Shown here: one piece after another, positions 1 to 64,000 of the stretch
How the letters are laid out: each line of letters starts with the position of its first letter
How positions within the stretch are numbered: position 1 is the first letter of the stretch
Assembly: GCA_000002445.1 (NCBI GenBank)
Contig: CP000069.1
Location: forward strand, 288,001-352,000
Source of the DNA: Trypanosoma brucei
Lineage: Eukaryota
Direction of reading: 5' to 3'
Length of the DNA: 64,000 bases
Made by a program: the position numbers and the translations under genes
The notes under the pieces: model-generated
Seen by the model: only the letters and a program-made list of their open reading frames with translations
Database searches by the model: none
What the model was told of the DNA's origin: nothing

Positions 1-3000
1 TGTGTGAGTGGGTGTGATTTATTTGTTTGTTTATTTATTTGTTTACTTCTGATGAACTAAAACAACTGAATGACGGTGGAGAGGAGGAGGAGGAGGAGGA
101 GAGGAGGGGGGAAACACAACAGAAGAAATTAAATGCGTATGGGAACGCACAACAACTTGCATAAATTGTACATCAACTCTCAGTAATAATAACAATTGGA
201 GGAAAGAACAAAGAAAAAAGAAAAAAAAAGCGAAAAAAACTGAAACGAAAACACGAACTTCCGGCAGACGCATCAATGCAAATAATCACATGGGACCCAC
301 CAAATCACTCGTGTAAAAAGTTGGAGAAAACAACGACAAAACAACCAAGTGGAAGATAATACTGGGAAGAAAGAATAACAAACACAAAAACACACACAAG
401 CGAATATAAATAAATAAATAAAATCGGTTGTACACTCTCAGATCTTACTTTTCTTTCTTTTCTTTTCCCCCTCTTGAGTATTTGTCCTCCTCTTGATTCT
501 AAACAACTTTTATTTTATTTTATTTTATTGCGTTGCTCGATTTTGCTCCCCTACTTTCCGTTTCATCTTTTTTTTCTTTCCTTTTTTTTTTTGTAGGGGG
601 ATTACACCCCTTTCGTGTCGCTCAGGCACTCTTTTTTTTTTTTTCCATTAATCGTTATTACTACCAATACCACCAATTCTTTTTTACTCATTTATTCAAC
701 AAATTGTGGTGTCATTCTCATTCTCATTCTCATTCCTTTACTTTTACTTTATTTTTATTTTTCTCGCTTTCTCTTCTGTTCATCCCTTTTCACACACTTT
801 CATGTTCACTTTATTTATAATTGTCTTTCCATACTTAAAAGATAAAAACAAACAAACAATCAATCATCAACAACAAACTCAGTCTTACTCGTTATTTATT
901 TATTTATTTCATTCCGTTTTGCTTTGGAATCACATCCCCTCTGTACGGTCAAGTATTTTTTTTTCAAATATATATATATATATTTTAAAATATATTTCTT
1001 TTTTTCTTTGTTTCCTTTCCCCTTCTCTTACTAATTGACTGATTAATTTATTCATCATTTTACTTCATTGGCTTTGGTTTCCCTCCTTGTGCGTATTTAT
1101 TTGCGTTCAGTGCCATTAACAGGACCGCAGGCGTTTTTCTTTTCTTTTTCTTTTTTTTTTTTATTCCACCTCTTCTTTTCTTTCATTTGAGTTAAAAAAT
1201 CTCATACAAAGAAAGTTAAAGTATTATTATTATCATTATCATTTTAACGAAAGCAAATAAAACACAAACACACACACACACACAAAAAGACAGAAAAAAA
1301 ATCAACGAAGAAAGAAAAAAAAACAGCACCAACTAAAGATTTAGAAAAAAAAAAGAAGGTTAAATATATACATAAATATAAGTGATGAACATATAAAAAA
1401 AAGCGCATGAATAAGCGGGTCAAATTAAAGGGAAGGGAAGTAGAAAGTAACAAGAAGGAGAGAGAGAGAAAAAGGAAAAAAAAAAGGAAGTGCTACAAGA
1501 CTAAAGAAAATATTTTTTCTTTACAAAAAAAAAGATTTAAAAAAAGGTAAAAAGAACAACATCGTGAGAAGGAAGGTTTTCTTTTCCTTTTAACTTAAAA
1601 TAATAATAATAACAATAATAACAATTATTATTTAGTATTTTTTCCCCTCTAACATATATATATATATATATATTCTTTATTTTCTTTTTTTTCTTTATAC
1701 ATAGGTATTCTCATTCTTCTAATCTTTCCTCCCTTCACGTACACACACACACACACAACAAAACAAAACAAAAAGAACAATAAAATATCAGAAGTAATAA
1801 ACGGATGCCAACGCATCAAAGCAGTAAACAAGGAAAAAAAAATGAGAGAGAAGACGGAAAACACCGTGAATGAAATAAAACAATACACACATGGCAATTC
1901 AAAGAAATAATGATAGTAATATTAAATTTTTCTTTTTTTTCTTTAAAAAAAAAACGGCAATGGCAACAACAACAACAACAACAAAAGATCAAATGCATGA
2001 GTGAGCACACATGAAGCGGGAAACACACACACACACACCCCATAGGAACACACATATGCATAAAAATGAAAACAAAACAAAAGCAAAAACAAAACGAAAC
2101 AACAAAACAAAACAAAAAAAAGGAAAAGGAAAGGAAAAAAAAAGGGAAAAGGAAGAGGGGCGCGCCACCGCAGAGAGTGATGAGGCGCTCAGGAGAAATA
2201 TTAATAAATAAGAAAGAACCAAACACCAACCCCAAAAAAAACCCTAATTTTTATATATTTAAAGAAATATAAACCGGAACAAACAATTTAAAAGGAAGAG
2301 AAAAAGAAAAAGGAAAATTTGGACGAATGAGTGTGGAAGGACTTGCGCTGCTTTTGCATGCCTCTTCCAATACAAACACCCCAACGCACAAATACACACA
2401 CATATTAATATTAATATTAATATATATATATTCTTTCCTGAAGATGCCCCCCCCCAAACAACCCCAATTCTCCTCCCTTCCTCCTTTTTTTCCTTTTGAT
2501 CTTCCAATCAACAAAGGCACACAAAAACAGCAGATATAAACACAAAAATATAAAAGAAAACACAAACATATGTGCGAAAATATTGGACACATATAATGAT
2601 ATATTTCCTTCATTTTTCTTGTTGAAATATTCGTGTCTGTTTAGCCCCGTTTTTTAATTCATTCTCTTTTTAACACCATTCATTACTTTTATTACTATTA
2701 TCAGGTCGCCATCTATTTTCTTTTTTATTTTCTGCTTCTGTTTTTCCTCCTTCTGTGAATTATTGAAAAAGTTAGTGGATTAAAAAGAAAAAAATTAGAA
2801 ACTTTAATACCAACAAAAGCAGGCGTAATAATCACAAACACACAAACACACGCAGTTACATGTACATATATATATATGAAACGTAACAAATGGAAGGAAC
2901 AAAACAAATGAACACAAAACATCAGACATCGAAACCAAAACAAAACAATAAAAACAAGAAAACTATCTAAAAAAAAGAAAAGGAATAAAAGGAGTGATGT

Positions 3001-3830
3001 GTTCGGTGTCGCATAACGACGAATGGAGGGGGGAAATATACGGCCGGGATGAGAGAATAGCAATAAATGAAAAAAAAAAACAATTGAAAAGAGAAAAAAG
3101 AAAAAAACAGGCCGTAAGCACATTACTTGTCTTTGTTGGAGGAAAAAAAAGCAAAAAAAAAGAGATGGAAGTTGGGAAAGAGAAAAAAAATTCTCACCAT
3201 CGGAGTGGTGGAGCATGTTCGTTTTTTCTTTCCTGCTGATTTAACTTGATTTGTTTCCCCCTCCTTTGGTTTGTCCTGTTTCATCCTAAAATCTCATAAA
3301 CATATTTATGTATACACTTATATATATATATATATATACGCGTGCGCATGCGTGTGTTTGTGTTTTACTCTATTCATTCATTTTGCTTTTTGTTTGTTTT
3401 TGGTTTTGGTTTTTCACCATACATCATGATCACACCAGTTGTTTGTTTGTTTACTTTTTTATTATTTTTCATTCCTTTCTGTTATTTTGCTTGTTTGCTC
3501 CTCTTTTACTACTGCCGTAGCATCACTTAGCCTTCACTGTATTGCTTTCTACTGTACACTTCTCGTCTCTTCTACTCCATTCTTCCTCTCTCTCTCTCTC
3601 TCTCTTTTCCTTCATCTTTGCGTATCCCAAGCTTACAGAAGTAGGCCACGACAGTAATAATAATAATAATAATAGTAAACAAAACTTGAGGTTAAAAGGA
3701 GCAGCGTATCTCATTTCTTCGGTTCCTTTCCCTCTGGCGCCTCCACCTTCCTTTTATTATTCATTCCTCATATTTCGTAGAAATCGCATAGCACTTAAAC
3801 GAACAGACGCATGGTACTCAATCCAAGTCA
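1..3830. repeat. Low-complexity, microsatellite-rich region with no credible ORF. It includes (GGA)n 78-111, (CA)n 1268-1284, (TA)n 1654-1673, (CAA)n 1964-1985, (TA)n 3318-3338, (TC)n 3585-3606 and (TAA)n 3654-3675.
   Basis: I read the sequence directly. ORFs in this stretch translate to poly-F/L/K low-complexity peptides on both strands. This is typical trypanosomatid intergenic or UTR DNA. Confidence 0.8.
2237..3315 (-). repeat. Left copy of a roughly 1.1-kb inverted duplication. Its partner is at 26135-27232.
   Basis: The reverse complement of 26135-27232 aligns to 2237-3315 at roughly 90-95% identity, with homopolymer indels. One checked block is rc(26535-26596) against 2878-2940, which match with only 2-3 mismatches in 62 nt. 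The ORF pairs 2251..2613(-) / 26857..27054(+) and 2725..3216(-) / 26246..26734(+) encode the same peptides. Confidence 0.85.
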
Positions 3831-3831
3831 T

Positions 3832-4581
3832 TTAACAGAAGAGATACGACTCCTTTGGAACTGCAGGGCTCAATGGGCGTTCATATCCCGGACCCGCCTG
3901 TCGTGAGCGACGCGCTCCGTTCCGCTGAAAAGCCAAAGCGGCCTCCACATCAATGACAGAATCGCCACTACTGCTTTTAGAACAGTGTCCCTCATCTTCA
4001 CCAGCGCGGCACGATGCTTCCACACAATCCTCAAGGGGATTTTGTCCACTTGTTGGAGCTGAGAATCCCCACAGCGGTGGTTCACTAATGGAAAAGAACT
4101 CCATCATGGCTTCTTCATCGGGGTCAATGCGGTGGGGACGCTCGCGGAATGTAAGCAAAGACGATGGGATATGGGCAGGTGGTGAGGGCTTCCGTACCGT
4201 CATCTTTCCAACAGAAGACCGCCGCAATTCATATGAAGGCGAGGGGACAACACTTAAACTGCCTGCATGACGCTCACACATCTGGTCTGGAGGAACTCCT
4301 GGGCAATGCGGTAGCCGAATGGGCGATAGCGACGGGCAGCTGTTGCGGGCGGCATCATCATCCCTGGAAACATTGGCGTAACGACGAAGTGGATGCTCGC
4401 CACTTGTTGGCAAGCGCTCCAACCATCTTCTGCATCCGTGAGTTTCAACCGTCCTCACCGATGTGGGCGCCTCGGTGTTGCTGTGATGAGTGGCATTTTG
4501 CATGCGCGCTGCATCACCCTTTACGATATCCGGCCCGAAGTGGTCGTGGTGAGCTGCACACTTTGACTCGATACAGTTCAT
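3832..4581 (-). CDS. Hypothetical Ser/Pro/Arg-rich protein. The start is probably the internal Met at 4581. The longest ORF reaches 4677 but begins in a poly-T-derived Lys run.
   Basis: This is a GC-rich ORF island of about 58% GC sitting inside AT-rich simple sequence. It lies on the same strand as the downstream PTU. I recognise no domain. The overlapping plus-strand ORFs are what one expects in GC-rich DNA. Confidence 0.4.
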   Translation of the reverse strand: MNCIESKCAAHHDHFGPDIVKGDAARMQNATHHSNTEAPTSVRTVETHGCRRWLERLPTSGEHPLRRYANVSRDDDAARNSCPSLSPIRLPHCPGVPPDQMCERHAGSLSVVPSPSYELRRSSVGKMTVRKPSPPAHIPSSLLTFRERPHRIDPDEEAMMEFFSISEPPLWGFSAPTSGQNPLEDCVEASCRAGEDEGHCSKSSSGDSVIDVEAALAFQRNGARRSRQAGPGYERPLSPAVPKESYLFC

Positions 4582-5741
4582 AACTACTGCAATACTATTT
4601 TCTTTCTTTACACTGTGTTTTTTTTCCCCCTTTCGTGAAGCCTGCTTCTTTTTTTTTTTTTTGGGGAGCAACAGCACGTTACTGGATGTGTGAATGTACC
4701 CAGGTGTTCTCTGTTTTATTTGTTTTTAATATCAGCGAGGAGATGCAGGTGTTAGCGACCTTTCAGAATTTTTTTTACAAAAAAAAAAGCTTCCCCCGTG
4801 GCTGCTGAATGACAAGCAAAAGAAAGAAAAAAAGAAAAGAAAGCAGTTGGGACAAGCGACACTCGTCTTCTTTTCACCAGAAAACGCAAACTTCGACTAA
4901 ACGTAATGAGAATGAGTAGTCCAAGTCTAAATAAGCTGCTTTTTCCCCCTTTTTGTTGGTGTTGATTCGGTTCTCTTCCACCAGTGGAATGGACGTAACG
5001 CCGAAAATGGTCGGATTCACTGATAAAGCACCAGCCGTGTGTTCTCACGGAAACTTTTAACAAAAAAAAAATGGTGTTTCAGATTTATTAATTCACTTTA
5101 CCTCGATTATTTTCCTTTCCTTCCAACTTTTTTTTGTTTTTCTTCCTTTCCTTTCCCTCCCAGTGTTCGTTTTTCTCCCAGCTCACCTCATTCCTCCCTC
5201 ACTATTTTTGACAATCAATTCTTTCTTTTCTTCTTTCCTCGCTGTCAAAAATAATTAAGCTGCGAAAAGAAGGAAAAGAAAAAAAAGAAGAATAGTTCCC
5301 CTCAACTCCTGTATCATCCTCAATTACGTCAGAGGAGTGTGTGCGCAACAAAGTGGGAAACAAAGAGGGAAAGGAGAAAAGTGTCATGTAACGTCTGAAT
5401 GCGCTGCACCCCTAATATATATATATATATACGTTTATGTATAATATTTTCAGTTCCCTCTGTGTGTGTGTGTGTGTGCGTCTTGTTCCCCCATCCTCTT
5501 CGTCTTGTCGGTGTCATAACCATTTACAACTTCAAACGTACTTTGCTTCCCCCTTCCCCCGCCCTTCACAAAGACAGGGACAAAAAGAAACACCCTATAA
5601 GGAGCAAACGTAACCAAAATAACACACACCTAAAACAAATAATGAAAGAAAATAGTGATGAGAATGAGATACGGGGCAACTTAAGGTTTAGGTAAGCTGA
5701 GGAGAGGGGGAAAAAAGAAAAAAGAGGAAAATACAAAGGGT

Positions 5742-8642
5742 TCAGTTCAAAAGCACTGCCATCATTTTGGCTGCTTCCACTTCCGCCTTTTGCAAGACTT
5801 GTGTAGTATTGGCAGCGGGGAACCCCGACTGGGCTGCCGACGGCTTTCCACCCCCTTTCCCTACGGCTGTTTTGGCCCAACTGACTGCGTCCAGCTTCTT
5901 AGCAACGAAGGCGGGGGGAAGAGAAACAAGTGCAAGTGCCTTACTTTCATCACTCCCCACAAGAAAAAGCCCCACATCTCCCGAGACTGCCTTGGAGAAT
6001 CCGTCTGCATACGCTTGCAATGCCTCGCGGTCGGCGCCGGTGTCAGTGAGATGCCGCACCAACAGCGGCCCCGCAGACGCATCATACGCCTCCGCCGCGG
6101 CACGGCCAGCTTCCGTTGCCTTCTCTTTCATCTGCGCCGCCTGTGCCTTGAGAGCTCCGAGGACATTTTTGATGCTCCCGTCAATTTCTTCCCGCAGTGT
6201 GTTCTTGACGACGAGGGGAATCGCGCTGTCACCCACTTTCTTGTTCAGCACTGACAGACTTTTCGCCACGGCATCGGAGGCGGGGCGAGACATGATTTCC
6301 CGGTACTCCTGCTGAAGTGCTTTACCACCCTCTTGTGCCTTACGGGCGGCGTCACGTGTTGCGACGACCATCCGCCGAATACCTTTCATAAGGGATTCCT
6401 CAGAAAGAATAACAGCCAACTGCGCATCTTGCGTGTTGGAGAGGTGCGTCCCACCGCAGAACTCGGTGGAGTACGCCCTCCACTCTTCGCTCTCTGGCTC
6501 TGCGATAAGTTTTTCAACTGGGACCCCGACAGATATAACGCTGACGGGGTCCGGGTACTTCTCCCCAAACATGTGTCTCAGGCCTGCGATCCGGCTGGCA
6601 GCATCCAATGCGATTTCTTTGCGATATACCTCTAATCCTTGTTGGATTATTTGATTGATAAGCTTCTCAACCTTGATGAGATCCTCCAGGCTAACCTTGT
6701 TATTGTAGCTGAAATCAAACCGCAGCATTTCAGGTGTGACGAGCGACCCCTTTTGGTTCACCTCCATGAAGTTATCCTTGGCCTCCTCCTCCAGAACACG
6801 GCGCAAACACCAGTTAAGAATGTGCGTGGAGGTGTGGTTCGCGGCGATAGGTAGGCGCCGCTCGTAGTCCACTTGCAACTCCACTGACGCCGTGACGGGA
6901 ATGGGTGCAGCTGCCCCATCCTCCACTGACCTCATACCACCCACGTGCACGATGTATCCCCCTACATTGTACACCTTCCTCACATCAAATATAGCGTCCG
7001 GTGCGGCGACAATGCAGCCCGTGTCATATATTTGGCCACCAGCCTCGGCGTAAAAGTTTGTAACATCAAGTATAATACCGATATCCTCGGGGCCCATTTC
7101 AGAATCAGGAAGAAGCACGTCCACGAAGCTGCCACTTTTCTTGTCGAAAATGGCTTTCACCTCCGCCACATGCTTTTTCCACGTGTATTTGGCCGAATCA
7201 TCCGTTGGGGAGACACCGCCAGCCTTAAGCTCTTCTAACTGGTGCACGTCAATGAAGGTCTTTGCCGCCGCCACGCGACCAGAGCTCAATTGGCTAGCCT
7301 TCATCGTGGCGTGAAAACCTTCAAGGTCGACACTCATGTTGGCCTTCTCCGCAAGAAGGCTGGTTAGGTCAACTGGAAAACCGTAGCGGTCGTGCAGTAT
7401 AAAGGCATTTTCACCGCTGATGACATTGTTAACTGCCTCTGCCACAGCCTTGTTAAAGTGCTTTAGTCCAGTTTCCCATGTCCTAGCGAAGGATGTTTCT
7501 TCATCTGCCAGCACGCCTTTGATACGCTGCACCGTTCGCGGCTCTTGTATGTGTTTGAAGAACGGCCCAAGGGACGAGACGACCGAATCCACGAGTTGAT
7601 GGAAGAACCCCACTTTCGCGCCAAGAAACTGAACTCCATAACGCACGGCACGCCGGATGATGCGACGCAACACAAAGCCCCTTCCGACTGAGTCCGGCAT
7701 GGCACCATCTGCAAGAGCCACTGTGAGGCAGCGGATATGGTCTGCCACGGCCCGGTAGGCCACTGTGGCGTCGCACGTATCGTGGCGTACCTCCGCATAG
7801 GACTTCTCAAACCCAGTTACTTTCTGGATGGTGTCAAACAGAGGTGTCCACGCGTCTGTGTCATAATTCGAGTCTGCGCCTTGCAGTATAGATGTAAGCC
7901 TCTCTAGCCCCATCCCAGTATCCACGTGCATCTTAGGAAGTGGAACAATAACACCACCCGCGCGACGCTCGAACTGCATGAAAACAAGGTTCCAAACTTC
8001 GAGAACCATGGGATCGTCTTTGTTCACCAAGTCGGCTGCATCTCGGCCTCCAATTCGGTCAAAATGGATCTCCGAGCACGGCCCGCATGGACCCACGTCC
8101 CCCATTTCCCAGAAGTTGTCCTTCGCATTTCCAGCGATGACGCGGCTGGCTGGAAGCAACTGCAGCCACAACTGTTTAGACTCTTCGTCAGCCTCTATGC
8201 CATTCGCGGGATCACCTTCGAAGTACGTCGCGTAAAGGCGATCTTTGGGAAGTTTGTACACCTCAGTGAGAAGTTCCCACGACCACAGTATTGCCTCCCG
8301 CTTAAAGTAATCACCAAAGGACCACGAGCCCAACATCTCAAAAAAGGTGTGGTGGTACGTGTCGCGGCCCACGTCGTCCAAGTCGTTGTGCTTTCCACCT
8401 GCACGGATACACAGTTGCGAGTTGACAGCACGGGTGAGGCGACCAAAGTCTGTGTTGGGGTCTGCGGTACCAAGAAAAAGGTTCTTAAACTGGTTCATTC
8501 CCGCGTTGGTGAACAGTAACGTGGGGTCGTTGTGGGGGACCACCGCGCTGGATGGGACAAAAGTGTGACCCCGCTGCTCAAAAAAACTGACAAACTCCTG
8601 CCGCACCCGATTAACAGGCCATTCAGTCACCGCTTTTGTCAT
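5742..8642 (-). CDS. Alanyl-tRNA synthetase, class II. The start is likely Met at 8642, with 8765 as the longest ORF.
   Basis: The AlaRS motifs are present: HNDPTLLFTNAGMNQFK, WEMGDVGPCGPCSEIHFD, the editing-domain HTSTH and a C-terminal GGGKPSAAQSG. The length of about 967 aa fits. Confidence 0.95.
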   Translation of the reverse strand: MTKAVTEWPVNRVRQEFVSFFEQRGHTFVPSSAVVPHNDPTLLFTNAGMNQFKNLFLGTADPNTDFGRLTRAVNSQLCIRAGGKHNDLDDVGRDTYHHTFFEMLGSWSFGDYFKREAILWSWELLTEVYKLPKDRLYATYFEGDPANGIEADEESKQLWLQLLPASRVIAGNAKDNFWEMGDVGPCGPCSEIHFDRIGGRDAADLVNKDDPMVLEVWNLVFMQFERRAGGVIVPLPKMHVDTGMGLERLTSILQGADSNYDTDAWTPLFDTIQKVTGFEKSYAEVRHDTCDATVAYRAVADHIRCLTVALADGAMPDSVGRGFVLRRIIRRAVRYGVQFLGAKVGFFHQLVDSVVSSLGPFFKHIQEPRTVQRIKGVLADEETSFARTWETGLKHFNKAVAEAVNNVISGENAFILHDRYGFPVDLTSLLAEKANMSVDLEGFHATMKASQLSSGRVAAAKTFIDVHQLEELKAGGVSPTDDSAKYTWKKHVAEVKAIFDKKSGSFVDVLLPDSEMGPEDIGIILDVTNFYAEAGGQIYDTGCIVAAPDAIFDVRKVYNVGGYIVHVGGMRSVEDGAAAPIPVTASVELQVDYERRLPIAANHTSTHILNWCLRRVLEEEAKDNFMEVNQKGSLVTPEMLRFDFSYNNKVSLEDLIKVEKLINQIIQQGLEVYRKEIALDAASRIAGLRHMFGEKYPDPVSVISVGVPVEKLIAEPESEEWRAYSTEFCGGTHLSNTQDAQLAVILSEESLMKGIRRMVVATRDAARKAQEGGKALQQEYREIMSRPASDAVAKSLSVLNKKVGDSAIPLVVKNTLREEIDGSIKNVLGALKAQAAQMKEKATEAGRAAAEAYDASAGPLLVRHLTDTGADREALQAYADGFSKAVSGDVGLFLVGSDESKALALVSLPPAFVAKKLDAVSWAKTAVGKGGGKPSAAQSGFPAANTTQVLQKAEVEAAKMMAVLLN

Positions 8643-9016
8643 CCGTGTTAGTAATGTCAATTCTCGGTGCAACGTTGCGGTGCTTGGAATACCAACTTGA
8701 AATAAAAAAGAAAGAAGGAAAGAAGGCAGAACGAACGAAGTAAATAGGAAGCGGAAATAAAGCAAGAACGACCAGTTAGAGGAGGAGCAAAGGCCACTAA
8801 ACGCTTGCCAATGAACCTACATACTTCACTGCTTCCTAGCGCTGTAGAGGGCAATCAAACTGGGGAAGATGGTTGGGGAGGCAACTGCTGGCGAAAAGGA
8901 AGAATCAAATGGCGCTGAAGGCTAGACAAAGACGCCTCTCCTCAACCCCCAAAATTTTGACTCCCTTCTGCTTTTTCCAACTGAAGGAGCCCACCCCGGT
9001 CCAATTCTCCCCTAAG

Positions 9017-9057
<41 letters not shown>
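9017..9057. repeat. Compound microsatellite (CA)n(TA)n in the short spacer between the AlaRS and DPCK genes.
   Basis: Sequence at this position reads cacacacacacacacatatatatatatatatatata. Confidence 0.9.
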
Positions 9058-9087
9058 CATGCATACATGTATTGCTGTGCACTCATC

Positions 9088-9813
9088 TTAGAATACGATG
9101 CGGAGGCAACAGTAAACAACCACAGCACCTAAACTAACACCAACGGCCAATGCGCCCGACAGAGCAAATGCCACCCGCCCACCTGACTGTTGTTGCATCC
9201 AAGCAACCGTGTCGGCTACGGAGTGTTCCAATTCACTAAGGCTCTCCTCGTTATGTATCACACGATCGGCACGTTTGCACTTTTCCGATATGGGCATCTG
9301 TGCATTTATCCTTTGCAGTGCTTGCTCCCGCGTAAGCCCGTTACGTTTGGCCATTCGCTCAACCTGTTGCTCTTCACTACACGACACAACTACCACCCGG
9401 TCAACGAGCCATGTGTAAATGTTGGATTCATAAAGAAGCGGTACATCGAGGACAACGAGGAGGGGCCCTTGTCCCCTAAGCTGCTGGCGCAAGCTCTGCC
9501 ACCACAGACCAATAACCATCTTCATGGTTGCACGAAAAATGGGAAAATTCATAATTCGTGCGAGGGCACGACGCGCGCTGGGGTCACTGAAAATGATACT
9601 GCCAAGTGCAGCACGGTTAACTTCGCCAGATTGTGGATCAACACAGTTAGGCCAGCGCCTTGCAATCTTCCGTGTGCACGGCATGAATGGGCGTTGTAGC
9701 TCACGCACTACAAGGTCCGAGTCTACGACAACAATGTGATGACTTTCTTTCAGCAGTAATGAAACGGTCGACTTTCCGCACGCGATCCCCCCGGTGAGAC
9801 CGACGAGTAGCAT
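9088..9813 (-). CDS. Dephospho-CoA kinase (CoaE-like) with a C-terminal hydrophobic tail. The start is likely Met at 9813, with 9864 as the longest ORF.
   Basis: It has the P-loop MLLVGLTGGIACGKSTV and the overall CoaE architecture. The C-terminal 28 aa, VAFALSGALAVGVSLGAVVVYCCLRIVF, looks like a transmembrane segment. Confidence 0.85.
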   Translation of the reverse strand: MLLVGLTGGIACGKSTVSLLLKESHHIVVVDSDLVVRELQRPFMPCTRKIARRWPNCVDPQSGEVNRAALGSIIFSDPSARRALARIMNFPIFRATMKMVIGLWWQSLRQQLRGQGPLLVVLDVPLLYESNIYTWLVDRVVVVSCSEEQQVERMAKRNGLTREQALQRINAQMPISEKCKRADRVIHNEESLSELEHSVADTVAWMQQQSGGRVAFALSGALAVGVSLGAVVVYCCLRIVF

Positions 9814-10194
9814 GGCGACCCCCTCGATAGCGCTAGCATGTTTGAAAGGGAAAGCGCAAAGCACCCAAGCATGTGTGCAGCATTTGGTTCCGTGAGTGGT
9901 GGAAGGGATGGAGTAAGAAAACGGAAGAAAACAACAAAGAGGTGAAACAGGTTAGTCATAGCTCAATGCCAAATTAAGTAACATAATGAGGGAGGATTTG
10001 CGGCGGTAAACACACCCTCAGCACCGCACGCCAGTGCGCACAAAGTTAGAATTCGCGCACAACAAACGCATGGAGCGTTGATAGACTTTTTTTTAAAAAA
10101 AAAGAAAAGAGGCTAAAAGTACGAATGAAACTAACGGATGCAGGAAAGGACAGCGACTCATCGGGAACGTCGAGGGGTGTCGCGAGACAACTCT

Positions 10195-10764
10195 CTAATT
10201 CTTACCAGCGGTGGACTTCGCCTTTGTCTTGCCGGAAGCAACCCTGGCCTTGCGTGCAGCACGGGCCTTCTCGACACGCTTTTTGGCAGCTGGCGTGCTG
10301 TCCACTTTCTTAGCGTTCTTGAGAAGCTTCTTAAGTGCAACCTTGTGCCACGAGACGGGGTTCTTTTTGTCGTTTTCGTCGAAGATCTTGCGTGCCCAGT
10401 AGGCGCGAGACCGCTTGGCAACACGCAGTTGGTAGCGCTCGAAATCAGTCGATTCGGCAAAAGCCTTCTTGGCTGCGATGCGGACAGCAGACTTTGTGGC
10501 GGCGTACTTCTCAAGGACCTTCTTCGACTCGAGCGCCTCCTTTAGTGCCTTGGTGCTGCAGTTACGAGAGATGGAGACACAGAACTTCAGAGGCTCGACG
10601 TTCTTTAGGTTTTGCACGTGACGCCACATCTTTTGCTCGCAAGGATTCTCCACTAAGACGCGGTTGGCGTCAACGATGTCGACTATCACACCGACACGGT
10701 TCTGCCTGGGACCGCGAAGGATGCGCACAAGGCGGCCAGCACGGATGTAGTTTGCCTTCACCAT
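10195..10764 (-). CDS. RPL14: 60S ribosomal protein L14 (L14e) with a Lys/Ala-rich C-terminal extension.
   Basis: The N-terminus MVKANYIRAGRLVRILRGPRQNRVGVIVDIVDANRVLVENP is the L14e KOW-like fold signature. The Lys/Ala-rich tail is typical of trypanosomatid L14. Confidence 0.8.
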   Translation of the reverse strand: MVKANYIRAGRLVRILRGPRQNRVGVIVDIVDANRVLVENPCEQKMWRHVQNLKNVEPLKFCVSISRNCSTKALKEALESKKVLEKYAATKSAVRIAAKKAFAESTDFERYQLRVAKRSRAYWARKIFDENDKKNPVSWHKVALKKLLKNAKKVDSTPAAKKRVEKARAARKARVASGKTKAKSTAGKN

Positions 10765-11468
10765 TTCGCGTTGCCGTATGCGGGTGCGCTTTTCCTTGGT
10801 GTCAGAAACCTCTTCCTTTTCCTCTTGTCATCATGGTCAATAAAAGCGGTAGGACATATCATGAAAGAGGGAGTGGGTTGACAGGAGAATGGTTTAAGTT
10901 GTTATCAGGCAACAACTTACAGGGGCGCTCTGTGGGTGGAGTCAGAGATGACATCCACGAGGGAAAGGCAAGTGCATTGCGGGGCCCTAACCGGTTAGTG
11001 CGGGTCGTGAAGTTTTTGCATTGTTCCCCGTTTATTTTTTTTTCCCCCTTTGTTCGATGAACGTGTCCATCACTGTTTCACGAGAAAAGAAAGAAAAATA
11101 TAAGAATTTGCACGGGGTTGCACTTCCACTCTCCAAAAAAAAAACCGACGAGCCAGAATATGATCACAAACCCCGTTCCACAGGTGTATGCAGGCACATA
11201 CACATACACACGCAAAAGAAAAAGCAGCGACACGCTGAAGTACAGCATGTATGAAAGTAGCCCATATCGAATTGGCAAGCGGATGGGGGTGGGGGAGGAG
11301 AGAGCAACGAAACGGGACGGCTGAAATATGTGCAGCAAGAGAAAAAAAAGAACCAAAGTATGCATGGGACGGTAATGCGAGCACGCATTCTCAACATACC
11401 CTTTTGGACACTTTTCCCGTTTCCAAACCTGTCATGCTGTTCTTCCTCAATCCTTTCACCTTCCCCCC

Positions 11469-13256
11469 TCAAACCATTGGAAGCTCCAGGAAGGTGATAG
11501 AAGCGCCTGTCATTAGAAGGCTTGATGTGTGCAGGGAATCGTACAGAGAATATGTTTCATACACATAAAAGGCCACGTTAAATCCCGTACACGGGTGGAT
11601 CCGGTCCAGAGTACTCAGCGACACCAATGCAGCCCCTATTGGTACCGTGTCTCCATCATATGGACGTACCTCTGCGAGGTTCAGGCGCAAAAATTGCTGA
11701 CATTTCGCACCAGGCCACTTCCATAGCTCAAGTTCATCATCCCACTGAAGGCTTCCACTCGCACTTTGATATTGGGGCTGCGTTTCACTCGTTACCACTT
11801 TCCAACCCTGTTGATCTAGTAGTGTAATACTCACTTGAAACGCCGATGAGGCGCTCGCAGCAAATTCAGAAACCATTGGAAAGCCACGAATAGTCCCGAG
11901 CCGTAGAATGCACCGGCATGTTTTCTGCGAAACGTCTACCGCTGGCGCATCAAAAGGAAGCATTGTAACACCACTTTGTGGACCCTGCGAATGAGCACTG
12001 ACCGGTTGCACCCCTTGGGTAGATGAATCGGCACTCACGGGGTAAACCATGCTGTTGCCGTTGAGGGCGCCAACGATAGTGACAGCCTCAGCAATGAATG
12101 GTGTACCGTCTTCCAAGTCATGTGTTACCGCACCTCGTGAGCCATTCTTGTGCCTCTGGACGCTAGGCCGGAAGACAGGGAGAAGGCTCAGGAGCAGTGG
12201 AAACTCATCCGAGGGACTGAAGTGCCTATTGGTAATACACGCTGCGTTAAGCCAGTAGTGATACGGCGTATCTATGGCATTTGGTTGAGGGGTGGAGCTA
12301 TGGACATTTATGATAATTGGCGCAGAAACGGGCCTGGGCCCGTTAACAAGAAGCTGTAGGTGCAATTTTTTCATACAAGCACATTCGCCAATGGTCCACG
12401 TGGCAGTGAAGTATGCACGTTGCTGAGGGCGCACTGTGACGACATGAGCTGGTTCTACAGAGATGTAAGCACAAGCGTCGTGCAAGGGCAGCAATTGCAT
12501 TGCGAGCGCTGTATCAACTGTAGTGTTCATAACAGAAATGACATTGGTAACAACGTAGCTTCCCTCATCGTTGAGCATAAAGGAAGGAAAATAGAAGTCT
12601 AACGTGGAGACCCGGACCGACCCAAAGTCATACTCCAGTGGGGTGATGCCGTCCTCACGACGACCATCCCACTCACTGCTACGGACCTCCACCTCTGCAA
12701 TAGCGTACACCGTCTCGGAATCAATTGCGGCTTGTGTTGGGAACAGGTACACAGGGTATTTGGTATAATGCTGGTTCTCTCTCAAAATGGCAGTGCTGTT
12801 GAGCATCCCCACGCCATAAGTTACGTGACCCTCTTCTCCCCCAACAACCTCCAGCACCAACATCAACCCCTGAGAGCTAGATATGTTAAAGCAGGCGGCA
12901 TCGCTACAATTCGCGCTATCACCACTGGTACTAGCAATGCCATTTCTAATCTCTTCAACGTGCATGTGACGCGTGTCGTTGTCATCCCAACCGACGCCTA
13001 TCCAGCCCGGGTTGGCCGAGATGGGTTTAAGACTCGTCCTACCTACGTGTACAGACTCATTTACTACACGAATACCAATGGGCCGATGAGATCCCCATTG
13101 TTTTCGTACTCGCGCCAACCTCAGAGTTACCTCTTCCACTGTGTCGATGAAAAGGAGGCGGCTAATGTACAGTCTGTACATTTTCGAGTTAGTGGTCCAT
13201 GAGCATTCACACTGAGACACGGACGAAATCTCAGGAGGGGATGCAGCATTCATCAC
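11469..13256 (-). CDS. Hypothetical protein of 595 aa with no recognisable domain. It is probably lineage-specific.
   Basis: This is a long, clean ORF co-oriented with the PTU. Its composition is complex rather than low-complexity. A purine-rich plus-strand tract at 13430-13480, which is polypyrimidine on the minus strand, lies upstream. Confidence 0.6.
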   Translation of the reverse strand: MMNAASPPEISSVSQCECSWTTNSKMYRLYISRLLFIDTVEEVTLRLARVRKQWGSHRPIGIRVVNESVHVGRTSLKPISANPGWIGVGWDDNDTRHMHVEEIRNGIASTSGDSANCSDAACFNISSSQGLMLVLEVVGGEEGHVTYGVGMLNSTAILRENQHYTKYPVYLFPTQAAIDSETVYAIAEVEVRSSEWDGRREDGITPLEYDFGSVRVSTLDFYFPSFMLNDEGSYVVTNVISVMNTTVDTALAMQLLPLHDACAYISVEPAHVVTVRPQQRAYFTATWTIGECACMKKLHLQLLVNGPRPVSAPIIINVHSSTPQPNAIDTPYHYWLNAACITNRHFSPSDEFPLLLSLLPVFRPSVQRHKNGSRGAVTHDLEDGTPFIAEAVTIVGALNGNSMVYPVSADSSTQGVQPVSAHSQGPQSGVTMLPFDAPAVDVSQKTCRCILRLGTIRGFPMVSEFAASASSAFQVSITLLDQQGWKVVTSETQPQYQSASGSLQWDDELELWKWPGAKCQQFLRLNLAEVRPYDGDTVPIGAALVSLSTLDRIHPCTGFNVAFYVYETYSLYDSLHTSSLLMTGASITFLELPMV

Positions 13257-15442
13257 TAATTCACGAATGTCCTTTGCAGCTCTGCTCTATCGTATGTATT
13301 ACCGTTGCTCTCCTGATTCGAATCCCTTTCTCCCTCCTCGCCTACTGACCCCACTTTACGTCCTTCGTGAAGGGAAGTATCGCAGGGTCACAACTGGCAG
13401 CTGTGCCAAGCGTCAGCTCCGACTGATATCTTGAAAGAAAATCCGTCCTGTTGATACGTAAAAAAAATGAAGGGATAAATTGTTAATTGAGTGTGTGTCA
13501 CAGAAACATGTGAACAATCCAACACGTACATGTGCTTCCATTAGCGGATGCCGTTCATGCGGAGTCGTCATTTTCACGCAAAAGTAGCAAGATGAGTTGC
13601 TGGTAGTGAATGGTGAATGGTAAATACAACAGCGCAGTTAAACCATTGGTGAGACGCCACACCGTTCCACGCGTGCAGAGAATGTTTGTGCCCAGAGCAG
13701 GGGGAACAAACGGTAGATGAACGTCACTATATTACATTCTTAACATCCACCAATCATATTGTCGTTAAAACGGCACTGGTGAAGGTGACAAAACGACCAG
13801 GTTTTCTATGGAAAGGGACGACACGCCAAGACCAGTGTCGCAGGGACTCACATTCCTCTTGCCCAGTCTCTCGAACGAACATGACGGAGAATGGCATAAG
13901 GAAGCGTGGCCCCAAAGGTTGATGCATGAAACTAGGAGACGCCAATGAAAAAAAGAGAGCAGACTAGAAACCAGGTGGTTACAGGGAATGAGTGAGAGCG
14001 ATTGTTCCTGTGTATTAAACCCGCGTGCTCAATGTCGTTAGATGTGCCTACCCGCCGATAAACGCCAATAACGGCGACAATTCCGTTAGGATGCCAGACA
14101 CAAGTGTCCACGAGCTACCACAGCACAAAATTATGCAGGGCATCAAAAGCGTGATATGCTTTCCGTTCAGAAGCGGAGGCTTTGAGGGACCATTAGCACA
14201 ACCGTTTTCTTTTCCTGCCGATGCTGCCTTGTGCACACCAAAAGACAAGCGACTTCAAGGTGGTCTAAGGCGCAGCCATAACCTCTGCAGATTTTATGGA
14301 GTTGTTAAGGGTGCATGCCGCCCCCTTCCCTTAACCCCAACTAAAAGCAGGGGTATACTCCAGAGTCCCCAGAAGTTTGCAGTAACGGTGGAGATATCCG
14401 AGTGCATGAGCACTATTCTCTTCCTGAAGAGGACCCATAAACCAATCCATTCGCGTCAAAAGAGCACGCCTAGATTATGTAAAACACCTCCAACTTGCGC
14501 ATACGAACACCTCCATATTATATAAGAGGTATGGACACATCATCAACTCTGGATTCACGCCGGCAGATCCTAACGAGAGAAATTCATCACCAGAGACATA
14601 GCAGGACCGATCCCACGCACATCACTTCCCCCCTAGTTCAGTATAAACTAAACAGAAACATTACGAGAGCGCATTACTATAAAAACGAAAATAAATACAT
14701 GTGTTTTGTCACATAAACAGGAATGAAGAGAGATGTCCGGAAGTTCGCTCAGCCTTCGGTGTCAGGTGGCTGAGGCAAAACCGGGTGTGGTACTGGAGCG
14801 CGGGGACAAATACGAACACAAGTACGCTCTGACACTTTATCGGTACTAAGGGAAGAGGGAAAGAAGACCACGTTTGAGTGCATGTAATCAAATGTACAAA
14901 CATTACCTCAATCCTCACGAATAACCCACCCGCCGGCCATTTGCAGCCCGACAACAACCCCTTTAGAAAAAACAAACAAACAGCGAAACGAGTCTTCCGC
15001 GTGCGTTACTACTAACTCCCCACCAACTACCATGAAAAGAACCGCATGTGCTACGACTGCGGGGAGCAGTCAGTAATGCTTGCGTGCAGTTTCACACCTG
15101 CCATGGTCGCAGCCCATGCCCGTGTGGGGATCCCCCCTCGAGATTACCGCGGACTCAAGACAGTCATCATTCGCACAAATTTCGCACGAGTATAGGTGAT
15201 AGGTCCATAAAAGCGAGACGGGTCTGAAGGGAAATTCTTTCCAACTACTGATTCTCACATATCCTCCATTTCAAACCCCAGCGTCCACGAACGATCCACT
15301 TGCACGCAGAATATGTGAAGAGTTCATCTTACCGAAGCTGACAAACGACCGGCGTCTACAGGGGCAATAACACAGGGTACACTCCCCGGGACATATACTA
15401 CATTCGCCGTCCACGATTTCTCTACCGAATTAGAGGCAACGA

Positions 15443-18400
15443 TCACTCCTGCGCAGTGTCCGGCGCTTCCTCGTCTCTAGTGACAAAACCTCCTTCTTCA
15501 GTGACCGGTGCGTTGCCCTCACTCTCACCTGTAGCCTCAGGTCCTTGACTTTCACCATATTCAACACGTTTTTGACCCCCTCCAGCCACTGCGTCGTGTT
15601 CGCCTTCTCCACGCGTAGCAGTCGTCTCGGCCGATAAGAATTGATGGCTGGCGGTATAGCGGTTGAAGACTGCTAAGTTTCCAAGAGAGATGGAAATTTG
15701 CCTCATCTCTGCATCCGTCAAGTCGAAGTTTTCAAATTCATCGATCACCATTTCCGGAATGTCCCCACTACTATCACTGCAAGAGTCAGCTTCCACGTGT
15801 ATATTACCACCTTCCATCACCCTCGACGACCCCGCTTGCTCACCGGTTTCCGAAAATTCACTCTCAGAACTGTCACCTACCACCGTGTTTCCGCTTTTGA
15901 AACTCGCCAGAGGATATCCTATAGCATATGCGATGGCGCATGACAGCTCCTCCGGAAACAGGTCTGCCCGCACCCTATTTATTGAGAGGGCGAGGTAATA
16001 GTCCATGCACTCACGAACATCTCGAAGGCAGGTTGCCACATCAACATTCGTCAAATACATCTTCTTACAATTGTCGAAAAATAGCGCCGCCATGTTTTCA
16101 CTTTCCTTTTCCCCGTTTGGCACATAAGGAAAAACAGGCGTCATCCTACTTTCATGATCTGTAAAAAGTGATGGTGGAATTTCTTTTACCGACTTGACGG
16201 TAAGCTCACGGAGACATAAGGCGAGCTCTACGGGGGTCACCGCTGTGGCATCAAATATCGTGAGGTTGGTCTCAAGGAACATACGTTCGTTAAAAAATAT
16301 AAATGCCCGGTCTCCATATTTATTCTGCCTTTTCCTTGCCAACACAGATGTTGCCGCTAGTTGACAATGCTTGTCATCCCAACAAATAATCTCGGGTTGG
16401 CCTCCACTCCTTTTACTCCGGTACTCCAAAGAAGCGATCCGTGGATAAAGCGACCAAAGAACGACCAAGCGGATCAATCCTAGATTGTCAGAATGTCGAG
16501 AAGCAAATTTCACTGGATTTTTCGTCCTCCGTAGCAACGCAGAGTTCTCAACAAAACGTAGCAGCTGGTTTTTCGTGCGACTTATGGACCGCAGCACCGC
16601 TTGATCAGCGAAATTATGTATTGCATATTCTGGGCTGCACCCAGAACGTTTCCACCCATCAAAGAGTTTAAGGACGGACATGTGGTCCGAAAGAAAACCG
16701 TTGTCAATGGCGTCAACCGCTTTCTGGAGGTCACCCCTTTGATTGGGTGTATTTAAAAAGGGTGATTTCCCCGAAAGGAAGGCCGCGATTGTCGCAACCG
16801 GATCCAAAACACCAAAACAGGCAGCAGCGAGCAGCATTTTGCCCAATAACGGATGAACAGGCAACCTTGACAGCGCTCTACCAAGACTCGTCAACTGTTC
16901 AGCTTCAGGCGTGAACGCACCAATATCCTTCAAGAAATTAGTGGCATGTTTTGTTGAATATTCTGAGGGCACGTCAAGTGCACGGCTGAGAACCTCTACG
17001 CACGTTTCCTCTGGTCTTAAAGCCTTTGCAAGCAGGCAAACTTCCTCCAAGGGGGTTCTCATTATTTCCGGTGGGAGAAACTCAGGTAAAGCCTCATAGG
17101 ATGACCGCGGAAGGAGGTGAATACACACACCTGGTCGGCAACGCCCGGCTCTACCACGACGTTGCAAGCCGTTGGCTCGGCTAATGAATTCTGCTGTTAA
17201 GGCCGACGTGTTTGCTGCGGGATCGTAAGATGAAACTTTCGTGAGGCAACTGTCAACAACATAGACGATGTCGTCAATTGTTATACTCGTCTCGGCTATG
17301 TTAGTTGAAAGCACTACCTTCCGGTAGCCTTTGGGGGCACGGTAAAACACCCGCCGTTGTTCTTCCGCGGTCAGACTAGAATGCAGCTGTAGGACGGACA
17401 ACTCCCTGGACACATTTGACATTCGAATCATGTTTGCCACACGAGATATGGCCTGCCACCCCGGAAGGAAAACAAGTATACTCTCTGACAGATGTTGGGA
17501 ACTTCTGTGAATATGTCCTATAAGCTTAACCACTATGTCGTACGGTACATGGGCCTGTGAGTCAAAGCCCAGTTTCGTGTCAACGGCTTCTTTTATCTTT
17601 TCGTACACCGAGCGCTTTGCCATATCTTCAGTATTGTTACCCGTACTCTGCATTGAAAGTGCATTATTTGGCAATTTCATAGAAGCAAGTGTTGAAAGTG
17701 GCATTTGGAGCCACTGTAAGACATCTTCCATGTAACATTCTCTCACGGGATGCAGTGTCCCTGGTATCTTGATAACTGGTATTGTTTCACCAACGGTAAC
17801 GCCTGAAAAGTACGATATTATTTTCTCAACTTGTATTGTGGCGGACATGACGACTACCTTTATGTGGTTTGCATAGGCCCCTGGATTCCGCCGCTGATCA
17901 ATAATTCGGTCGCGGAGAAGTAACAAGCAAAAATCTGTTTCGACGTCCCTTTCGTGCACCTCATCCACAATGAGACAAGAGACATCGGAAAGCTGTGGAT
18001 CCGTGCGTAGACGACGCAGGAGGATTCCAGTGGTCATGTAAACAATTCTCGTTTCACTGCTTGTTATGTTGTCAAATCGGATGATATATCCACAACTGTT
18101 TCCACACGCTTCACCACGCTCCTCAGACACCCGCTGTGCAACGGAAAGGGCGCTGACCCTTCGCGGTTGGGTACACACTATCTGTAGATCTTTGTTGAAT
18201 ATCCCTGCATCGTACAACATTTGAGGTATTTGAGTAGTTTTACCGCATCCTGTGTCACCACTAATGACAACGATATCGCTTATCTTTACAGCATTGAGAA
18301 TAGCGCCCTGTTGTCGGAAAGCAGGCAATGTTACCCGGAACCTTTGCAACTCCGCATACCGGTGGCGGGGCACTTTGCTAGTCGGGACGTTCCCCAACCC

Positions 18401-19198
18401 GGGTTGCACGACGGTTAACTGTCGACCCCCCTGGCGCTGCTCTCCCCTCAGCTTCAAGTCGCGGAACATCCGCTTAAGGAGTGGCCCCACCAATAGATTG
18501 ATGTTCGAAACTTTAGGTCTGATGTATTCATCAGGAAGCCTCTGAGCCCCTTGGTAACCCTCTGTCCTCACTCGAACCCCGTTAGCAATCAAAAATTGCC
18601 TTCCCTGTTCTTCGCTCGTTTTGTTGAATTTTCTTAGCGTCAGGAAACGCTCGTTCTGCGACCCTGAAGATTTATGGAATAAACCAAAAGTGTGGGCGAA
18701 CTTATGCACCTGCTGGCGACCTGCAGCAGACAGTGTTGGGGGGAACGAGAGCTCATGAGCGGTGGGATCGTCCACAAAGGCCTTTACCATACTTTGAAGG
18801 TGCTTTTTCAGACGCTTAAAATTCTCAGGGAATCCAATACCTTTTTGATTGTCGACAATGTCCAACACGCCGCGCTTTGTGTCGGAGTTATCGGACGCAG
18901 GCATATTCTCGCACTTTTGTCGAGAATCATTTCCCCTAGGTAAGGAATTGGTGAACTCCTGCTGAACTGGAGCACGTGGCAACAAAACGGGCGGCCACCA
19001 AACACCACCGGGCATCGGAAGTGGATGACCGTACATCGGGGCAGGTGGGAAGAAGCCCGGTGAGCACGCAGCCCTAACGGAGGCATGGGGCAACATTTGT
19101 TGCAGTTGTGAGGCCTGAGGGCTGCCACCCATCGGGAAGCGACGTATGTTCGCATCAACTGTTTGATGCTTCCCGCCTTCGCATCGCTTCTGGTTCAT
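15443..19198 (-). CDS. ATP-dependent DEAH-box RNA helicase (DHX family) with an N-terminal Pro-rich region and an R3H-like domain.
   Basis: It carries motif I GDTGCGKTTQIPQ, motif II DEVHERD, motif VI QRRGRAGR and an HA2/OB-like C-terminal region. An R3H-like segment near the N-terminus reads QQVHKFAHTFGLFHKSSG. Confidence 0.9.
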   Translation of the reverse strand: MNQKRCEGGKHQTVDANIRRFPMGGSPQASQLQQMLPHASVRAACSPGFFPPAPMYGHPLPMPGGVWWPPVLLPRAPVQQEFTNSLPRGNDSRQKCENMPASDNSDTKRGVLDIVDNQKGIGFPENFKRLKKHLQSMVKAFVDDPTAHELSFPPTLSAAGRQQVHKFAHTFGLFHKSSGSQNERFLTLRKFNKTSEEQGRQFLIANGVRVRTEGYQGAQRLPDEYIRPKVSNINLLVGPLLKRMFRDLKLRGEQRQGGRQLTVVQPGLGNVPTSKVPRHRYAELQRFRVTLPAFRQQGAILNAVKISDIVVISGDTGCGKTTQIPQMLYDAGIFNKDLQIVCTQPRRVSALSVAQRVSEERGEACGNSCGYIIRFDNITSSETRIVYMTTGILLRRLRTDPQLSDVSCLIVDEVHERDVETDFCLLLLRDRIIDQRRNPGAYANHIKVVVMSATIQVEKIISYFSGVTVGETIPVIKIPGTLHPVRECYMEDVLQWLQMPLSTLASMKLPNNALSMQSTGNNTEDMAKRSVYEKIKEAVDTKLGFDSQAHVPYDIVVKLIGHIHRSSQHLSESILVFLPGWQAISRVANMIRMSNVSRELSVLQLHSSLTAEEQRRVFYRAPKGYRKVVLSTNIAETSITIDDIVYVVDSCLTKVSSYDPAANTSALTAEFISRANGLQRRGRAGRCRPGVCIHLLPRSSYEALPEFLPPEIMRTPLEEVCLLAKALRPEETCVEVLSRALDVPSEYSTKHATNFLKDIGAFTPEAEQLTSLGRALSRLPVHPLLGKMLLAAACFGVLDPVATIAAFLSGKSPFLNTPNQRGDLQKAVDAIDNGFLSDHMSVLKLFDGWKRSGCSPEYAIHNFADQAVLRSISRTKNQLLRFVENSALLRRTKNPVKFASRHSDNLGLIRLVVLWSLYPRIASLEYRSKRSGGQPEIICWDDKHCQLAATSVLARKRQNKYGDRAFIFFNERMFLETNLTIFDATAVTPVELALCLRELTVKSVKEIPPSLFTDHESRMTPVFPYVPNGEKESENMAALFFDNCKKMYLTNVDVATCLRDVRECMDYYLALSINRVRADLFPEELSCAIAYAIGYPLASFKSGNTVVGDSSESEFSETGEQAGSSRVMEGGNIHVEADSCSDSSGDIPEMVIDEFENFDLTDAEMRQISISLGNLAVFNRYTASHQFLSAETTATRGEGEHDAVAGGGQKRVEYGESQGPEATGESEGNAPVTEEGGFVTRDEEAPDTAQE

Positions 19199-19413
19199 GA
19201 CAGGACCAGTATCTATAACAAGAACAAAGCAAGCAACGAGCCTCTGCGCGCCTTCCTTTCCTTTAACAAGGGGAAAGGATCAGAAAGGCAGACAAAAATT
19301 CAGCAGAATTCGAATGAAAACAGAGGGCAGATGTTGGCGGTGTCACAAGCAAACGCGGTAAAGAACTTATCACAACATCTACACAATTAGCGCTCGATAC
19401 ACACGAGAAACAC

Positions 19414-20538
19414 TCACAAGTCGTCTAGAACATCGTTCTTTCCCTTAGTGGTTTGACGCTGGTTGTACTCCTCGACGGCATGTTGTAGCTCTTCCAAAAA
19501 CAGTGTGTCATTTAAAAAATCTTCCAGCGTTCCGTTTCGTCGAGCGTCAGACGCAAGAACCTCATGTAGCACAACCTCTTCCTCGACACCGTCACCAGAA
19601 CTATAGGAAGTCACAGTTATCTCGAGGGCAGCGATGTTTCCGTACATCCAACGGCTCATGCCCACGTCTATAGCAATCACGCTGCCTCCACAAAAAGTTT
19701 CCACTCTCCCTGAGCGTTGGGGAGTGTGACCCACAACCACCCGTTTTACCCCCAGTGAAGCGAGCGCTTTTTTTGTATCGGCACAACGACCATTTGAAGC
19801 ATCAAGGAACATCTTTCGGGACCACAAAGGACCGGTTGAACCCAAAAGGATATGACCAAAATTTTTTGTACGTATCGCCTGCTTGGCTTCCCGGTTTAGC
19901 CTCTCAATTCCATCGGAAACAACATGTTCGTCAATGCCAGCATGAACAAATAAGGTATCGGCGACAGCATACGCTACTGTGAAATTTTCTAAAATAAATC
20001 CTCCGAACGTGCCGTCGAGTTCAAACGCGCGCTTGCGCAACGCCCTTGTCAAAAACCCACCCATAGATTTTGAATGGACATAATGAAAGTGACCCTGAAG
20101 ATTTAGAAGCTCGTGATTTCCCATAAGCAGAACTACTTTGTCATCAGTGTAGTTCGTGCGCACCTCATTAAAAAGCGAAACAGCCATCTCAAGTACCTCC
20201 AAATCTTCCTCACCTCTATCAATCAAATCTCCAGTTTGTATTAGGGTTGTCCGCAATCGTGTGCCGTATTCCCTAAAGAAGTTACCTTCCTTAGTCCCCC
20301 ATCTGGGCTTCCACACCACTTGTTTACTACTGTTAGAACGTAGGCTAATGACGCCGGACATCTCAAGGATTTGCCGAAAACGCTCGGCATCTCCATGCAC
20401 ATCTCCGACGGCCACAATACGGTGTATTTCAATGGGAATGACATTCCTGCTAAGGGGGTTTGCGTCTACATTAGCACAACATCGTATGCCCAAATGTGCA
20501 ACCAGAACTAGCGAAATTAACAAGTATTTCCCCACCAT
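19414..20538 (-). CDS. PPP-family / calcineurin-like metallophosphoesterase, possibly a Ser/Thr phosphatase, with an N-terminal signal peptide.
   Basis: It has the metallophosphatase signatures GDVHGD, GDLIDRG, GNHE and VVGHTPQ. The N-terminus MVGKYLLISLVLVAHLGIRCCA is hydrophobic and resembles a signal peptide. It is the first gene of the minus-strand PTU, next to the divergent SSR. Confidence 0.75.
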   Translation of the reverse strand: MVGKYLLISLVLVAHLGIRCCANVDANPLSRNVIPIEIHRIVAVGDVHGDAERFRQILEMSGVISLRSNSSKQVVWKPRWGTKEGNFFREYGTRLRTTLIQTGDLIDRGEEDLEVLEMAVSLFNEVRTNYTDDKVVLLMGNHELLNLQGHFHYVHSKSMGGFLTRALRKRAFELDGTFGGFILENFTVAYAVADTLFVHAGIDEHVVSDGIERLNREAKQAIRTKNFGHILLGSTGPLWSRKMFLDASNGRCADTKKALASLGVKRVVVGHTPQRSGRVETFCGGSVIAIDVGMSRWMYGNIAALEITVTSYSSGDGVEEEVVLHEVLASDARRNGTLEDFLNDTLFLEELQHAVEEYNQRQTTKGKNDVLDDL

Positions 20539-23500
20539 TAAAGACGGCTAAAGTATTAAACTGTCTGGTACACAACACGATATTTTGTGTCAATACGAAA
20601 CACCTTAGATATTAGAAGTCGAGAAGGACATCATACGAGAACTGAAGGCAGGAGAAGGTTGAAAACACAAAAACAGCCCACAATCAGACAAATACTGAGT
20701 GAACAAGGCACCATTAGCACAGTTCGTAATGTCCTTAACGTAATAGGGATGACTCCTTTGCTGACACAAACACATGGTCGAAGACAAATCATTGCACAAG
20801 ATGCGCACCCCTGGCACTGGAAAGGCGCTAGTGCAGTTACCTGGACTGGGGCTCTCTCTCTCCCCCCCAAACGAAACCAAGTTGTTGAGCAGCATCAGGT
20901 GTTGAGACTCACACACTCATTATTGTTCGGATGCTGGCACATGTCCATAATCACAAATAATAAAAAAGTTATCTGTCACCACCTTCAGAGGCCATACCTG
21001 CCGACATTTGTTTCCTCATTTTTAAAAAGTTCCCTCGACATAAAAGGAGGATTTAAGCACGGAGGTGTTGTTACAATTGGAGCCGGGGCTAGTTGCACCC
21101 GGCTCGAAAGTGATGTGACCGACAAACCTCCGACTACGGCCCTCTTATGCAAACAAAGCACCACGGGCATGGTACAAGTAGTCAAGTGAAGCTCTAACAA
21201 TAACAATCATAATAGAGTATTACTGTATCTATTTGGTTCTTCGCGAGACTCTCGGCATCACTTGCGAGCACAGAAAAACAAGCGGAAACCCATAGCATTC
21301 TCAGCATTTAACATGCTTCCAAGGGCGGATCTTTTGATGTGCATTCATTTAAATAAGAAAAGATCCCAGATCGTGCGTTCATGACACATGGTGACGTTGG
21401 CAATAGCCAGCTAAGCCGGAGGACATGGTTCATTTTTGTATTTCGACCCTTTCAACTTAAAAAAGAATTAGCACTCTATGACCGCGGCTAATCACGGCGA
21501 AAACACAAATTCATTTCATTTGATTCATTTCTTAGCGCGCTCTTCACCCATGCGCCCCCACCTCTGCGCCACTCCCATTTCGCACTATTCTTAGTGGTGT
21601 AAAGGTTGTGGGGGTGGGTCGTTCCCCAGCAACACATCCTGGGCTTACAAACAGGGTTATGGGCTAAAAATGCACTCCAGCGACCGTGTGAACCGAATCA
21701 ATTGCCCACAGCTCGCCGGAAGTTTGCAGCTTCCGACGGAACTTGCAAACGGAGAAAGCCGTCCGGACGACAACCAGTAAATATGTCACTAGGGGCGGAC
21801 AAACAAATAAGTAAAGGTTTCTACCACTTTCATTCACTTTCCACCCCTTTCCCCACCGCGTTGCTCAATCTGTCATTATATCAATATCCGGCATCACCTG
21901 CACAGCGACGAGATGTGCTCAACACCGTTACACTTGACGGATCGCAGTGACACGGGTGATTGACTCTCGAGCTCGCAGTTGGTGGCATTAGCGGCTGTCC
22001 CGCGTTATTGTTCACTAAACGGGGTCACTGATCTCCCTGACGCTCCTATCAATACGCATCAGAGGACAGCGTACATCGGCCTTCTTTTTCTTTGGAAACG
22101 GAAAAGGTAAACGAGGAAAGAACGAAGATGATAAAATCTGCGGGTTCGCAAGTGGATTTATGGAGCAGAACCAATTTGCTGACCTTCAATATTGTTCACC
22201 TCCTACAGCAAAGCGGAAACGGCATTACATCTCCTGCCTTAGCTATTCAGTGAGAGTTTGTTCCACTACTGGTGAGAGAATGGATCATTCCATTGTTCTC
22301 CCTTGTTGTGTATGATGTAGTGCGCTTATTTGTTTTTCGAGACACCCATTCAATTGATACCTTTTTAGGCGAAATAATCGTTTCAATCTTTAGCAACCTT
22401 ACTTTGATGCTTTCTCTTCCTCCCTCTTGCTATTCTTTTCGTTGCAGTCAAGTGATCACGCGGAAAATGAATCGATTGATGCAGGGCTTTTGTTTCAGTT
22501 GCAGCCGGCTTTGCCTAAGCATGGTGGCATGAACAATGGAGCGACAACACCTCTTTCACGTCGTGTGCACTTCGACCGTACATTCTCTGAACTTTCGTTG
22601 CATTTCCCCTTCTTTATCAGTGAACAATTCTCACCATACGCTTGACTGGAACATTTTGGAGGTGATAGTGTGATGTTACGCAATACACAGCCGAATCCAA
22701 ACACTCTATTAGCGTTGGGCTCGTGTTAACGGCTTCCGGTGAACGATCAGTACTATCTGAATATCACCCTCGGGAAGCTGATCGAGAGTGTTGCCATGTG
22801 CCACAGCAGTATAATATCCGTATTTCAGGCAGGTTCTTCCCCCTTTCGTTTGTGCAGGTAACGCAAAGAAGTGTTTCAACCCTCTTTCTAGAAGGTGTGT
22901 CAGAACATTTCTTTGCGTACTTGTGGTGTCGGGAGAACACGACCCGCCGGAGTTCCTCTGTATGTTTTGGAAGTGATGCCCTCCCCAGAGTGTTTTGTGC
23001 TTCCTATTCTCTTCTATACCACCACAACCGTGAAGTTGTCGATGTGCCACGCCAGGCGTAACCGCGGCATAATGTTGCTCTCGCTATTCTTTCCCTCTGT
23101 TTTTTCACTTTACCATTTATTCTGCAGAATGAAAAGCAGCGAATCGTTCCGTTGGTACTGCCTTTTTTGTTGCTAATTTTGGTGCGCATTTCTATATACG
23201 TCGCGACCCTCCCTCTCCACTACTGTGGGGCCCTTTTTTTTTGTGACAGCAATGAAAGAGACAATGGCTCGGCGAAAATTGTCGTTCTCCTTCGGCTTTT
23301 TGGTCGCTCCATTACAGTGCGGAAAACCGTTGAAAATTCGCTTTCAACTGCCATACCTTCCGCACGGCAACTGCATGTTGCTTTGCCTGTTCCAAGGAAA
23401 TAATCCATCGTTAGTTCCTCATTCCTCAGTGGTATTGAGGTTCTGGTCCTTGGTGAATCGTCCAGCATTTCCATTTCACCTATCTAAACATGCCAGTCAA

Positions 23501-26500
23501 ATTTCCTGAGTCTTATCACCTTTCTTATTCTTTGCGCTTTTCATCACCTATGGCATCTGCTTTCAGCACCCAGATGCTGCACAATCGGAGGAGGACATCC
23601 TCGCTAACAAGAGGTATTCAACTTTACGTGGTTTCTCCAATCTGTCAAAATTATCGTAACGCCCCCCCTTTTCATTGCGCTTTTACACCTGGCGTTCCTA
23701 TAGGAAAAGCTGCCTCTGCATCTGCTCAAAGAAGATGCTTTTTTACTTAGAGGGATAGGGAGGGGGCTAACACTCTCCTGAATGCAACGCCTGCTCCAGT
23801 TATGAGCGTGGCTCCTTTTTGTATGGCCTCCTCATTCGCTGCCTTTGGCAAAGCAGACATCGTGTGTGCAGCTTGCGCACGCATGCGACCACGAATATTG
23901 CGGTGTGGAGGTGACGGCAAATACTAACGGAAAATCGCGGCACAGCAAATTTCCCCATTGCGTAACACGTCAGCGATGTGACCCGATCTCAGTGATCCCT
24001 CTCTCCAACCCTGCTCTATAGGTGAGACGGCCCCAGCCGCAGTAGTCTTCGTGGTTCTTTTGTTGCCCCCTTTGTGAACTTCACTACTTCGAATGACTAA
24101 AGCACTAGGCTAATTAGCTTCGGTCACTTCCCCCTACATTTTCGTAATCCGTGTGGAGGTTATGGGCGTCGGCACGCCTGATCCCAAGGCACACAAATCT
24201 CTTTTCCTCAGTTAATACGTCCAAATAGTGTTGCGTTAAGCACTGGGTGACACACCCTACTCGTTACTCTTGCATATCGTCGACATTTTCCAGATCCATG
24301 TCATTGGGCGTGGTCGTGGGATCCTCTGAAAAGAGCCTACCGCGAAACTCCGAAATGCTACCTCGTCTTCTGTTGAGGGATTACACCCCAACCGTGTATA
24401 AGATTGGCATCTGAGCCAACCCTTGCGATGTTCTGCAGGTTACGGATACAGTTTCTAACCACGTGTCGCCAATCTCCACTTGGGGTCTTGAAGTGAACAA
24501 CAACTGTCGCATCCACTTCGTCGGCTGGAAATATATTTTCCAGCGATCTAGCGCCAAAATCATACGTGCATGCTCTACCGGGCTCAATGTTATCAGATAG
24601 CTCAGAAACATCACTACCGCCTCCCCTCCTCCTTGCCCGCCGGCTTATTACACCAAGCGGCTGTGCCATAGCACTCGTTGATGGGCACTTGAAGCCCTGG
24701 CCGCTGTGGCTAAGGTGAGGCGTCCCGTTTATTCTTCAGTTTCTCAGTGTCTTTCTTTCCATTAGCTTGCAGGGGCCGCCTGTTACGGTCACTGGCCGCG
24801 GTCGCGCCACCTATGTCGCAGCCTTGTTTGTCTCCAAGGTCGGTGTTAAAATGCCCTTCCCTCCGCCGTTTCGCCATGGCGTTGGGCCCAGCGCACCAGT
24901 TATTATTTCCAGGGAGGTCCTGTCCCTCTTTCCGCTCGAGATCCTGCAATTTATCTCCATGCTTATGATCCGCCCCCGGTGCCGCCCCTTTAGCAAATTC
25001 ACTTACAGCTGACTTTCGTTTAGCTCGCGATGAGAGGGCATGACCGTGCGGTTGTTTGCTGGCGGCGATCCGCTATTTGGGGGGTGGGGGCGGATCGGCC
25101 TCTCTGTGGGATTCTTGGAGAGTAGCTCTGTGGGTACGCTCGCCTCCACTCCGCTCGTTGTTTCTCCTTTTCGGTAGGCGTTGACTGGTCGCCGGTACCC
25201 GCGTGCGCGGCGCGTCTCCGCTCCGGACTCACCCTGGTCAAGCGAATTGACACCGTTTCGAGTGCTGTTGGGGGTTAGGTGCCCAGAGGGCCGTTACCGC
25301 CCTTTGGCGGGTGTGGCGGGGTCGCTTCAGCTTCCTTACGGGCTCGGAGCAGTGCCGTTGCCGAGCGGTACGCTTGTACGCATTCTGCGGGGTGGTAAAA
25401 CCCTTTGTTTTCATTGCATATTGGCCCATGATCACGAGGGTTGATGGTTGTAGCAAAGGGACGGTGCAATTTAAGCGCGCGCGCAGGGGGACCATATATC
25501 AAAACATATCTGTGAGTTTAAACGACTTCACAAGTGCTGCTCCTAGTGATTTTTTAAGTACCTGGGGAAGTATTTGGGTCCTCGAGCCGGTAAGTGTGTT
25601 GGGTTGCTCCCCCTACTGTGTGGTTCTTGATCCCCTAGTGGTGCGGATAAATGGACGCCTGACTAGAGAGACCGGCCGTAGCGTTGTCGTTCTTTTGACT
25701 TTCTTTAGATCTGACAAGATGCCACTTGTTCAGTTGGGTGCGCTGACTGTTTGACTTCTGCCTCACGGCCCCAACAATCCCTGTGACAGTTAGAAAAAAA
25801 AACTGAGGAAATCTTATGCGAGACATGATGTCGGGACGATCATTCATTACCGATTACCGACTCAGTAGCATTGCCGTGTCGGTATATCGGACAACTTTAC
25901 CGAATCAACCCTCTGTACGAAAACTAAAGACCCAATAAATCACCTATCTTGCAAATCCGTGACGTTCGTCGTTTAGATATTTAATACTTCTCGTTACTAA
26001 ACACGACACTCTTAGGACTGCAGAAGCATAACATTTTACATAAAAGCCAACAGCCCCCCCCAAAAAAAAAAATTAAATTGAAGTCGTTGCCCTAGCAAAA
26101 GGCGAAAACAATGCCAAACTCTAAGAAACTTGCAGATATAAATATATTTATGAGATTTTAGGATGAAACGGGACAAACCAAAGGAGGGGGAAACAAATCA
26201 AGTTAAATCAGAAGGAAAAAAAAACGAACAAGCTCCACCACTCCGATGGTGAGAATTTATTTCTCTTTCCCAACTTCCATCTCTTTTTTCTTTGCTTTTT
26301 TTTCTTTTTTTTTCCTCCAACAAAGACAAGTAATGTGCTTACGGCCTGTTTTTTTCATTTTTCTCTTTTCAATTGTTTTTTTTTCATTTATTGCTATTCT
26401 CTCATCCCGGCCGTATATTTCCCCCCTCCATTCGTCGTTATGCGACACCGAACGCATCACCCCTTTTATTCCTTTTCTTTTTTTTTTTAGAGAGTTTTCT

Positions 26501-27272
26501 TGTTTTTATTATTTTGTTTTGGTTTCGATGTCTGATGTTTTGTGTTCATTTGTTTTGTTCTTCCCATTTGTTGCGTTTCATATATATATATATGTACATG
26601 TAACTGCGTGTGTTTGTGTGTTTGTGATTATTACGCCTGCTTTTGTTGATATTAAAGTTTCTAATTTTTTTCTTTTTAATCCACTAACTTTTTCAATAAT
26701 TCACAGAAGGAAGAAAAACAGAAGCAGAAAATAAAAAGAAAAAAGAAAAGAAAAGAGATGGCGACCTGATAATAGTAATAAAAGTAATGAATGGTGTTAA
26801 AAAGAGAATGAATTAAAAAACGGGGCTAAACAGACACGAATATTTCAGCAAGAAAAATGAAGGAAATATATCATTATATGTGTCCAATATTTTCGCACAT
26901 ATGTTTGTGCTTTCTTTTATATTTTTGTGTTTATATCTGCTGTTTTTGTGTGCCTTTGTTGATTGGAAGATCAAAAGGAAAAAAAAGGAGGAAGGGAGGA
27001 GAATTGGGGTTGTTTGGGGGGGGGCATCTTCAGGAAAGAATATATATATATTAATATTAATATTAATATGTGTGTGTATTTGTGCGTTGGGGTGTTTGTA
27101 TTGGAAGAGGCATGCAAAAGCAGCGCAAGTCCTTCCACACTCATTCGTCCAAATTTTCCTTTTTCTTTTTCTTTTCCTTTTAAATTGTTTGTTCCGGTTT
27201 ATATTTCTTTAAATATATAAAAGTTAGGGGTTTCGTTGTTGTTCTACGCGTTGCCATTTAACGTTGCTACGT
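20539..27272. promoter_or_regulatory. Divergent strand-switch region. It is the presumed bidirectional Pol II transcription start zone for the minus PTU (genes at 3832-20538) and the plus PTU (cyclase array).
   Basis: Gene strand flips from minus (ORFs up to 20538) to plus (from 28005). No credible CDS lies between. Only GC-rich both-strand overlapping ORFs occur here. Polypyrimidine tracts face outward on each strand. Confidence 0.6.
26135..27232 (+). repeat. Right copy of the roughly 1.1-kb inverted duplication. It ends about 40 bp before the first unit of the cyclase array.
   Basis: See the 2237-3315 feature. Boundaries were estimated by eye from where the reverse-complement alignment decays at each end. 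The 3315 end lies immediately beside the (TA)n tract at 3318-3338. Confidence 0.85.
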
Positions 27273-27667
27273 TATTTTCTTACATATCAAATCTTCCAGT
27301 GGTAATTCTTCCCTTGTATGCCAACAGGAGTGCGTAGACCTGCATTATCTTTTAAAAAATACATATTACCTTCTTACGTGTTAACTTTGTGAAACATAAC
27401 CTATGCGACATGATCTTTTCGAATGGTGGATATGCAAATGACTCTGCCCCAATGCCATGTGTCATGCTGTCCAGCACTCAGTGTTGGTGGTGACTTTATG
27501 AGCACCGCTTTAACTATTGTTTGGCAGTGCATTCCTTGTTTTTATGAAGTCAGGTTGATGCGCAGTGGTTGTCGTTATTTCTTTCCCTCATATATATACG
27601 CATGTGCATATTTCAGTATTTAAATACGTATGCTTACCTTGTTTGAGGTTCTATCATATTTGAAAAA

Positions 27668-27712
27668 CATTTTTTTATTTTTGTTTTGTCTACCTCACTT
27701 TGATGCTATATT
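27668..27712 (+). promoter_or_regulatory. Polypyrimidine tract with downstream AG, a candidate trans-splicing acceptor signal for adenylate cyclase copy 1. It is reiterated in every spacer.
   Basis: A T/C-rich run, atttttttatttttgttttgtctacctcactttg, lies about 300 nt upstream of the ORF. This is established trypanosomatid mRNA-processing logic. Confidence 0.5.
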
Positions 27713-28004
27713 TATCCACTACGGCACAGCAGGTGGCACCTTCCTCACACAGTCCCATGGAGGTTTATTTGCGATTGCCCAGGAAGTGGAACAGGAGGGG
27801 GAATATGGGAGTTAGGCGATGCGTCACAATTGCACTTTGCCGCTCTTACGGTGAGTTAACCGAATATTCTTTCGTGTGTGAACCGTAGTATTTCCACCCT
27901 CCCAGGGTTGAGGGTTTAATATTTTGATTATGTCGCGATTGGTGACTTTCTATTTCTGTCCAATACGTCGCCGGGCATGATCTGCATATGTATTAAGCGC
28001 GCCG

Positions 28005-31000
28005 ATGCCACTTTACTGGTTTCTATTTTCCCTCTTCGATATTCTTCTCGAAGACACAAGATTTCACATACGAATAATACCACACATTCCCGAAAATATG
28101 TGCCGGCAGGAAGGTGGCGGCAGAGGATGTGTGTACCCTCATGGAAACTGCAGGCGGAACCTTACCGCAAGGAGCCCTGCAGGGCGTTACAGCATGTACA
28201 AGCACTCACCTGTCATTACTGCTATGTCACTGCTACACTTGTTGCCTTTGCTACTCATGTGGATGCCACCTGTGTGCGCGGATGACAGTGCTGTGACGGT
28301 AAATGTGCTATCCATGATGTACAATTCGGAATATTACGTTGAGAAAGTGAACGCCATCAATGCCGGCTTTGACGCATCACTGAGTGCCCACGGTTGGAAG
28401 ACGGGCTCCGGTGCGACAATATCTGTCATCCGTCCCCCATCGTACAACACCACAGCTGAGGACATATTTCAGCTGGGGGCGAAACAAAGTGAAGGGAAGT
28501 TATTAGTTGTATTTGGGCCCCTGGGTACTGACCCTGTCGTTTGGGTTCGTGATAAACTAAAGGAAAATGATCTTGTTGCCATCGCTCCTATTGCGTACTC
28601 CAGTGAGGTCCGTGGTTGGAACCCTCACCTCTATTCAATAAGTGTCGAACCCAATGCTGAGCTCCTCGCCCTCATTCGATACGCTGTTGTTTATCTGGGT
28701 CTGCCGCGTGTAGGTTTGATGTATGCGAAGGGTAATGGGTTTGACAAGGAGTCATATGAGTTTACCATGCGAATAATGGAAATGATGGGCCGCAAGCCAT
28801 GTGGAGTGTTCGCTGTGGAGAGCAGTGGGGGTCGGGACGTCTTGGAGGGTGAATTGAATACCAAGTGGGGGCAATTTGTTGCTGCACGTCCGCAGGCTGT
28901 ACTGCTATTTTCATCGCTAGAGGAAGAAACCACCGGGTGGTTTGTCAAGAAGATAGCACAGGACAACCGCACTATGGACATGTACCTGCTCGCCCCTTCC
29001 AGTTTTCAACATTTTCTGATCAAAACATGGAGCGATGCGCTGGTGTCACTTAATCGTACGTTCACTCCTGGACAGCTGATCACAACTGGAACAGTGCCAC
29101 TCGCTAGTGACAATCGGTCCTCGATGGTTCGGCACTTCCAGCGTGACATGGACAATTACCTGGATACAAACAGTGACTGGAAGGGCTTTGCGAAACCTGA
29201 ACATTACCTTAAGGACGACAAATTAGGGGAGATGATGGTGTTTGGATGGCTTGCGGGAGAAGTTCTGTTTGAGGCCCTAAACAACGCTCCACAACTGACA
29301 AACCGTACTTCATTCATGGAATCTCTGTACAAGCAGCGTCGCTACGTGATTGATGACTTTGTGGTTGGTGACTTTGGTGGTGAGTGCGATGAGGGCGCTG
29401 CATTACAGGGTGCCATGTGTAATTGCAATCAAGGTGGCAGCATGGCGCATATGAGAGTTGTTGATGACAGCCTCAGTTTGAAGCCTATGAAAAAAGGCTC
29501 TGTGACGTGGAGTGTATCGGAGTGCTCAAGTGCTAATGTGCAGGTGAGCGCACCGTTAATCGGACTGTATGTAGTCCTTACGGATGATAAAGTTGCACAA
29601 CGTGCGAGCATGAGGTGGTCGTTGGGCGCTCGGAGCCTCGAGGAAGCGGATGATGTTGATAAGAGAATATTTTTCCATTCCTTAAAGGTTAATTTAAAAA
29701 ATTTAACGCAATCACTTGAACAAGTAAGGGACACGAAGGCTGTAGCTGCAGTTCTTGGTGTTGTTACCGCTGATATTCTGAGCGTGCCGAATATGACTTT
29801 CATTGGCCCTATTCCATTGTTCCCCCGGTTGAACAAGTTCTGGAGAAACGTGATCCATCTGCAACCGCTACTTGCGCAGCAGCTATATGTGCTTGCTGTA
29901 TACCTCTCCAACACCTCTTCCTTGGGAGTGAAGGCGCTTGTTCGCGGGAGTGAAGCATCTGAGGTTGTAGACACGCTTGATAAGTCATTGGTTACGTTTG
30001 GTGTGTCGCTTGATTCCAGTAAGACACTTGGTGATGGTGACCCGATATCGTCATATCTCTCGGGTAATGGAGATGTGTTTTGTATTGGACTCACTCCCCC
30101 TGACGTTGCTGCGGTTGCGCGGCACCTTCAGACCCACCTCAGGGCACGTGTATTCGTTCCATTCAATGACATTTTGTTGTTTTACCAGGAGTTTGTGGCT
30201 GCATTTAATGCGAGTAAAGAGTCTATTGCCAGCTCAGAGCGGCTCCTATTCGCGACGAGTTTCCCACACTGGGCAAAGAAGAACACGAAATCAGATATGG
30301 TTGCGAGATTTCATCGCCATGTAAATGAATCGCATTGGGATCCACTAACGTTCCTGGGCTTTGCTACCACTCGGCTGCTTCAGGTTGTTATCTCCAATAT
30401 GAAGAAAGTGAATGCAGAGCTGCTGGCAGACCGCATTTACACGGAGTCCAACATCAGAGTGGATGACGTGCGATTTGGACCCTTCAGTGATGCGGAATGT
30501 GTTTCTGGTACGAGTGTTTCGGCAAATGAGTGTGCCTCAAACTTTGGAGCCACAAACATTTCTGTATGGTCGATGGCGCGTGTGCTGAATTCAAGCTTGC
30601 CCAGGACACAGGTTGGGATGACACCGTCTATGGACTATGTTATTCCGCAAGAGGGTCAACTCACACAGTCACAGATAGCTGGAATAATTTCTGGGTGTGT
30701 ATCCGCCTTGTTATTATTTATTGCCCTTGGTGTGTTCCTACACATCTCCCTGCGGAACGCTCGTAACAACAACCGTGCACCCAAGGAGCCAACGGACCCC
30801 GTGACACTAATATTTACTGACATTGAGAGCAGCACTGCGTTGTGGGCTGCACACCCTGATCTGATGCCCGATGCCGTCGCCGCGCATCATCGTATGGTCC
30901 GTTCACTGATTGGGAGGTATAAGTGCTACGAAGTTAAAACTGTTGGGGATTCGTTCATGATAGCGAGTAAGAGTCCTTTCGCTGCCGTCCAACTCGCACA

Positions 31001-31829
31001 GGAATTACAGCTGTGTTTCTTGCATCATGACTGGGGAACAAATGCAGTTGATGATTCTTACCGTGAGTTTGAGGAGCAGCGTGCGGAGGGAGAATGTGAG
31101 TACACACCACCAACCGCGCATATGGATCCTGAAGTGTACAGTCGTTTGTGGAATGGCCTGCGTGTACGTGTTGGAATCCACACCGGGTTGTGCGACATCC
31201 GACACGATGAAGTGACGAAGGGATATGACTACTATGGGCGGACTCCAAACATGGCAGCAAGGACGGAGAGTGTAGCAAATGGTGGTCAGGTGCTGATGAC
31301 GCATGCGGCGTACATGTCGCTGTCAGCTGAGGATCGTAAGCAAATTGATGTCACTGCACTTGGTGCTGTCGCACTTCGCGGTGTGAGTGATCCGGTTAAG
31401 ATGTACCAGCTGAATACCGTGCCTAGTCGTAACTTTGCTGCATTGCGGCTGGACCGCGAATACTTTTTTGATGAGGGCGAGGATGGCACGACAACCTCCA
31501 CAAGCGACCACAGTTCTTCACGTGCGGAGCTGAGTGAATCAGCTCAGATAATTGCAACTGCACTACAGTCGCTGTTAAGCACGTTCAAGACAGCGCATCG
31601 TGAGAAGTTGTTGCTGCCGTATTGTGAGCGTTGGCGTGTGCCTCTTCCCCGTAAAGCTGCATCCGAGTGGGATGACGCCTACTGTGAGGAAGTGGTGCGT
31701 CGCATTGCAGTTAAGGTTGGGCGTGTCGCTGACCATGGCGCTCATAGTGGAAGTGAGTCTTCAAGTACGCAAGGCAGTTCATCAATTATTATCGTCCCCT
31801 TTTACGACATGCACCTTCAGGAATACTAA
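28005..31829 (+). CDS. GRESAG4: Receptor-type adenylate cyclase, GRESAG4/ESAG4 family, copy 1. The true start is probably Met at 28194 or 28224, just before the signal peptide MSLLHLLPLLLMWMPPVCA.
   Basis: The architecture is signal peptide, a large ectodomain, a single TM segment IAGIISGCVSALLLFIALGVFL, and a class III cyclase catalytic domain. The catalytic motifs are LIFTDIESST, KTVGDSFMIAS, RVGIHTG and DYYGRTPNMAAR. Confidence 0.9.
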   Translation: MPLYWFLFSLFDILLEDTRFHIRIIPHIPENMCRQEGGGRGCVYPHGNCRRNLTARSPAGRYSMYKHSPVITAMSLLHLLPLLLMWMPPVCADDSAVTVNVLSMMYNSEYYVEKVNAINAGFDASLSAHGWKTGSGATISVIRPPSYNTTAEDIFQLGAKQSEGKLLVVFGPLGTDPVVWVRDKLKENDLVAIAPIAYSSEVRGWNPHLYSISVEPNAELLALIRYAVVYLGLPRVGLMYAKGNGFDKESYEFTMRIMEMMGRKPCGVFAVESSGGRDVLEGELNTKWGQFVAARPQAVLLFSSLEEETTGWFVKKIAQDNRTMDMYLLAPSSFQHFLIKTWSDALVSLNRTFTPGQLITTGTVPLASDNRSSMVRHFQRDMDNYLDTNSDWKGFAKPEHYLKDDKLGEMMVFGWLAGEVLFEALNNAPQLTNRTSFMESLYKQRRYVIDDFVVGDFGGECDEGAALQGAMCNCNQGGSMAHMRVVDDSLSLKPMKKGSVTWSVSECSSANVQVSAPLIGLYVVLTDDKVAQRASMRWSLGARSLEEADDVDKRIFFHSLKVNLKNLTQSLEQVRDTKAVAAVLGVVTADILSVPNMTFIGPIPLFPRLNKFWRNVIHLQPLLAQQLYVLAVYLSNTSSLGVKALVRGSEASEVVDTLDKSLVTFGVSLDSSKTLGDGDPISSYLSGNGDVFCIGLTPPDVAAVARHLQTHLRARVFVPFNDILLFYQEFVAAFNASKESIASSERLLFATSFPHWAKKNTKSDMVARFHRHVNESHWDPLTFLGFATTRLLQVVISNMKKVNAELLADRIYTESNIRVDDVRFGPFSDAECVSGTSVSANECASNFGATNISVWSMARVLNSSLPRTQVGMTPSMDYVIPQEGQLTQSQIAGIISGCVSALLLFIALGVFLHISLRNARNNNRAPKEPTDPVTLIFTDIESSTALWAAHPDLMPDAVAAHHRMVRSLIGRYKCYEVKTVGDSFMIASKSPFAAVQLAQELQLCFLHHDWGTNAVDDSYREFEEQRAEGECEYTPPTAHMDPEVYSRLWNGLRVRVGIHTGLCDIRHDEVTKGYDYYGRTPNMAARTESVANGGQVLMTHAAYMSLSAEDRKQIDVTALGAVALRGVSDPVKMYQLNTVPSRNFAALRLDREYFFDEGEDGTTTSTSDHSSSRAELSESAQIIATALQSLLSTFKTAHREKLLLPYCERWRVPLPRKAASEWDDAYCEEVVRRIAVKVGRVADHGAHSGSESSSTQGSSSIIIVPFYDMHLQEY

Positions 31830-31911
31830 CCTTGTCATTGATGATATTCGTAGAGTAGCAGTAACATACCGGATTTCTGTTGGGTCGCCATTATTACGAT
31901 GAAGCCGTTGC

Positions 31912-31925
31912 CCATCGGCCGATGG
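31912..31925 (+). promoter_or_regulatory. A 14-bp perfect palindrome CCATCGGCCGATGG about 85 nt downstream of the cyclase stop codon. It recurs at 36671, 41425 and 46179. It is a candidate 3'UTR stem-loop.
   Basis: I read it directly. It is present in the four full spacers and absent after copy 5, where the 3' flank is unique. Confidence 0.45.
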
Positions 31926-32763
31926 CTCGCAATGTAAATGAATGTTATATGCATTAATAGTGCCAGCGTTTAGTGACGTTCATGCTTATTTCAACAATAT
32001 GTTTATTTTTTTTTAACTCTTGTTTTTATTTTCTTACATATCAAATCTTCCAGTGGTAATTCTTCCCTTGTATGCCAACAGGAGTGCGTAGACCTGCATT
32101 ATCTTTTAAAAAATACATATTACCTTCTTACGTGTTAACTTTGTGAAACATAACCTATGCGACATGATCTTTTCGAATGGTGGATATGCAAATGACTCTG
32201 CCCCAATGCCATGTGTCATGCTGTCCAGCACTCAGTGTTGGTGGTGACTTTATGAGCACCGCTTTAACTATTGTTTGGCAGTGCATTCCTTGTTTTTATG
32301 AAGTCAGGTTGATGCGCAGTGGTTGCCGTTATTTCTTTCCTTTGTAAATATACATAAATATATGCATATTTCAGTATTTAAATACGTATGCTTACCTTGT
32401 TTGAGGTTCTATCATATTTGAAAAACATTTTTTTTATTTTTGTTTTGTCTACCTCACTTTAATGCTATATTTATCCACTACGGCACAGCAGGTGGCACCT
32501 TCCTCACACAGTCCCATGGAGGTTTATTTGCGATTGCCCAGGAAGTGGAACAGGAGGGGGAATATGGGAGTTAGGCGATGCGTCACAATTGCACTTTGCC
32601 GCTCTTACGGTGAGTTAACCGAATATTCTTTCGTGTGTGAACCGTAGTATTTCCACCCTCCCAGGGTTGAGGGTTTAATATTTTGATTATGTCGCGATTG
32701 GTGACTTTCTATTTCTGTCCAATACGTCGCCGGGCATGATCTGCATATGTATTAAGCGCGCCG

Positions 32764-35700
32764 ATGCCACTTTACTGGTTTCTATTTTCCCTCTTTGATG
32801 TTCTTCTCGAAGACACAAGATTTCACATACGAATAATACCACACATTCCCGAAAATATGTGCCGGCAGGAAGGTGGCGGCAGAGGATGTGTGTACCCTCA
32901 TGGAAACTGCAGGCGGAACCTTACCGCAAGGAGCCCTGCAAGGCGTTACAGCATGTACAAGCACTCACCTGTCATTACTGCTATGTCACTGCTACACTTG
33001 TTGCCTTTGCTACTCATGTGGATGCCACCTGTGTGCGCGGATGACAGTGCTGTGACGGTAAATGTGCTATCCATGATGTACAATTCGGAATATTACGTTG
33101 AGAAAGTGAACGCCATCAATGCCGGCTTTGACGCATCACTGAGTGCCCACGGTTGGAAGACGGGCTCCGGTGCGACAATATCTGTCATCCGTCCCCCATC
33201 GTACAACACCACAGCTGAGGACATATTTCAGCTGGGGGCGAAACAAAGTGAAGGGAAGTTATTAGTTGTATTTGGGCCCCTGGGTACTGACCCTGTCGTT
33301 TGGGTTCGTGATAAACTAAAGGAAAATGATCTTGTTGCCATCGCTCCTATTGCGTACTCCGGTGAGGTCCGTGGTTGGAACCCTCACCTCTATTCAATAA
33401 GTGTCGAACCCGATGCTGAGCTCCTCGCCCTCATTCGATACGCTGTTGTTTATCTGGGTCTGCCGCGTGTAGGTTTGATGTATGCGAAGGGTAATGGGTT
33501 TGACAAGGAGTCATATGAGTTTACCATGCGAATAATGGAAATGATGGGCCGCAAGCCATGTGGAGTGTTCGCTGTGGAGAGCAGTGGGGGTCGGGACGTC
33601 TTGGAGGGTGAATTGAATACCAAGTGGGGGCAATTTGTTGCTGCACGTCCGCAGGCTGTACTGCTATTTTCGTCAATCGCGGATGATACCACCGGGTGGT
33701 TTGTCAAGAAGATAGCACAGGACAACCGCACTGTGGACATGTACCTGCTCGCCCCTTCCAGTTTTCAACATTTTCTGATCAAAACATGGAGCGATGCGCT
33801 GGTGTCACTTAATCGTACGTTCACTCCTGGACAGCTGATCACAACTGGAACAGTGCCACTCGCTAGTGACAATCGGTCCTCGATGGTTCGGCACTTCCAG
33901 CGTGACATGGACAATTACCTGGATACAAACAGTGACTGGAAGGGCTTTGCGAAACCTGAACATTACCTTAAGGACGACAAATTAGGGGAGATGATGGTGT
34001 TTGGATGGCTTGCGGGAGAAGTTCTGTTTGAGGCCCTAAACAACGCTCCACAACTGACAAACCGTACTTCATTCATGGAATCTCTGTACAAGCAGCGTCG
34101 CTACGTGATTGATGACTTTGTGGTTGGTGACTTTGGTGGTGAGTGCGATGAGGGCGCTGCATTACAGGGTGCCATGTGTAATTGCAATCAAGGTGGCAGC
34201 ATGGCGCATATGAGAGTTGTTGTCAACAGCCTCAGTTTGAAGCCTATGAACAGCGCCTCTGTGACGTGGAGTGTATCGGAGTGCTCAAGTGCTAATGTGC
34301 AGGTGAGCGCACCGTTAATCGGACTGTATGTAGTCCTTACGGATGATAAAGTTGCACAACGTGCGAGCATGAGGTGGTCGTTGGGCGCTCGGAGCCTCGA
34401 GGAAGCGGATGATGTTGATAAGAGAATATTTTTTTACCCACTATACGCAGAGTCAGGAAATGCAGCGAAGACTTTTGAAAAAATTCGTGACACGAAGGCT
34501 GTAGCTGCAGTTCTTGGTGTTGTTACCGCTGATATTCTGAGCGTGCCGAATATGACTTTCATTGGCCCTATTCCATTGTCCCCCCGGTTGAACAAGTTCT
34601 GGAGAAACGTGATCCATCTGCAACCGCTACTTGCGCAGCAGCTATATGTGCTTGCTGTATACCTCTCCAACACCTCTTCCTTGGGAGTGAAGGCGCTGGT
34701 TCGGTGGAGTGAAGCATCTGAGGTTGTAGACACGCTTGATAAGTCATTGGTTACGTTTGGTGTGTCGCTTGATTCCAGTAAGACACTTGGTGATGGTGAC
34801 CCGATATCGTCATATCTCTCGGGTAATGGAGATGTGTTTTGTATTGGACTCACTCCCCCTGACGTTGCTGCGGTTGCGCGGCACCTTCAGACCCACCTCA
34901 GGGCCCGTGTATTCGTTGGGTTCGGTGACATTTTGTTGTTTTACCAGGAGTTTGTGGCTGCATTTAATGCGAGTAAAGAGTCTATTGCCAGCTCAGAGCG
35001 GCTCCTATTCGCGACGAGTTTCCCACACTGGGCAAAGAAGAACACGAAATCAGATATGGTTGCGAGATTTCATCGCCATGTAAATGAATCGCATTGGGAT
35101 CCACTAACGTTCCTGGGCTTTGCTACCACTCGGCTGCTTCAGGTTGTTATCTCCAATATGAGGAAGGTGAATGCAGAGCTGCTGGCAGACCGCATTTACA
35201 CGGAGTCCAACATCAGAGTGGATGACGTGCGATTTGGACCCTTCAGTGATGCGGAATGTGTTTCTGGTACGAGTGTTTCGGCAAATGAGTGTGCCTCAAA
35301 CTTTGGAGCCACAAACATTTCTGTATGGTCGATGGCGCGTGTGCTGAATTCAAGCTTGCCCAGGACACAGGTTGGGATGACACCGTCTATGGACTATGTT
35401 ATTCCGCAAGAGGGTCAACTCACACAGTCACAGATAGCTGGAATAATTTCTGGGTGTGTATCCGCCTTGTTATTATTTATTGCCCTTGGTGTGTTCCTAC
35501 ACATCTCCCTGCGGAACGCTCGTAACAACAACCGTGCAGCCAAGGAACCAACGGACCCCGTGACACTAATATTTACTGACATTGAGAGCAGCACTGCGTT
35601 GTGGGCTGCACACCCTGATCTGATGCCCGATGCCGTCGCCGCGCATCATCGTATGGTCCGTTCACTGATTGGGAGGTATAAGTGCTACGAAGTTAAAACT

Positions 35701-36588
35701 GTTGGGGATTCGTTCATGATAGCGAGTAAGAGTCCTTTCGCTGCCGTCCAACTCGCACAGGAACTACAGCTGTGTTTCTTGCATCATGACTGGGGAACAA
35801 ATGCACTTGATGATTCTTACCGTGAGTTTGAGGAGCAGCGTGCGGAGGGAGAATGTGAGTACACACCACCAACCGCGCATATGGATCCTGAAGTGTACAG
35901 TCGTTTGTGGAATGGCCTGCGTGTACGTGTTGGAATCCACACCGGGTTGTGCGACATCCGACACGATGAAGTGACGAAGGGATATGACTACTATGGGCGG
36001 ACTCCAAACATGGCAGCAAGGACGGAGAGTGTAGCAAATGGTGGTCAGGTGCTGATGACGCATGCGGCGTACCTGTCACTGTCAGCTGAGGAGCGTGAGC
36101 AAATTGATGTCACTGCACTTGGTGCTGTCGCACTTCGCGGTGTGAGTGATCCGGTTAAGATGTACCAGCTGAATACCGTGCCTAGTCGTAACTTTGCTGC
36201 ATTGCGGCTGGACCGCGAATACTTTTTTGATGAGGGCGAGGATGGCACGACAACCTCCACAAGCGACCACAGTTCTTCACGTGCGGAGCTGAGTGAATCA
36301 GCTCAGATAATTGCAACTGCACTACAGTCGCTGTTAAGCACGTTCAAGACAGCGCATCGTGAGAAGTTGTTGCTGCCGTATTGTGAGCGTTGGCGTGTGC
36401 CTCTTCCCCGTAAAGCTGCATCCGAGTGGGATGACGCCTACTGTGAGGAAGTGGTGCGTCGCATTGCGGTTAAGGTTGGGCGCGTCGCTGACCATGGCGC
36501 TCATAGTGGAAGTGAGTCGTCAAGTACGCAAGGCAGTTCATCAATTATTATCGTCCCCTTTTACGACATGCACCTTCAGGAATACTAA
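32764..36588 (+). CDS. GRESAG4: Receptor-type adenylate cyclase, GRESAG4 family, copy 2.
   Basis: It is about 98% identical to copy 1. It carries the alternative ectodomain cassette VVNSLSLKPMNSAS...FFYPLYAESGNAAKTFEKI and the unique substitution VFVGFGDILLFY. Confidence 0.9.
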   Translation: MPLYWFLFSLFDVLLEDTRFHIRIIPHIPENMCRQEGGGRGCVYPHGNCRRNLTARSPARRYSMYKHSPVITAMSLLHLLPLLLMWMPPVCADDSAVTVNVLSMMYNSEYYVEKVNAINAGFDASLSAHGWKTGSGATISVIRPPSYNTTAEDIFQLGAKQSEGKLLVVFGPLGTDPVVWVRDKLKENDLVAIAPIAYSGEVRGWNPHLYSISVEPDAELLALIRYAVVYLGLPRVGLMYAKGNGFDKESYEFTMRIMEMMGRKPCGVFAVESSGGRDVLEGELNTKWGQFVAARPQAVLLFSSIADDTTGWFVKKIAQDNRTVDMYLLAPSSFQHFLIKTWSDALVSLNRTFTPGQLITTGTVPLASDNRSSMVRHFQRDMDNYLDTNSDWKGFAKPEHYLKDDKLGEMMVFGWLAGEVLFEALNNAPQLTNRTSFMESLYKQRRYVIDDFVVGDFGGECDEGAALQGAMCNCNQGGSMAHMRVVVNSLSLKPMNSASVTWSVSECSSANVQVSAPLIGLYVVLTDDKVAQRASMRWSLGARSLEEADDVDKRIFFYPLYAESGNAAKTFEKIRDTKAVAAVLGVVTADILSVPNMTFIGPIPLSPRLNKFWRNVIHLQPLLAQQLYVLAVYLSNTSSLGVKALVRWSEASEVVDTLDKSLVTFGVSLDSSKTLGDGDPISSYLSGNGDVFCIGLTPPDVAAVARHLQTHLRARVFVGFGDILLFYQEFVAAFNASKESIASSERLLFATSFPHWAKKNTKSDMVARFHRHVNESHWDPLTFLGFATTRLLQVVISNMRKVNAELLADRIYTESNIRVDDVRFGPFSDAECVSGTSVSANECASNFGATNISVWSMARVLNSSLPRTQVGMTPSMDYVIPQEGQLTQSQIAGIISGCVSALLLFIALGVFLHISLRNARNNNRAAKEPTDPVTLIFTDIESSTALWAAHPDLMPDAVAAHHRMVRSLIGRYKCYEVKTVGDSFMIASKSPFAAVQLAQELQLCFLHHDWGTNALDDSYREFEEQRAEGECEYTPPTAHMDPEVYSRLWNGLRVRVGIHTGLCDIRHDEVTKGYDYYGRTPNMAARTESVANGGQVLMTHAAYLSLSAEEREQIDVTALGAVALRGVSDPVKMYQLNTVPSRNFAALRLDREYFFDEGEDGTTTSTSDHSSSRAELSESAQIIATALQSLLSTFKTAHREKLLLPYCERWRVPLPRKAASEWDDAYCEEVVRRIAVKVGRVADHGAHSGSESSSTQGSSSIIIVPFYDMHLQEY

Positions 36589-37517
36589 CCTTGTCATTGA
36601 TGATATTCGTAGAGTAGCAGTAACACACCGGATTTCTGTTGGGTCGCCATTATTACGATGAAGCCGTTGCCCATCGGCCGATGGCTCGCAATGTAAATGA
36701 ATGTTATATGCATTAATAGTGCCAGCGTTTAGTGACGTTCATGCTTATTTCAACAATATGTTTATTTTTTTTTAACTCTTGTTTTTATTTTCTTACATAT
36801 CAAATCTTCCAGTGGTAATTCTTCCCTTGTATGCCAACAGGAGTGCGTAGACCTGCATTATCTTTTAAAAAATACATATTACCTTCTTACGTGTTAACTT
36901 TGTGAAACATAACCTATGCGACATGATCTTTTCGAATGGTGGATATGCAAATGACTCTGCCCCAATGCCATGTGTCATGCTGTCCAGCACTCAGTGTTGG
37001 TGGTGACTTTATGAGCACCGCTTTAACTATTGTTTGGCAGTGCATTCCTTGTTTTTATGAAGTCAGGTTGATGCGCAGTGGTTGTCGTTATTTCTTTCCC
37101 TCATATATATACGCATGTGCATATTTCAGTATTTAAATACGTATGCTTACCTTGTTTGAGGTTCTATCATATTTGAAAAACATTTTTTTATTTTTGTTTT
37201 GTCTACCTCACTTTAATGCTATATTTATCCACTACGGCACAGCAGGTGGCACCTTCCTCACACAGTCCCATGGAGGTTTATTTGCGATTGCCCAGGAGGT
37301 GGAACAGGAGGGGGAATATGGGAGTTAGGCGATGCGTCACAATTGCACTTTGCCGCTCTTACGGTGAGTTAACCGAATATTCTTTCGTGTGTGAACCGTA
37401 GTATTTCCACCCTCCCAGGGTTGAGGGTTTAATATTTTGATTATGTCGCGATTGGTGACTTTCTATTTCTGTCCAATACGTCGCCGGGCATGATCTGCAT
37501 ATGTATTAAGCGCGCCG

Positions 37518-40500
37518 ATGCCACTTTACTGGTTTCTATTTTCCCTCTTTGATATTCTTCTCGAAGACACAAGATTTCACATACGAATAATACCACACAT
37601 TACCGAAAATATGTGCCGGCAGGAAGGTGGCGGCAGAGGATGTGTGTACCCTCATGGAAACTGCAGGCGGAACCTTACCGCAAGGAGCCCTGCAAGGCGT
37701 TACAGCATGTACAAGCACTCACCTGTCATTACTGCTATGTCACTGCTACACTTGTTGCCTTTGCTACTCATGTGGATGCCACCTGTGTGCGCGGATGACA
37801 GTGCTGTGACGGTAAATGTGCTATCCATGATGTACAATTCGGAATATTACGTTGAGAAAGTGAACGCCATCAATGCCGGCTTTGACGCATCACTGAGTGC
37901 CCACGGTTGGAAGACGGGCTCCGGTGCGACAATATCTGTCATCCGTCCCCCATCGTACAACACCACAGCTGAGGACATATTTCAGCTGGGGGCGAAACAA
38001 AGTGAAGGGAAGTTATTAGTTGTATTTGGGCCCCTGGGTACTGACCCTGTCGTTTGGGTTCGTGATAAACTAAAGGAAAATGATCTTGTTGCCATCGCTC
38101 CTATTGCGTACTCCGGTGAGGTCCGTGGTTGGAACCCTCACCTCTATTCAATAAGTGTCGAACCCGATGCTGAGCTCCTCGCCCTCATTCGATACGCTGT
38201 TGTTTATCTGGGTCTGCCGCGTGTAGGTTTGATGTATGCGAAGGGTAATGGGTTTGACAAGGAGTCATATGAGTTTACCATGCGAATAATGGAAATGATG
38301 GGCCGCAAGCCATGTGGAGTGTTCGCTGTGGAGAGCAGTGGGGGTCGGGACGTCTTGGAGGGTGAATTGAATACCAAGTGGGGGCAATTTGTTGCTACAC
38401 GTCCGCAGGCTGTACTGCTATTTTCGTCAATCGCGGATGATACCACCGGGTGGTTTGTCAAGAAGATAGCACAGGACAACCGCACTGTGGACATGTACCT
38501 GCTCGCCCCTTCCAGTTTTCAACATTTTCTGATCAAAACATGGAGCGATGCGCTGGTGTCACTTAATCGTACGTTCACTCCTGGACAGCTGATCACAACT
38601 GGAACAGTGCCACTCGCTAGTGACAATCGGTCCTCGATGGTTCGGCACTTCCAGCGTGACATGGACAATTACCTGGATACAAACAGTGACTGGAAGGGCT
38701 TTGCGAAACCTGAACATTACCTTAAGGACGACAAATTAGGGGAGATGATGGTGTTTGGATGGCTTGCGGGAGAAGTTCTGTTTGAGGCCCTAAACAACGC
38801 TCCACAACTGACAAACCGTACTTCATTCATGGAATCTCTGTACAAGCAGCGTCGCTACGTGATTGATGACTTTGTGGTTGGTGACTTTGGTGGTGAGTGC
38901 GATGAGGGCGCTGCATTACAGGGTGCCATGTGTAATTGCAATCAAGGTGGCAGCATGGCGCATATGAGAGTTGTTGTCAACAGCCTCAGTTTGAAGCCTA
39001 TGAACAGCGCCTCTGTGACGTGGAGTGTATCGGAGTGCTCAAGTGCTAATGTGCAGGTGAGCGCACCGTTAATCGGACTGTATGTAGTCCTTACGGATGA
39101 TAAAGTTGCACAACGTGCGAGCATGAGGTGGTCGTTGGGCGCTCGGAGCCTCGAGGAAGCGGATGATGTTGATAAGAGAATATTTTTTTACCCACTATAC
39201 GCAGAGTCAGGAAATGCAGCGAAGACTTTTGAAAAAATTCGTGACACGAAGGCTGTAGCTGCAGTTCTTGGTGTTGTTACCGCTGATATTCTGAGCGTGC
39301 CGAATATGACTTTCATTGGCCCTATTCCACTGTTCCCCCGGTTGAACAAGTTCTGGAGAAACGTGATCCATCTGCAACCGCTACTTGCGCAGCAGCTATA
39401 TGTGCTTGCTGTATACCTCTCCAACACCTCTTCCTTGGGAGTGAAGGCGCTTGTTCGCGGGGGTGAAGCATCTGAGGTTGTAGACACGCTTGATAAGTCA
39501 TTGGTTACGTTTGGTGTGTCGCTTGATTCCAGTAAGACACTTGGTGATGGTGACCCGATATCGTCATATCTCTCGGGTAATGGAGATGTGTTTTGTATTG
39601 GACTCACTCCCCCTGACGTTGCTGCGGTTGCGCGGCACCTTCAGACCCACCTCAGGGCCCGTGTATTCGTTCCATTCAATGACATTTTGTTGTTTTACCA
39701 GGAGTTTGTGGTTGCGTTTAATGCGAGTAAAGAGTCTATTGCCAGCTCAGAGCGGCTCCTATTCGCGACGAGTTTCCCACACTGGGCGGAGAAGAACACG
39801 AAATCAGATATGGTTGCGAGATTTCATCGCCATGTAAATGAATCGCATTGGGATCCACTAACGTTCCTGGGCTTTGCTACCACTCGGCTGCTTCAGGTTG
39901 TTATCTCCAATATGAAGAAAGTGAATGCAGAGCTGCTGGCAGACCGCATTTACACGGAGTCCAACATCAGAGTGGATGACGTGCGATTTGGACCCTTCAG
40001 TGATGCGGAATGTGTTTCTGGTACGAGTGTTTCGGCAAATGAGTGTGCCTCAAACTTTGGAGCCACAAACATTTCTGTATGGTCGATGGCGCGTGTGCTG
40101 AATTCAAGCTTGCCCAGGACACAGGTTGGGATGACACCGTCTATGGACTATGTTATTCCGCAAGAGGGTCAACTCACACAGTCACAGATAGCTGGAATAA
40201 TTTCTGGGTGTGTATCCGCCTTGTTATTATTTATTGCCCTTGGTGTGTTCCTACACATCTCCCTGCGGAACGCTCGTAACAACAACCGTGCACCCAAGGA
40301 GCCAACGGACCCCGTGACACTAATATTTACTGACATTGAGAGCAGCACTGCGTTGTGGGCTGCACACCCTGATCTGATGCCCGATGCCGTCGCCGCGCAT
40401 CATCGTATGGTCCGTTCACTGATTGGGAGGTATAAGTGCTACGAAGTTAAAACTGTTGGGGATTCGTTCATGATAGCGAGTAAGAGTCCTTTCGCTGCCG

Positions 40501-41342
40501 TCCAACTCGCACAGGAATTACAGCTGTGTTTCTTGCATCATGACTGGGGAACAAATGCAGTTGATGATTCTTACCGTGAGTTTGAGGAGCAGCGTGCGGA
40601 GGGAGAATGTGAGTACACACCACCAACCGCGCATATGGATCCTGAAGTGTACAGTCGTTTGTGGAATGGCCTGCGTGTACGTGTTGGAATCCACACCGGG
40701 TTGTGCGACATCCGACACGATGAAGTGACGAAGGGATATGACTACTATGGGCGGACTCCAAACATGGCAGCAAGGACGGAGAGTGTAGCAAATGGTGGTC
40801 AGGTGCTGATGACGCATGCGGCGTACATGTCGCTGTCAGCTGAGGATCGTAAGCAAATTGATGTCACTGCACTTGGTGCTGTCGCACTTCGCGGTGTGAG
40901 TGATCCGGTTAAGATGTACCAGCTGAATACCGTGCCTAGTCGTAACTTTGCTGCATTGCGGCTGGACCGCGAATACTTTTTTGATGAGGGCGAGGATGGC
41001 ACGACAACCTCCACAAGCGACCACAGTTCTTCACGTGCGGAGCTGAGTGAATCAGCTCAGATAATTGCAACTGCACTACAGTCGCTGTTAAGCACGTTCA
41101 AGACAGCGCATCGTGAGAAGTTGTTGCTGCCGTATTGTGAGCGTTGGCGTGTGCCTCTTCCCCGTAAAGCTGCATCCGAGTGGGATGACGCCTACTGTGA
41201 GGAAGTGGTGCGTCGCATTGCGGTTAAGGTTGGGCGCGTCGCTGACCATGGCGCTCATAGTGGAAGTGAGTCTTCAAGTACGCAAGGCAGTTCATCAATT
41301 ATTATCGTCCCCTTTTACGACATGCACCTTCAGGAATACTAA
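37518..41342 (+). CDS. GRESAG4: Receptor-type adenylate cyclase, GRESAG4 family, copy 3.
   Basis: It has the same architecture. It carries the cassette-B ectodomain and has VAFNAS and WAEKNTK. Confidence 0.9.
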   Translation: MPLYWFLFSLFDILLEDTRFHIRIIPHITENMCRQEGGGRGCVYPHGNCRRNLTARSPARRYSMYKHSPVITAMSLLHLLPLLLMWMPPVCADDSAVTVNVLSMMYNSEYYVEKVNAINAGFDASLSAHGWKTGSGATISVIRPPSYNTTAEDIFQLGAKQSEGKLLVVFGPLGTDPVVWVRDKLKENDLVAIAPIAYSGEVRGWNPHLYSISVEPDAELLALIRYAVVYLGLPRVGLMYAKGNGFDKESYEFTMRIMEMMGRKPCGVFAVESSGGRDVLEGELNTKWGQFVATRPQAVLLFSSIADDTTGWFVKKIAQDNRTVDMYLLAPSSFQHFLIKTWSDALVSLNRTFTPGQLITTGTVPLASDNRSSMVRHFQRDMDNYLDTNSDWKGFAKPEHYLKDDKLGEMMVFGWLAGEVLFEALNNAPQLTNRTSFMESLYKQRRYVIDDFVVGDFGGECDEGAALQGAMCNCNQGGSMAHMRVVVNSLSLKPMNSASVTWSVSECSSANVQVSAPLIGLYVVLTDDKVAQRASMRWSLGARSLEEADDVDKRIFFYPLYAESGNAAKTFEKIRDTKAVAAVLGVVTADILSVPNMTFIGPIPLFPRLNKFWRNVIHLQPLLAQQLYVLAVYLSNTSSLGVKALVRGGEASEVVDTLDKSLVTFGVSLDSSKTLGDGDPISSYLSGNGDVFCIGLTPPDVAAVARHLQTHLRARVFVPFNDILLFYQEFVVAFNASKESIASSERLLFATSFPHWAEKNTKSDMVARFHRHVNESHWDPLTFLGFATTRLLQVVISNMKKVNAELLADRIYTESNIRVDDVRFGPFSDAECVSGTSVSANECASNFGATNISVWSMARVLNSSLPRTQVGMTPSMDYVIPQEGQLTQSQIAGIISGCVSALLLFIALGVFLHISLRNARNNNRAPKEPTDPVTLIFTDIESSTALWAAHPDLMPDAVAAHHRMVRSLIGRYKCYEVKTVGDSFMIASKSPFAAVQLAQELQLCFLHHDWGTNAVDDSYREFEEQRAEGECEYTPPTAHMDPEVYSRLWNGLRVRVGIHTGLCDIRHDEVTKGYDYYGRTPNMAARTESVANGGQVLMTHAAYMSLSAEDRKQIDVTALGAVALRGVSDPVKMYQLNTVPSRNFAALRLDREYFFDEGEDGTTTSTSDHSSSRAELSESAQIIATALQSLLSTFKTAHREKLLLPYCERWRVPLPRKAASEWDDAYCEEVVRRIAVKVGRVADHGAHSGSESSSTQGSSSIIIVPFYDMHLQEY

Positions 41343-42271
41343 CCTTGTCATTGATGATATTCGTAGAGTAGCAGTAACACACCGGATTTCTGTTGGGTCG
41401 CCATTATTACGATGAAGCCGTTGCCCATCGGCCGATGGCTCGCAATGTAAATGAATGTTATATGCATTAATAGTGCCAGCGTTTAGTGACGTTCATGCTT
41501 ATTTCAACAATATGTTTATTTTTTTTTAACTCTTGTTTTTATTTTCTTACATATCAAATCTTCCAGTGGTAATTCTTCCCTTGTATGCCAACAGGAGTGC
41601 GTAGACCTGCATTATCTTTTAAAAAATACATATTACCTTCTTACGTGTTAACTTTGTGAAACATAACCTATGCGACATGATCTTTTCGAATGGTGGATAT
41701 GCAAATGACTCTGCCCCAATGCCATGTGTCATGCTGTCCAGCACTCAGTGTTGGTGGTGACTTTATGAGCACCGCTTTAACTATTGTTTGGCAGTGCATT
41801 CCTTGTTTTTATGAAGTCAGGTTGATGCGCAGTGGTTGTCGTTATTTCTTTCCCTCATATATATACGCATGTGCATATTTCAGTATTTAAATACGTATGC
41901 TTACCTTGTTTGAGGTTCTATCATATTTGAAAAACATTTTTTTATTTTTGTTTTGTCTACCTCACTTTAATGCTATATTTATCCACTACGGCACAGCAGG
42001 TGGCACCTTCCTCACACAGTCCCATGGAGGTTTATTTGCGATTGCCCAGGAAGTGGAACAGGAGGGGGAATATGGGAGTTAGGCGATGCGTCACAATTGC
42101 ACTTTGCCGCTCTTACGGTGAGTTAACCGAATATTCTTTCGTGTGTGAACCGTAGTATTTCCACCCTCCCAGGGTTGAGGGTTTAATATTTTGATTATGT
42201 CGCGATTGGTGACTTTCTATTTCTGTCCAATACGTCGCCGGGCATGATCTGCATATGTATTAAGCGCGCCG

Positions 42272-45200
42272 ATGCCACTTTACTGGTTTCTATTTTCCCT
42301 CTTTGATATTCTTCTCGAAGACACAAGATTTCACATACGAATAATACCACACATTACCGAAAATATGTGCCGGCAGGAAGGTGGCGGCAGAGGATGTGTG
42401 TACCCTCATGGAAACTGCAGGCGGAACCTTACCGCAAGGAGCCCTGCAAGGCGTTACAGCATGTACAAGCACTCACCTGTCATTACTGCTATGTCACTGC
42501 TACACTTGTTGCCTTTGCTACTCATGTGGATGCCACCTGTGTGCGCGGATGACAGTGCTGTGACGGTAAATGTGCTATCCATGATGTACAATTCGGAATA
42601 TTACGTTGAGAAAGTGAACGCCATCAATGCCGGCTTTGACGCATCACTGAGTGCCCACGGTTGGAAGACGGGCTCCGGTGCGACAATATCTGTCATCCGT
42701 CCCCCATCGTACAACACCACAGCTGAGGACATATTTCAGCTGGGGGCGAAACAAAGTGAAGGGAAGTTATTAGTTGTATTTGGGCCCCTGGGTACTGACC
42801 CTGTCGTTTGGGTTCGTGATAAACTAAAGGAAAATGATCTTGTTGCCATCGCTCCTATTGCGTACTCCGGTGAGGTCCGTGGTTGGAACCCTCACCTCTA
42901 TTCAATAAGTGTCGAACCCGATGCTGAGCTCCTCGCCCTCATTCGATACGCTGTTGTTTATCTGGGTCTGCCGCGTGTAGGTTTGATGTATGCGAAGGGT
43001 AATGGGTTTGACAAGGAGTCATATGAGTTTACCATGCGAATAATGGAAATGATGGGCCGCAAGCCATGTGGAGTGTTCGCTGTGGAGAGCAGTGGGGGTC
43101 GGGACGTCTTGGAGGGTGAATTGAATACCAAGTGGGGGCAATTTGTTGCTACACGTCCGCAGGCTGTACTGCTATTTTCGTCAATCGCGGATGATACCAC
43201 CGGGTGGTTTGTCAAGAAGATAGCACAGGACAACCGCACTGTGGACATGTACCTGCTCGCCCCTTCCAGTTTTCAACATTTTCTGATCAAAACATGGAGC
43301 GATGCGCTGGTGTCACTTAATCGTACGTTCACTCCTGGACAGCTGATCACAACTGGAACAGTGCCACTCGCTAGTGACAATCGGTCCTCGATGGTTCGGC
43401 ACTTCCAGCGTGACATGGACAATTACCTGGATACAAACAGTGACTGGAAGGGCTTTGCGAAACCTGAACATTACCTTAAGGACGACAAATTAGGGGAGAT
43501 GATGGTGTTTGGATGGCTTGCGGGAGAAGTTCTGTTTGGGGCCCTAAACAACGCTCCACAACTGACAAACCGTACTTCATTCATGGAATCTCTGTACAAG
43601 CAGCGTCGCTACGTGATTGATGACTTTGTGGTTGGTGACTTTGGTGGTGAGTGCGATGAGGGCGCTGCATTACAGGGTGCCATGTGTAATTGCAATCAAG
43701 GTGGCAGCATGGCGCATATGAGAGTTGTTGATGACAGCCTCAGTTTGAAGCCTATGAAGAAAGGCTCTGTGACGTGGAGTGTATCGGAGTGCTCAAGTGC
43801 TAATGTGCGGGTGAGCGCACCGTTAATCGGACTGTATGTAGTCCTTACGGATGATAAAGTTGCACAACGTGCGAGCATGAGGTGGTCGTTGGGCGCTCGG
43901 AGCCTCGAGGAAGCGGATGATGTTGATAAGAGAATATTTTTCCATTCCTTAAAGGTTAATTTGAAAAATTTAACGCAATCACTTGAACAAGTAAGGGACA
44001 CGAAGGCTGTAGCTGCAGTTCTTGGTGTTGTTACCGCTGATATTCTGAGCGTGCCGAATATGACTTTCATTGGCCCTATTCCACTGTTCCCCCGGTTGAA
44101 CAAGTTCTGGAGAAACGTGATCCATCTGCAACCGCTACTTGCGCAGCAGCTATATGTGCTTGCTGTATACCTCTCCAACACCTCTTCCATGGGAGTGAAG
44201 GCGCTTGTTCGCGGGGGTGAAGCATCTGAGGTTGTAGACACGCTTGATAAGTCATTGGTTACGTTTGGTGTGTCGCTTGATTCCAGTAAGACACTTGGTG
44301 ATGATGACCCAATGTCGTCATATCTCTCGGGTAATGGAGATGTGTTTTGTATTGGACTCACTCCCCCTGACGTTGCTGCGGTTGCGCGGCACCTTCAGAC
44401 CCACCGCAGGGCCCGTGTATTCGTTCCATTCAATGACATTTTGTTGTTTTACCAGGAGTTTGTGGCTGCATTTAATGCGAGTAAAGAGTCTATTGCCAGC
44501 TCAGAGCGGCTCCTATTCGCGACGAGTTTCCCACACTGGGCGGAGAAGAACACGAAATCAGATATGGTTGCGAGATTTCATCGCCATGTAAATGAATCGC
44601 ATTGGGATCCACTAACGTTCCTGGGCTTTGCTACCACTCGGTTGCTTCAGGTTGTTATCTCCAATATGAGGAAGGTGAATGCAGAGCTGCTGGCAGACCG
44701 CATTTACACGGAGTCCAACATCAGAGTGGATGACGTGCGATTTGGACCCTTCAGTGATGCGGAATGTGTTTCTGGTACGAGTGTTTCGGCAAATGAGTGT
44801 GCCTCAAACTTTGGAGCCACAAACATTTCTGTATGGTCGATGGCGCGTGTGCTGAATTCAAGCTTGCCCAGAACACAGGTTGGGATGACACCGTCTATGG
44901 ACTATGTTATTCCGCAAGAGGGTCAACTAACACAGTCACAGATAGCTGGAATAATTTCTGGGTGTGTATCCGCCTTGTTATTATTTATTGCCCTTGGTGT
45001 GTTCCTACACATCTCCCTGCGGAACGCTCGTAACAACAACCGTGCACCCAAGGAACCAACGGACCCCGTGACACTAATATTTACTGACATTGAGAGCAGC
45101 ACTGCGTTGTGGGCTGCACACCCTGATCTGATGCCCGATGCCGTCGCCGCGCATCATCGTATGGTCCGTTCACTGATTGGGAGGTATAAGTGCTACGAAG

Positions 45201-46096
45201 TTAAAACTGTTGGGGATTCGTTCATGATAGCGAGTAAGAGTCCTTTGGCTGCCGTCCAACTCGCACAGGAATTACAACTGTGTTTCTTGCATCATGACTG
45301 GGGAACAAATGCAGTTGATGATTCTTACCGTGAGTTTGAGGAGCAGCGTGCGGAGGGAGAATGTGAGTACACACCACCAACCGCGCATATGGATCCTGAA
45401 GTGTACAGTCGTTTGTGGAATGGCCTGCGTGTACGTGTTGGAATCCACACCGGGTTGTGCGACATCCGACACGATGAAGTGACGAAGGGATATGACTACT
45501 ATGGGCGGACTCCAAACATGGCAGCAAGGACAGAGAGTGTAGCAAATGGTGGTCAGGTGCTGATGACGCATGCGGCGTACATGTCGCTGTCAGCTGAGGA
45601 TCGTAAGCAAATTGATGTCACTGCACTTGGTGCTGTCGCACTTCGCGGTGTGAGTGATCCGGTTAAGATGTACCAGCTGAATACCGTGCCTAGTCGTAAC
45701 TTTGCTGCATTACGGCTGGACCGCGAATACTTTTTTGATGAGGGCGAGGATGGCACGACAACCTCCACGAGCGACCACAGTTCTTCACGTGCGGAGCTGA
45801 GTGAATCAGCTCAGATAATTGCAACTGCACTACAGTCGCTGTTAAGCACGTTCAAGACAGCGCATCGTGAGAAGTTGTTGCTGCCGTATTGTGAGCGTTG
45901 GCGTGTGCCTCTTCCCCGTAAAGCTGCATCCGAGTGGGATGACGCCTACTGTGAGGAAGTGGTGCGTCGCATTGCAGTTAAGGTTGGGCGCGTCGCTGAC
46001 CATGGCGCTCATAGTGGAAGTGAGTCGTCAAGTACGCAAGGCAGTTCATCAATTATTATCGTCCCCTTTTACGACATGCACCTTCAGGAATACTAA
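42272..46096 (+). CDS. GRESAG4: Receptor-type adenylate cyclase, GRESAG4 family, copy 4.
   Basis: It has the same architecture. It carries the cassette-A ectodomain (VDDSLSLKPMKKGS...FFHSLKVNLKNLTQSLEQV) as in copy 1, but is copy-2/3-like elsewhere. Confidence 0.9.
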   Translation: MPLYWFLFSLFDILLEDTRFHIRIIPHITENMCRQEGGGRGCVYPHGNCRRNLTARSPARRYSMYKHSPVITAMSLLHLLPLLLMWMPPVCADDSAVTVNVLSMMYNSEYYVEKVNAINAGFDASLSAHGWKTGSGATISVIRPPSYNTTAEDIFQLGAKQSEGKLLVVFGPLGTDPVVWVRDKLKENDLVAIAPIAYSGEVRGWNPHLYSISVEPDAELLALIRYAVVYLGLPRVGLMYAKGNGFDKESYEFTMRIMEMMGRKPCGVFAVESSGGRDVLEGELNTKWGQFVATRPQAVLLFSSIADDTTGWFVKKIAQDNRTVDMYLLAPSSFQHFLIKTWSDALVSLNRTFTPGQLITTGTVPLASDNRSSMVRHFQRDMDNYLDTNSDWKGFAKPEHYLKDDKLGEMMVFGWLAGEVLFGALNNAPQLTNRTSFMESLYKQRRYVIDDFVVGDFGGECDEGAALQGAMCNCNQGGSMAHMRVVDDSLSLKPMKKGSVTWSVSECSSANVRVSAPLIGLYVVLTDDKVAQRASMRWSLGARSLEEADDVDKRIFFHSLKVNLKNLTQSLEQVRDTKAVAAVLGVVTADILSVPNMTFIGPIPLFPRLNKFWRNVIHLQPLLAQQLYVLAVYLSNTSSMGVKALVRGGEASEVVDTLDKSLVTFGVSLDSSKTLGDDDPMSSYLSGNGDVFCIGLTPPDVAAVARHLQTHRRARVFVPFNDILLFYQEFVAAFNASKESIASSERLLFATSFPHWAEKNTKSDMVARFHRHVNESHWDPLTFLGFATTRLLQVVISNMRKVNAELLADRIYTESNIRVDDVRFGPFSDAECVSGTSVSANECASNFGATNISVWSMARVLNSSLPRTQVGMTPSMDYVIPQEGQLTQSQIAGIISGCVSALLLFIALGVFLHISLRNARNNNRAPKEPTDPVTLIFTDIESSTALWAAHPDLMPDAVAAHHRMVRSLIGRYKCYEVKTVGDSFMIASKSPLAAVQLAQELQLCFLHHDWGTNAVDDSYREFEEQRAEGECEYTPPTAHMDPEVYSRLWNGLRVRVGIHTGLCDIRHDEVTKGYDYYGRTPNMAARTESVANGGQVLMTHAAYMSLSAEDRKQIDVTALGAVALRGVSDPVKMYQLNTVPSRNFAALRLDREYFFDEGEDGTTTSTSDHSSSRAELSESAQIIATALQSLLSTFKTAHREKLLLPYCERWRVPLPRKAASEWDDAYCEEVVRRIAVKVGRVADHGAHSGSESSSTQGSSSIIIVPFYDMHLQEY

Positions 46097-47030
46097 CCTT
46101 GTCATTGATGATATTCGTAGAGTAGCAGTAACACACCGGATTTCTGTTGGGTCGCCATTATTACGATGAAGCCGTTGCCCATCGGCCGATGGCTCGCAAT
46201 GTAAATGAATGTTATATGCATTAATAGTGCCAGCGTTTAGTGACGTTCATGCTTATTTCAACAATATGTTTATTTTTTTTTAACTCTTGTTTTTATTTTC
46301 TTACATATCAAATCTTCCAGTGGTAATTCTTCCCTTGTATGCCAACAGGAGTGCGTAGACCTGCATTATCTTTTAAAAAATACATATTACCTTCTTACGT
46401 GTTAACTTTGTGAAACATAACCTATGCGACATGATCTTTTCGAATGATGGATATGCAAATGACTCTGCCCCAATGCCATGTGTCATGCTGTCCAGCACTC
46501 AGTGTTGGTGGTGACTTTATGAGCACCGCTTTAACTATTGTTTGGCAGTGCATTCCTTGTTTTTATGAAGTCAGGTTGATGCGCAGTGGTTGCCGTTATT
46601 TCTTTCCTTTGTAAATATACATAAATATATGCATATTTCAGTATTTAAATACGTATGCTTACCTTGTTTGAGGTTCTATCATATTTGAAAAACATTTTTT
46701 TTATTTTTGTTTTGTCTACCTCACTTTAATGCTATATTTATCCACTACGGCACAGCAGGTGGCACCTTCCTCACACAGTCCCATGGAGGTTTATTTGCGA
46801 TTGCCCAGGAGGTGGAACAGGAGGGGGAATATGGGAGTTAGGCGATGCGTCACAATTGCACTTTGCCGCTCTTACGGTGAGTTAACCGAATATTCTTTCG
46901 TGTGTGAACCGTAGTATTTCCACCCTCCCAGGGTTGAGGGTTTAATATTTTGATTATGTCGCGATTGGTGACTTTCTATTTCTGTCCAATACGTCGCCGG
47001 GCATGATCTGCATATGTATTAAGCGCGCCG

Positions 47031-50000
47031 ATGCCACTTTACTGGTTTCTATTTTCCCTCTTTGATATTCTTCTCGAAGACACAAGATTTCACATACGAA
47101 TAATACCACACATTACCGAAAATATGTGCCGGCAGGAAGGTGGCGGAAGAGGATGTGTGTACCCTCATGGAAACTGCAGGCGGAACCTTACCGCAAGGAG
47201 CCCTGCAAGGCGTTACAGCATGTACAAGCACTTACCTGTCATTACTGCTATATCACTGCTACACTTGTTGCCTTTGCTACTCATGTGGATGCCACCTGTG
47301 TGCGCGGATGACAGTGCTGTGACGGTAAATGTGCTATCCATGATGTACAATTCGGAATATTACGTTGAGAAAGTGAACGCCATCAATGCCGGCTTTGACG
47401 CATCACTGAGTGCCCACGGTTGGAAGACGGGCTCCGGTGCGACAATATCTGTCATCCGTCCCCCATCGTACAACACCACAGCTGAGGACATATTTCAGCT
47501 GGGGGCGAAACAAAGTGAAGGGAAGTTATTAGTTGTATTCGGGCCCCTGGGTACTGACCCTGTCGTTTGGGTTCGTGATAAACTAAAGGAAAATGATCTT
47601 GTTGCCATCGCTCCTATTGCGTACTCCAGTGAGGTCCGTGGTTTTAATCCCCACCTCTATTCAATAAGTGTCGAACCCAATGCTGAGCTCCTCGCCCTCA
47701 TTCGATACGCTGTTGTTTATCTGGGTCTGCCGCGTGTGGGTTTGATGTATGCGAAGGGTAATGGGTTTGACAAGGAGTCATATGAGTTTACCATGCGAAT
47801 AATGGAAATGATGGGCCGCAAGCCATGTGGAGTGTTCGCTGTGGAGAGCAGTGGGGGTCGGGACGTCTTGGAGGGTGAATTGAATACCAAGTGGGGGCAA
47901 TTTGTTGCTACACGTCCGCAGGCTGTACTGCTATTTTCGTCAATCGCGGATGATACCACCGGGTGGTTTGTCAAGAAGATAGCACAGGACAACCGCACTG
48001 TGGACATGTACCTGCTCGCCCCTTCCAGTTTTCAACATTTTCTGATCAAAACATGGAGCGATGCGCTGGTGTCACTTAATCGTACGTTCACTCCTGGACA
48101 GCTGATCACAACTGGAACAGTGCCACTCGCTAGTGACAATCGGTCCTCGATGGTTCGGCACTTCCAGCGTGACATGGACAATTACCTGGATACAAACAGT
48201 GACTGGAAGGGCTTTGCGAAACCTGAACATTACCTTAAGGACGACAAATTAGGGGAGATGATGGTGTTTGGATGGCTTGCGGGAGAAGTTCTGTTTGAGG
48301 CCCTAAACAACGCTCCACAACTGACAAACCGTACTTCATTCATGGAATCTCTGTACAAGCAGCGTCGCTACGTGATTGATGACTTTGTGGTTGGTGACTT
48401 TGGTGGTGAGTGCGATGAGGGCGCTGCATTACAGGGTGCCATGTGTAATTGCAATCAAGGTGGCAGCATGGCGCATATGAGAGTTGTTGATGACAGCCTC
48501 AGTTTGAAGCCTATGAACAGCGCCTCTGTGACGTGGAGTGTATCGGAGTGCTCAAGTGCTAATGTGCGGGTGAGCGCACCGTTAATCGGACTGTATGTAG
48601 TCCTTACGGATGATAAAGTTGCACAACGTGCGAGCATGAGGTGGTCGTTGGGCGCTCGGAGCCTCGAGGAAGCGGATGATGTTGATAAGAGAATATTTTT
48701 TTACCCACTATACGCAGAGTCAGGAAATGCAGCGAAGACTTTTGAAAAAATTCGCGACACGAAGGCTGTAGCTGCAGTTCTTGGTGTTGTTACCGCTGAT
48801 ATTCTGAGCGTGCCGAATATGACTTTCATTGGTACTCTTCCCCTGTCCCCCCGGTTGAACAAGTTCTGGAGAAACGTGATCCATCTGCAACCGCTACTTG
48901 CGCAGCAGCTATATGTGCTTGCTGTATACCTCTCCAACACCTCTTCCATGGGAGTGAAGGCGCTTGTTCGCGGGGGTGAAGCATCTGAGGTTGTAGACAC
49001 GCTTGATAAGTCATTGGTTACGTTTGGTGTGTCGCTTGATTCCAGTAAGACACTTGGTGATGATGACCCAATGTCGTCATATCTCTCGGGTAATGGAGAT
49101 GTGTTTTGTATTGGACTCACTCCCCCTGACGTTGCTGCGGTTGCGCGGCACCTTCAGACCCACCTCAGGGCCCGTGTATTCGTTCCATTCAATGACATTT
49201 TGTTGTTTTACCAGGAGTTTGTGGCTGCATTTAATGCGAGTAAAGAGTCTATTGCCAGCTCAGAGCGGCTCCTATTCGCGACGAGTTTCCCACACTGGGC
49301 GGAGAAGAACACGAAATCAGATATGGTTGCGAGATTTCATCGCCATGTAAATGAATCGCATTGGGATCCACTAACGTTCCTGGGCTTTGCTACCACTCGG
49401 CTGCTTCAGGTTGTTATCTCCAATATGAGGAAGGTGAATGCAGAGCTGCTGGCAGACCGCATTTACACGGAGTCCAACATCAGAGTGGATGACGTGCGAT
49501 TTGGACCCTTCAGTGATGCGGAATGTGTTTCTGGTACGAGTGTTTCGGCAAATGAGTGTGCCTCAAACTTTGGAGCCACAAACATTTCTGTATGGTCGAT
49601 GGCGCGTGTGCTGAATTCAAGCTTGCCCAGAACACAGGTTGGGATGACACCGTCTATGGACTATGTTATTCCGCGAGAGGGTCAACTCACACAGTCACAG
49701 ATAGCTGGAATAATTTCTGGGTGTGTATCCGCCTTGTTATTATTTATTGCCCTTGGTGTGTTCCTACACATCTCCCTGCGGAACGCTCGTAACAACAACC
49801 GTGCACCCAAGGAACCAACGGACCCCGTGACACTAATATTTACTGACATTGAGAGCAGCACTGCGTTGTGGGCTGCACACCCTGATCTGATGCCCGATGC
49901 CGTCGCCGCGCATCATCGTATGGTCCGTTCACTGATTGGGAGGTATAACTGCTACGAAGTCAAAACTGTTGGGGATTCGTTCATGATAGCGAGTAAGAGT

Positions 50001-50864
50001 CCTTTCGCTGCCGTCCAACTCGCACAGGAATTACAACTGTGTTTCTTGCATCATGACTGGGGAACAAATGCAGTTGATGATTCTTACCGTGAGTTTGAGG
50101 AGCAGCGTGCGGAGGGAGAATGTGAGTACACACCACCAACCGCGCATATGGATCCTGAAGTGTACAGTCGTTTGTGGAATGGCCTGCGTGTACGTGTTGG
50201 AATCCACACCGGGTTGTGCGACATCCGACACGATGAAGTGACGAAGGGATATGACTACTATGGGCGGACTCCAAACATGGCAGCAAGGACGGAGAGTGTA
50301 GCAAATGGTGGTCAGGTGCTGATGACGCATGCGGCGTACATGTCGCTGTCAGCTGAGGATCGTAAGCAAATTGATGTCACTGCACTTGGTGCTGTCGCAC
50401 TTCGCGGTGTGAGTGATCCGGTTAAGATGTACCAGCTGAATACCGTGCCTAGTCGTAACTTTGCTGCATTGCGGCTGGACCGCGAATACTTTTTTGATGA
50501 GGGCGAGGATGGCACGACAACCTCCACAAGCGACCACAGTTCTTCACGTGCGGAGCTGAGTGAATCAGCTCAGATAATTGCAACTGCACTACAGTCGCTG
50601 TTAAGCACGTTCAAGACAGCGCATCGTGAGAAGTTGTTGCTGCCGTATTGTGAGCGTTGGCGTGTGCCTCTTCCCCGTAAAGCCGCATCCGAGTGGGATG
50701 ACGCCTACTGTGAGGAAGTGGTGCGTCGCATTGCAGTTAAGGTTGGGCGTGTCGCTGACCATGGCGCTCATAGTGGAAGTGAGTCGTCAAGTACGCAAGG
50801 CAGTTCATCAATTATTATCGTCCCCTTTTACGACCCTTGCTACCGTGAAATGTGTTCTTTTTAA
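47031..50864 (+). CDS. GRESAG4: Receptor-type adenylate cyclase, GRESAG4 family, copy 5, at the array edge. Its C-terminus is divergent.
   Basis: This 1277-aa ORF has a chimeric ectodomain: VDDSLSLKPM from cassette A joined to NSAS...FFYPLYAESGNAAKTFEKI from cassette B. Its private substitutions are GFNPHLY, TLPLSPR, IPREGQ and RYNCY. The C-terminal PFYDPCYREMCSF replaces PFYDMHLQEY where array homology ends near 50823. Confidence 0.9.
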   Translation: MPLYWFLFSLFDILLEDTRFHIRIIPHITENMCRQEGGGRGCVYPHGNCRRNLTARSPARRYSMYKHLPVITAISLLHLLPLLLMWMPPVCADDSAVTVNVLSMMYNSEYYVEKVNAINAGFDASLSAHGWKTGSGATISVIRPPSYNTTAEDIFQLGAKQSEGKLLVVFGPLGTDPVVWVRDKLKENDLVAIAPIAYSSEVRGFNPHLYSISVEPNAELLALIRYAVVYLGLPRVGLMYAKGNGFDKESYEFTMRIMEMMGRKPCGVFAVESSGGRDVLEGELNTKWGQFVATRPQAVLLFSSIADDTTGWFVKKIAQDNRTVDMYLLAPSSFQHFLIKTWSDALVSLNRTFTPGQLITTGTVPLASDNRSSMVRHFQRDMDNYLDTNSDWKGFAKPEHYLKDDKLGEMMVFGWLAGEVLFEALNNAPQLTNRTSFMESLYKQRRYVIDDFVVGDFGGECDEGAALQGAMCNCNQGGSMAHMRVVDDSLSLKPMNSASVTWSVSECSSANVRVSAPLIGLYVVLTDDKVAQRASMRWSLGARSLEEADDVDKRIFFYPLYAESGNAAKTFEKIRDTKAVAAVLGVVTADILSVPNMTFIGTLPLSPRLNKFWRNVIHLQPLLAQQLYVLAVYLSNTSSMGVKALVRGGEASEVVDTLDKSLVTFGVSLDSSKTLGDDDPMSSYLSGNGDVFCIGLTPPDVAAVARHLQTHLRARVFVPFNDILLFYQEFVAAFNASKESIASSERLLFATSFPHWAEKNTKSDMVARFHRHVNESHWDPLTFLGFATTRLLQVVISNMRKVNAELLADRIYTESNIRVDDVRFGPFSDAECVSGTSVSANECASNFGATNISVWSMARVLNSSLPRTQVGMTPSMDYVIPREGQLTQSQIAGIISGCVSALLLFIALGVFLHISLRNARNNNRAPKEPTDPVTLIFTDIESSTALWAAHPDLMPDAVAAHHRMVRSLIGRYNCYEVKTVGDSFMIASKSPFAAVQLAQELQLCFLHHDWGTNAVDDSYREFEEQRAEGECEYTPPTAHMDPEVYSRLWNGLRVRVGIHTGLCDIRHDEVTKGYDYYGRTPNMAARTESVANGGQVLMTHAAYMSLSAEDRKQIDVTALGAVALRGVSDPVKMYQLNTVPSRNFAALRLDREYFFDEGEDGTTTSTSDHSSSRAELSESAQIIATALQSLLSTFKTAHREKLLLPYCERWRVPLPRKAASEWDDAYCEEVVRRIAVKVGRVADHGAHSGSESSSTQGSSSIIIVPFYDPCYREMCSF

Positions 50865-52114
50865 TTGCTGGTTTGGAGGGTAGCAAGAGTCGCACGTCTT
50901 GATTGTTGTTCATGTTGTCGCCGTTGTAACCGGGGTGGCCACTCGGTGTTCGTGATGTAGAACCTCTATTTTTTTTTTTTTAAAGAGTGGTTATCGTTTT
51001 TTTTTTTAAGAAAATTTCTTTTTATCTGTTATTTAATTCTGCGTCGATGTCTCAAGTGTTTTCAATATCGCGCGTGCGCAACTATCGTTTACGATGATAT
51101 TAATTTCCATTCGTAACTGTGACATGAGCGCACCTACAAGTTTGAAATTTTGTAGATATGCGGTTGTATCAGTATGGCAAGAAATGTCATATGTAACAAA
51201 TGCAGCTTGTCAGTTGTCGTTGATTTCATTTTCCTCTCTTTGCTTTGTAGAAATGTGTATATGAACTTATCTGTGAATATGATGGTTTCCGGTGTTTTTT
51301 TTAAAATTACCATTGAGTAATTTTGTTTTTTGTTTCCAATTTGTGGATATTCTTTTTTTTTTCCCCTGCTTTACTTCTGTTGATGCTGTTTCGTTAGACC
51401 TTCTTTGTTGTAACCTGCAAGGCCTAATCTCCCGGCGGAATATGCCAGCATTTTATGCATTTGGTGAGTGGTCTGACGTCTTTTCCGGAGGGAGGAAATG
51501 GGAAACATGGGGTGGAAGGGTTATTAGGTGGTGATAACGTTTCTTTTTTCATTAATTTTTTTCGGACGTTTCCTTTGTTAAGGTAATGGTCTTACTTGCT
51601 CGCATGTGCGCTGTTGCGTTGAACTTTGCTTCTATACTCGTTGTTGGGTGTACCCGTATTTCTTTCTTTTTTCTTTGATGGTTTGTAAAGGGCGTGGAGA
51701 ATGGAAGTGGTATGACTTTTAGGAGCCGCTATGCGGGAGTGTTCTGGTGATTTACGTGCGAAAATGGGCACATATGCGACTGTGGCGTTCTGTGGTGATG
51801 TCTTCGCCCCTCTCGCATCCGCGTGGTTGTGTTAACACTTCGCCGTTACGTCGTGTAGTGCCCATGTGCGGGGTGATACAGTTGTTGCGGTGGCAAACAA
51901 TAGTTAAGTGCATGAGGGCGGGTGTAGAGAAAGACTTTCGTCGGGCAAAATAAGCCGCTGGGCTTCTTTAACGATGTGACGACCTTTCGATTTTTTTGCT
52001 GATGGGCAACTGTGCGGTTCCTCGTGCTCAATCAACGGATCACTGCTGTTGGTTGCTCTGCGTCGCTGCTGTCGTGCCTGCTTCCCCCATCTTTTGACTC
52101 GATGGGTGCTGGAG

Positions 52115-52133
52115 GTGTGTGTGTGTGTGTGTG
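52115..52133. repeat. (GT)n microsatellite left of the hairpin. The mirror-image (CA)n(GA)n lies at 52815-52841 right of the hairpin.
   Basis: Sequence reads gtgtgtgtgtgtgtgtgtg on the left and cacacacacacacacacagagagaga on the right. Confidence 0.9.
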
Positions 52134-52475
52134 GAGGGTTGTCTGATTTCTTTTAGCTTTTCAATGCTGCAGAGACAAACCCACATTTTTTTTGTTTCTC
52201 TTTTGCATAAATGAGATGCCGTGGAGACACTAAATGGCGACGTGTGCCTCCAACTGTCATGATGACGACTGTCATGTTCCGCCAATGCCTTCAGGTAGCC
52301 GAAATGTTTGGCTTTAAACAGTGTGTGCGTGTTTGTGGGGTGCGTGGGAACCGGAACTCCGGTGTCTCGGGGAAATGCGTGCCGCTTCTGATGAACCTTC
52401 GCCTCCCCCCGATAGCGAGGGAAGCCCGGTTCCCTCCGTCCACCGCAACGGACTCTTTTACTTGCGTATTGTCGA

Positions 52476-52598
52476 ATATTCACACGAGGGAACTGAATTG
52501 GGTTTCCGTCAACTCCGCCTCTACAACTAAACTCGTCTGTGCCGCACCTCCAGAGGCGGGGTTGACGGAAACCCAATTCAGTTCCCTCGTGTGAATAT
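52476..52598. repeat. Near-perfect inverted repeat forming a hairpin. Each arm is 47 nt (52476-52522 and 52552-52598) and the loop is 29 nt. There is a single mismatch, which becomes a U-G wobble in the plus-strand transcript.
   Basis: The left arm is ATATTCACACGAGGGAACTGAATTGGGTTTCCGTCAACTCCGCCTCT. The reverse complement of the right arm is ATATTCACACGAGGGAACTGAATTGGGTTTCCGTCAACCCCGCCTCT. The same peptide YSHEGTELGFRQ appears in ORFs on both strands (52321..52530+ and 52040..52726-). Confidence 0.9.
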
Positions 52599-55529
52599 AT
52601 ATCCGTCATTATGTATTTATGAATAGATGTGGCACCTTTGAATGTAAAATGAATCGGGTGTCCCATGACATGGAAATGGAATATTGCAACGGGTTTTTTT
52701 GGGAGCCGCCGGATTCTCCCGCCCAATTAAGCGGGAACTGGTGAGGCAAAAAGGCATTCGGTGCGGTGCCTTACGGTTGGGAAGTGGGTGAAGCCGTGAC
52801 GCCGCCGTAGCGTCGCACACACACACACACACAGAGAGAGACCACCAGGCACGGACATTTGGGCAAAAAAGGGGGCAAAAACGGTTCGTACCGCAGCAAA
52901 TGGGGGCCCATTTAGTTCTGATCGCACGCAGTTGCAAGCGTCGGTAATATAATATCTTTCTGCTTGTCACCGCGTTTTGAAAGGCCAGCGGGATGGAAGT
53001 ATTTGGAAGGAGAGGGGGGGGGGCTCTAAGAACAAAAACAACAATAACAAAAAAAAAGGATCTGCCACCGCGGCGGCGATTTACTCATTGTCAGCCCCGG
53101 ACAGGACTTGCAGGGATCCGCGCTTACGCTGACTAGGGGAAACGATGAGGCATCTGCAGCAAAATAAATAAATAATAATAATACTTATGGTTCCGGCAAA
53201 TTTGAGGGAAATCATCGGCAAGCCGAATGAGGAAGATGCCACTCCTCGTCATATACACTCTTTGGGTTGGCACCGCGGTGAGGGAAACATGGGAGGTGAT
53301 GGGGAATAAATCCGTTGCGTGCCACTTTACTTTTAGTTCCCGCTACCGCTTCTTTTATGGGTTACCCTATCGGATAATAATGAAGGTGTTGTGACAACGA
53401 TGTCCACGCAGCCTCTTCAGCTTACGGTAGTATCGGCAACTAAAGCGGAACGTTCGCAGAAGGACATGCATTTCCAGCAGGAAACCGTGCATGTCTCACA
53501 CGGCTGTGGCGTAGCCTTCGGAAATTTTTGTTACTTTTATGTTGTTGTTGTTGTTGGGGCGCGATAGAAATAGCCTCCGCAAAACTCGGAAAAGCCGGGC
53601 ATCTCCACTCAACTTAGTTTGGAATGCGAGGCTACACGTGTAGAAGGAGCTGAAAGGGAAGAAGTGCCTGTGGAAATCTTGTTGGTGTGCGGTAGCGGCT
53701 GATTTCTCACCCGCCCACTACTCGAAACCGGTTCCAAGTCCGCGTATCATCACACACACGCGGTTCCTACGGCCACTTTTTCCCCCTCCAGTTGCCGCTG
53801 GCAGTTAAAATGGCAGTCGTAACTAAACTAAGGACCAATACTTATGTATGTGTGTGCGTGTGTGGGAGTGTGGCAGGTATTTTCTAAAAAAAGCAGTAGT
53901 CACCCCCCTTTCTCTCACTTTCACCATTCCTCCTCATTTCCTCGCCGATTGTGTGGCACTGTGCTGTGCTACGCAATTCAAATCCATATGAGAAACCACC
54001 TTTTGATTCCCCTTCGCAAACATCCATCCATTGCTTTCAAGTCCTCAAGTGTTTGTTGCCCCCGCGGCAACGGGAGAAGTTTGCATGCGGGGGACACATT
54101 TCACGCGCCCAAATGCATAATTGTACGCTCCATTGGCTCCTGAACATCTTTGCCATGCTTTAGAACGGCAAAACACCATCCGTGAAACTGAGGCAGCCAT
54201 TATGAGCGAGTCGGCAGTAATAATAATAGTAATAATAAGAGCAACAATGATGCTATTAATGGCGGCGCAACGTCTCCACCCGTATTTTTTTTTTTTGTGT
54301 GTGTGTGTGTGCTAAGGCTAACAACAGCGTGTCAAGTAAATTCTTTTTAAGGTAGGATGGAAAGAAAAGGACACAAAAATGAGTACTTAAGAGGAATGAG
54401 TTACATTCGCCTTTTCAGCACATCATCCGTTAATTCATACATACACCGTCCACCCCCTTCTCCCAACGTCGTGAAAGACCCTACACCATTGAATAATAAC
54501 AACCCCAACAAAGAAGAAAAAGAAAAAAAAAACAGAACAAACGAACAACAACAAAAAAAAAACAGAATTAATATGATGGCGGCATGTTGCCGAAGAGAAA
54601 AATAGGATATAAATATATAAATATACAAATATAAATATATATGTGTTTTTTTCCTTTTGTTCGGGGCGGGGGTGGTGGAGGGGCTCTGGCGCTTTTTCAA
54701 GACCGGAAGCAACTTCGCTCCGTATATGGCCCGTAAAGGCTCTCATGCCAAATTCTCGCATGTATTATTGTTTTATTTTTATTTTTGGGTGGTGGGAAGC
54801 TTCGCACCTGGCGCCAGCACCGTCCGCCGCGCTGAAACTGATTATATTTATCGCCATTGTTTTTGTTTTTCATTTCGCTTTTAACCCGGCAGCACAAGCA
54901 CGAGGCAAAGAGAAAGAGAAAGAGAAAGAGAAAGGGAAAGGGGGCCTCTGATGGCGCGATAACTAATTTCACATGCGCTTGCAAAATAAGTCCCCCCTTT
55001 CCCACCTCTTCGCGGTTCTATCATATTCACCAACGCACTCAACCAACTGCCGGCATCATTCTCCTCCTTCTCCACACTCTTCCCATCGTAGTGGTCCCGC
55101 CCTGCATCGTCCGCAACATAAATGTGGATACAAAAGTGAGAGGCAATTTATTTATTTACTTTTTTCCCCCTCTCTTCTCTTTTCTTTTCTTTTCTTTTCT
55201 TTTTGTTTTGTTTTTTTTTAAATATTTTTTGCGTCCTTAAATCTATTCTCTTTAATTTTTTTTGTTTTTCCCGCCCCATCCATACTCCCGCATGATGGCT
55301 GGTCGTCTCCACTACGGTGTCCAACTGCACAACCCCCTCCTCCTCCTCCACCCTCAAATGCAACGAACAGACTGACAAACAAATACATAGACGTACACAC
55401 ATGCATATATTTTATTTTTTTTAAAAAAGAGGGGGGGGGGAGAGGGGAAGAAGAAAAAAAAAAAAAGGGAAAAGGGAAAAGGAATGAGAAACATTTTCCT
55501 TCCGATTTTCCGCCACGAGCTATGGATGT

Positions 55530-55859
55530 TTACATGACGTCTTCTTCATTTGGCCACACCTCTAACCTCTTATAAAATTCATATTGAGTTTCAATCACCT
55601 TCAGGAAACGTATATTTCTGTCCCTTGCTCCAACTACCTCATTATAACGTTTTTGATGTTCCTCCGTGAGACTTCCTACTGCAAGTTTTTTTTGCGACCA
55701 CGATTTCATTTCCTTTTCAAACTCTTCAATCTGCCGCTGGACGTCTCCTCGTATGATATCCATGTCTTGCTTCAGTAACGCGCGATGCCAAAGCCTTTCG
55801 GGGACGAAATCTCCCTGCAGAATTTCCTTCCGCTCCCCGTAATAGTAGTACACAGTCAT
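55530..55859 (-). CDS. Hypothetical protein of 109 aa. It is an isolated small ORF, possibly conserved.
   Basis: The ORF MTVYYYYGERKEIL...EVWPNEEDVM has complex composition and a charged, helical character. It is flanked on both sides by simple-sequence DNA. It is co-oriented with the downstream PUF gene. Confidence 0.45.
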   Translation of the reverse strand: MTVYYYYGERKEILQGDFVPERLWHRALLKQDMDIIRGDVQRQIEEFEKEMKSWSQKKLAVGSLTEEHQKRYNEVVGARDRNIRFLKVIETQYEFYKRLEVWPNEEDVM

Positions 55860-58800
55860 AATGTATTGTAATAAACTAAAAAAAAAAAAATCACCACCCC
55901 CTCCCTAAAAATAAAGAGCAACTTGGCGCATTTAAAACAGCAACACTAATAATAATAACAACAATAACAATAATAACAACAGCAGAATCGTTAGAGTTAT
56001 TTCTGTAATTTTCCACACCCCGCTCCATCAACATTCATTACATAACCCCGATGTTATTATTTCCCAGATGTATCTGGTGCTGACAGCACAGCGCGAATAG
56101 ATAAAAACAAAACAAAACATTACTGCCGTTAAAAAGCGTGGGCGGAAAGGTGGAGGAGGTTTTGTTCATGTGCCGCCTCCTCCCATCGACTCCATTAATA
56201 TGTTTTGTTGAAGATATGAATAAACCAACACACACACATACAGCACATACGCACGCATATATTTATATATATTTATATAAAGGTGTTGTGAGAAGAAGAC
56301 GCGCAAATCCGTAAGTTCCATGAAAACGCCGTGCTTTGTGTGAATATTGTTTATTGCTTTTATTGTTTATGTATATATATGTGTATATATGTGTGAGTGA
56401 GTGAGTGAGTAATTGAGTTACATTAATTCGATGAAAACTCCTCTCCTCTCCTTCCCTTCCCTTTTTATTTTTGTTTTGTGTAGGAAAAAACAAACAAACA
56501 AACAAACAAAAAAGAAGGGGAAAAGATGTTAACATTTTAAGGACCACCGGTGGGGATCTGGAAAATTTACCACATGTTAGTTGACTCTACGCGCCATTTG
56601 TTGTTCAACTTACCGATATCATTTCAAGCTCCCTTCCCTTCCCTTCCCTTTTTTCTTTTTTTTTTTGTGTGTGTGTATCTTTATATATTTATTTATTTAT
56701 TTCCTTTCCCATTTGGTTCACGTACTTAATGCAAATCTATTAGCTACGAAATGAAGAAATGGATCTTTTCTTTTAAAAAAAAATGCTAAAGAGAGTAGCA
56801 AAAGAAGAAGAAGAAAAAAAAAAGAAAGAAGAAGAGGATATACATATATATATATATATGTATATTTTAAAAAAAAATATATATGGAATGAGGGAAACAG
56901 CAAGACCATCTTTATTTATTTATTTATTTATTTATCGTTGCCTACGTTCAAACCCTGCCGTATGAAAGGGCGATATTCCAGTCAACAACATATTTTGTTT
57001 CTGTTTTTACTCCATTTCCACACTCGTTTGGTACCGTACGGGAAACACATAAATGCCGTAATGAATGGAGACAACAGAAGTAATAATAATAATAATATAA
57101 TAATATAATATAATATAATATAACAATAATAATAATGGTAACAAAAATAAAAAGAAGGAAAAAGAAGTGAGAAGGGATTTATAAATAGTATATATTTATA
57201 GATATCATATATTCATATATTTATAAAGGTTTTGATAGAAATTTGGATGGACGGAAGGGAAAGTTAAGAAAAAACAAAGCAAAACAGAACCTTCTCCCTT
57301 CAAAAACAAAAAAAACAACGGTGGAACATGACAGTTTAGGTCCCGTACGTGGCGTGAGTAAAGGAAACTGTAAAGTAGAAAAAGGGAAAAATAATTAAAA
57401 AAAAACACGCACACAAACAAACAAACAAACAAAAAAAACAAAGAAAGAAAAAGAAAGGTGAAAACACCACCGTTTCGTCGGTTATCATCGTTGCCATCAT
57501 TCATTCACTTATTTTATTGAGCTGTTGCTTTTTTTTTTATATTGTTTTTCAAAAAATATATAAATATATTTATATATAAATATTAATATATCTCGTACAA
57601 AAACAAAATGAAAAAGCAAGCAAACAAAACAACTAAACACAAAAGCACACAAGTACAAATATTTATATAAATATATGTATGTTTGTGTATCAAAGCGTTT
57701 ATTATTTCTTTTATTTTTATTTTTTTTTTAGAAGAAAAGAAAAATCTGAAGACACTTCTCCTCTTCTCTACCGTGTTATTAATGTTGTTGTGTTGATGTT
57801 GCTACGCATCTCATCTTCTATAAATAAATCCCTCTATTTCATTTAATTTCCCCACATCTTCGTTTATAAATTTAAATAAATAAATAAATATATATATATA
57901 TATTTATCTATTTTTTTTTCTCCTCCTCCTCCTCCTTTTTTTTCTTCCTTCTAAAATCCTTTGCTTTTCGTTTGTTTGTCATGGTACAGTAGCAAAAGTA
58001 AAAATAATAAAAGAGTTCACAGCACGGGGATGAGAGAAGAAACCGAAGAGAAAAACGAAAAAAAAAAACAAAGCAATAAAATTGGGAAGTAAAATTACAA
58101 AGCAATAAAAGTAAAATATAACAAAAAACAAAAAACAAAAAACAAAAACACACAAAGAGATGAAATGAGACGAAAATGCCTCCCACTTCTCGTGTAGTTG
58201 AGGCGAAGTGTAATGAAGACTCAACTACACGCACAATAATAACAAAAAAAGAAAAAAAAAGAAATTTAGAAGGAAGTGCAGAATAAATTACGAGAAACAA
58301 ACTCTGTTATTCATCTTTAACTTCCTGGTACCACAACAGTAACAATAACAATAACAATAATAAAATACATACAAATACACATACAAATACACACGCACAC
58401 ACAAAAACACAAGCACGAACACAGACGCATATATAAATAAATACATTTATACACTTATACATTAATATATATATATAAATATAAAGAAAACCTGTTGCAA
58501 GTTCAAAGGTGGGTGTAGGCGCAAACCATGCAAAAACACATAAACATAAACATAAACACACACACACACGCATTGGTATTATATTGTTGTGTGTTGCATA
58601 ATGTTGCGAAACTCATACAAAAAAAAGGAAAAGAAAACAACAACAGCTCGTTGCCCACTCCCATTCCTATTGTTTCTTCTATTTTATTTTATTTTATTAT
58701 TATACTTTGTTTCCTTTCCCTTTCCCCCCTTTCCTCTCCTCCGAACATTTTCTATAATATATAAAATAATATGAGATAGATGAAAAACAAAACACGCACA

Positions 58801-61499
58801 CGCAAACTAAAACTAAAACTAATAATAATAATTTCATTTTGTATACGCAATGTTTGTTAACGCATCTTTTTTTTTCTTCTATTGCTTGTTTTTTGATCAT
58901 TTTTTTTTCCTTTTTTTCCTTTTTTTTTTTTGGGGGGGGGGGAGAGAGAGAGAGGACGAATATAACAGAAATAAAAATAAAAATATCCCCCACTTTTTGT
59001 TGTTTTTTTTTCATTTGGTTGAAGTGACGTGGCACCCGAAACAAAAATAAAATAAAATAAAAAATCACGGAGGCTCATCGCGCAGAAACGTGTCGAATCA
59101 CACGCAACGGTTGTCCGGAGGGGAATACACACACAAAAAAAATGCACGAAATAAAAAAAGGCAAAATAAATAAACACACAAACACACAAACACCGCTCCT
59201 CTCTTTTTATCTCGCCAAACAAAAAAAAAACAATTCCGAAGCCGATGGAAAAGTTGTGCAGAATTATATAAATATAAATAAATAAATATATATATATATA
59301 TATTAAAAAAAACACAGCGCGCGCCTTCTAAAAATAATAATAATAATATCATTAATTATATTAAAATATTCGTTTTGTTTATATCTTATATCTTATTATT
59401 GATCTTCGCTTCTTCTTTTTTTTTTTTAAAAGAACGTACACCACCATTGCATGCTTTCTAAACTCTTTTGCCCGCTCTTTTACATTTTCTCTTCTTTTCT
59501 GTTTCTATTTTCCCCCCCTTTTTTTAAAAAAAAAAAACAAACTAATTTGCAAAATTTCCCTTCACAGCGCAAAGTTACAAGCATAAGAACTTATATATGC
59601 CAAAGAAGGATTGATAATAATAACAATAATAATAATAGCAATCATAATAACAGTCACAACAAAAGGGCGAAAAATAAAATAAATGAGTAAAAAAAAAAAC
59701 AAAAAACAAAAACAAGAAACAGAAAAGGAAAAGAAAAGGTAAAAGAAAGAGGACGTGTGTGTGTGAGAGAGAAAGAGTTTGTGTGAGGAGGGACAAAAAG
59801 ATATTTTGATGGAAAAAGTAACAAAGTAACAAAATAAAAGAAGAAAAAAAGAAAAAGAAAAAGAAGGATGAGGATGAGGATGAGGATGAGGGAAAGGGAA
59901 AGGGAGAACACACCTGTGAAGTAACTTACAAATAAAACACACAAAATAAGTACATAGACTTACAAATTCACACATGAAAGAAATGATGAAAAGCAACGGC
60001 CTTTGGGATGTGTAAACGAACTTTACTTGACGTACTCGCATCCACTCAAAGAGGTTTTTTTTTTTAAAATTCATTCCGTTATTTCGCCTCATTTCACTTC
60101 TTTCCAGTCTTTTTTCTTTTTTTTCTTTTCTTTTCTTTTTTTATCTTATCTTATTTTTTTTGTGTTTGTGTTTTCTCTTTTCAAGAATTCTTCTCTTGTT
60201 GTACCACTAATAATAATAATAATACTAATTACGGTAATAATAATGACGACCATAAAACATTCTCCTCTAATTGATTCCTTTTTACTCCCATTGCAAAGGA
60301 ATATATATATATATATATATATTTTAAAAAAAAAACCCTCTTCCTTGGGTTTTGAGGGGGGGGGGAAAGGGATAAAGTTGGTATTGTTGCGGTGGTAAAT
60401 AAAAATAAAATTAAAGAACAAACAAACAAACTCTCTCTCTCACTCACTCTTACTTACTTACTCACTTACTCTATTCTTAAAGCTTCTCAGTTTTATTTTT
60501 TTCTCTATTATTTTTATTTATTTATTGGCATCTCCACATGCACTCCCGTTCCTTTATCTTCTATTTTTCTTTTTTTTTTAACTTTATATATATATATATT
60601 CTCTCTCTCTCTCACACACACACACACTTGTGCCAACACTTATTCATTTACTTATTTATTTGTTTTGTTGCATTATCCATATCCCCACTTTAGTTGTTGT
60701 ACCCGGTCGCGTTTAAAAACTTTACAAAAATAAAAAGAAAAGAAAAGAAAAAAAAAGAAGGGAGAGAGAGAAGAAGAATAGTGAGAAAATACAATTTTGG
60801 GATCACGCGGAAAATCAGAGGTTTTTTTCTTCAAAAAAAAAAATTCAACTCAATTCAATTCAATTCGTTTCTTACTTTTTCTTGTTATTTTTATTGTTAA
60901 TGTTTTTCCCCCCTTTTTTTCTTCTGTTTTTATTTTATTTTATTTATCCGGTTGATTTGCTTATTCACTTATTTGAGTTTTACTTTCACATGCGAAGCAA
61001 ATTAGAAATAAAATAAAAAACAAAAAAAAAAAAAAGAGAGCACAGCAAAGGAAATAATTAAAAAAACAACAACACACAAACACACACACACACACACAAC
61101 AAGCAAAGAAACAGACAACGAATAAGTAAATAAGCCACACGGAAACACAAAGACTCGTACTTTCGAAAGGAGAAAAAAGAAAACAAAAAAAAACAAAAAG
61201 AAAGAAAGAAAGTCAGAGAAAGAGAGAGAGTATTAAAAATGGAGCAAAACAAAAAGGCACAAGCACCAACCAACCAACCAACAAACAAACAAACAAACGA
61301 AAAGCAAAAAGAACAAAAGCACTTGACATTATGAGGCCTTATGTTAACATGAACCAACACGACGCCTTCATTTATGCCAAGTACTTAAAGATCCTTTTAT
61401 TTATTTAATTATTTATTCACTTTTTTTTACTTTTTTTTATTTATTTTTTTATCTACTTTTTTCCTTCTTCCTTCTTCACTTTCTTTATGCATCTGTATA

Positions 61500-61542
<43 letters not shown>

Positions 61543-61759
61543 TTATTGATCTGCTTCATATTTCCGTTTATATGTTCACTTGTCTCTGTGTCAAAGAACT
61601 AAAAAAAAAACAAACAAACAAAAACACACAAAGAAGCAACGGATGCACAATAAACTCCACCGCACCCTTCAAACAAACAACAAATAAAACAACAGCGATA
61701 ACGCCACCCTTTGCTGCAAATGCCTCACTACATTTACACTTATATTATATTATATGTTA

Positions 61760-61791
<32 letters not shown>

Positions 61792-62720
61792 CAATAGTAA
61801 TTACTATTACCATTATTACTATTTATGTTATATAGGTAAATTCATTTGTTTGTTTGTTTGTTTTTTTAACACAAACACGCGTCGTAAGATAATAAAAAAC
61901 AATAATAATAATGATAACAGTAATAACAGTGACATTCATAATACTAATCATAATGAAAAAAGTGAGTAACAGTAGAGGAAAATGCGGACACGCAAACGTC
62001 AAGAAGCAAACAAAAACGAAAAAAAAAACTGGAACCGGAACCGGAACCGAAACCTAAACCCAAAACGCACAACATAAAAAAAGAGAGAGGCAAAAAAAAA
62101 ACAAAACAAAACAACAACAACAAAAGAACTAAACAAAAACTAAAACAACGATGAAATAACGGGAAACTGTTGGATGAAGAGAAGAAAAATAAAAGAAGGC
62201 GGTAAGTAAAGAACAACAACAACAACAACAACAAAGAAAACAACGTTAACTACCAGTAAATAACAACAACAGCACCAAACACCAGCAATAACGAAAAAAA
62301 AAAAGGGAGCGAAGAGGAAGTAAAAAAAGAAAAAAAAACCAAGAGAGAAGAAAAGGTCCCGTTCACACTCGAACTTATTGCTGCTCTTTTTTTCTTTTTG
62401 TTTGCTGTCCTTATTATGATTATTATTATTATTATCATCATCATCATCATTAGGGCTATCATCAGTTTTCTCCCTCTTCCTCTTTCTCTTCAATTATATT
62501 ATATTATTTCCCGCTCCCGTTCCCTTTACCGCTTCCATTTTCCCCATCTCCACTGTCCTCCAACCCAATTTCCATGAAAAGCACTTCAATGGCGCCCGCC
62601 CGCCCACCACCAGCAGCAGCAGTCAAAACTCCATGCATTTAACAGCGGGCTTAAAGCGAGCAAAACGAGTAATTACTTGAGCGATTAAAAACAGCATCAT
62701 GATAATAATTTATCACCGTC
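55860..62720. repeat. About 6.9 kb of low-complexity, microsatellite-rich DNA. Examples are (TTTA)n 56914-56935, (GAGGAT)n 59866-59890, (TA)n 61495-61542, (CAA)n 62212-62235, (ATT/ATC)n 62418-62451 and poly-G runs at 58924 and 60356.
   Basis: All ORFs here translate to poly-F/L/K/N low-complexity peptides on both strands. The region probably includes the long 3'UTR of the PUF gene and the 5' flank of the 109-aa ORF. Confidence 0.8.
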
Positions 62721-62721
62721 A

Positions 62722-64000
62722 TCATCCCTTCCTGCCGCGTTGCGTTTGCTTTCGTTTATTTGAGCGCGGGCCACTAATCACATCGACAGCCCTCTGAACG
62801 TCTGCTAGCGGACCCCTCACCGATCCGGCGGCGCTGGCGGGTGGTGGTGGTGGTGCCGGTGCGAAACTTCCCAATGAAGCCAAAAGCGCTTTAATGATTT
62901 CGACTTCTTGTGGTTTCATCTGCGGTGTTTCGCCAGCCGTACCGCTGCCATTGATGTTGTAATTGGTGGCTGGCCGATCCATAGGGATATTTGAATGAAA
63001 CGACGACTCGATGACGGAGCGACTGACATCCGCCAGACGGTCGGTGTAACGGTTCCCAATTAAATCCGCCTCACCCGCGTTGACGCCCCTTTCCTGCAAG
63101 TGGGTAATGATACGTTCCCTTGCCTGTTCCATCTTGGAGGCAATACGCTTTCCGAAGTTGTGTTTCATTATTTCAGGACTGAGTTTATGCAAAAGAAAAA
63201 GCAACTGAGCAAGCTCAGGACTAATGGGAAGCACATCAAGCATCGTCTGCACAACGTAGTTTCCGTATGAATTCAGGACGATGGTTTCCAATGCCGTGTT
63301 TTCCTGATACGGAGTAACAAATGCAGCGGCAGGCTGGATCATTAACCGCTGCTGTGGGTCCTGTTCCCCCAAAACGTAATCCATCCCCATTAACCTCGCT
63401 GACATCCCTGTGTTGATTGTGGACCTATTAAATAAGAATCGACACAATTCTAGCTTGGCGCTCGGCGCACACCCCTGCACAATTTTCTCCACCACGTTGG
63501 AAGCGAACTTGTTCGCGCATAGAAGTTCGAGGGCTGGTCCTGCACAGTGAGCGGCTTCATTAACCACGTGTCGCTGTGACTGCGAGTTGCACATGCTGAT
63601 GAGGTGAGTCACCACATAGTTTCCATAGGGATTTAGGGAGAGTTGCAACATGTGACGGAGTATTGCTTTTTGAGTTCGTTGCAGATGCACATTTATTGCG
63701 TGGTCCATACACTTCTGAACGACGCAGCAGCCGTGTTTATCGTTACAGACATCCACGGTGTCCTTCACAATGACATCGTACAGAAATGTTAGATCCTTCG
63801 GCGAGATGCATTGAAGCAGCTTTTGAATAACGTGACCACCGTTAAGATCCGTCATAAGCTGCAGCGTTCCACGCTGAAGCGCCCGACAAACTACTTGGAC
63901 TTCTTGACTAGAGCGAAGTGAATCAATTAACTTTTGTACAGCGTAGTTTCCATGCGGGGAGATGGCAACATCGCACAGGGAAGCCGATATATGATAGTCC
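62722..64000 (-). CDS. Pumilio/PUF-family RNA-binding protein. The gene is 5'-truncated by the window edge.
   Basis: It has multiple Pumilio repeats: HGCCVVQKCMDH, NPYGNYVVTHLISM, NKFASNVVEKIVQG and NSYGNYVVQTMLDVL. I translated the minus-strand frame by hand from 63856 to 64000 and found no stop. That stretch also encodes PUF repeats, SPHGNYAVQKLID and DLNGGHVIQKLLQ. Confidence 0.85.
   Translation of the reverse strand, partial: DYHISASLCDVAISPHGNYAVQKLIDSLRSSQEVQVVCRALQRGTLQLMTDLNGGHVIQKLLQCISPKDLTFLYDVIVKDTVDVCNDKHGCCVVQKCMDHAINVHLQRTQKAILRHMLQLSLNPYGNYVVTHLISMCNSQSQRHVVNEAAHCAGPALELLCANKFASNVVEKIVQGCAPSAKLELCRFLFNRSTINTGMSARLMGMDYVLGEQDPQQRLMIQPAAAFVTPYQENTALETIVLNSYGNYVVQTMLDVLPISPELAQLLFLLHKLSPEIMKHNFGKRIASKMEQARERIITHLQERGVNAGEADLIGNRYTDRLADVSRSVIESSFHSNIPMDRPATNYNINGSGTAGETPQMKPQEVEIIKALLASLGSFAPAPPPPPASAAGSVRGPLADVQRAVDVISGPRSNKRKQTQRGRKG

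Follow-up and report, generated by a model that had tools for sequence, protein, structure and literature searches.

The 1.1-kb inverted repeat on chromosome 6 of T. b. brucei TREU927 is most likely a young, noncoding inverted segmental duplication, seen in two copies, of the low-copy intergenic kind. There is no sign that the intervening genes were ever inverted by it, and it is an ordinary, strain-variable low-copy repeat. The window, i.e. the whole stretch of 64,000 nucleotides that was analysed (GCA_000002445.1, CP000069.1:288001-352000), covers the locus from Tb927.6.690 to the GRESAG4 array Tb927.6.760-800, and the coordinates of its features are collected in Table 1.

Table 1. Features of the inverted-repeat locus, in window coordinates
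Feature	Position	Strand	Basis or remark
Left arm, 1074 nt	2238..3311	-	BLAST and alignments; GC 0.322
(TA)n microsatellite	3316..3338	.	touches inner end of left arm only; outside duplicated segment
Spacer between arms, 22,821 bp	3312..26132	-	ORF list and Pfam
Divergent strand-switch DNA, 5.6 kb, ORF-poor	20539-26132		part of spacer
Right arm, 1101 nt	26133..27233	+	BLAST and alignments; GC 0.322
5' AATTGTTT microhomology copy at deletion junction	26371..26378	+	
Internal right-arm segment, ~813 bp, absent in DAL972 and T. b. equiperdum	26379..27191	+	BLAST, multiple alignment, junction coordinates
3' AATTGTTT microhomology copy at deletion junction	27184..27191	+	
Unique spacer, right arm to first array unit, 38 bp	27234..27271	+	
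GRESAG4 adenylate-cyclase array (Tb927.6.760-800), 5 units	27272..50834	+	self-BLAST 98-99%, Pfam, PMC2854126 Table 2
GRESAG4 ORFs	28005-31829, 32764-36588, 37518-41342, 42272-46096, 47031-50864	+	Pfam cyclase domains

Self-BLAST of the window returned a single inverted match (2238-3309 against 27233-26138; 95.18% over 1100 columns, 1709 bits, E = 0), and repeat finding recovered the same inverted pair as a run of colinear blocks. Global alignment of 2238-3311 with the reverse complement of 26133-27233 gave 1046 matches, 24 substitutions (16 transitions, 8 transversions) and 35 gap columns, the latter representing 9 indel events located mostly in homopolymer or low-complexity tracts. An inverted duplication of colinear sequence with homopolymer indels, as described in the first-pass annotation of this DNA, was confirmed by both procedures; the identity is 95.2% with gaps counted, and the value obtained from substitutions only (97.8%) is higher than the 90-95% given there. 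The alignment is more than shared microsatellite content, as it runs colinear through unique sequence, with longest perfect blocks of 193, 92 and 78 bp. Both ends are sharp: outside either arm boundary no homology was detected by word-7 blastn and tblastx of both flanks, and a larger, deeper duplication reaching past the arms was ruled out on the same grounds. The (TA)n run reported at one end of the repeat was found as described, at the left arm only. Separately, a weak nhmmer match of element positions 473-685 to window positions 1059-1284 (E = 3e-11, bias 53) was recorded and judged to be shared TA/TG microsatellite.

The left arm reads sense on the minus strand and lies within a long AT-rich intergenic region downstream of a gene for a 249-aa protein (Tb927.6.690 by the numbering made in this analysis). 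The spacer contains seven minus-strand genes, encoding the 249-aa protein, AlaRS, dephospho-CoA kinase, eL14, a 594-aa protein, a DEAH/R3H helicase and a metallophosphatase, and then the divergent strand-switch DNA, whose ORFs gave no Pfam matches and in which no pseudogene or retroelement was found by Pfam; tblastx of these 5.6 kb against the upstream regions of T. theileri and T. grayi likewise gave no matches. The right arm forms a low-GC island with strand-switch DNA on one side and the cyclase array (period ~4754 bp by self-BLAST) on the other. Its distance from the array, previously put at 40 bp, is 38 bp (27233 to 27272). Both arms have the identical orientation relative to local transcription. 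For comparison, T. b. gambiense DAL972 (chromosome 6, overlapping sequences L002/L003) and T. b. equiperdum (GCA_003543875.1, overlapping sequences L001/L004 of one chromosome record) were used. The repeat had been described as bracketing about 23 kb including the whole left transcription unit; the enclosed length stands at 22.8 kb, but the minus-strand unit extends past the left copy. Nor does the left copy lie 3' of the last gene of that unit, as had been stated, since in DAL972 and T. b. equiperdum genes on the same strand run on beyond the window edge, encoding a 352-aa protein, an RNase PH protein and then proteins of 682 and 1500 aa.

Both arms are located between annotated genes. ORFs in the arms change frame between the copies so that no reading frame is conserved, no Pfam domain was found in the arms, and a concatenate of seven ORF translations from the element, searched against 5.8 billion proteins, returned zero homologues. 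Neither an Rfam family (E<=1) nor a tRNA (ARAGORN) was detected in the arms, the only Rfam matches being sub-threshold, driven by microsatellites, and placed outside the arm or at its edge. Because the ORF frames differ and Pfam domains, protein homologues, Rfam families and tRNAs are missing from these searches, the element is noncoding.

A screen of T. brucei for intergenic direct and inverted repeats, run by blastn for lengths of 0.2-2.5 kb at >=85% identity, yielded 773 repeats, with same-chromosome copies typically 1-100 kb apart (Ubeda et al. 2014, PMC4028189). The present arms are noncoding and intergenic, 1074 and 1101 nt long, 95.2% identical, inverted and 22,821 bp apart, and the element belongs to this already counted class of low-copy intergenic T. 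brucei repeats. It resembles the Repeat Alignment Groups of that study, as a noncoding intergenic pair of 1.1 kb and 95% identity with two members 23 kb apart; the present pair is unnamed in the paper, whose supplements carry no T. brucei repeat list (PMC4028189). Inverted repeats of Leishmania give rise to linear extrachromosomal amplicons, whereas no such amplification is known in T. brucei according to the same authors, and most Leishmania repeats are SIDER-derived, while the present element has no retroposon feature (PMC4028189). Like the ingi/RIME retroposons, whose dispersed copies give rise to indels and rearrangements that distinguish T. brucei subspecies (PMC2854126), the element is a repeat that varies between strains; unlike them, it lacks remnants of a reverse transcriptase or endonuclease, a terminal A-tail and a target-site duplication, and was seen in two copies. 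An origin from ingi, RIME, DIRE or SIDER is not supported, as there was no Pfam match, no protein homologue, no A-tail and no duplicated flanks at the junctions.

Base composition bears on the direction of copying. Both arms have a GC content of 0.322, and the flanks of the left arm have 0.309 and 0.363; beside the right arm, GC is 0.499-0.533 on the inner side, in strand-switch DNA, and 0.415 on the outer side. Since the composition of the arms fits the left flanks and not the right inner flank, the left copy is probably the source and the right copy the insertion. The left arm of T. b. equiperdum is full length (locus sequence L004, 11270-12374), and the boundaries of the right-arm insertion are identical in DAL972 and T. 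b. equiperdum. Under this reading, 1.07 kb of the spacer that follows the 249-aa gene, which is AT-rich and skewed towards pyrimidines, would have been copied a single time into a break; this break would have lain at the margin of the divergent strand-switch region, with 38 bp between it and the present start of the GRESAG4 array. Copying may have proceeded by ectopic, template-switch or synthesis-dependent repair without flanking homology, and the copy would have landed chromosomally inverted, and hence pointing the same way as its source with respect to local transcription. The event is placed at about the time when the sampled T. brucei haplotypes coalesce, or shortly earlier; afterwards the arms would have drifted, presumably neutrally, by ~2% substitution plus homopolymer indels.

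The age of the duplication was assessed over the internal ~790 bp, in which the TREU927 right arm differs from the TREU927 left arm by 13 substitutions and from the T. b. equiperdum left arm by 10, and the two left-arm alleles differ from each other by 17. The first-pass annotation had taken the divergence of the arms to imply an old duplication; because that divergence is no greater than the divergence of left-arm alleles between strains, the duplication is, on this sequence comparison, young. In the three-sequence comparison the private substitutions number 10, 7 and 3, with 3 belonging to the right arm, and these counts fit a simple star tree (chi-square p about 0.16). Right-arm-specific bases at the 5' end are common to the right arms of all three strains, so that both copies predate those haplotypes.

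Among the strains compared, TREU927 alone has a full-length right arm. In DAL972 and T. b. equiperdum ~290 bp are left (about 246+50 bp), with ~74% lost, and the deletion junction, CAATTGTTTGTTCCGG, is identical in both. In this explanation the ~813-bp deletion would be microhomology-mediated through the 8-bp AATTGTTT, and the right arm would already be decaying, the haplotype group of DAL972 and T. b. equiperdum having lost the segment in this way. That the change was a loss and not a later fill-in by gene conversion is proposed by parsimony over two haplotype groups only. The 813-bp indel offers a simple PCR marker for TREU927-type versus DAL972/T. b. equiperdum-type haplotypes.

An older duplication with arms homogenised by gene conversion, in which the full right arm of TREU927 would be a left-templated gap-repair of the short allele, is unlikely, though it accounts for several features. 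The interior of the TREU927 right arm, with so few private substitutions, is a mosaic of two left-arm haplotype states; the fixed differences between right and left cluster in the 5' end that all right arms retain; and in T. equiperdum OVI, where both contigs end within the repeat, the right-arm contig is right-like and turns TREU927-left-like after about 135 bp. However, the private counts suit the star tree, fill-in is less parsimonious than one deletion at an 8-bp microhomology, and the OVI switch was treated as assembly collapse, which is expected at a short-read contig end inside a repeat. A full-length right arm in TREU927 only and an interior resembling a left-arm haplotype would also follow from a partial assembly artefact, in which the true TREU927 right arm is short and the reference took its internal 813 bp from reads that belong to a second left-arm haplotype. 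This is highly improbable, as the TREU927 right arm has 3 private substitutions and stands 10 and 13 substitutions away from the two left-arm alleles, and its interior is continuous with the right-arm-specific ends; a 246+50-bp inverted repeat at both sites is confirmed in two other assemblies regardless.

Across both arms, TREU927, DAL972 and T. b. equiperdum share gene order and orientation; TREU927 served as the guide for ordering the DAL972 assembly (PMC2854126), whose colinearity is therefore not independent. In T. vivax, for which the comparison covers the left side of the locus, AlaRS, the 249-aa orthologue, the 352-aa orthologue and RNase PH follow one another on one strand at the left-arm site. 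With this left junction co-oriented, the present orientation is ancestral to Salivaria, and no sampled genome carries the inverted product. The phosphatase of T. theileri and T. grayi comes as the first gene behind a gene-poor stretch of 8-10 kb that holds no cyclase, and in these 8-10 kb upstream of the phosphatase tblastx found no orthologue of any gene lying to the right of the T. brucei array.

These data bear on the proposal of the first-pass annotation that the strand switch is the product of an inversion. Given the like orientation in TREU927, DAL972, T. b. equiperdum and at the T. vivax left-arm site, the sequences compared do not support an inversion as the source of the strand switch; a shared orientation in related species had itself been named as a refuting outcome, and T. 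vivax shows it. The conversion of the divergent switch into a head-to-tail junction, also suggested, does not follow from the geometry, by which an inversion would only carry the divergent switch over to the opposite arm, 23 kb away, neither creating nor removing it. Staggered breaks leave inverted duplications that flank inversions, as described in Drosophila. The present locus resembles such cases in that a segment of several genes is framed precisely by two copies, inverted to each other, of a short unique sequence; unlike them, for which a segment inverted from its ancestral state is predicted, it is oriented as in T. vivax and the remaining T. brucei-group assemblies examined. A 23-kb flip mediated by the repeat, or a flip of which the repeat is a staggered-break by-product, with the divergent switch as the result, is considered very improbable. 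In its favour stand the inverted placement of the arms, their length of 1.1 kb and their identity of 97.8%, including 193 bp without a mismatch, which would make them, as the first-pass annotation held, a long and similar enough recombination substrate in TREU927; T. brucei recombines efficiently from about 50-200 bp of homology, with efficiency rising linearly from 50 to 200 bp and then reaching a plateau (PMC1904282). Segmental inversions are known on chromosome 10 between T. b. brucei and T. b. gambiense (PMC2854126), and PCR-detectable rearrangements have been obtained at some T. brucei repeats (PMC4028189). In the inverted product, moreover, every gene would still run in the direction of a transcription unit, which should make it viable. 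However, none of the three assemblies is inverted, the arms are far younger than the Salivaria split, and the about 246+50 bp of the right arm in two strains form a much poorer substrate. A literature search found no paper joining T. brucei, inverted repeat, strand switch and inversion.

Under the young duplication, the TREU927 arms would still be a possible substrate for homologous recombination, and a crossover would invert 22.8 kb and move the divergent switch to the left arm. It is a long shot that TREU927-like strains undergo low-frequency recombination between the arms with two interconvertible configurations, or that both arms mark transcription start regions and act as a portable start module. 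If true, the GRESAG4 array would lie either at a divergent transcription start or 23 kb downstream, behind the AlaRS-helicase block, as a recombinational switch of promoter proximity for an array of surface-receptor genes; a low-frequency inversion, if found, would be a rare structural switch acting on trypanosome polycistronic transcription.

A boundary module of cyclase arrays had been offered as another role for the element. A tblastn search for cyclase relics around the left arm, within the strand-switch DNA and beyond the right end of the array gave no match; beside the left copy, neither the window sequence nor ~7 kb downstream in T. b. equiperdum contains a GRESAG4 gene or relic, and no copy of the element occurs at the right edge of the array. 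In addition, about 74% of the right copy is gone in two strains, and the boundary role was not upheld. More broadly, a functional cis element (a transcription-start, chromatin-boundary, RNA-processing or cyclase-array boundary module) with copies kept similar by selection appears rather improbable from these sequences. The arms are equally oriented relative to local transcription, and the right arm heads the cyclase transcription unit; sense orientation together with 38-bp proximity to the array might point to selection, or to a linked event, instead of chance. At 7.4 kb in T. b. equiperdum, the left intergenic region is unusually long, its T. vivax counterpart measuring 2.3 kb, and it could be an internal transcription boundary, and the sense strand of the element has GT-rich and polypyrimidine tracts. 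However, such sense-strand pyrimidine bias is generic in trypanosome intergenic DNA, neither an RNA family nor a stable-structure signal was seen, and the arms gain substitutions and indels at the rate of neutral-spacer alleles. In DAL972 and T. b. equiperdum the cyclase array is intact despite the absence of about 813 of the 1101 right-arm bp.

The five-gene, plus-strand GRESAG4 array has minus-strand genes on either side. It thereby resembles the opposite-strand islands of VSG and ESAG genes (PMC2854126), although those consist of VSG/ESAG and not of a GRESAG4 array. By this analogy, a cyclase island between minus-strand genes may offer a simpler picture of the strand switch than an inversion does.

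The importance of the repeat is small, as one among hundreds of counted low-copy intergenic T. brucei repeats. A tempting story is removed, in that the strand switch beside the cyclase array would not have been made by inversion between these repeats. What the young duplication would provide is a dated, polarised case of repeat birth and decay, in which an AT-rich spacer was pasted into GC-richer strand-switch DNA and is, at the decay stage, being lost through an 8-bp-microhomology deletion.

Self-BLAST of the window returned a single inverted match, 2238–3309 against 27233–26138 (95.18% identity over 1100 columns, E = 0), and a repeat-finding run on the window gave the same arm pair as colinear blocks. 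Global alignment of 2238–3311 with the reverse complement of 26133–27233 yielded 1046 matches, 24 substitutions and 35 gap columns in 9 events (97.8% identity when substitutions alone are counted), the longest perfect blocks being 193, 92 and 78 bp. Beyond the arm ends, sensitive blastn and tblastx gave no match at either end, the edges of homology being abrupt. By this identity, colinearity and sharpness, the 1.1-kb inverted duplication described in the first-pass annotation is real, with precise boundaries. Between the right arm and the first unit of the adenylate-cyclase (GRESAG4) array lie 38 bp; a (TA)n run adjoins the left arm alone, at its inner edge. Compound (CA)n(TA)n microsatellites at 9014–9073 and 3299–3358 do not form part of the duplication and produced spurious inverted-repeat pairs as well as sub-threshold microRNA matches in Rfam. 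With nhmmer, element positions 473–685 weakly matched window 1059–1284 (minus) and also 13198–13420 of the T. b. equiperdum locus L004 (E = 3e-11, strongly biased composition). This match has the orientation of the left arm and is situated some 1 kb downstream of it. It probably reflects a shared TA/TG microsatellite; a degenerate partial tandem copy of the element is the less favored reading.

The element is noncoding. Its arm ORFs of 162 and 163 aa are F/L-rich and change frame between the copies, no Pfam domain was found in it, and a concatenate of seven element translations had 0 homologues among 5.8 billion proteins. Searches for an Rfam family or a tRNA in the element were likewise negative. 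Homopolymer runs of at least 5 bases make up about 15% of the element, and both arms are T-rich with the same polarity when read along local transcription, T-richness being the usual bias in intergenic DNA of trypanosomes. Neither a terminal A-tail nor a target-site duplication was present at the junctions; a retroposon identity was considered and failed on every feature that was examined.

The element belongs to an already catalogued kind of repeat. The arm pair fits the operational definition of trypanosomatid intergenic repeats by Ubeda et al. (0.2–2.5 kb, ≥85% identity, same chromosome, direct or inverted), although they do not name this very pair (PMC4028189). Such repeats usually lie 1–100 kb apart and many families have two members only; 773 were counted in T. 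brucei, where rearrangements at some were detected by PCR and amplification was not seen (PMC4028189). The element behaves unlike the inverted duplications of staggered-break inversions.

The window encodes proteins identical to AAZ11633–AAZ11639 of T. b. brucei TREU927 and derives from chromosome 6. According to the ORF list and Pfam, seven genes lie on the minus strand left of the strand switch, and the 5.6 kb of strand-switch DNA past the metallophosphatase contain no credible ORFs and no domains. The GRESAG4 array, which Jackson et al. list as the five-copy Tb927.6.760 (PMC2854126), forms a small island on the opposite strand, bounded by a divergent switch to the left and a convergent one to the right. 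Its five genes (27272–50864) are the sole plus-strand coding block in the window. Because array homology ends 30 bp short of the fifth cyclase's stop codon (50834–50864), this protein has another C-terminus than the other copies (…PFYDPCYREMCSF, 1277 aa, vs …PFYDMHLQEY, 1274 aa, in copies 1–4). The eL14 copy on TREU927 chromosome 6 differs by one residue from its orthologues in T. b. gambiense DAL972 and T. b. equiperdum (K72 vs E72), and a second eL14 gene is located on a different chromosome (cluster members on the 5.26, 4.53 and 3.65 Mb records).

Features of the window and lengths of the intergenic region holding the left arm
Feature	Location	Strand	Remarks
249-aa hypothetical protein	3832–4581	minus	seven-gene set
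Alanyl-tRNA synthetase (AlaRS)		minus	seven-gene set
Dephospho-CoA kinase		minus	seven-gene set
Ribosomal protein eL14	10195–10764	minus	seven-gene set
594-aa protein		minus	seven-gene set
DEAH/R3H helicase		minus	seven-gene set
Metallophosphatase	19414–20538	minus	seven-gene set
GRESAG4 adenylate-cyclase array	27272–50834	plus	five units, period ~4754 bp, 98–99% identical
109-aa ORF	55530–55859	minus	right of array
PUF-repeat protein	62722–63855	minus	right of array
Left-arm intergenic, T. b. equiperdum	L004 10751–18149		~7.4 kb
Left-arm intergenic, TREU927	window 1–3831		at least 3.8 kb, continues past window edge
Left-arm intergenic, DAL972	L003 10751–13755		3.0 kb plus assembly gap
Left-arm intergenic, T. 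vivax	L008 14334–16607		2.3 kb

The orthologous region was collected from four further T. brucei-group sources, namely DAL972 (L002, L003), the chromosome-level T. b. equiperdum assembly GCA_003543875.1 (L001, L004) and two small contigs of T. equiperdum OVI (L005, L009). L002 and L003 overlap within a single DAL972 record, as do L001 and L004 within one of T. b. equiperdum; both strains run colinear with the window through the two arms, so the 23-kb block has the same orientation in them. Since the DAL972 assembly was ordered against TREU927 (PMC2854126), independent evidence for this orientation comes from T. b. equiperdum. This strain has a full-length left arm; in DAL972 an assembly gap interrupts the left arm. 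The right arm measures only ~290 bp in both, consisting of its first ~246 bp and last ~42 bp fused at AATTGTTT, a motif that occurs twice in the right arm of the window (26371–26378 and 27184–27191). As both right arms join at the same motif, the two strains have an identical ~813-bp deletion in common. The OVI contigs terminate inside the repeat. Positions 1–250 of the right-arm contig L009 resemble the TREU927 right arm for ~135 bp and then carry indels and bases specific to the TREU927 left arm up to the contig end, which represents either an inter-arm gene-conversion tract or a short-read assembly collapse inside the repeat.

Substitutions were counted over ~790 bp present in the TREU927 right, TREU927 left and T. 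b. equiperdum left arms. The TREU927 right arm differed from the TREU927 left arm at 13 and from the T. b. equiperdum left arm at 10 positions, and the two left arms differed at 17; private sites numbered 10 (TREU927 left), 7 (T. b. equiperdum left) and 3 (right). A few positions within the 5′ 250 bp separate all right arms from all left arms as fixed differences. From these counts and fixed differences, both copies predate the sampled haplotypes, though only just. Inter-arm divergence does not exceed allelic divergence among left arms, which suggests a within-species age and runs against the earlier view of an old duplication. Occasional gene conversion between the arms may have contributed, but is unnecessary for explaining the observed divergence.

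The arms have a GC content of 0.322, which is matched by the flanks of the left arm (0.309 outer, 0.363 inner) and not by those of the right arm, a low-GC island between strand-switch DNA (0.50–0.53) and the array leader (0.415); on this compositional basis the left arm is probably the native and the right arm the inserted copy. The left-arm intergenic region has 27–36% GC, is microsatellite-rich and varies highly in length.

It had been suggested that inversion of the 23-kb block may have produced the present strand switch or could convert it into another junction type. A crossover between the arms would give RNase PH and the 352-aa gene leftward, an arm, the flipped strand-switch DNA, the phosphatase through to the 249-aa gene rightward, an arm and the rightward cyclases, so that the switch would shift by 23 kb and not vanish. 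In the T. vivax locus L008, helicase, 557-aa protein, eL14, dephospho-CoA kinase, AlaRS, a 237-aa protein orthologous to the T. brucei 249-aa gene, the 352-aa orthologue (16608–17549, tblastn), RNase PH, 622-aa and 1515-aa proteins follow on one strand. T. brucei shows this order around its left-arm site too, so the present orientation is ancestral to salivarian trypanosomes. Together with the apparent within-species age of the repeat, this T. vivax synteny speaks against an inversion origin, the orientation being the same in a related species without the repeat. In T. theileri as in T. grayi, 8–10 kb of gene-poor DNA without a cyclase lead up to the phosphatase as first gene. Both species carry an additional gene of 348–357 aa that separates the helicase from the 594-aa gene (L006 15561–16634; L007 13703–14749; compared window segments 11469–13256 and 13257–15442). 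It is a paralogue of the 594-aa protein's N-terminal half (29–31% identity); at that position, a 2.2–2.4-kb gap without a separate paralogue copy is found in T. brucei and T. vivax. Between T. b. brucei and T. b. gambiense, Jackson et al. reported two segmental inversions only, both on chromosome 10 (PMC2854126).

A role as boundary module of cyclase arrays, the other proposal, was not borne out at this array. Past the left arm lie ordinary same-strand genes (352-aa protein, RNase PH and others), tblastn found no cyclase gene or relic near that arm, no element copy occurs at the right edge of the array, and three quarters of the right arm are dispensable in DAL972 and T. b. equiperdum.

The element most likely arose when a piece of spacer DNA was copied once into a break next to the cyclase array. 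By now it is drifting and, in the haplotype group of DAL972 and T. b. equiperdum, has lost part of its right arm. Recombination efficiency in T. brucei grows linearly with homology length between 50 and 200 bp and levels off beyond that (PMC1904282); the TREU927 element thus physically qualifies as a recombination substrate, as had been noted, and this substrate is much reduced in the deletion haplotype. In strains with two full arms, low-frequency inversion is a remote possibility. For the strand switch itself, a cyclase array that forms a plus-strand island with minus-strand genes on either side is a simpler explanation than inversion.

Follow-up and report, generated by a model that had tools for sequence, protein, structure and literature searches.

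The locus examined here corresponds to array 42 of a published catalogue (Jackson 2007; Jackson et al. 2010), which is listed as Tb927.6.760 on chromosome 6, with 5 copies and a PHI p<0.001 (PMC2854126, Table 2). Its copies are described as recombinant mosaics and are counted as 5 in brucei and 4, as annotated, in gambiense (PMC2854126); the published dS is 0.0262 and the dN 0.0135. Tb927.6.760 is referred to as GRESAG4.1 (PMC9481589). In the GRESAG4.1 catalytic domain and its relatives, cAMP is made only by a head-to-tail homodimer of catalytic domains, in which each monomer supplies the metal-binding aspartates of one site together with the adenine-specifying and transition-state residues of the other; a trypanosome-specific Delta-subdomain has been described inside the cyclase domain (PMC6027212). 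The ectodomain probably governs dimerisation, in response to a ligand or to membrane, acid or osmotic stress. Proteins of the family are found on the flagellar membrane, where their cAMP feeds parasite signalling, and upon parasite lysis or phagocytosis cAMP suppresses host TNF-alpha (PMC6027212).

ESAG4 proteins belong to the same family and have the same domain order as the proteins of the array, and one TREU927 protein annotated as ESAG4 shows 52% identity across 91% of the query. While ESAG4 resides in the telomeric Pol I VSG expression site, the array is chromosome-internal and flanked by housekeeping genes. GRESAG4 genes are reported to be constitutively expressed and ESAG4 to be bloodstream-specific (PMC7719234). 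Mammalian receptor guanylyl cyclases such as NPR-A share the topology of a flytrap ectodomain, one transmembrane (TM) helix and a class III cyclase active as a dimer, and the family profile matches NPR-A in the cyclase domain (E 8e-5). In contrast to the NPR-A type, the array proteins appear to have two flytrap modules instead of one, lack a kinase-homology domain and are adenine-specific (Lys/Asp pair); the Delta-subdomain and a tail specific to the family are additional (PMC6027212).

Identity and organization of the array

The window is a stretch of 64,000 nucleotides of Trypanosoma brucei DNA. We are highly confident that the repeats in it correspond to the GRESAG4.1 tandem array on chromosome 6 of T. 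b. brucei TREU927, comprising Tb927.6.760 and the next four genes, and no observation speaks against this identification. All five proteins, read from M32, are identical to the consecutive TREU927 entries AAZ11640-AAZ11644 (XP_845199-845203), and these matches all fall on one 1,618,915-bp TREU927 record, in the chromosome interior, where the array agrees exactly with the deposited annotation. The tags.770,.780 and.800 would follow from gene order in Tb927.6.760-800. These five exact matches bear out the initial annotation, which had called a five-copy GRESAG4-type receptor adenylate cyclase array with about 4.95 units of 4.75 kb, about 98-99% identical, at 27273-50825. The measured boundaries differ from that extent by less than 10 bp, the repeat consists of four units of 4754 or 4759 bp and 95% of a fifth (4542 of about 4756 nt), and pairwise nucleotide identity is 97.9-99.1% over 4542 shared columns (Table 1). 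Array 42 and the array described here agree in locus, copy number, divergence and the mosaic conclusion; there is no substantive difference, and what is added here is where each unit begins and ends, the C-terminus peculiar to copy 5, and a two-form (A/B) cassette.

Table 1. Features of the array and its flanks (positions within the window; aa in ORF numbering)
Feature	Position	Strand	Remarks
Gene-free interval, minus-strand phosphoesterase gene to array	20539..27271	.	candidate divergent strand-switch region
1.1-kb inverted duplication, right arm	26138..27233	+	partner 2238-3309, 95%
Whole tandem array	27272..50834	+	(Z 4537-4542 nt + T 217 nt) x4 + final Z; 4.95 units
Unit 1, 4754 nt	27272..32025	+	copy 1, AAZ11640, assigned Tb927.6.760
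Unit 2, 4759 nt	32026..36784	+	copy 2, AAZ11641; 5 extra bases are spacer indels
Unit 3, 4754 nt	36785..41538	+	copy 3, AAZ11642 (P0001, exact match)
Unit 4, 4754 nt	41539..46292	+	copy 4, AAZ11643; type A cassette in common with copy 1
Unit 5, truncated, 4542 nt	46293..50834	+	copy 5, AAZ11644
ORF copy 1, 1274 aa	28005-31829	+	
ORF copy 2, 1274 aa	32764-36588	+	
ORF copy 3, 1274 aa	37518-41342	+	
ORF copy 4, 1274 aa	42272-46096	+	
ORF copy 5, 1277 aa	47031-50864	+	
CDS copy 1 from annotated start M32, 1243 aa	28098..31829	+	ORF open from ATG 28005
Equivalent CDSs, copies 2-5	32857-36588, 37611-41342, 42365-46096, 47124-50864	+	from M32
Signal-sequence hydrophobic h-region, copy 1 (predicted)	28206..28280	+	aa 68-92, Kyte-Doolittle 1.79
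Ectodomain, copy 1	28281..30665	+	aa 93-887; two predicted periplasmic-binding-protein / Venus-flytrap-like modules
53-nt dimorphic cassette	29675..29729	+	aa 558-574
Single transmembrane helix region	30666..30761	+	aa 888-919; core IISGCVSALLLFIALGVFL; no variation among the five copies
Class III cyclase homology domain incl. trypanosome Delta-subdomain, copy 1	30762..31466	+	aa 920-1154
Family-specific cytosolic C-terminal tail	31467..31826	+	aa 1155-1274
Junction segment T	31809..32025	+	after copies 1-4 only; last 7 codons (MHLQEY*) + 196 nt
Copy 5's own C-terminal codons (PCYREMCSF*)	50835..50864	+	unique 3' flank follows
Gene-free interval, array to minus-strand PUF gene	50865..62721	.	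candidate convergent strand-switch region

Each unit carries one intact plus-strand ORF, and the ORF starts are spaced by 4759, 4754, 4754 and 4759 nt. The left edge of the repeat is sharp, with unrelated sequence 5' of it, and segment T ends 3' in the polypyrimidine tract that opens the next unit; the spacer is 0.93 kb long. Because the repeat stops 30 nt short of the stop codon of copy 5, this copy has its own C-terminus and 3' flank, and its final residues resemble the C-termini of paralogues. In-frame start candidates are M1, M32 and M64. Translation probably does not begin at the first ATG of the ORF; M32 is the annotated start, and conservation among paralogues favours it.

Variants of the originally cloned GRESAG4.1 (LEEE, DD...KKG and the type A cassette) are also found in copy 1, while the old UniProt GRESAG4.1 sequence (P0002) has only 90% overall identity to the array protein. 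Three stretches of P0002 look locally frame-shifted when the sequences are compared, or may be strain differences.

Protein architecture and catalytic domain

The layout proposed at the outset (signal peptide, ectodomain, one TM segment, class III cyclase) agrees with the Pfam domains, the single TM and the N-terminal hydrophobic region. In the copies tested we obtained matches to two adenylate-cyclase-specific periplasmic-binding-protein-like domains, PF25495 (2e-52) and PF25493 (2e-127), and to the class III cyclase domain PF00211 (1e-42). From M32, about 36 residues precede the N-terminal hydrophobic stretch, at the end of which cleavage is predicted between VCA and DD. N-terminal "TMDs" in receptor cyclases are probably signal peptides missed by prediction (PMC7719234). 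The sole strong internal hydropathy peak (2.64, aa 894-912) is followed by the basic stretch LRNARNNNR.

The ectodomain comprises about 795 aa (about 90 kDa) with 11-12 N-glycosylation sequons. A sequence-only PDB search with this region found no match. Its AlphaFold model (pLDDT 82, pTM 0.82) retrieved LivJ/LivK-type binding proteins and the flytraps of GABA-B, mGlu and taste receptors with Foldseek (E about 1e-12, target TM 0.65-0.76), in an output that is silent on which half of the ectodomain aligned. The two Pfam domains, together with the repeated beta-alpha pattern of the model, suggest that the ectodomain is built of two flytrap modules.

The cyclase domain aligns without gaps to the GRESAG4.1 crystal structure 1FX2, with 232 of 234 residues identical (99%). 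This ungapped alignment spans the Delta-subdomain insertion of about 36 aa. Among the features of the ESAG4/GRESAG4 family, the cyclase domain, Delta-subdomain, single TM and flytrap-like ectodomain are present. FTDIE, VKTVGDSFM, RVRVGIHTG, YDYYG and PNMAART occupy identical positions in all five copies, including the four motifs (FTDIE, GDSFM, RVGIHTG, NMAAR) earlier described as intact. The catalytic residues are likewise intact in 5/5 copies (FTD939IE, VK978TVGD982SFM, R1055VGIH, YD1075YYG and PN1082MAAR1086, ORF numbering). By comparison with class III cyclases in general, we take this set to be two metal-binding Asp, the adenine-specifying Lys and Asp, the phosphate-binding Arg, and the transition-state Asn and Arg. 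Seven substitutions distinguish the copies within the cyclase homology domain, none of them at catalytic residues.

Divergence and mosaicism among copies

Overall, pS is 0.0256 and pN 0.0116, which reproduces the published divergence of array 42. The pN/pS ratio is 0.26 in the cyclase homology domain, 0.54 in the ectodomain and 0 in the tail, whose amino-acid sequence is the same in every copy as far as aa 1267. The published mosaicism is reproduced as well: the variants lie in patches, and of 1485 informative-site pairs, 735 do not pass the four-gamete test. In the ectodomain, copies 1 and 4 carry cassette type A (HSLKVNLKNLTQSLEQV, with an NLT sequon), and copies 2, 3 and 5 carry type B (YPLYAESGNAAKTFEKI); about half of the cassette nucleotides differ between the two, and a switch gains or loses one N-glycosylation sequon. 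Both forms are also present in gambiense.

Genomic neighborhood and transcription

The array was said to begin immediately after the right arm of an inverted duplication, and the gap is in fact 38 nt. Its neighbors are the housekeeping genes AlaRS, DEAH helicase and PUF, and synteny with gambiense chromosome 6 is kept (helicase, phosphoesterase, then cyclases). All genes to the left are on the minus strand, and the nearest conserved gene on the 3' side is the minus-strand PUF gene (62722-63855). The sign of the AT skew reverses at about 21.5-22 kb in the upstream gene-free interval and at about 52.5 kb in the downstream one. Candidate processing sites, a polypyrimidine tract followed by AG, occur in every spacer. 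The array had been proposed to form a whole plus-strand transcription unit (PTU) ending in a convergent strand-switch region; both proposals fit the ORF strands and the skew flips, which suggest, at the level of sequence, a single-family PTU between divergent and convergent switches.

It is unlikely that the array is instead not a self-contained unit, with transcription beginning within it or at a more distant upstream site, or with unannotated plus-strand genes or ncRNAs in the unit. Such doubt comes from unannotated, plus-strand-biased sequence on both sides (6.7 kb on the upstream side, about 1.7 kb on the downstream side), and from a 110-aa plus-strand ORF annotated upstream of the array in gambiense. 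However, the flanking intervals contain no tRNA, no Rfam family and, among ORFs of 200 aa or more, none that matches Pfam; the small gambiense ORFs of these intervals have no Pfam match, and tblastn of the flanks found no cyclase relics.

Copy number and functionality

With units 98-99% identical and some 300-nt spacer stretches 100% identical between them, the five copies could be an assembly artefact produced by collapse or mis-joining of the repeats, the true TREU927 locus having more or fewer units on one or both homologues. The array in gambiense DAL972 contains three runs of N and is visibly mis-joined, and T. equiperdum offers only a 145-aa fragment on a 2.7-kb contig. Array size, called likely to be polymorphic in the initial annotation, may vary, but the published contrast of 5 with 4 copies depends on this gapped and mis-joined gambiense assembly, and its "4 copies" is no measurement of copy-number variation. 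We nevertheless consider an artefact in TREU927 unlikely. Private substitutions are present in every unit (17, 16, 11, 9 and 2 sites), and the patches are combined differently in each, so no unit simply repeats another; the agreement with the deposited annotation is exact, and published Tb927.6.760 primers cross-react with.790 only, which fits the haplotype common to copies 1 and 4.

All copies look functional, as judged from their intact cyclase motifs. That only some are, the others being silent or decaying duplicates, is very improbable: truncation affects about 21% of the receptor cyclases annotated in T. b. brucei (PMC7719234), but here all five ORFs are full length with every catalytic residue kept and neither frameshift nor premature stop codon, neither the TM helix nor the tail varies, and pN/pS is low in the cyclase domain (0.26).

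Proposed function and significance

The five head-to-tail units each encode a type I membrane protein with a long putative signal sequence and a tail of about 120 aa. They may be transcribed as one polycistron, without per-gene promoters, from the divergent to the convergent switch, with trans-splicing and polyadenylation at the spacer polypyrimidine tracts releasing the individual mRNAs from the pre-mRNA. The main effect of tandem repetition would be higher dosage, and recombination and gene conversion among copies could shuffle a few ectodomain variants into five distinct isoforms. Dimerisation, activation, localisation and host effect are taken from published work on GRESAG4.1 and its relatives and would be expected here.

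The genes, the array, its copy number and mosaic evolution, the catalytic-domain structure and the family biology are all already published, and a five-copy cyclase array is ordinary for the T. brucei genome. The discovery value is therefore small, and the use of the check is in calibration: a call made from sequence was right in family, with boundaries within 10 bp. For work at the locus, copies 1 and 4 carry a cassette missing from the other three, and copy 5 is unlike the others in its final residues and 3' flank. The ectodomain patches, most clearly the A/B cassette, could be an old maintained polymorphism as opposed to neutral leftovers of gene conversion, with the last copy regulated separately via its own C-terminus and 3' UTR; we regard this as a speculative and improbable reading. 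If it were true, the receptor isoforms encoded at this one locus would differ in their ligand or glycan properties.

Organization of the tandem array

The five ORFs of the array start 4759, 4754, 4754 and 4759 nt apart, and the copies are 97.9-99.1% identical in pairwise comparison over shared columns. The coordinates proposed in the initial annotation (27273-50825) agree to within 10 bp with the limits found here (27272-50834); its unit length, copy number and identity are also correct, and the observation of a five-copy array is confirmed. Base-by-base comparison places a sharp left edge of the repeat at 27272. In a MAFFT alignment of the units, unit 5 remains collinear with the others up to 50834 and diverges completely beyond that position, 30 nt before its stop codon; therefore, the array has the structure (Z + T) x4 + Z, where segment Z (4537-4542 nt) comprises the spacer and codons 1-1267, and segment T (217 nt) comprises the last seven codons and 196 nt. 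The total is 4.95 units, which bears out the earlier estimate.

Because the edge of the repeat falls within the coding region, copies 1-4 end in ...PFYDMHLQEY, followed by 196 nt and then by the polypyrimidine tract of the next unit. Copy 5 ends in ...PFYDPCYREMCSF, followed by unique sequence. The similarity of this C-terminus to that of one paralogue (...PLHDLYCRENYSI) suggests that the copy 5 form is probably ancestral. GRESAG4.1 as first cloned has the internal-type C-terminus. Segment T is not a duplicate of the sequence immediately upstream or downstream of the array, to which it bears no similarity.

Coordinates of the array genes, variable patches and flanking features (window positions)
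Feature	Position	Strand	Remark
Copy 1	28005-31829	+	1274 aa; ORF scan
Copy 2	32764-36588	+	1274 aa; ORF scan
Copy 3	37518-41342	+	1274 aa; ORF scan
Copy 4	42272-46096	+	1274 aa; ORF scan
Copy 5	47031-50864	+	1277 aa; ORF scan
Patch	27572-27604		spacer; copies 1+3+4 vs 2+5
Patch	28913-28928		copy 1 vs all others
Patch	29675-29729		copies 1+4 vs 2+3+5
Inverted duplication	2238-3309 / 26138-27233		1.1 kb, 95% identical
Palindrome	52476-52598		47-nt arms, 46/47 complementary, loop ~29 nt
PUF protein gene	62722-63855	-	next conserved gene on right; Pfam

Identity of the genes

Copies 1 and 5 match two adenylate cyclase periplasmic-binding-protein-like families in Pfam (PF25495, E 2e-52; PF25493, E 2e-127) as well as the class III cyclase family PF00211 (E 1e-42). 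The catalytic domain (aa 921-1154, numbered from the first ATG) aligns with trypanosome receptor adenylate cyclases, a point on which the initial annotation had made its call depend: it is identical at 232/234 positions, without gaps, to the T. brucei GRESAG4.1 catalytic domain (PDB 1FX2), and the second-best structure match is GRESAG4.3 (1FX4). A search of 5.8 billion proteins returned trypanosome receptor cyclases as the sole matches, the best being a TREU927 protein of 1243 aa that is identical to copy 3 from codon 32 (Met). All five products read from this codon were found by exact-sequence look-up, and the order of their accessions matches the order of the copies along the window, as judged by N-terminal and cassette variants. 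The interpretation as receptor adenylate cyclases is supported.

The locus has been catalogued before, as array 42 ("Adenylate cyclase, GRESAG4, Tb927.6.760") on chromosome 6, with listed copy numbers of five (brucei) and four (gambiense) (Jackson et al. 2010, PMC2854126), in an earlier survey (PMC1855330), and as Tb927.6.760 = GRESAG4.1 (Bachmaier et al. 2022, PMC9481589). Thus the array is fully annotated and published, and is already known in detail.

Some related database entries are anomalous. The UniProt GRESAG 4.1 entry (P0002) matches copy 1 (28098-31826) at only 90% identity; three stretches of it (the N-terminus, ~aa 470-490 and the TM region) look locally frame-shifted, and the transmembrane helix is lost there. 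Two proteins labelled Schistosoma mansoni (P0004 and P0033) are GRESAG4 sequences; Smp_112590 (1254 aa, 76% identical) lies on a 17-kb contig, and Smp_186530 (49 aa) falls in the same 90% cluster. The sequences so labelled are probably trypanosome contamination of that assembly.

The counterpart locus in T. b. gambiense

The syntenic locus in the DAL972 assembly (L001/L003, FN554969.1:109669-148161) carries the helicase, phosphoesterase and cyclases and aligns at 98%. Three 100-N runs lie inside its array, one copy runs without a break into the downstream flank, and the upstream flank occurs a second time in mid-array; three of the four annotated array genes are fragments (962, 927 and 1220 aa). 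Because this array is gapped and mis-joined, the gambiense count of four is not a measurement and lends no support to the copy-number polymorphism expected in the initial annotation. The same assembly difficulty calls for some caution on the TREU927 count of five, although private substitutions are present in each of its units.

An 81%-identical paralogue (P0003) is located on the same chromosome at a distance of ~95 kb (L002, FN554969.1:14217-37954, in T. b. gambiense), directly upstream of the genes for the haptoglobin-haemoglobin receptor and a procyclin. It was rejected as an array member, being a separate cyclase gene that adjoins those loci. Its C-terminus is similar to that of copy 5.

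Genomic flanks and the predicted transcription unit

The minus-strand genes of the left flank encode an alanyl-tRNA synthetase, a DEAH/R3H helicase and a calcineurin-like phosphoesterase. The 6.7 kb between them and the array hold no ORF of at least 200 aa with a family match, six-frame fragments from the flanks are visibly low-complexity, and the flanks in the gambiense annotation have no Pfam match. A tblastn search of the flanks with the cyclase found no cyclase relics outside the array, and tRNA and Rfam scans of the whole window found no tRNAs or Rfam families. The minus-strand genes have a positive AT skew; the skew is negative from ~21.5-22 kb through the array and positive again from ~52.5 kb. 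A plus-strand transcription unit consisting of the five cyclase genes only, running from a divergent to a convergent strand-switch region as first proposed, would fit these data; it agrees with both the ORF strands and the flips in AT skew, and it is from strand and composition that we infer it.

The array had also been described as starting directly after the right arm of the inverted duplication, and the gap between them is indeed 38 nt. The duplication is AT-rich and of low complexity, and its arms flank the entire 23-kb minus-strand gene block; in T. b. gambiense, positions 26379-27157, the greater part of the right arm, are missing. The seven siRNA-producing long inverted repeats catalogued for this genome in PMC3447711 do not include this duplication. 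The same study describes siRNAs at every convergent unit of T. brucei.

The palindrome lies 1.6 kb beyond the array, at the change of sign in AT skew. Its DNA fold has an energy of -57.8 kcal/mol (z = -13.5 against shuffles), and it is also present in T. b. gambiense, where the left arm is more diverged and the DAL972 assembly breaks. It may mark the convergence point of two transcription units. The interval between the array and the PUF gene is gene-free for ~10 kb. Within it, positions 56000-62500, like 1-2200, consist of low-complexity A/T-rich repeats (26-31% GC) with no ORF with a family match, and diverge faster between subspecies than genes do (92% vs 98%). The AT-rich 56-62 kb region was considered as a centromere and dropped as not obviously centromeric, having neither 147-bp satellite arrays nor rRNA genes.

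Domain composition and start codon

Hydropathy analysis shows one strong internal helix (aa 894-912, score 2.64) and a hydrophobic N-terminal stretch (aa 68-92) ending VCA|DD. The motifs FTDIE, VKTVGDSFM, RVRVGIHTG, YDYYG and PNMAART occupy the same positions in all five copies, so that the cyclase motifs are intact as claimed. In class III cyclases, such motifs provide two aspartates for metal binding, a Lys and an Asp for adenine specificity, an Arg for phosphate binding, and an Asn and an Arg for the transition state. None of the seven amino acid differences in the catalytic domain (926, 973, 992, 1015, 1104, 1110, 1112) is at a catalytic residue.

A family-profile, sequence-only search of PDB sequences gave no match for the ectodomain, so its fold was examined by structure prediction. 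The AlphaFold2 model of aa 93-887, built from a 19-sequence family alignment (pLDDT 82, pTM 0.82), resembles in Foldseek bacterial Leu/Ile/Val-, urea- and aromatic-acid-binding proteins, and also the flytrap domains of GABA-B, mGlu and taste receptors (E ~1e-12, target-normalised TM 0.65-0.76). The predicted fold independently reproduces the homology reported with Tb927.6.760 by Emes and Yang 2008 (PMC2386149).

The ORF of copy 1 opens at 28005; in the TREU927 annotation the start is M32 (28098). A start at M64 would yield a textbook signal peptide; however, the closest paralogues have Lys at M64 and Ile or Val at M74, though the protein is still conserved from M32 onward, which argues against M64 as the general start codon and makes M32 the better-supported one on sequence grounds. 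A start at M32 implies a long basic n-region, like that of several other family members. Between the first ATG and M32, a polypyrimidine tract (28016-28049) followed by AG at 28052 could be a candidate splice-acceptor region.

Variation among copies

The copies differ at 57 amino acid positions. Of these, 45 lie in the ectodomain, seven in the cyclase domain and five at the N-terminus; no variable position falls in the TM helix or the tail. Mean pS and pN are 0.0256 and 0.0116, close to the dS of 0.0262 and dN of 0.0135 published for array 42 (Jackson 2007, PMC1855330). The pN/pS ratio falls from 0.54 for the ectodomain to 0.26 for the cyclase domain and 0 for the tail. In the unit alignment the variants are patchy, the patches give conflicting groupings of copies, and the four-gamete test fails for 735/1485 informative-site pairs. 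The copies are recombinant mosaics, in agreement with the published PHI test (p<0.001) and 11 GARD breakpoints for array 42 (Jackson et al. 2010, PMC2854126).

Among the patches, a 53-nt cassette stands out most: its two types differ at about half of their nucleotides. Type A (HSLKVNLKNLTQSLEQV) has an NLT sequon and is similar to the nearest paralogues. Type B (YPLYAESGNAAKTFEKI) lacks the sequon and has no close counterpart among the paralogues retrieved, with the "SGAAK" motif occurring in one ESAG4-like protein. Both types are found in gambiense proteins. The report that primers for Tb927.6.760 also match Tb927.6.790 (PMC10653379) is consistent with a haplotype common to copies 1 and 4.

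Functional context

GRESAG4 genes are reported to be constitutively expressed (PMC7719234). As monomers the catalytic domains have no activity, and cAMP is made by a head-to-tail homodimer; isolated GRESAG4.1 domains dimerise poorly, and forced dimerisation raises the activity of a relative more than 20-fold (PMC6027212). Dimerisation is presumably under the control of the two flytrap modules, with the Delta-subdomain as a possible allosteric site, and acid, hypotonic or proteolytic stress is strongly activating (PMC6027212). Receptor cyclases are flagellar proteins, and cyclase activity released upon phagocytosis suppresses TNF-alpha in host myeloid cells (PMC6027212).

Follow-up and report, generated by a model that had tools for sequence, protein, structure and literature searches.

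The stretch of DNA that we analysed (the window, 64 kb of chromosome 6 of Trypanosoma brucei brucei TREU927) contains five head-to-tail open reading frames (ORFs) of 1274-1277 codons on the forward strand. Read from the second in-frame methionine (codon 32), all five translations are exactly identical to the T. b. brucei TREU927 proteins XP_845199-XP_845203, so the window represents the reference sequence for a well-known family of genes; the five form the array of GRESAG4.1-type receptor adenylate cyclases on chromosome 6 that is named by Tb927.6.760. The left limit of the array was taken as the first sequence that the upstream flank of copy 1 shares with the inter-copy spacers, and the right limit as the point in copy 5 where the homology with copies 1-4 stops. 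The array and its genes are as follows:

27272..50834, forward strand, tandem array of about 4.95 repeat units with a period of 4754-4759 nt
28005..31829, forward strand, copy 1 ORF, XP_845199, receptor-type adenylate cyclase, cassettes A-A-A
32764..36588, forward strand, copy 2 ORF, XP_845200, cassettes B-B-B
37518..41342, forward strand, copy 3 ORF, XP_845201, cassettes B-B-B
42272..46096, forward strand, copy 4 ORF, XP_845202, cassettes A-A-A
47031..50864, forward strand, copy 5 ORF, XP_845203, cassettes A-B-B (chimera)

The annotated start of copy 1 is at 28098, and the identity with XP_845199 runs from that position. The 3' end of copy 5 is unrelated to the other copies from about 50835, 20 nt or so before the stop codon, which is also where the array ends, so this copy has a C-terminus of its own; an exact-protein look-up with copy 5 found no other assembly. 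Tandem Repeats Finder did not list the array, the period of which exceeds the 500-nt limit of that program, and tRNA and Rfam scans of the 64-kb window gave no matches.

The domain architecture is that of the ESAG4/GRESAG4 receptor-type adenylate cyclases, namely, two Venus-flytrap-like domains and a cytoplasmic class III cyclase domain, in addition to the identity with annotated members of the family. The Pfam matches consist of two periplasmic-binding-protein-like regions, PF25495 (aa 218-362, E = 1.6e-52) and PF25493 (aa 515-878, E = 2e-127), followed by the class III cyclase domain PF00211 (Guanylate_cyc, aa 927-1137, E = 1e-42), and the catalytic domain matches PDB 1FX2, the catalytic domain of GRESAG4.1, with E = 1e-157. 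Between the ectodomain and the catalytic domain, a single transmembrane helix is predicted by hydropathy: there is one hydrophobic span (aa 889-913), and the 19-residue windows that start at aa 889-901 are the sole strongly hydrophobic ones.

Mosaic structure of the array and exchange among its copies

A reading of this locus from the sequence alone had described two alternative cassettes in the ectodomain of the cyclases. The five intervals that it gave indeed translate, in the third frame of their coordinates, to the peptides quoted for them, and all the peptides and spacer strings are present in the copies for which they were claimed. Cassette A (VDDSLSLKPMKKGS ... FFHSLKVNLKNLTQSLEQV) is carried by copies 1 and 4 and cassette B (VVNSLSLKPMNSAS ... 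FFYPLYAESGNAAKTFEKI) by copies 2 and 3. Copy 5, which had been described as a chimera with an A-type left half and a B-type right half, does switch from A to B (VDDSLSLKPMNSAS ... FFYPLYAESGNAAKTFEKI), but the junction lies inside the left half rather than between the halves, namely, between ORF codons 488 and 496, where VDD (A) is followed by NSAS (B) and then by the B-type right block. At the DNA level, the cassette resolves into three separate patches (CDS nt 1460-1462, 1488-1493 and 1671-1725), and the spacers, as had also been proposed, are mosaic, with a patch of their own:

27572..27604, forward strand, two-haplotype patch in the 5' spacer with small indels, one form before copies 1, 3 and 4 (at 27589, 37102 and 41856) and the other before copies 2 and 5 (at 32341 and 46608)
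29464..29466, forward strand, left sub-cassette 1, DD (A) or VN (B), CDS nt 1460-1462, copies 1, 4 and 5 versus 2 and 3; equivalents in copies 2-5 at 34223-34225, 38977-38979, 43731-43733 and 48490-48492
29492..29497, forward strand, left sub-cassette 2, KKG (A) or NSA (B), CDS nt 1488-1493, copies 1 and 4 versus 2, 3 and 5; equivalents in copies 2-5 at 34251-34256, 39005-39010, 43759-43764 and 48518-48523
29675..29729, forward strand, right cassette, a 55-nt in-frame block, CDS nt 1671-1725, copies 1 and 4 versus 2, 3 and 5; equivalents in copies 2-5 at 34434-34488, 39188-39242, 43942-43996 and 48701-48755

The two forms of the right cassette differ at about half of their bases, and the flanks are 100% identical; the 60-nt bin that includes most of this block harbors 23 variable sites, whereas no more than 11 were obtained in any of 5000 random placements. 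Several smaller variable motifs pointed out in the sequence-only reading segregate among the copies in other ways: FPR/SPR separates copies 1, 3 and 4 from copies 2 and 5, RGS/RWS/RGG distinguishes copy 1, copy 2 and copies 3-5, GDGDPIS/GDDDPMS splits copies 1-3 from copies 4 and 5, and at VPFND/VGFGD copy 2 alone differs. The peptide SSLEEETTGW, as claimed, is confined to copy 1, where it corresponds to a private block at 28913-28928, and copy 2 has private patches at CDS nt 1935-1942, 2155-2162 and 3310-3334.

The differences among the copies are not tree-like. Over the 4.4 kb that the five copies have in common, 64 parsimony-informative biallelic sites fall into 8 of the 10 possible splits, 2 being the number that a five-taxon tree permits, and 19 of the 28 pairs of splits fail the four-gamete test. 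The site patterns form 22 runs along the repeat unit, with a Hudson-Kaplan Rm of 12, and the sites that are compatible with one another are spatially clustered; a PHI-like statistic was below all 5000 permutations (p < 1/5000). When the informative sites were restricted to synonymous ones, in codons for an invariant amino acid, 6 splits remained, with Rm = 4, so parallel selection on the protein sequence cannot explain the incompatibility. Copy 5 exemplifies the pattern: its nearest neighbour at most informative sites is copy 4, and it also carries patches common to copies 2 and 3 (the B blocks), patches found otherwise in copy 2 alone and patches of copy 1. The conflict among splits, the Rm values, the PHI-like test, the synonymous sites and the recombined cassettes in the T. 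b. gambiense strain DAL972 (see below) all support the proposal that segments are exchanged among the tandem paralogues by gene conversion or recombination.

Recombination in this array has been reported previously. Table 2 of Jackson et al. (2010, PLoS Negl Trop Dis 4:e658, PMC2854126) lists it as array 42 (GRESAG4, Tb927.6.760, chromosome 6), with 5 copies in T. b. brucei (Tbb) and 4 in T. b. gambiense (Tbg), a PHI p value below 0.001, 2 LRT breakpoints and 11 GARD breakpoints, and the same study found that subspecies-specific mosaics are common in tandem arrays. The earlier descriptions of the array (Jackson 2007; Jackson et al. 2010) give summary statistics only, without an account of the single cassettes, of copy 5 as a chimera, of the glycosylation sequon that B lacks or of where the B block came from. 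The mosaic pattern is real, and there is good support for segmental exchange among tandem paralogues as its mechanism, which is an ordinary one.

The array as a whole is very probably best explained as a GRESAG4.1-type array subject to short-tract exchange, in which old, divergent ectodomain patches have moved as units. Repeated short-tract, homology-driven exchange between misaligned copies, whether by gene conversion or by unequal crossing-over of sister chromatids or homologues, homogenises the units and at the same time reshuffles the existing variants, so that each copy is a patchwork of the others. The exchange spans the entire 4.75-kb unit, including the spacer, the ectodomain, the catalytic domain and the tail. 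Three short, old and very divergent patches in the ectodomain-coding part move as units and assort independently, which gives rise to the A/B cassette picture and to the chimeric copy 5. Whether the exchange proceeds by conversion or crossover, in which direction sequence was transferred and where the B block originated are matters of inference.

A similar phenomenon in T. brucei is the formation of mosaic VSG genes, in which short in-frame patches are likewise copied between diverged members, with sharp junctions in identical regions. However, VSG mosaics are formed somatically in the course of infection, by transfer from silent donors to an expression site, and drive antigenic variation, whereas the cyclase array is a chromosome-internal germline locus that is not known to undergo somatic switching.

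Divergence of the ectodomain and the question of selection

T. brucei possesses dozens of surface adenylate cyclases, and no ligand for them was found named in the literature that we consulted. Some of these cyclases act to dampen the innate immunity of the host or to control behaviour in the tsetse fly (PMC6027212), so the diversification of their ectodomains is of interest. The sequence-only reading contrasted an almost invariant catalytic domain with a variable ectodomain, where the patchwork was thought to be concentrated, and connected this with diversification of sensor specificity. This is also, in essence, the reading of Emes and Yang (2008, PLoS One 3:e2295, PMC2386149), who used Tb927.6.760 to establish that there is homology with leucine-binding protein and suggested that ligand binding has diversified adaptively, that is, an adaptive, leucine-binding-protein-like ectodomain joined to a constrained catalytic domain. 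Both recombination and ectodomain selection, then, have already been published for this array (Jackson et al. 2010; Emes and Yang 2008).

The contrast between the domains turns out to be overstated. Although 47 of the 849 ectodomain residues are variable, the count without the three blocks is 24 of 809 (3.0%), compared to 6 of 211 (2.8%) in the catalytic domain; the C-terminal tail shows no variation (0 of 130). What stands of the earlier claim is that all three dense blocks are found exclusively in the ectodomain; the patchwork as such is not restricted to it, given that pattern switches occur at 5.8 per kb in the ectodomain-coding part versus 4.4 per kb in the transmembrane and cytoplasmic part, and that the spacers also are mosaic.

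The comparison of substitution rates, which we ran with Nei-Gojobori counts, yielded pN/pS of 0.56 for the ectodomain (0.49 without the blocks) and 0.16 for the transmembrane and cytoplasmic part. The right block gave 0.52, with pS near saturation, and the sole region above 1 is the left block (1.18), which comprises few sites. Averaged over all pairs, pS in the right block is 0.47, which implies a value of about 0.8 between A and B; outside the right block, synonymous divergence is alike in both halves of the gene, at about 0.014-0.027. For the entire array, which is number 42 in that study as well, Jackson (2007, BMC Evol Biol 7:54, PMC1855330) reported dS of 0.0262 and dN of 0.0135, in line with the pS and pN measured here; the supplements to that paper contain no entry for the array under Tb42 or the gene identifiers. 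The ratio is thus higher in the ectodomain than in the cytoplasmic part, yet there is no excess of amino acid change: pN/pS is below 1 in all large regions and, outside the blocks, the ectodomain is no more variable than the catalytic domain. Diversification of sensor specificity is not supported by these counts, in which no positive selection is detected; they fit an ectodomain that is under weaker constraint and, apparently, contains an imported divergent patch.

An alternative to exchange is that diversifying selection on the ligand-contacting residues of the ectodomain has produced parallel substitutions that mimic recombination, each copy having acquired its own sensor specificity. It was with PAML site models that Emes and Yang (2008, PMC2386149), in the five-gene cluster CPG 19651441 (receptor-type adenylate cyclase), assigned 8.5% of sites to a class with omega = 7.2 and listed as selected S169, W174, N186, A263, K466, Q482, K530, N532, K534, L536, F575, L609, S618, G647, I650, P688, N690, K727, K769 and M1238-L1240. 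With an offset of +31, these sites map one-to-one on variable residues of copy 1; the cluster is this very set of five genes. All three dense blocks are extracellular, and the higher pN/pS of the ectodomain, along with the value for the small left block, points in the same direction. In an AlphaFold2 model of the copy 1 ectodomain (mean pLDDT 79.6, pTM 0.79), which matches LivK/LivJ-type binding proteins and the ligand-binding domain of mGluR with E values of about 1e-14, and that of taste receptors too, the right block is predicted to occupy residues 524-546 (annotated numbering), where the second Venus-flytrap domain begins, and to cover the end of strand beta1, the loop after it and the larger part of helix alpha1; the left patches fall in a lower-confidence linker. 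In binding proteins of type I, the loop that comes after beta1 can form part of the ligand cleft.

Selection of this kind as the source of the mosaic nevertheless appears improbable. Parallel selection does not produce identical multi-nucleotide haplotypes that include many synonymous differences and are common to copies and to subspecies, nor does it account for phylogenetic incompatibility at synonymous sites alone, and pattern switches are about equally frequent in the cytoplasmic part. The analysis of Emes and Yang assumes a single tree, whereas the block sites that it flagged lie in a segment that appears to have been transplanted, with the near-saturated synonymous sites and the pN/pS of 0.52 noted above. 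The location of the right-block sites within an apparently imported, synonymously saturated patch is one of the points that the present analysis adds. Under recombination, false positives are a known problem of site models that presuppose a single tree and a single synonymous rate. The published calls of positive selection in the right block are therefore probably confounded by recombination. Exchange among the copies, with a few old patches carried along, remains the preferred reading.

The T. b. gambiense array and the B-type right block

The array of T. b. gambiense DAL972 consists of four copies, with the cassettes B-A-A, A-A-A, B-A-B and A-A-A, and a separately deposited GRESAG4.1 protein is A-A-A; between them, TREU927 and DAL972 display 5 of the 8 possible cassette combinations. 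Given that both cassettes are present in DAL972 and that A is found also in the GRESAG4.1 protein, both haplotypes are real and predate the split of the subspecies. The DAL972 locus is interrupted by N gaps and scrambled: 'Tbg4' follows the flank that lies before copy 1 in TREU927, and the end of 'Tbg1' is of the copy 5 type. The cassette contents are thus trustworthy and the copy order is not, and positional orthology between the TREU927 and DAL972 copies was abandoned for the same reason.

That the mosaic could stem from collapsed or mis-joined repeats, or from two homologous chromosomes mixed into one consensus, is very hard to credit, even though 4.75-kb units that are about 97-99% identical are difficult for a Sanger-era assembly, read vouchers are given for chromosomes 9-11 only (Jackson 2007, PMC1855330) and the DAL972 version of the locus is visibly mis-assembled, because both cassette types recur in that independent assembly of another subspecies, type A recurs in the separately deposited protein, copies 5 and 1 are anchored by a unique 3' end and a unique 5' flank, respectively, and the three sub-cassettes all fall in a span of 270 nt, so that each combination, including A-B-B of copy 5, should fit one Sanger read. 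The order of the copies and their long-range phasing depend on a single assembly, made in the Sanger era from a diploid strain.

Across CDS nt 1-2720, there are 14 fixed differences between all TREU927 and all DAL972 copies and 40 shared polymorphisms, 37 of which are located within nt 1460-1817. Pairwise differences number 7-13 within Tbg, 8-23 within Tbb and 13-28 between the two, so that distances within a genome tend to be lower than those between genomes, with a partial overlap of the ranges. This is a classical pattern of concerted evolution, with a few divergent patches retained.

The most unusual of these patches is the B form of the right block. In register, the A and B forms agree at 31 of 59 bases. 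The B peptide is identical to the A peptide at 5 of 19 positions and to any of 25 representatives of the family at 7 of 19 at most, against 96.5% identity between copies 1 and 2 over the 200 residues that flank the block. The A form is identical to paralogues at 13 of 19 positions and so looks ancestral. The search for donors that had been suggested revealed none among members of the family, as no representative among the 25 clusters exceeded 7 of 19 identities to B; a local donor was sought as well, by a fuzzy search of the window (both strands, at most 12 mismatches in 59) and by blastn-short and tblastn against the window and the DAL972 locus, and these searches recovered the cassettes only. 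An origin of the B block by frameshift was rejected, the shifted registers from -6 to +6 giving 12-21 identities in 59 compared to 31 in register.

The B block appears to be a transplant, as opposed to a product of accumulated point mutation, and is probably either an import from a divergent, unsampled member of the family or an old persisting allele. A more specific scenario, which we regard as tentative and somewhat unlikely, is that the 55-nt block did not arise by exchange inside the array but was ectopically imported, by conversion, from a very divergent, unsampled cyclase gene or pseudogene and has been kept beside A since before the split of brucei and gambiense because it changes the surface of the receptor. 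Ectopic conversion was found to be very rare by Jackson (2007, PMC1855330). If such an import did take place, the published signal of positive selection at the right-block sites would be its by-product.

A further addition of this analysis is that the A/B polymorphism, common to the two subspecies, toggles one conserved glycosylation sequon; these additions are minor and leave the general picture unchanged. The ectodomain contains 13 N-glycosylation sequons, of which the single variable one is N566-L-T in the A form, replaced by N-A-A in B. At this site, a sequon is retained by the closest paralogues, as NVT, and by a T. congolense relative, as NAT. Asn566 of the ORF corresponds to Asn535 in the annotated numbering.

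Strand switches and flanks of the GRESAG4 array

The five tandem adenylate cyclase genes lie between a divergent strand switch on one side (window 20540-27270) and a convergent one (window 50865-62720) on the other. The minus-strand genes upstream of the array form a group at window 5742-20538 and, after their end at 20538, 6.7 kb follow without long ORFs. The PUF-domain gene is convergent to the array.

Genes flanking the array (window coordinates, strand)
5742-8765, minus: alanyl-tRNA synthetase
11469-13256, minus: ORF of 595 codons, no Pfam match
15443-19198, minus: DEAH/HA2 helicase with R3H domain
19414-20538, minus: metallophosphoesterase
62722-63855, minus: PUF-domain gene

Downstream of the array, the 56-62 kb segment of the window is strongly AT-rich (GC 0.28-0.30), and its repeats are short simple ones only. 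Scans of the whole window found no tRNA and no Rfam families.

Reading frames within the copies

The mechanical ORF of copy 1 includes 31 extra codons (window 28005-28097) 5' of the annotated start codon at 28098, and the same putative 31-codon N-terminal extension is present at the equivalent positions of the other copies. This putative extension, which begins MPLYWFLFSLFD, is conserved, with two residues that vary. On the opposite strand, an antisense ORF overlies the cassette.

Antisense ORFs (window coordinates, strand)
29429-30094 and 43696-44361, minus: A-type copies, 221 codons
34434-34853, 39188-39607 and 48701-49120, minus: B-type copies, 139 codons

The B-type right block coincides with the boundary of this antisense ORF, which is at most a hypothetical gene.

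The array in other assemblies

In the T. b. gambiense DAL972 assembly, the array is mis-assembled. The locus with the four-copy version (L001; FN554969.1 119494-142277) contains N gaps at 6076, 13403 and 18668. Its first gene ends in the C-terminus typical of copy 5, and its fourth gene is preceded by the unique flank that, in TREU927, is found before copy 1 (window 25694-26381 and 27158-28004). The third gene, past ~12726, runs into sequence without relation to the window and is thereby cut short at 927 aa.

Outside the window, two proteins annotated as Schistosoma mansoni (P0004 and P0033) are trypanosome GRESAG4 sequences. Smp_112590 (1254 aa) shows 76% identity to copy 1, and Smp_186530 (49 aa) is a member of the 90% cluster that holds the array; most likely, both represent T. 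brucei contamination in an S. mansoni assembly.

Follow-up and report, generated by a model that had tools for sequence, protein, structure and literature searches.

The 64-kb stretch of Trypanosoma brucei TREU927 chromosome 6 analysed here (the window) carries five tandem plus-strand ORFs of 1274-1277 aa between 28005 and 50864, which encode receptor-type adenylate cyclases (GRESAG4) with periplasmic-binding-like and cyclase domains. GRESAG4 Tb927.6.760 has been described as a 5-copy array on chromosome 6 (PMC2854126). The last of the five genes (47031-50864, plus strand) marks the end of the plus-strand transcription unit, and its stop codon lies 1612 nt upstream of the inverted repeat that is the subject of this study, a hairpin-forming element at 52476-52598. 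To the right of this hairpin the ORFs are on the minus strand, at 55530-55859 (109 aa) and at 62722-63855, and a PUF protein is encoded on the same strand in what we call the PUF4-side unit; PUF4 is Tb927.6.820 in the literature. A DEAH helicase ORF and a phosphatase ORF, both exact matches to TREU927 proteins, are also present in the window. A series of plus-strand polypyrimidine tracts extends from 50963 to 52204, ending 272 nt before the hairpin, and minus-strand tracts are found on the right from 55493 down to 52861. The nearest of the latter (52861-52884, minus strand) is a predicted tract 263 nt from the hairpin and a possible trans-splice signal for a minus-strand RNA containing it. The cumulative T-A excess climbs to ~52500-52750 and then drops, which marks a local turning point of strand asymmetry. 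The hairpin sits at this turning point, within the convergent strand-switch region that follows the cyclase array. A previous sequence-only reading of the window had placed it in the same convergent zone, and the end of the plus-strand cyclase ORFs at 50864 with minus-strand genes beyond agrees with that placement.

The interval in which the hairpin lies is gene-poor and unusually long, at 11.9 kb (11.86 kb) from the cyclase stop codon to the PUF4 stop codon. Between the 109-aa ORF and PUF4, ~6.5 kb of it (56000-62500) is very AT-rich (GC 0.24-0.33), of low complexity and without a convincing ORF. At the other end, no similarity was detected between the 3' flank of the last cyclase gene (50865-51500) and the spacers that separate the other four copies, which places the end of the cyclase repeat unit no further than the last stop codon. 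Going right from the hairpin, the first well-conserved coding sequence on the minus strand is the 109-aa ORF (55530-55859). Its 330 nt are identical in four Trypanozoon genomes and its flanks carry indels; the ORF occupies 10001-10330 in both the GCA_003543875.1 and the T. b. gambiense loci and 1237-1566 in the T. equiperdum OVI locus. In the protein search it matched itself alone, with no homologue found outside Trypanozoon, and its protein cluster holds no TREU927 accession. On its sequence the 109-aa ORF looks like a real small lineage-specific gene, and the TREU927 record may lack it. A synteny search via PUF4 returned only the T. rangeli PUF4, on a 3.7-kb contig.

One annotated gene model overlaps the hairpin. 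The orphan ORF Tb927.6.810 (52040-52666, minus strand, 208 aa) contains the whole hairpin together with a (GT)n run. On the same strand, 52040-52726 is the longest ORF that spans the hairpin. This ORF corresponds to 'hypothetical protein Tb927.6.810' with 100% identity, its sole match among ~5.8 billion proteins. The statement in the sequence-only reading that no annotated feature accounts for the element was thus mistaken, though the gene model itself looks spurious, as discussed below.

A repeat search and direct reading of the sequence resolved the hairpin into three parts, none of which has an assigned strand: a left arm of 47 nt (52476-52522), a spacer or loop of 29 nt (52523-52551) and a right arm of 47 nt (52552-52598). 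The arms are 98% complementary (46/47 positions). The sole mismatch sets a T in the left arm against a G in the right arm, which is a U-G wobble in plus-strand RNA; in the folded minus-strand RNA it becomes A-C, one unpaired position. Coordinates, arm lengths, loop length and wobble were all exactly as first described. When the 123-nt unit was folded as RNA, the plus strand gave -90.1 kcal/mol (z = -14.8) and the minus strand -92.4 kcal/mol (z = -16.1), so that either strand folds at ~-90 kcal/mol with z ~ -15. As single-stranded DNA the unit folded at -57 kcal/mol. None of 200 shuffles of the 123-nt unit matched the folding energy of the hairpin, and within the 64-kb window the arm is present at these two sites only (up to 3 mismatches allowed; 0 expected). 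These results uphold the view that such a stem is unlikely by chance, and a chance origin of the inverted repeat is excluded. It is also the only inverted repeat in the window without low complexity, counting repeats of 22 nt or more whose arms lie no more than 300 nt apart; the others found at these thresholds are of AT- or poly-A/T-type low complexity.

The boundaries of the arms are sharp, with no extension beyond 47 nt. The suggestion that the hairpin is what remains of a larger decayed palindrome did not hold, since the flanks align no better than shuffles: the 100 nt outside the arms align at a score of 13, against a shuffle mean of 13.1. In shuffle-controlled comparisons of the wider flanks, mutual reverse-complement similarity came only from the GT/CA runs. 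These runs had been described as flanking the hairpin. They are real but some distance away: 343 nt separate the left arm from the end of the (GT) run at 52133, and 218 nt separate the right arm from the start of (CA)9(GA)4 at 52816. The (CA) run itself (52816-52833) has 9 units in TREU927 and more than 50 in T. b. gambiense (about 13062-13170), and the T. equiperdum OVI contig terminates at this repeat.

Searches for related sequences returned the hairpin alone. BLASTN of 50865-55530 against the window, which looked for a second copy or a target in trans, gave only the inverted match of the element to itself, and no second copy of the hairpin was found in the window plus 45 kb of related Trypanozoon loci (~109 kb in all). 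Exact-match scans of metagenome and prokaryote genome collections with the arm core gave 0 matches, as expected for a trypanosome sequence. No Rfam 15 family reached its gathering score. The only Rfam overlap with the hairpin was Leu_leader, at 30.8 bits where 50 are required, and this is a chance match driven by the hairpin shape. ARAGORN found 0 tRNA genes.

Related loci were identified through the 109-aa ORF in GCA_003543875.1, in T. b. gambiense DAL972 (FN554969.1) and in T. equiperdum OVI. Because the T. equiperdum OVI contig ends short of the hairpin, at the (CA)n run, the hairpin comparison comprises two reliable genomes (TREU927 and GCA_003543875.1) and one unreliable genome (DAL972). 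GCA_003543875.1, a chromosome-level, independent Trypanozoon assembly, has the same 47/29/47 hairpin. Across the strand-switch region, TREU927 and GCA_003543875.1 differ by 69 substitutions in 4666 nt (1.48%). Within the 123-nt hairpin there are only 2 substitutions (1.6%), 52508 G>C and 52566 C>G in the direction TREU927 to GCA_003543875.1. The hairpin is therefore not a conserved island, because its divergence (2/123, 1.6%) equals that of the region (69/4666, 1.5%). The two substituted positions are exact pairing partners, such that a G:C pair in TREU927 is a C:G pair in GCA_003543875.1. Since both hairpin substitutions sit on one base pair, the arms co-evolve. When placement of the 69 substitutions was simulated 2,000,000 times, all arm substitutions were Watson-Crick compensated pairs with P = 0.0009; given exactly two arm substitutions, the simulated chance of a compensated pair was P = 0.0036. 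The right arm and the inner left arm of T. b. gambiense are in the C:G state, as in GCA_003543875.1. The T:G mismatch is common to TREU927 and GCA_003543875.1, and the 29-nt loop is the same in all three genomes aligned.

On this sequence comparison, the arms appear to be kept complementary by one of two processes, gene conversion inside the palindrome or selection for pairing. A compensated pair is predicted by gene conversion too, and the comparison covers three genomes, one of them unreliable. The retention of a plus-strand wobble beside a compensated transversion leans slightly towards selection at the RNA level, with one event of each kind and with the caveat that every mismatch arising from a transition forms a wobble on one of the two strands.

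The T. b. gambiense DAL972 reference has a different form of the locus. There the repeat search reported apparent arms of 82 nt with 88% identity. A gap of 100 Ns (locus 13553-13652) begins within the last adenylate cyclase gene, in the part that encodes the C terminus, and the contig after the gap opens with an inverted copy of the right flank of the hairpin, the apparent extension being its first 82 nt (region 13342-13552). Over its outer 40 nt the extension repeats the right flank almost perfectly in inverted orientation. The ~30 nt that follow, which correspond to the outer portion of the true left arm, are garbled, with many mismatches. Mis-oriented reads typically leave such a pattern, and the 82-nt arms are unreliable as evidence of an ancestral larger palindrome. 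The DAL972 reference is probably mis-assembled at this locus, with the hairpin as the cause; the alternative is a genuinely larger palindrome that is hard to clone.

Published data describe transcription across the hairpin. Tb927.6.810 is among the genes less than 1 kb from a convergent region, its start lying 628 bp from the edge of the convergent strand-switch region (cSSR), a distance equal to its own length (Schulz et al. 2016, PMC4721952). The expression values are from stranded polyA+ RNA-seq of bloodstream forms, given as log2 RPKM over Tb927.6.810 (PMC4721952 S2 Data, S6 Table). Sense RNA (minus strand) was at -3.76 in the wild type, -0.69 in the J-null, -3.53 in the H3.V-null and -0.05 in the J/H3.V double null, and antisense RNA (plus strand, the direction of the cyclase array) was at -1.64, -1.01, -2.10 and -0.42, respectively (PMC4721952). 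In linear terms, wild-type RNA over the hairpin is very low, at 0.07-0.3 RPKM, and minus-strand RNA rises 8- to 13-fold without base J. These stranded data indicate that both strands across the hairpin are transcribed at a very low level. Minus-strand transcription normally stops before the hairpin, in a manner dependent on base J.

Convergent regions of this kind are established sources of small RNAs in T. brucei. All 49 of the 49 convergent units surveyed by Tschudi et al. (2012, PMC3447711) gave TbDCL2-dependent, AGO1-bound siRNAs, as did seven long inverted repeats (422-10,011 bp), and no miRNA-like species was found in procyclic cells. The hairpin locus is most likely one of two units in that survey: CTU21 (232.2-240.8 kb, 187 reads of 6.8 million) or CTU20 (171.4-175.1 kb, 420 reads of 6.8 million) (PMC3447711). 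The 48 listed units have a median of ~1,100 reads, which neither candidate reaches. CTU21 is favoured by the average gene-ID density and by the position of the hairpin at ~235.6 kb in GCA_003543875.1; CTU20 is favoured by the 12.2-kb cSSR at 167,386-179,608 of Reynolds et al., which resembles the 11.86-kb gene-free interval found here. The head-to-tail distances of the Schulz S6 Table fit neither unit. If the hairpin belongs to the cSSR at 167,386-179,608, its region yields 45 RPM of small RNA in wild-type bloodstream forms and the same in the H3.V knockout (Reynolds et al. 2016, PMC4721609). Tb927.6.800, Tb927.6.810 and Tb927.6.820 are unmentioned in the supplements of Reynolds 2016 and Kim 2021. 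Two chromosome 6 small-RNA hot spots 'with no clear features', DNK1 and DNK2, have 5111 and 4248 reads, are dependent on both DCL1 and DCL2 and are listed without coordinates (PMC3447711 Additional file 5). The proposal in the sequence-only reading that the hairpin is an siRNA source therefore stands in part. It fits the published facts for the class (PMC3447711) and the low transcription of both strands (PMC4721952), but the two candidate units are weak producers.

We suggest, with roughly even confidence, that the hairpin is a lineage-restricted inverted duplication whose rare read-through RNA is a Dicer substrate and a minor source of siRNAs. In this model, a small, Trypanozoon-restricted inverted duplication would lie in non-coding DNA between the GRESAG4 unit on the plus strand and the PUF4-side unit on the minus strand. 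RNA polymerase II would normally stop before or around the hairpin in a base-J-dependent manner, and because of this only rare read-through RNAs, from either strand, would contain it. Any such transcript is predicted to fold at once into an essentially perfect double-stranded stem of 47 bp, which TbDCL2, the nuclear Dicer, could cut about twice. The few siRNA species released from the stem would add to the known pool of convergent-unit siRNAs, and the arms would be held complementary over time through gene conversion or selection for pairing. Dicing, siRNA output and a role as by-product rather than as dedicated gene are what we propose for the hairpin. Two observations count against this model, namely the very low level of wild-type RNA over the hairpin (0.07-0.3 RPKM) and the below-median siRNA production of CTU20 and CTU21. 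A third would argue for a dedicated function over a by-product: a wobble that is kept while a transversion is compensated, with one event of each, is more natural under RNA-level selection than under unbiased conversion.

The same low RNA level, with almost no transcript crossing the locus, and the same weak siRNA output of the candidate units would be expected if the hairpin were an inert DNA palindrome that arose by fold-back or template-switch repair and was homogenised by gene conversion only, with no consequence at the RNA level. Concerted evolution of palindrome arms through conversion is well established generally, and the hairpin, with a divergence of 1.6% that equals the regional 1.5%, is no island of conservation. 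The long inverted repeats of T. brucei are likewise nearly identical in their arms, as Tschudi et al. remarked (PMC3447711). Conversion should, however, have removed the T:G mismatch, which the genomes compared still carry. Transcripts of both strands are detected, at higher levels when base J is lost, and any transcript must fold into the stem. We hold an inert palindrome to be possible but rather unlikely.

Selection on the RNA hairpin itself is a doubtful explanation. The hairpin would then be an entry site for TbDCL2, an RNase III, that aids termination or disposal of cyclase-unit read-through, or else a dedicated short hairpin-siRNA gene acting in trans. Its position would suit such a role: it is 1.6 kb downstream of the last stop codon, lies past the plus-strand polypyrimidine tracts and coincides with the turning point of strand asymmetry. 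The compensated transversion and the tolerated plus-strand U-G wobble point the same way, and we infer from its length that the 47-bp stem would hold about two Dicer products. The covariation is, however, a single event, and BLASTN found no target sequence within the window. Moreover, termination here depends on base J, with nothing that links it to the hairpin (PMC4721952), and procyclic forms lack any detected miRNA-like species (Tschudi et al., PMC3447711).

The remaining explanations are much weaker. The idea of a small foldback element, raised in the sequence-only reading, found no support. A miniature foldback or MITE-like transposable element, with terminal inverted repeats around a 29-nt core, would account for the sharp ends of the arms without an extended palindrome, and ATAT does occur on either side of a 43-nt inverted-repeat core as a possible target-site duplication. 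Because ATAT is itself palindromic, however, it is indistinguishable from arm sequence. The ~109 kb of Trypanozoon sequence holds no second copy, neither in the 64-kb window nor in the 45 kb of related loci, the hairpin is at the same site in all genomes compared with no empty site seen, and to our knowledge DNA transposons do not occur in trypanosomatids. A transposable element is thus very unlikely.

It is less probable still that Tb927.6.810 is a genuine protein-coding gene to which the repeat is incidental. The gene is annotated in TREU927, and the minus-strand ORF stays open across the hairpin in GCA_003543875.1 too. Against this, the predicted protein matches only itself and has no Pfam domain, the frame traverses the (GT)n repeat, and in GCA_003543875.1 it is not intact, because a 1-nt indel at 52186 shifts it and alters the last ~50 residues. 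In the part shared with GCA_003543875.1, 7/8 nucleotide substitutions are nonsynonymous, and all 7 substitutions that fall within the overlapping plus-strand ORF are also nonsynonymous there. Sense RNA over the model is 0.07 RPKM in the wild type (PMC4721952). For these reasons (orphan status, no Pfam domain, the (GT)n crossing, the frameshift and mostly nonsynonymous change) we treat this DNA as non-coding; Tb927.6.810 is most likely not protein-coding and probably a spurious annotation.

An assembly artefact, that is, an inverted duplication from mis-joined reads, is effectively refuted for the 47-nt hairpin: the DAL972 contig start after the 100-N gap does show that the region causes assembly trouble, but TREU927 and the independent GCA_003543875.1 have the same 47/29/47 structure, and the paired substitution between these two assemblies is not expected from an artefact.

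Among known systems, the convergent units (CTUs or cSSRs; PMC3447711, PMC4721609) resemble the hairpin locus in that both lie between two converging Pol II units. In both, the two strands are transcribed at a low level that is higher when termination marks are lost (PMC4721952). The siRNAs of these units are 22-25 nt long, TbDCL2-dependent and AGO1-bound (PMC3447711). The dsRNA of convergent units is thought to come from overlapping sense and antisense RNAs over kilobases, whereas at the hairpin one transcript is predicted to be able to fold back on itself. The long inverted repeats IR1-IR7 (PMC3447711, Table 3) share near-identical arms with the hairpin (0-14 mismatches; 1 in the hairpin). 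They differ in scale, with arms of 422-10,011 bp and kilobase spacers found in a genome-wide scan for large repeats, compared with 47-bp arms and a 29-nt loop here. The hairpin is about ten times shorter than the smallest of those arms and is absent from that list. By analogy, the hairpin would work most like these convergent-unit and inverted-repeat siRNA sources of T. brucei.

In the hairpin-RNA (hpRNA) endo-siRNA loci of Drosophila and the miRNA precursors of animals and plants, a single transcript folds into a stem that is cut by Dicer, and the hairpin could act likewise. hpRNA stems are usually hundreds of bp long, with identified targets, and miRNA precursor stems are ~22-33 bp and bulged; the perfect 47-bp stem fits neither class well. 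Rnt1-dependent fail-safe termination in S. cerevisiae and Dicer-assisted termination in S. pombe offer a second parallel, in that a stem-loop past the last poly(A) region could provide an entry site for an RNase III. Rnt1 recognises short stems with AGNN tetraloops, and the hairpin, unlike Rnt1 targets, has no AGNN-capped short stem. We know of no demonstration of RNase III-based termination in trypanosomes, in which termination has been linked to base J, H3.V and H4.V.

Were the hairpin only a by-product, the practical results would be that Tb927.6.810 should be treated as non-coding and that the T. b. gambiense reference is probably mis-assembled here. According to Tschudi et al. (PMC3447711), it is an open question how Pol II terminates where polycistronic units end, as is the origin of the dsRNA of convergent units. 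A short, perfect, strain-conserved hairpin at a point of convergence would offer a simple route to dsRNA from a single transcript, and it can be tested directly, being easy to mutate. Of its features, the paired substitution and the exact position at the turning point would merit a specialist's attention. The compensated G:C to C:G change and the retained plus-strand U-G wobble are compatible with a selected RNA element. If the hairpin is indeed a selected TbDCL2 site or a hairpin-siRNA gene, it would be the first sequence-encoded, RNA-structure-based component of trypanosome transcription-unit boundaries.
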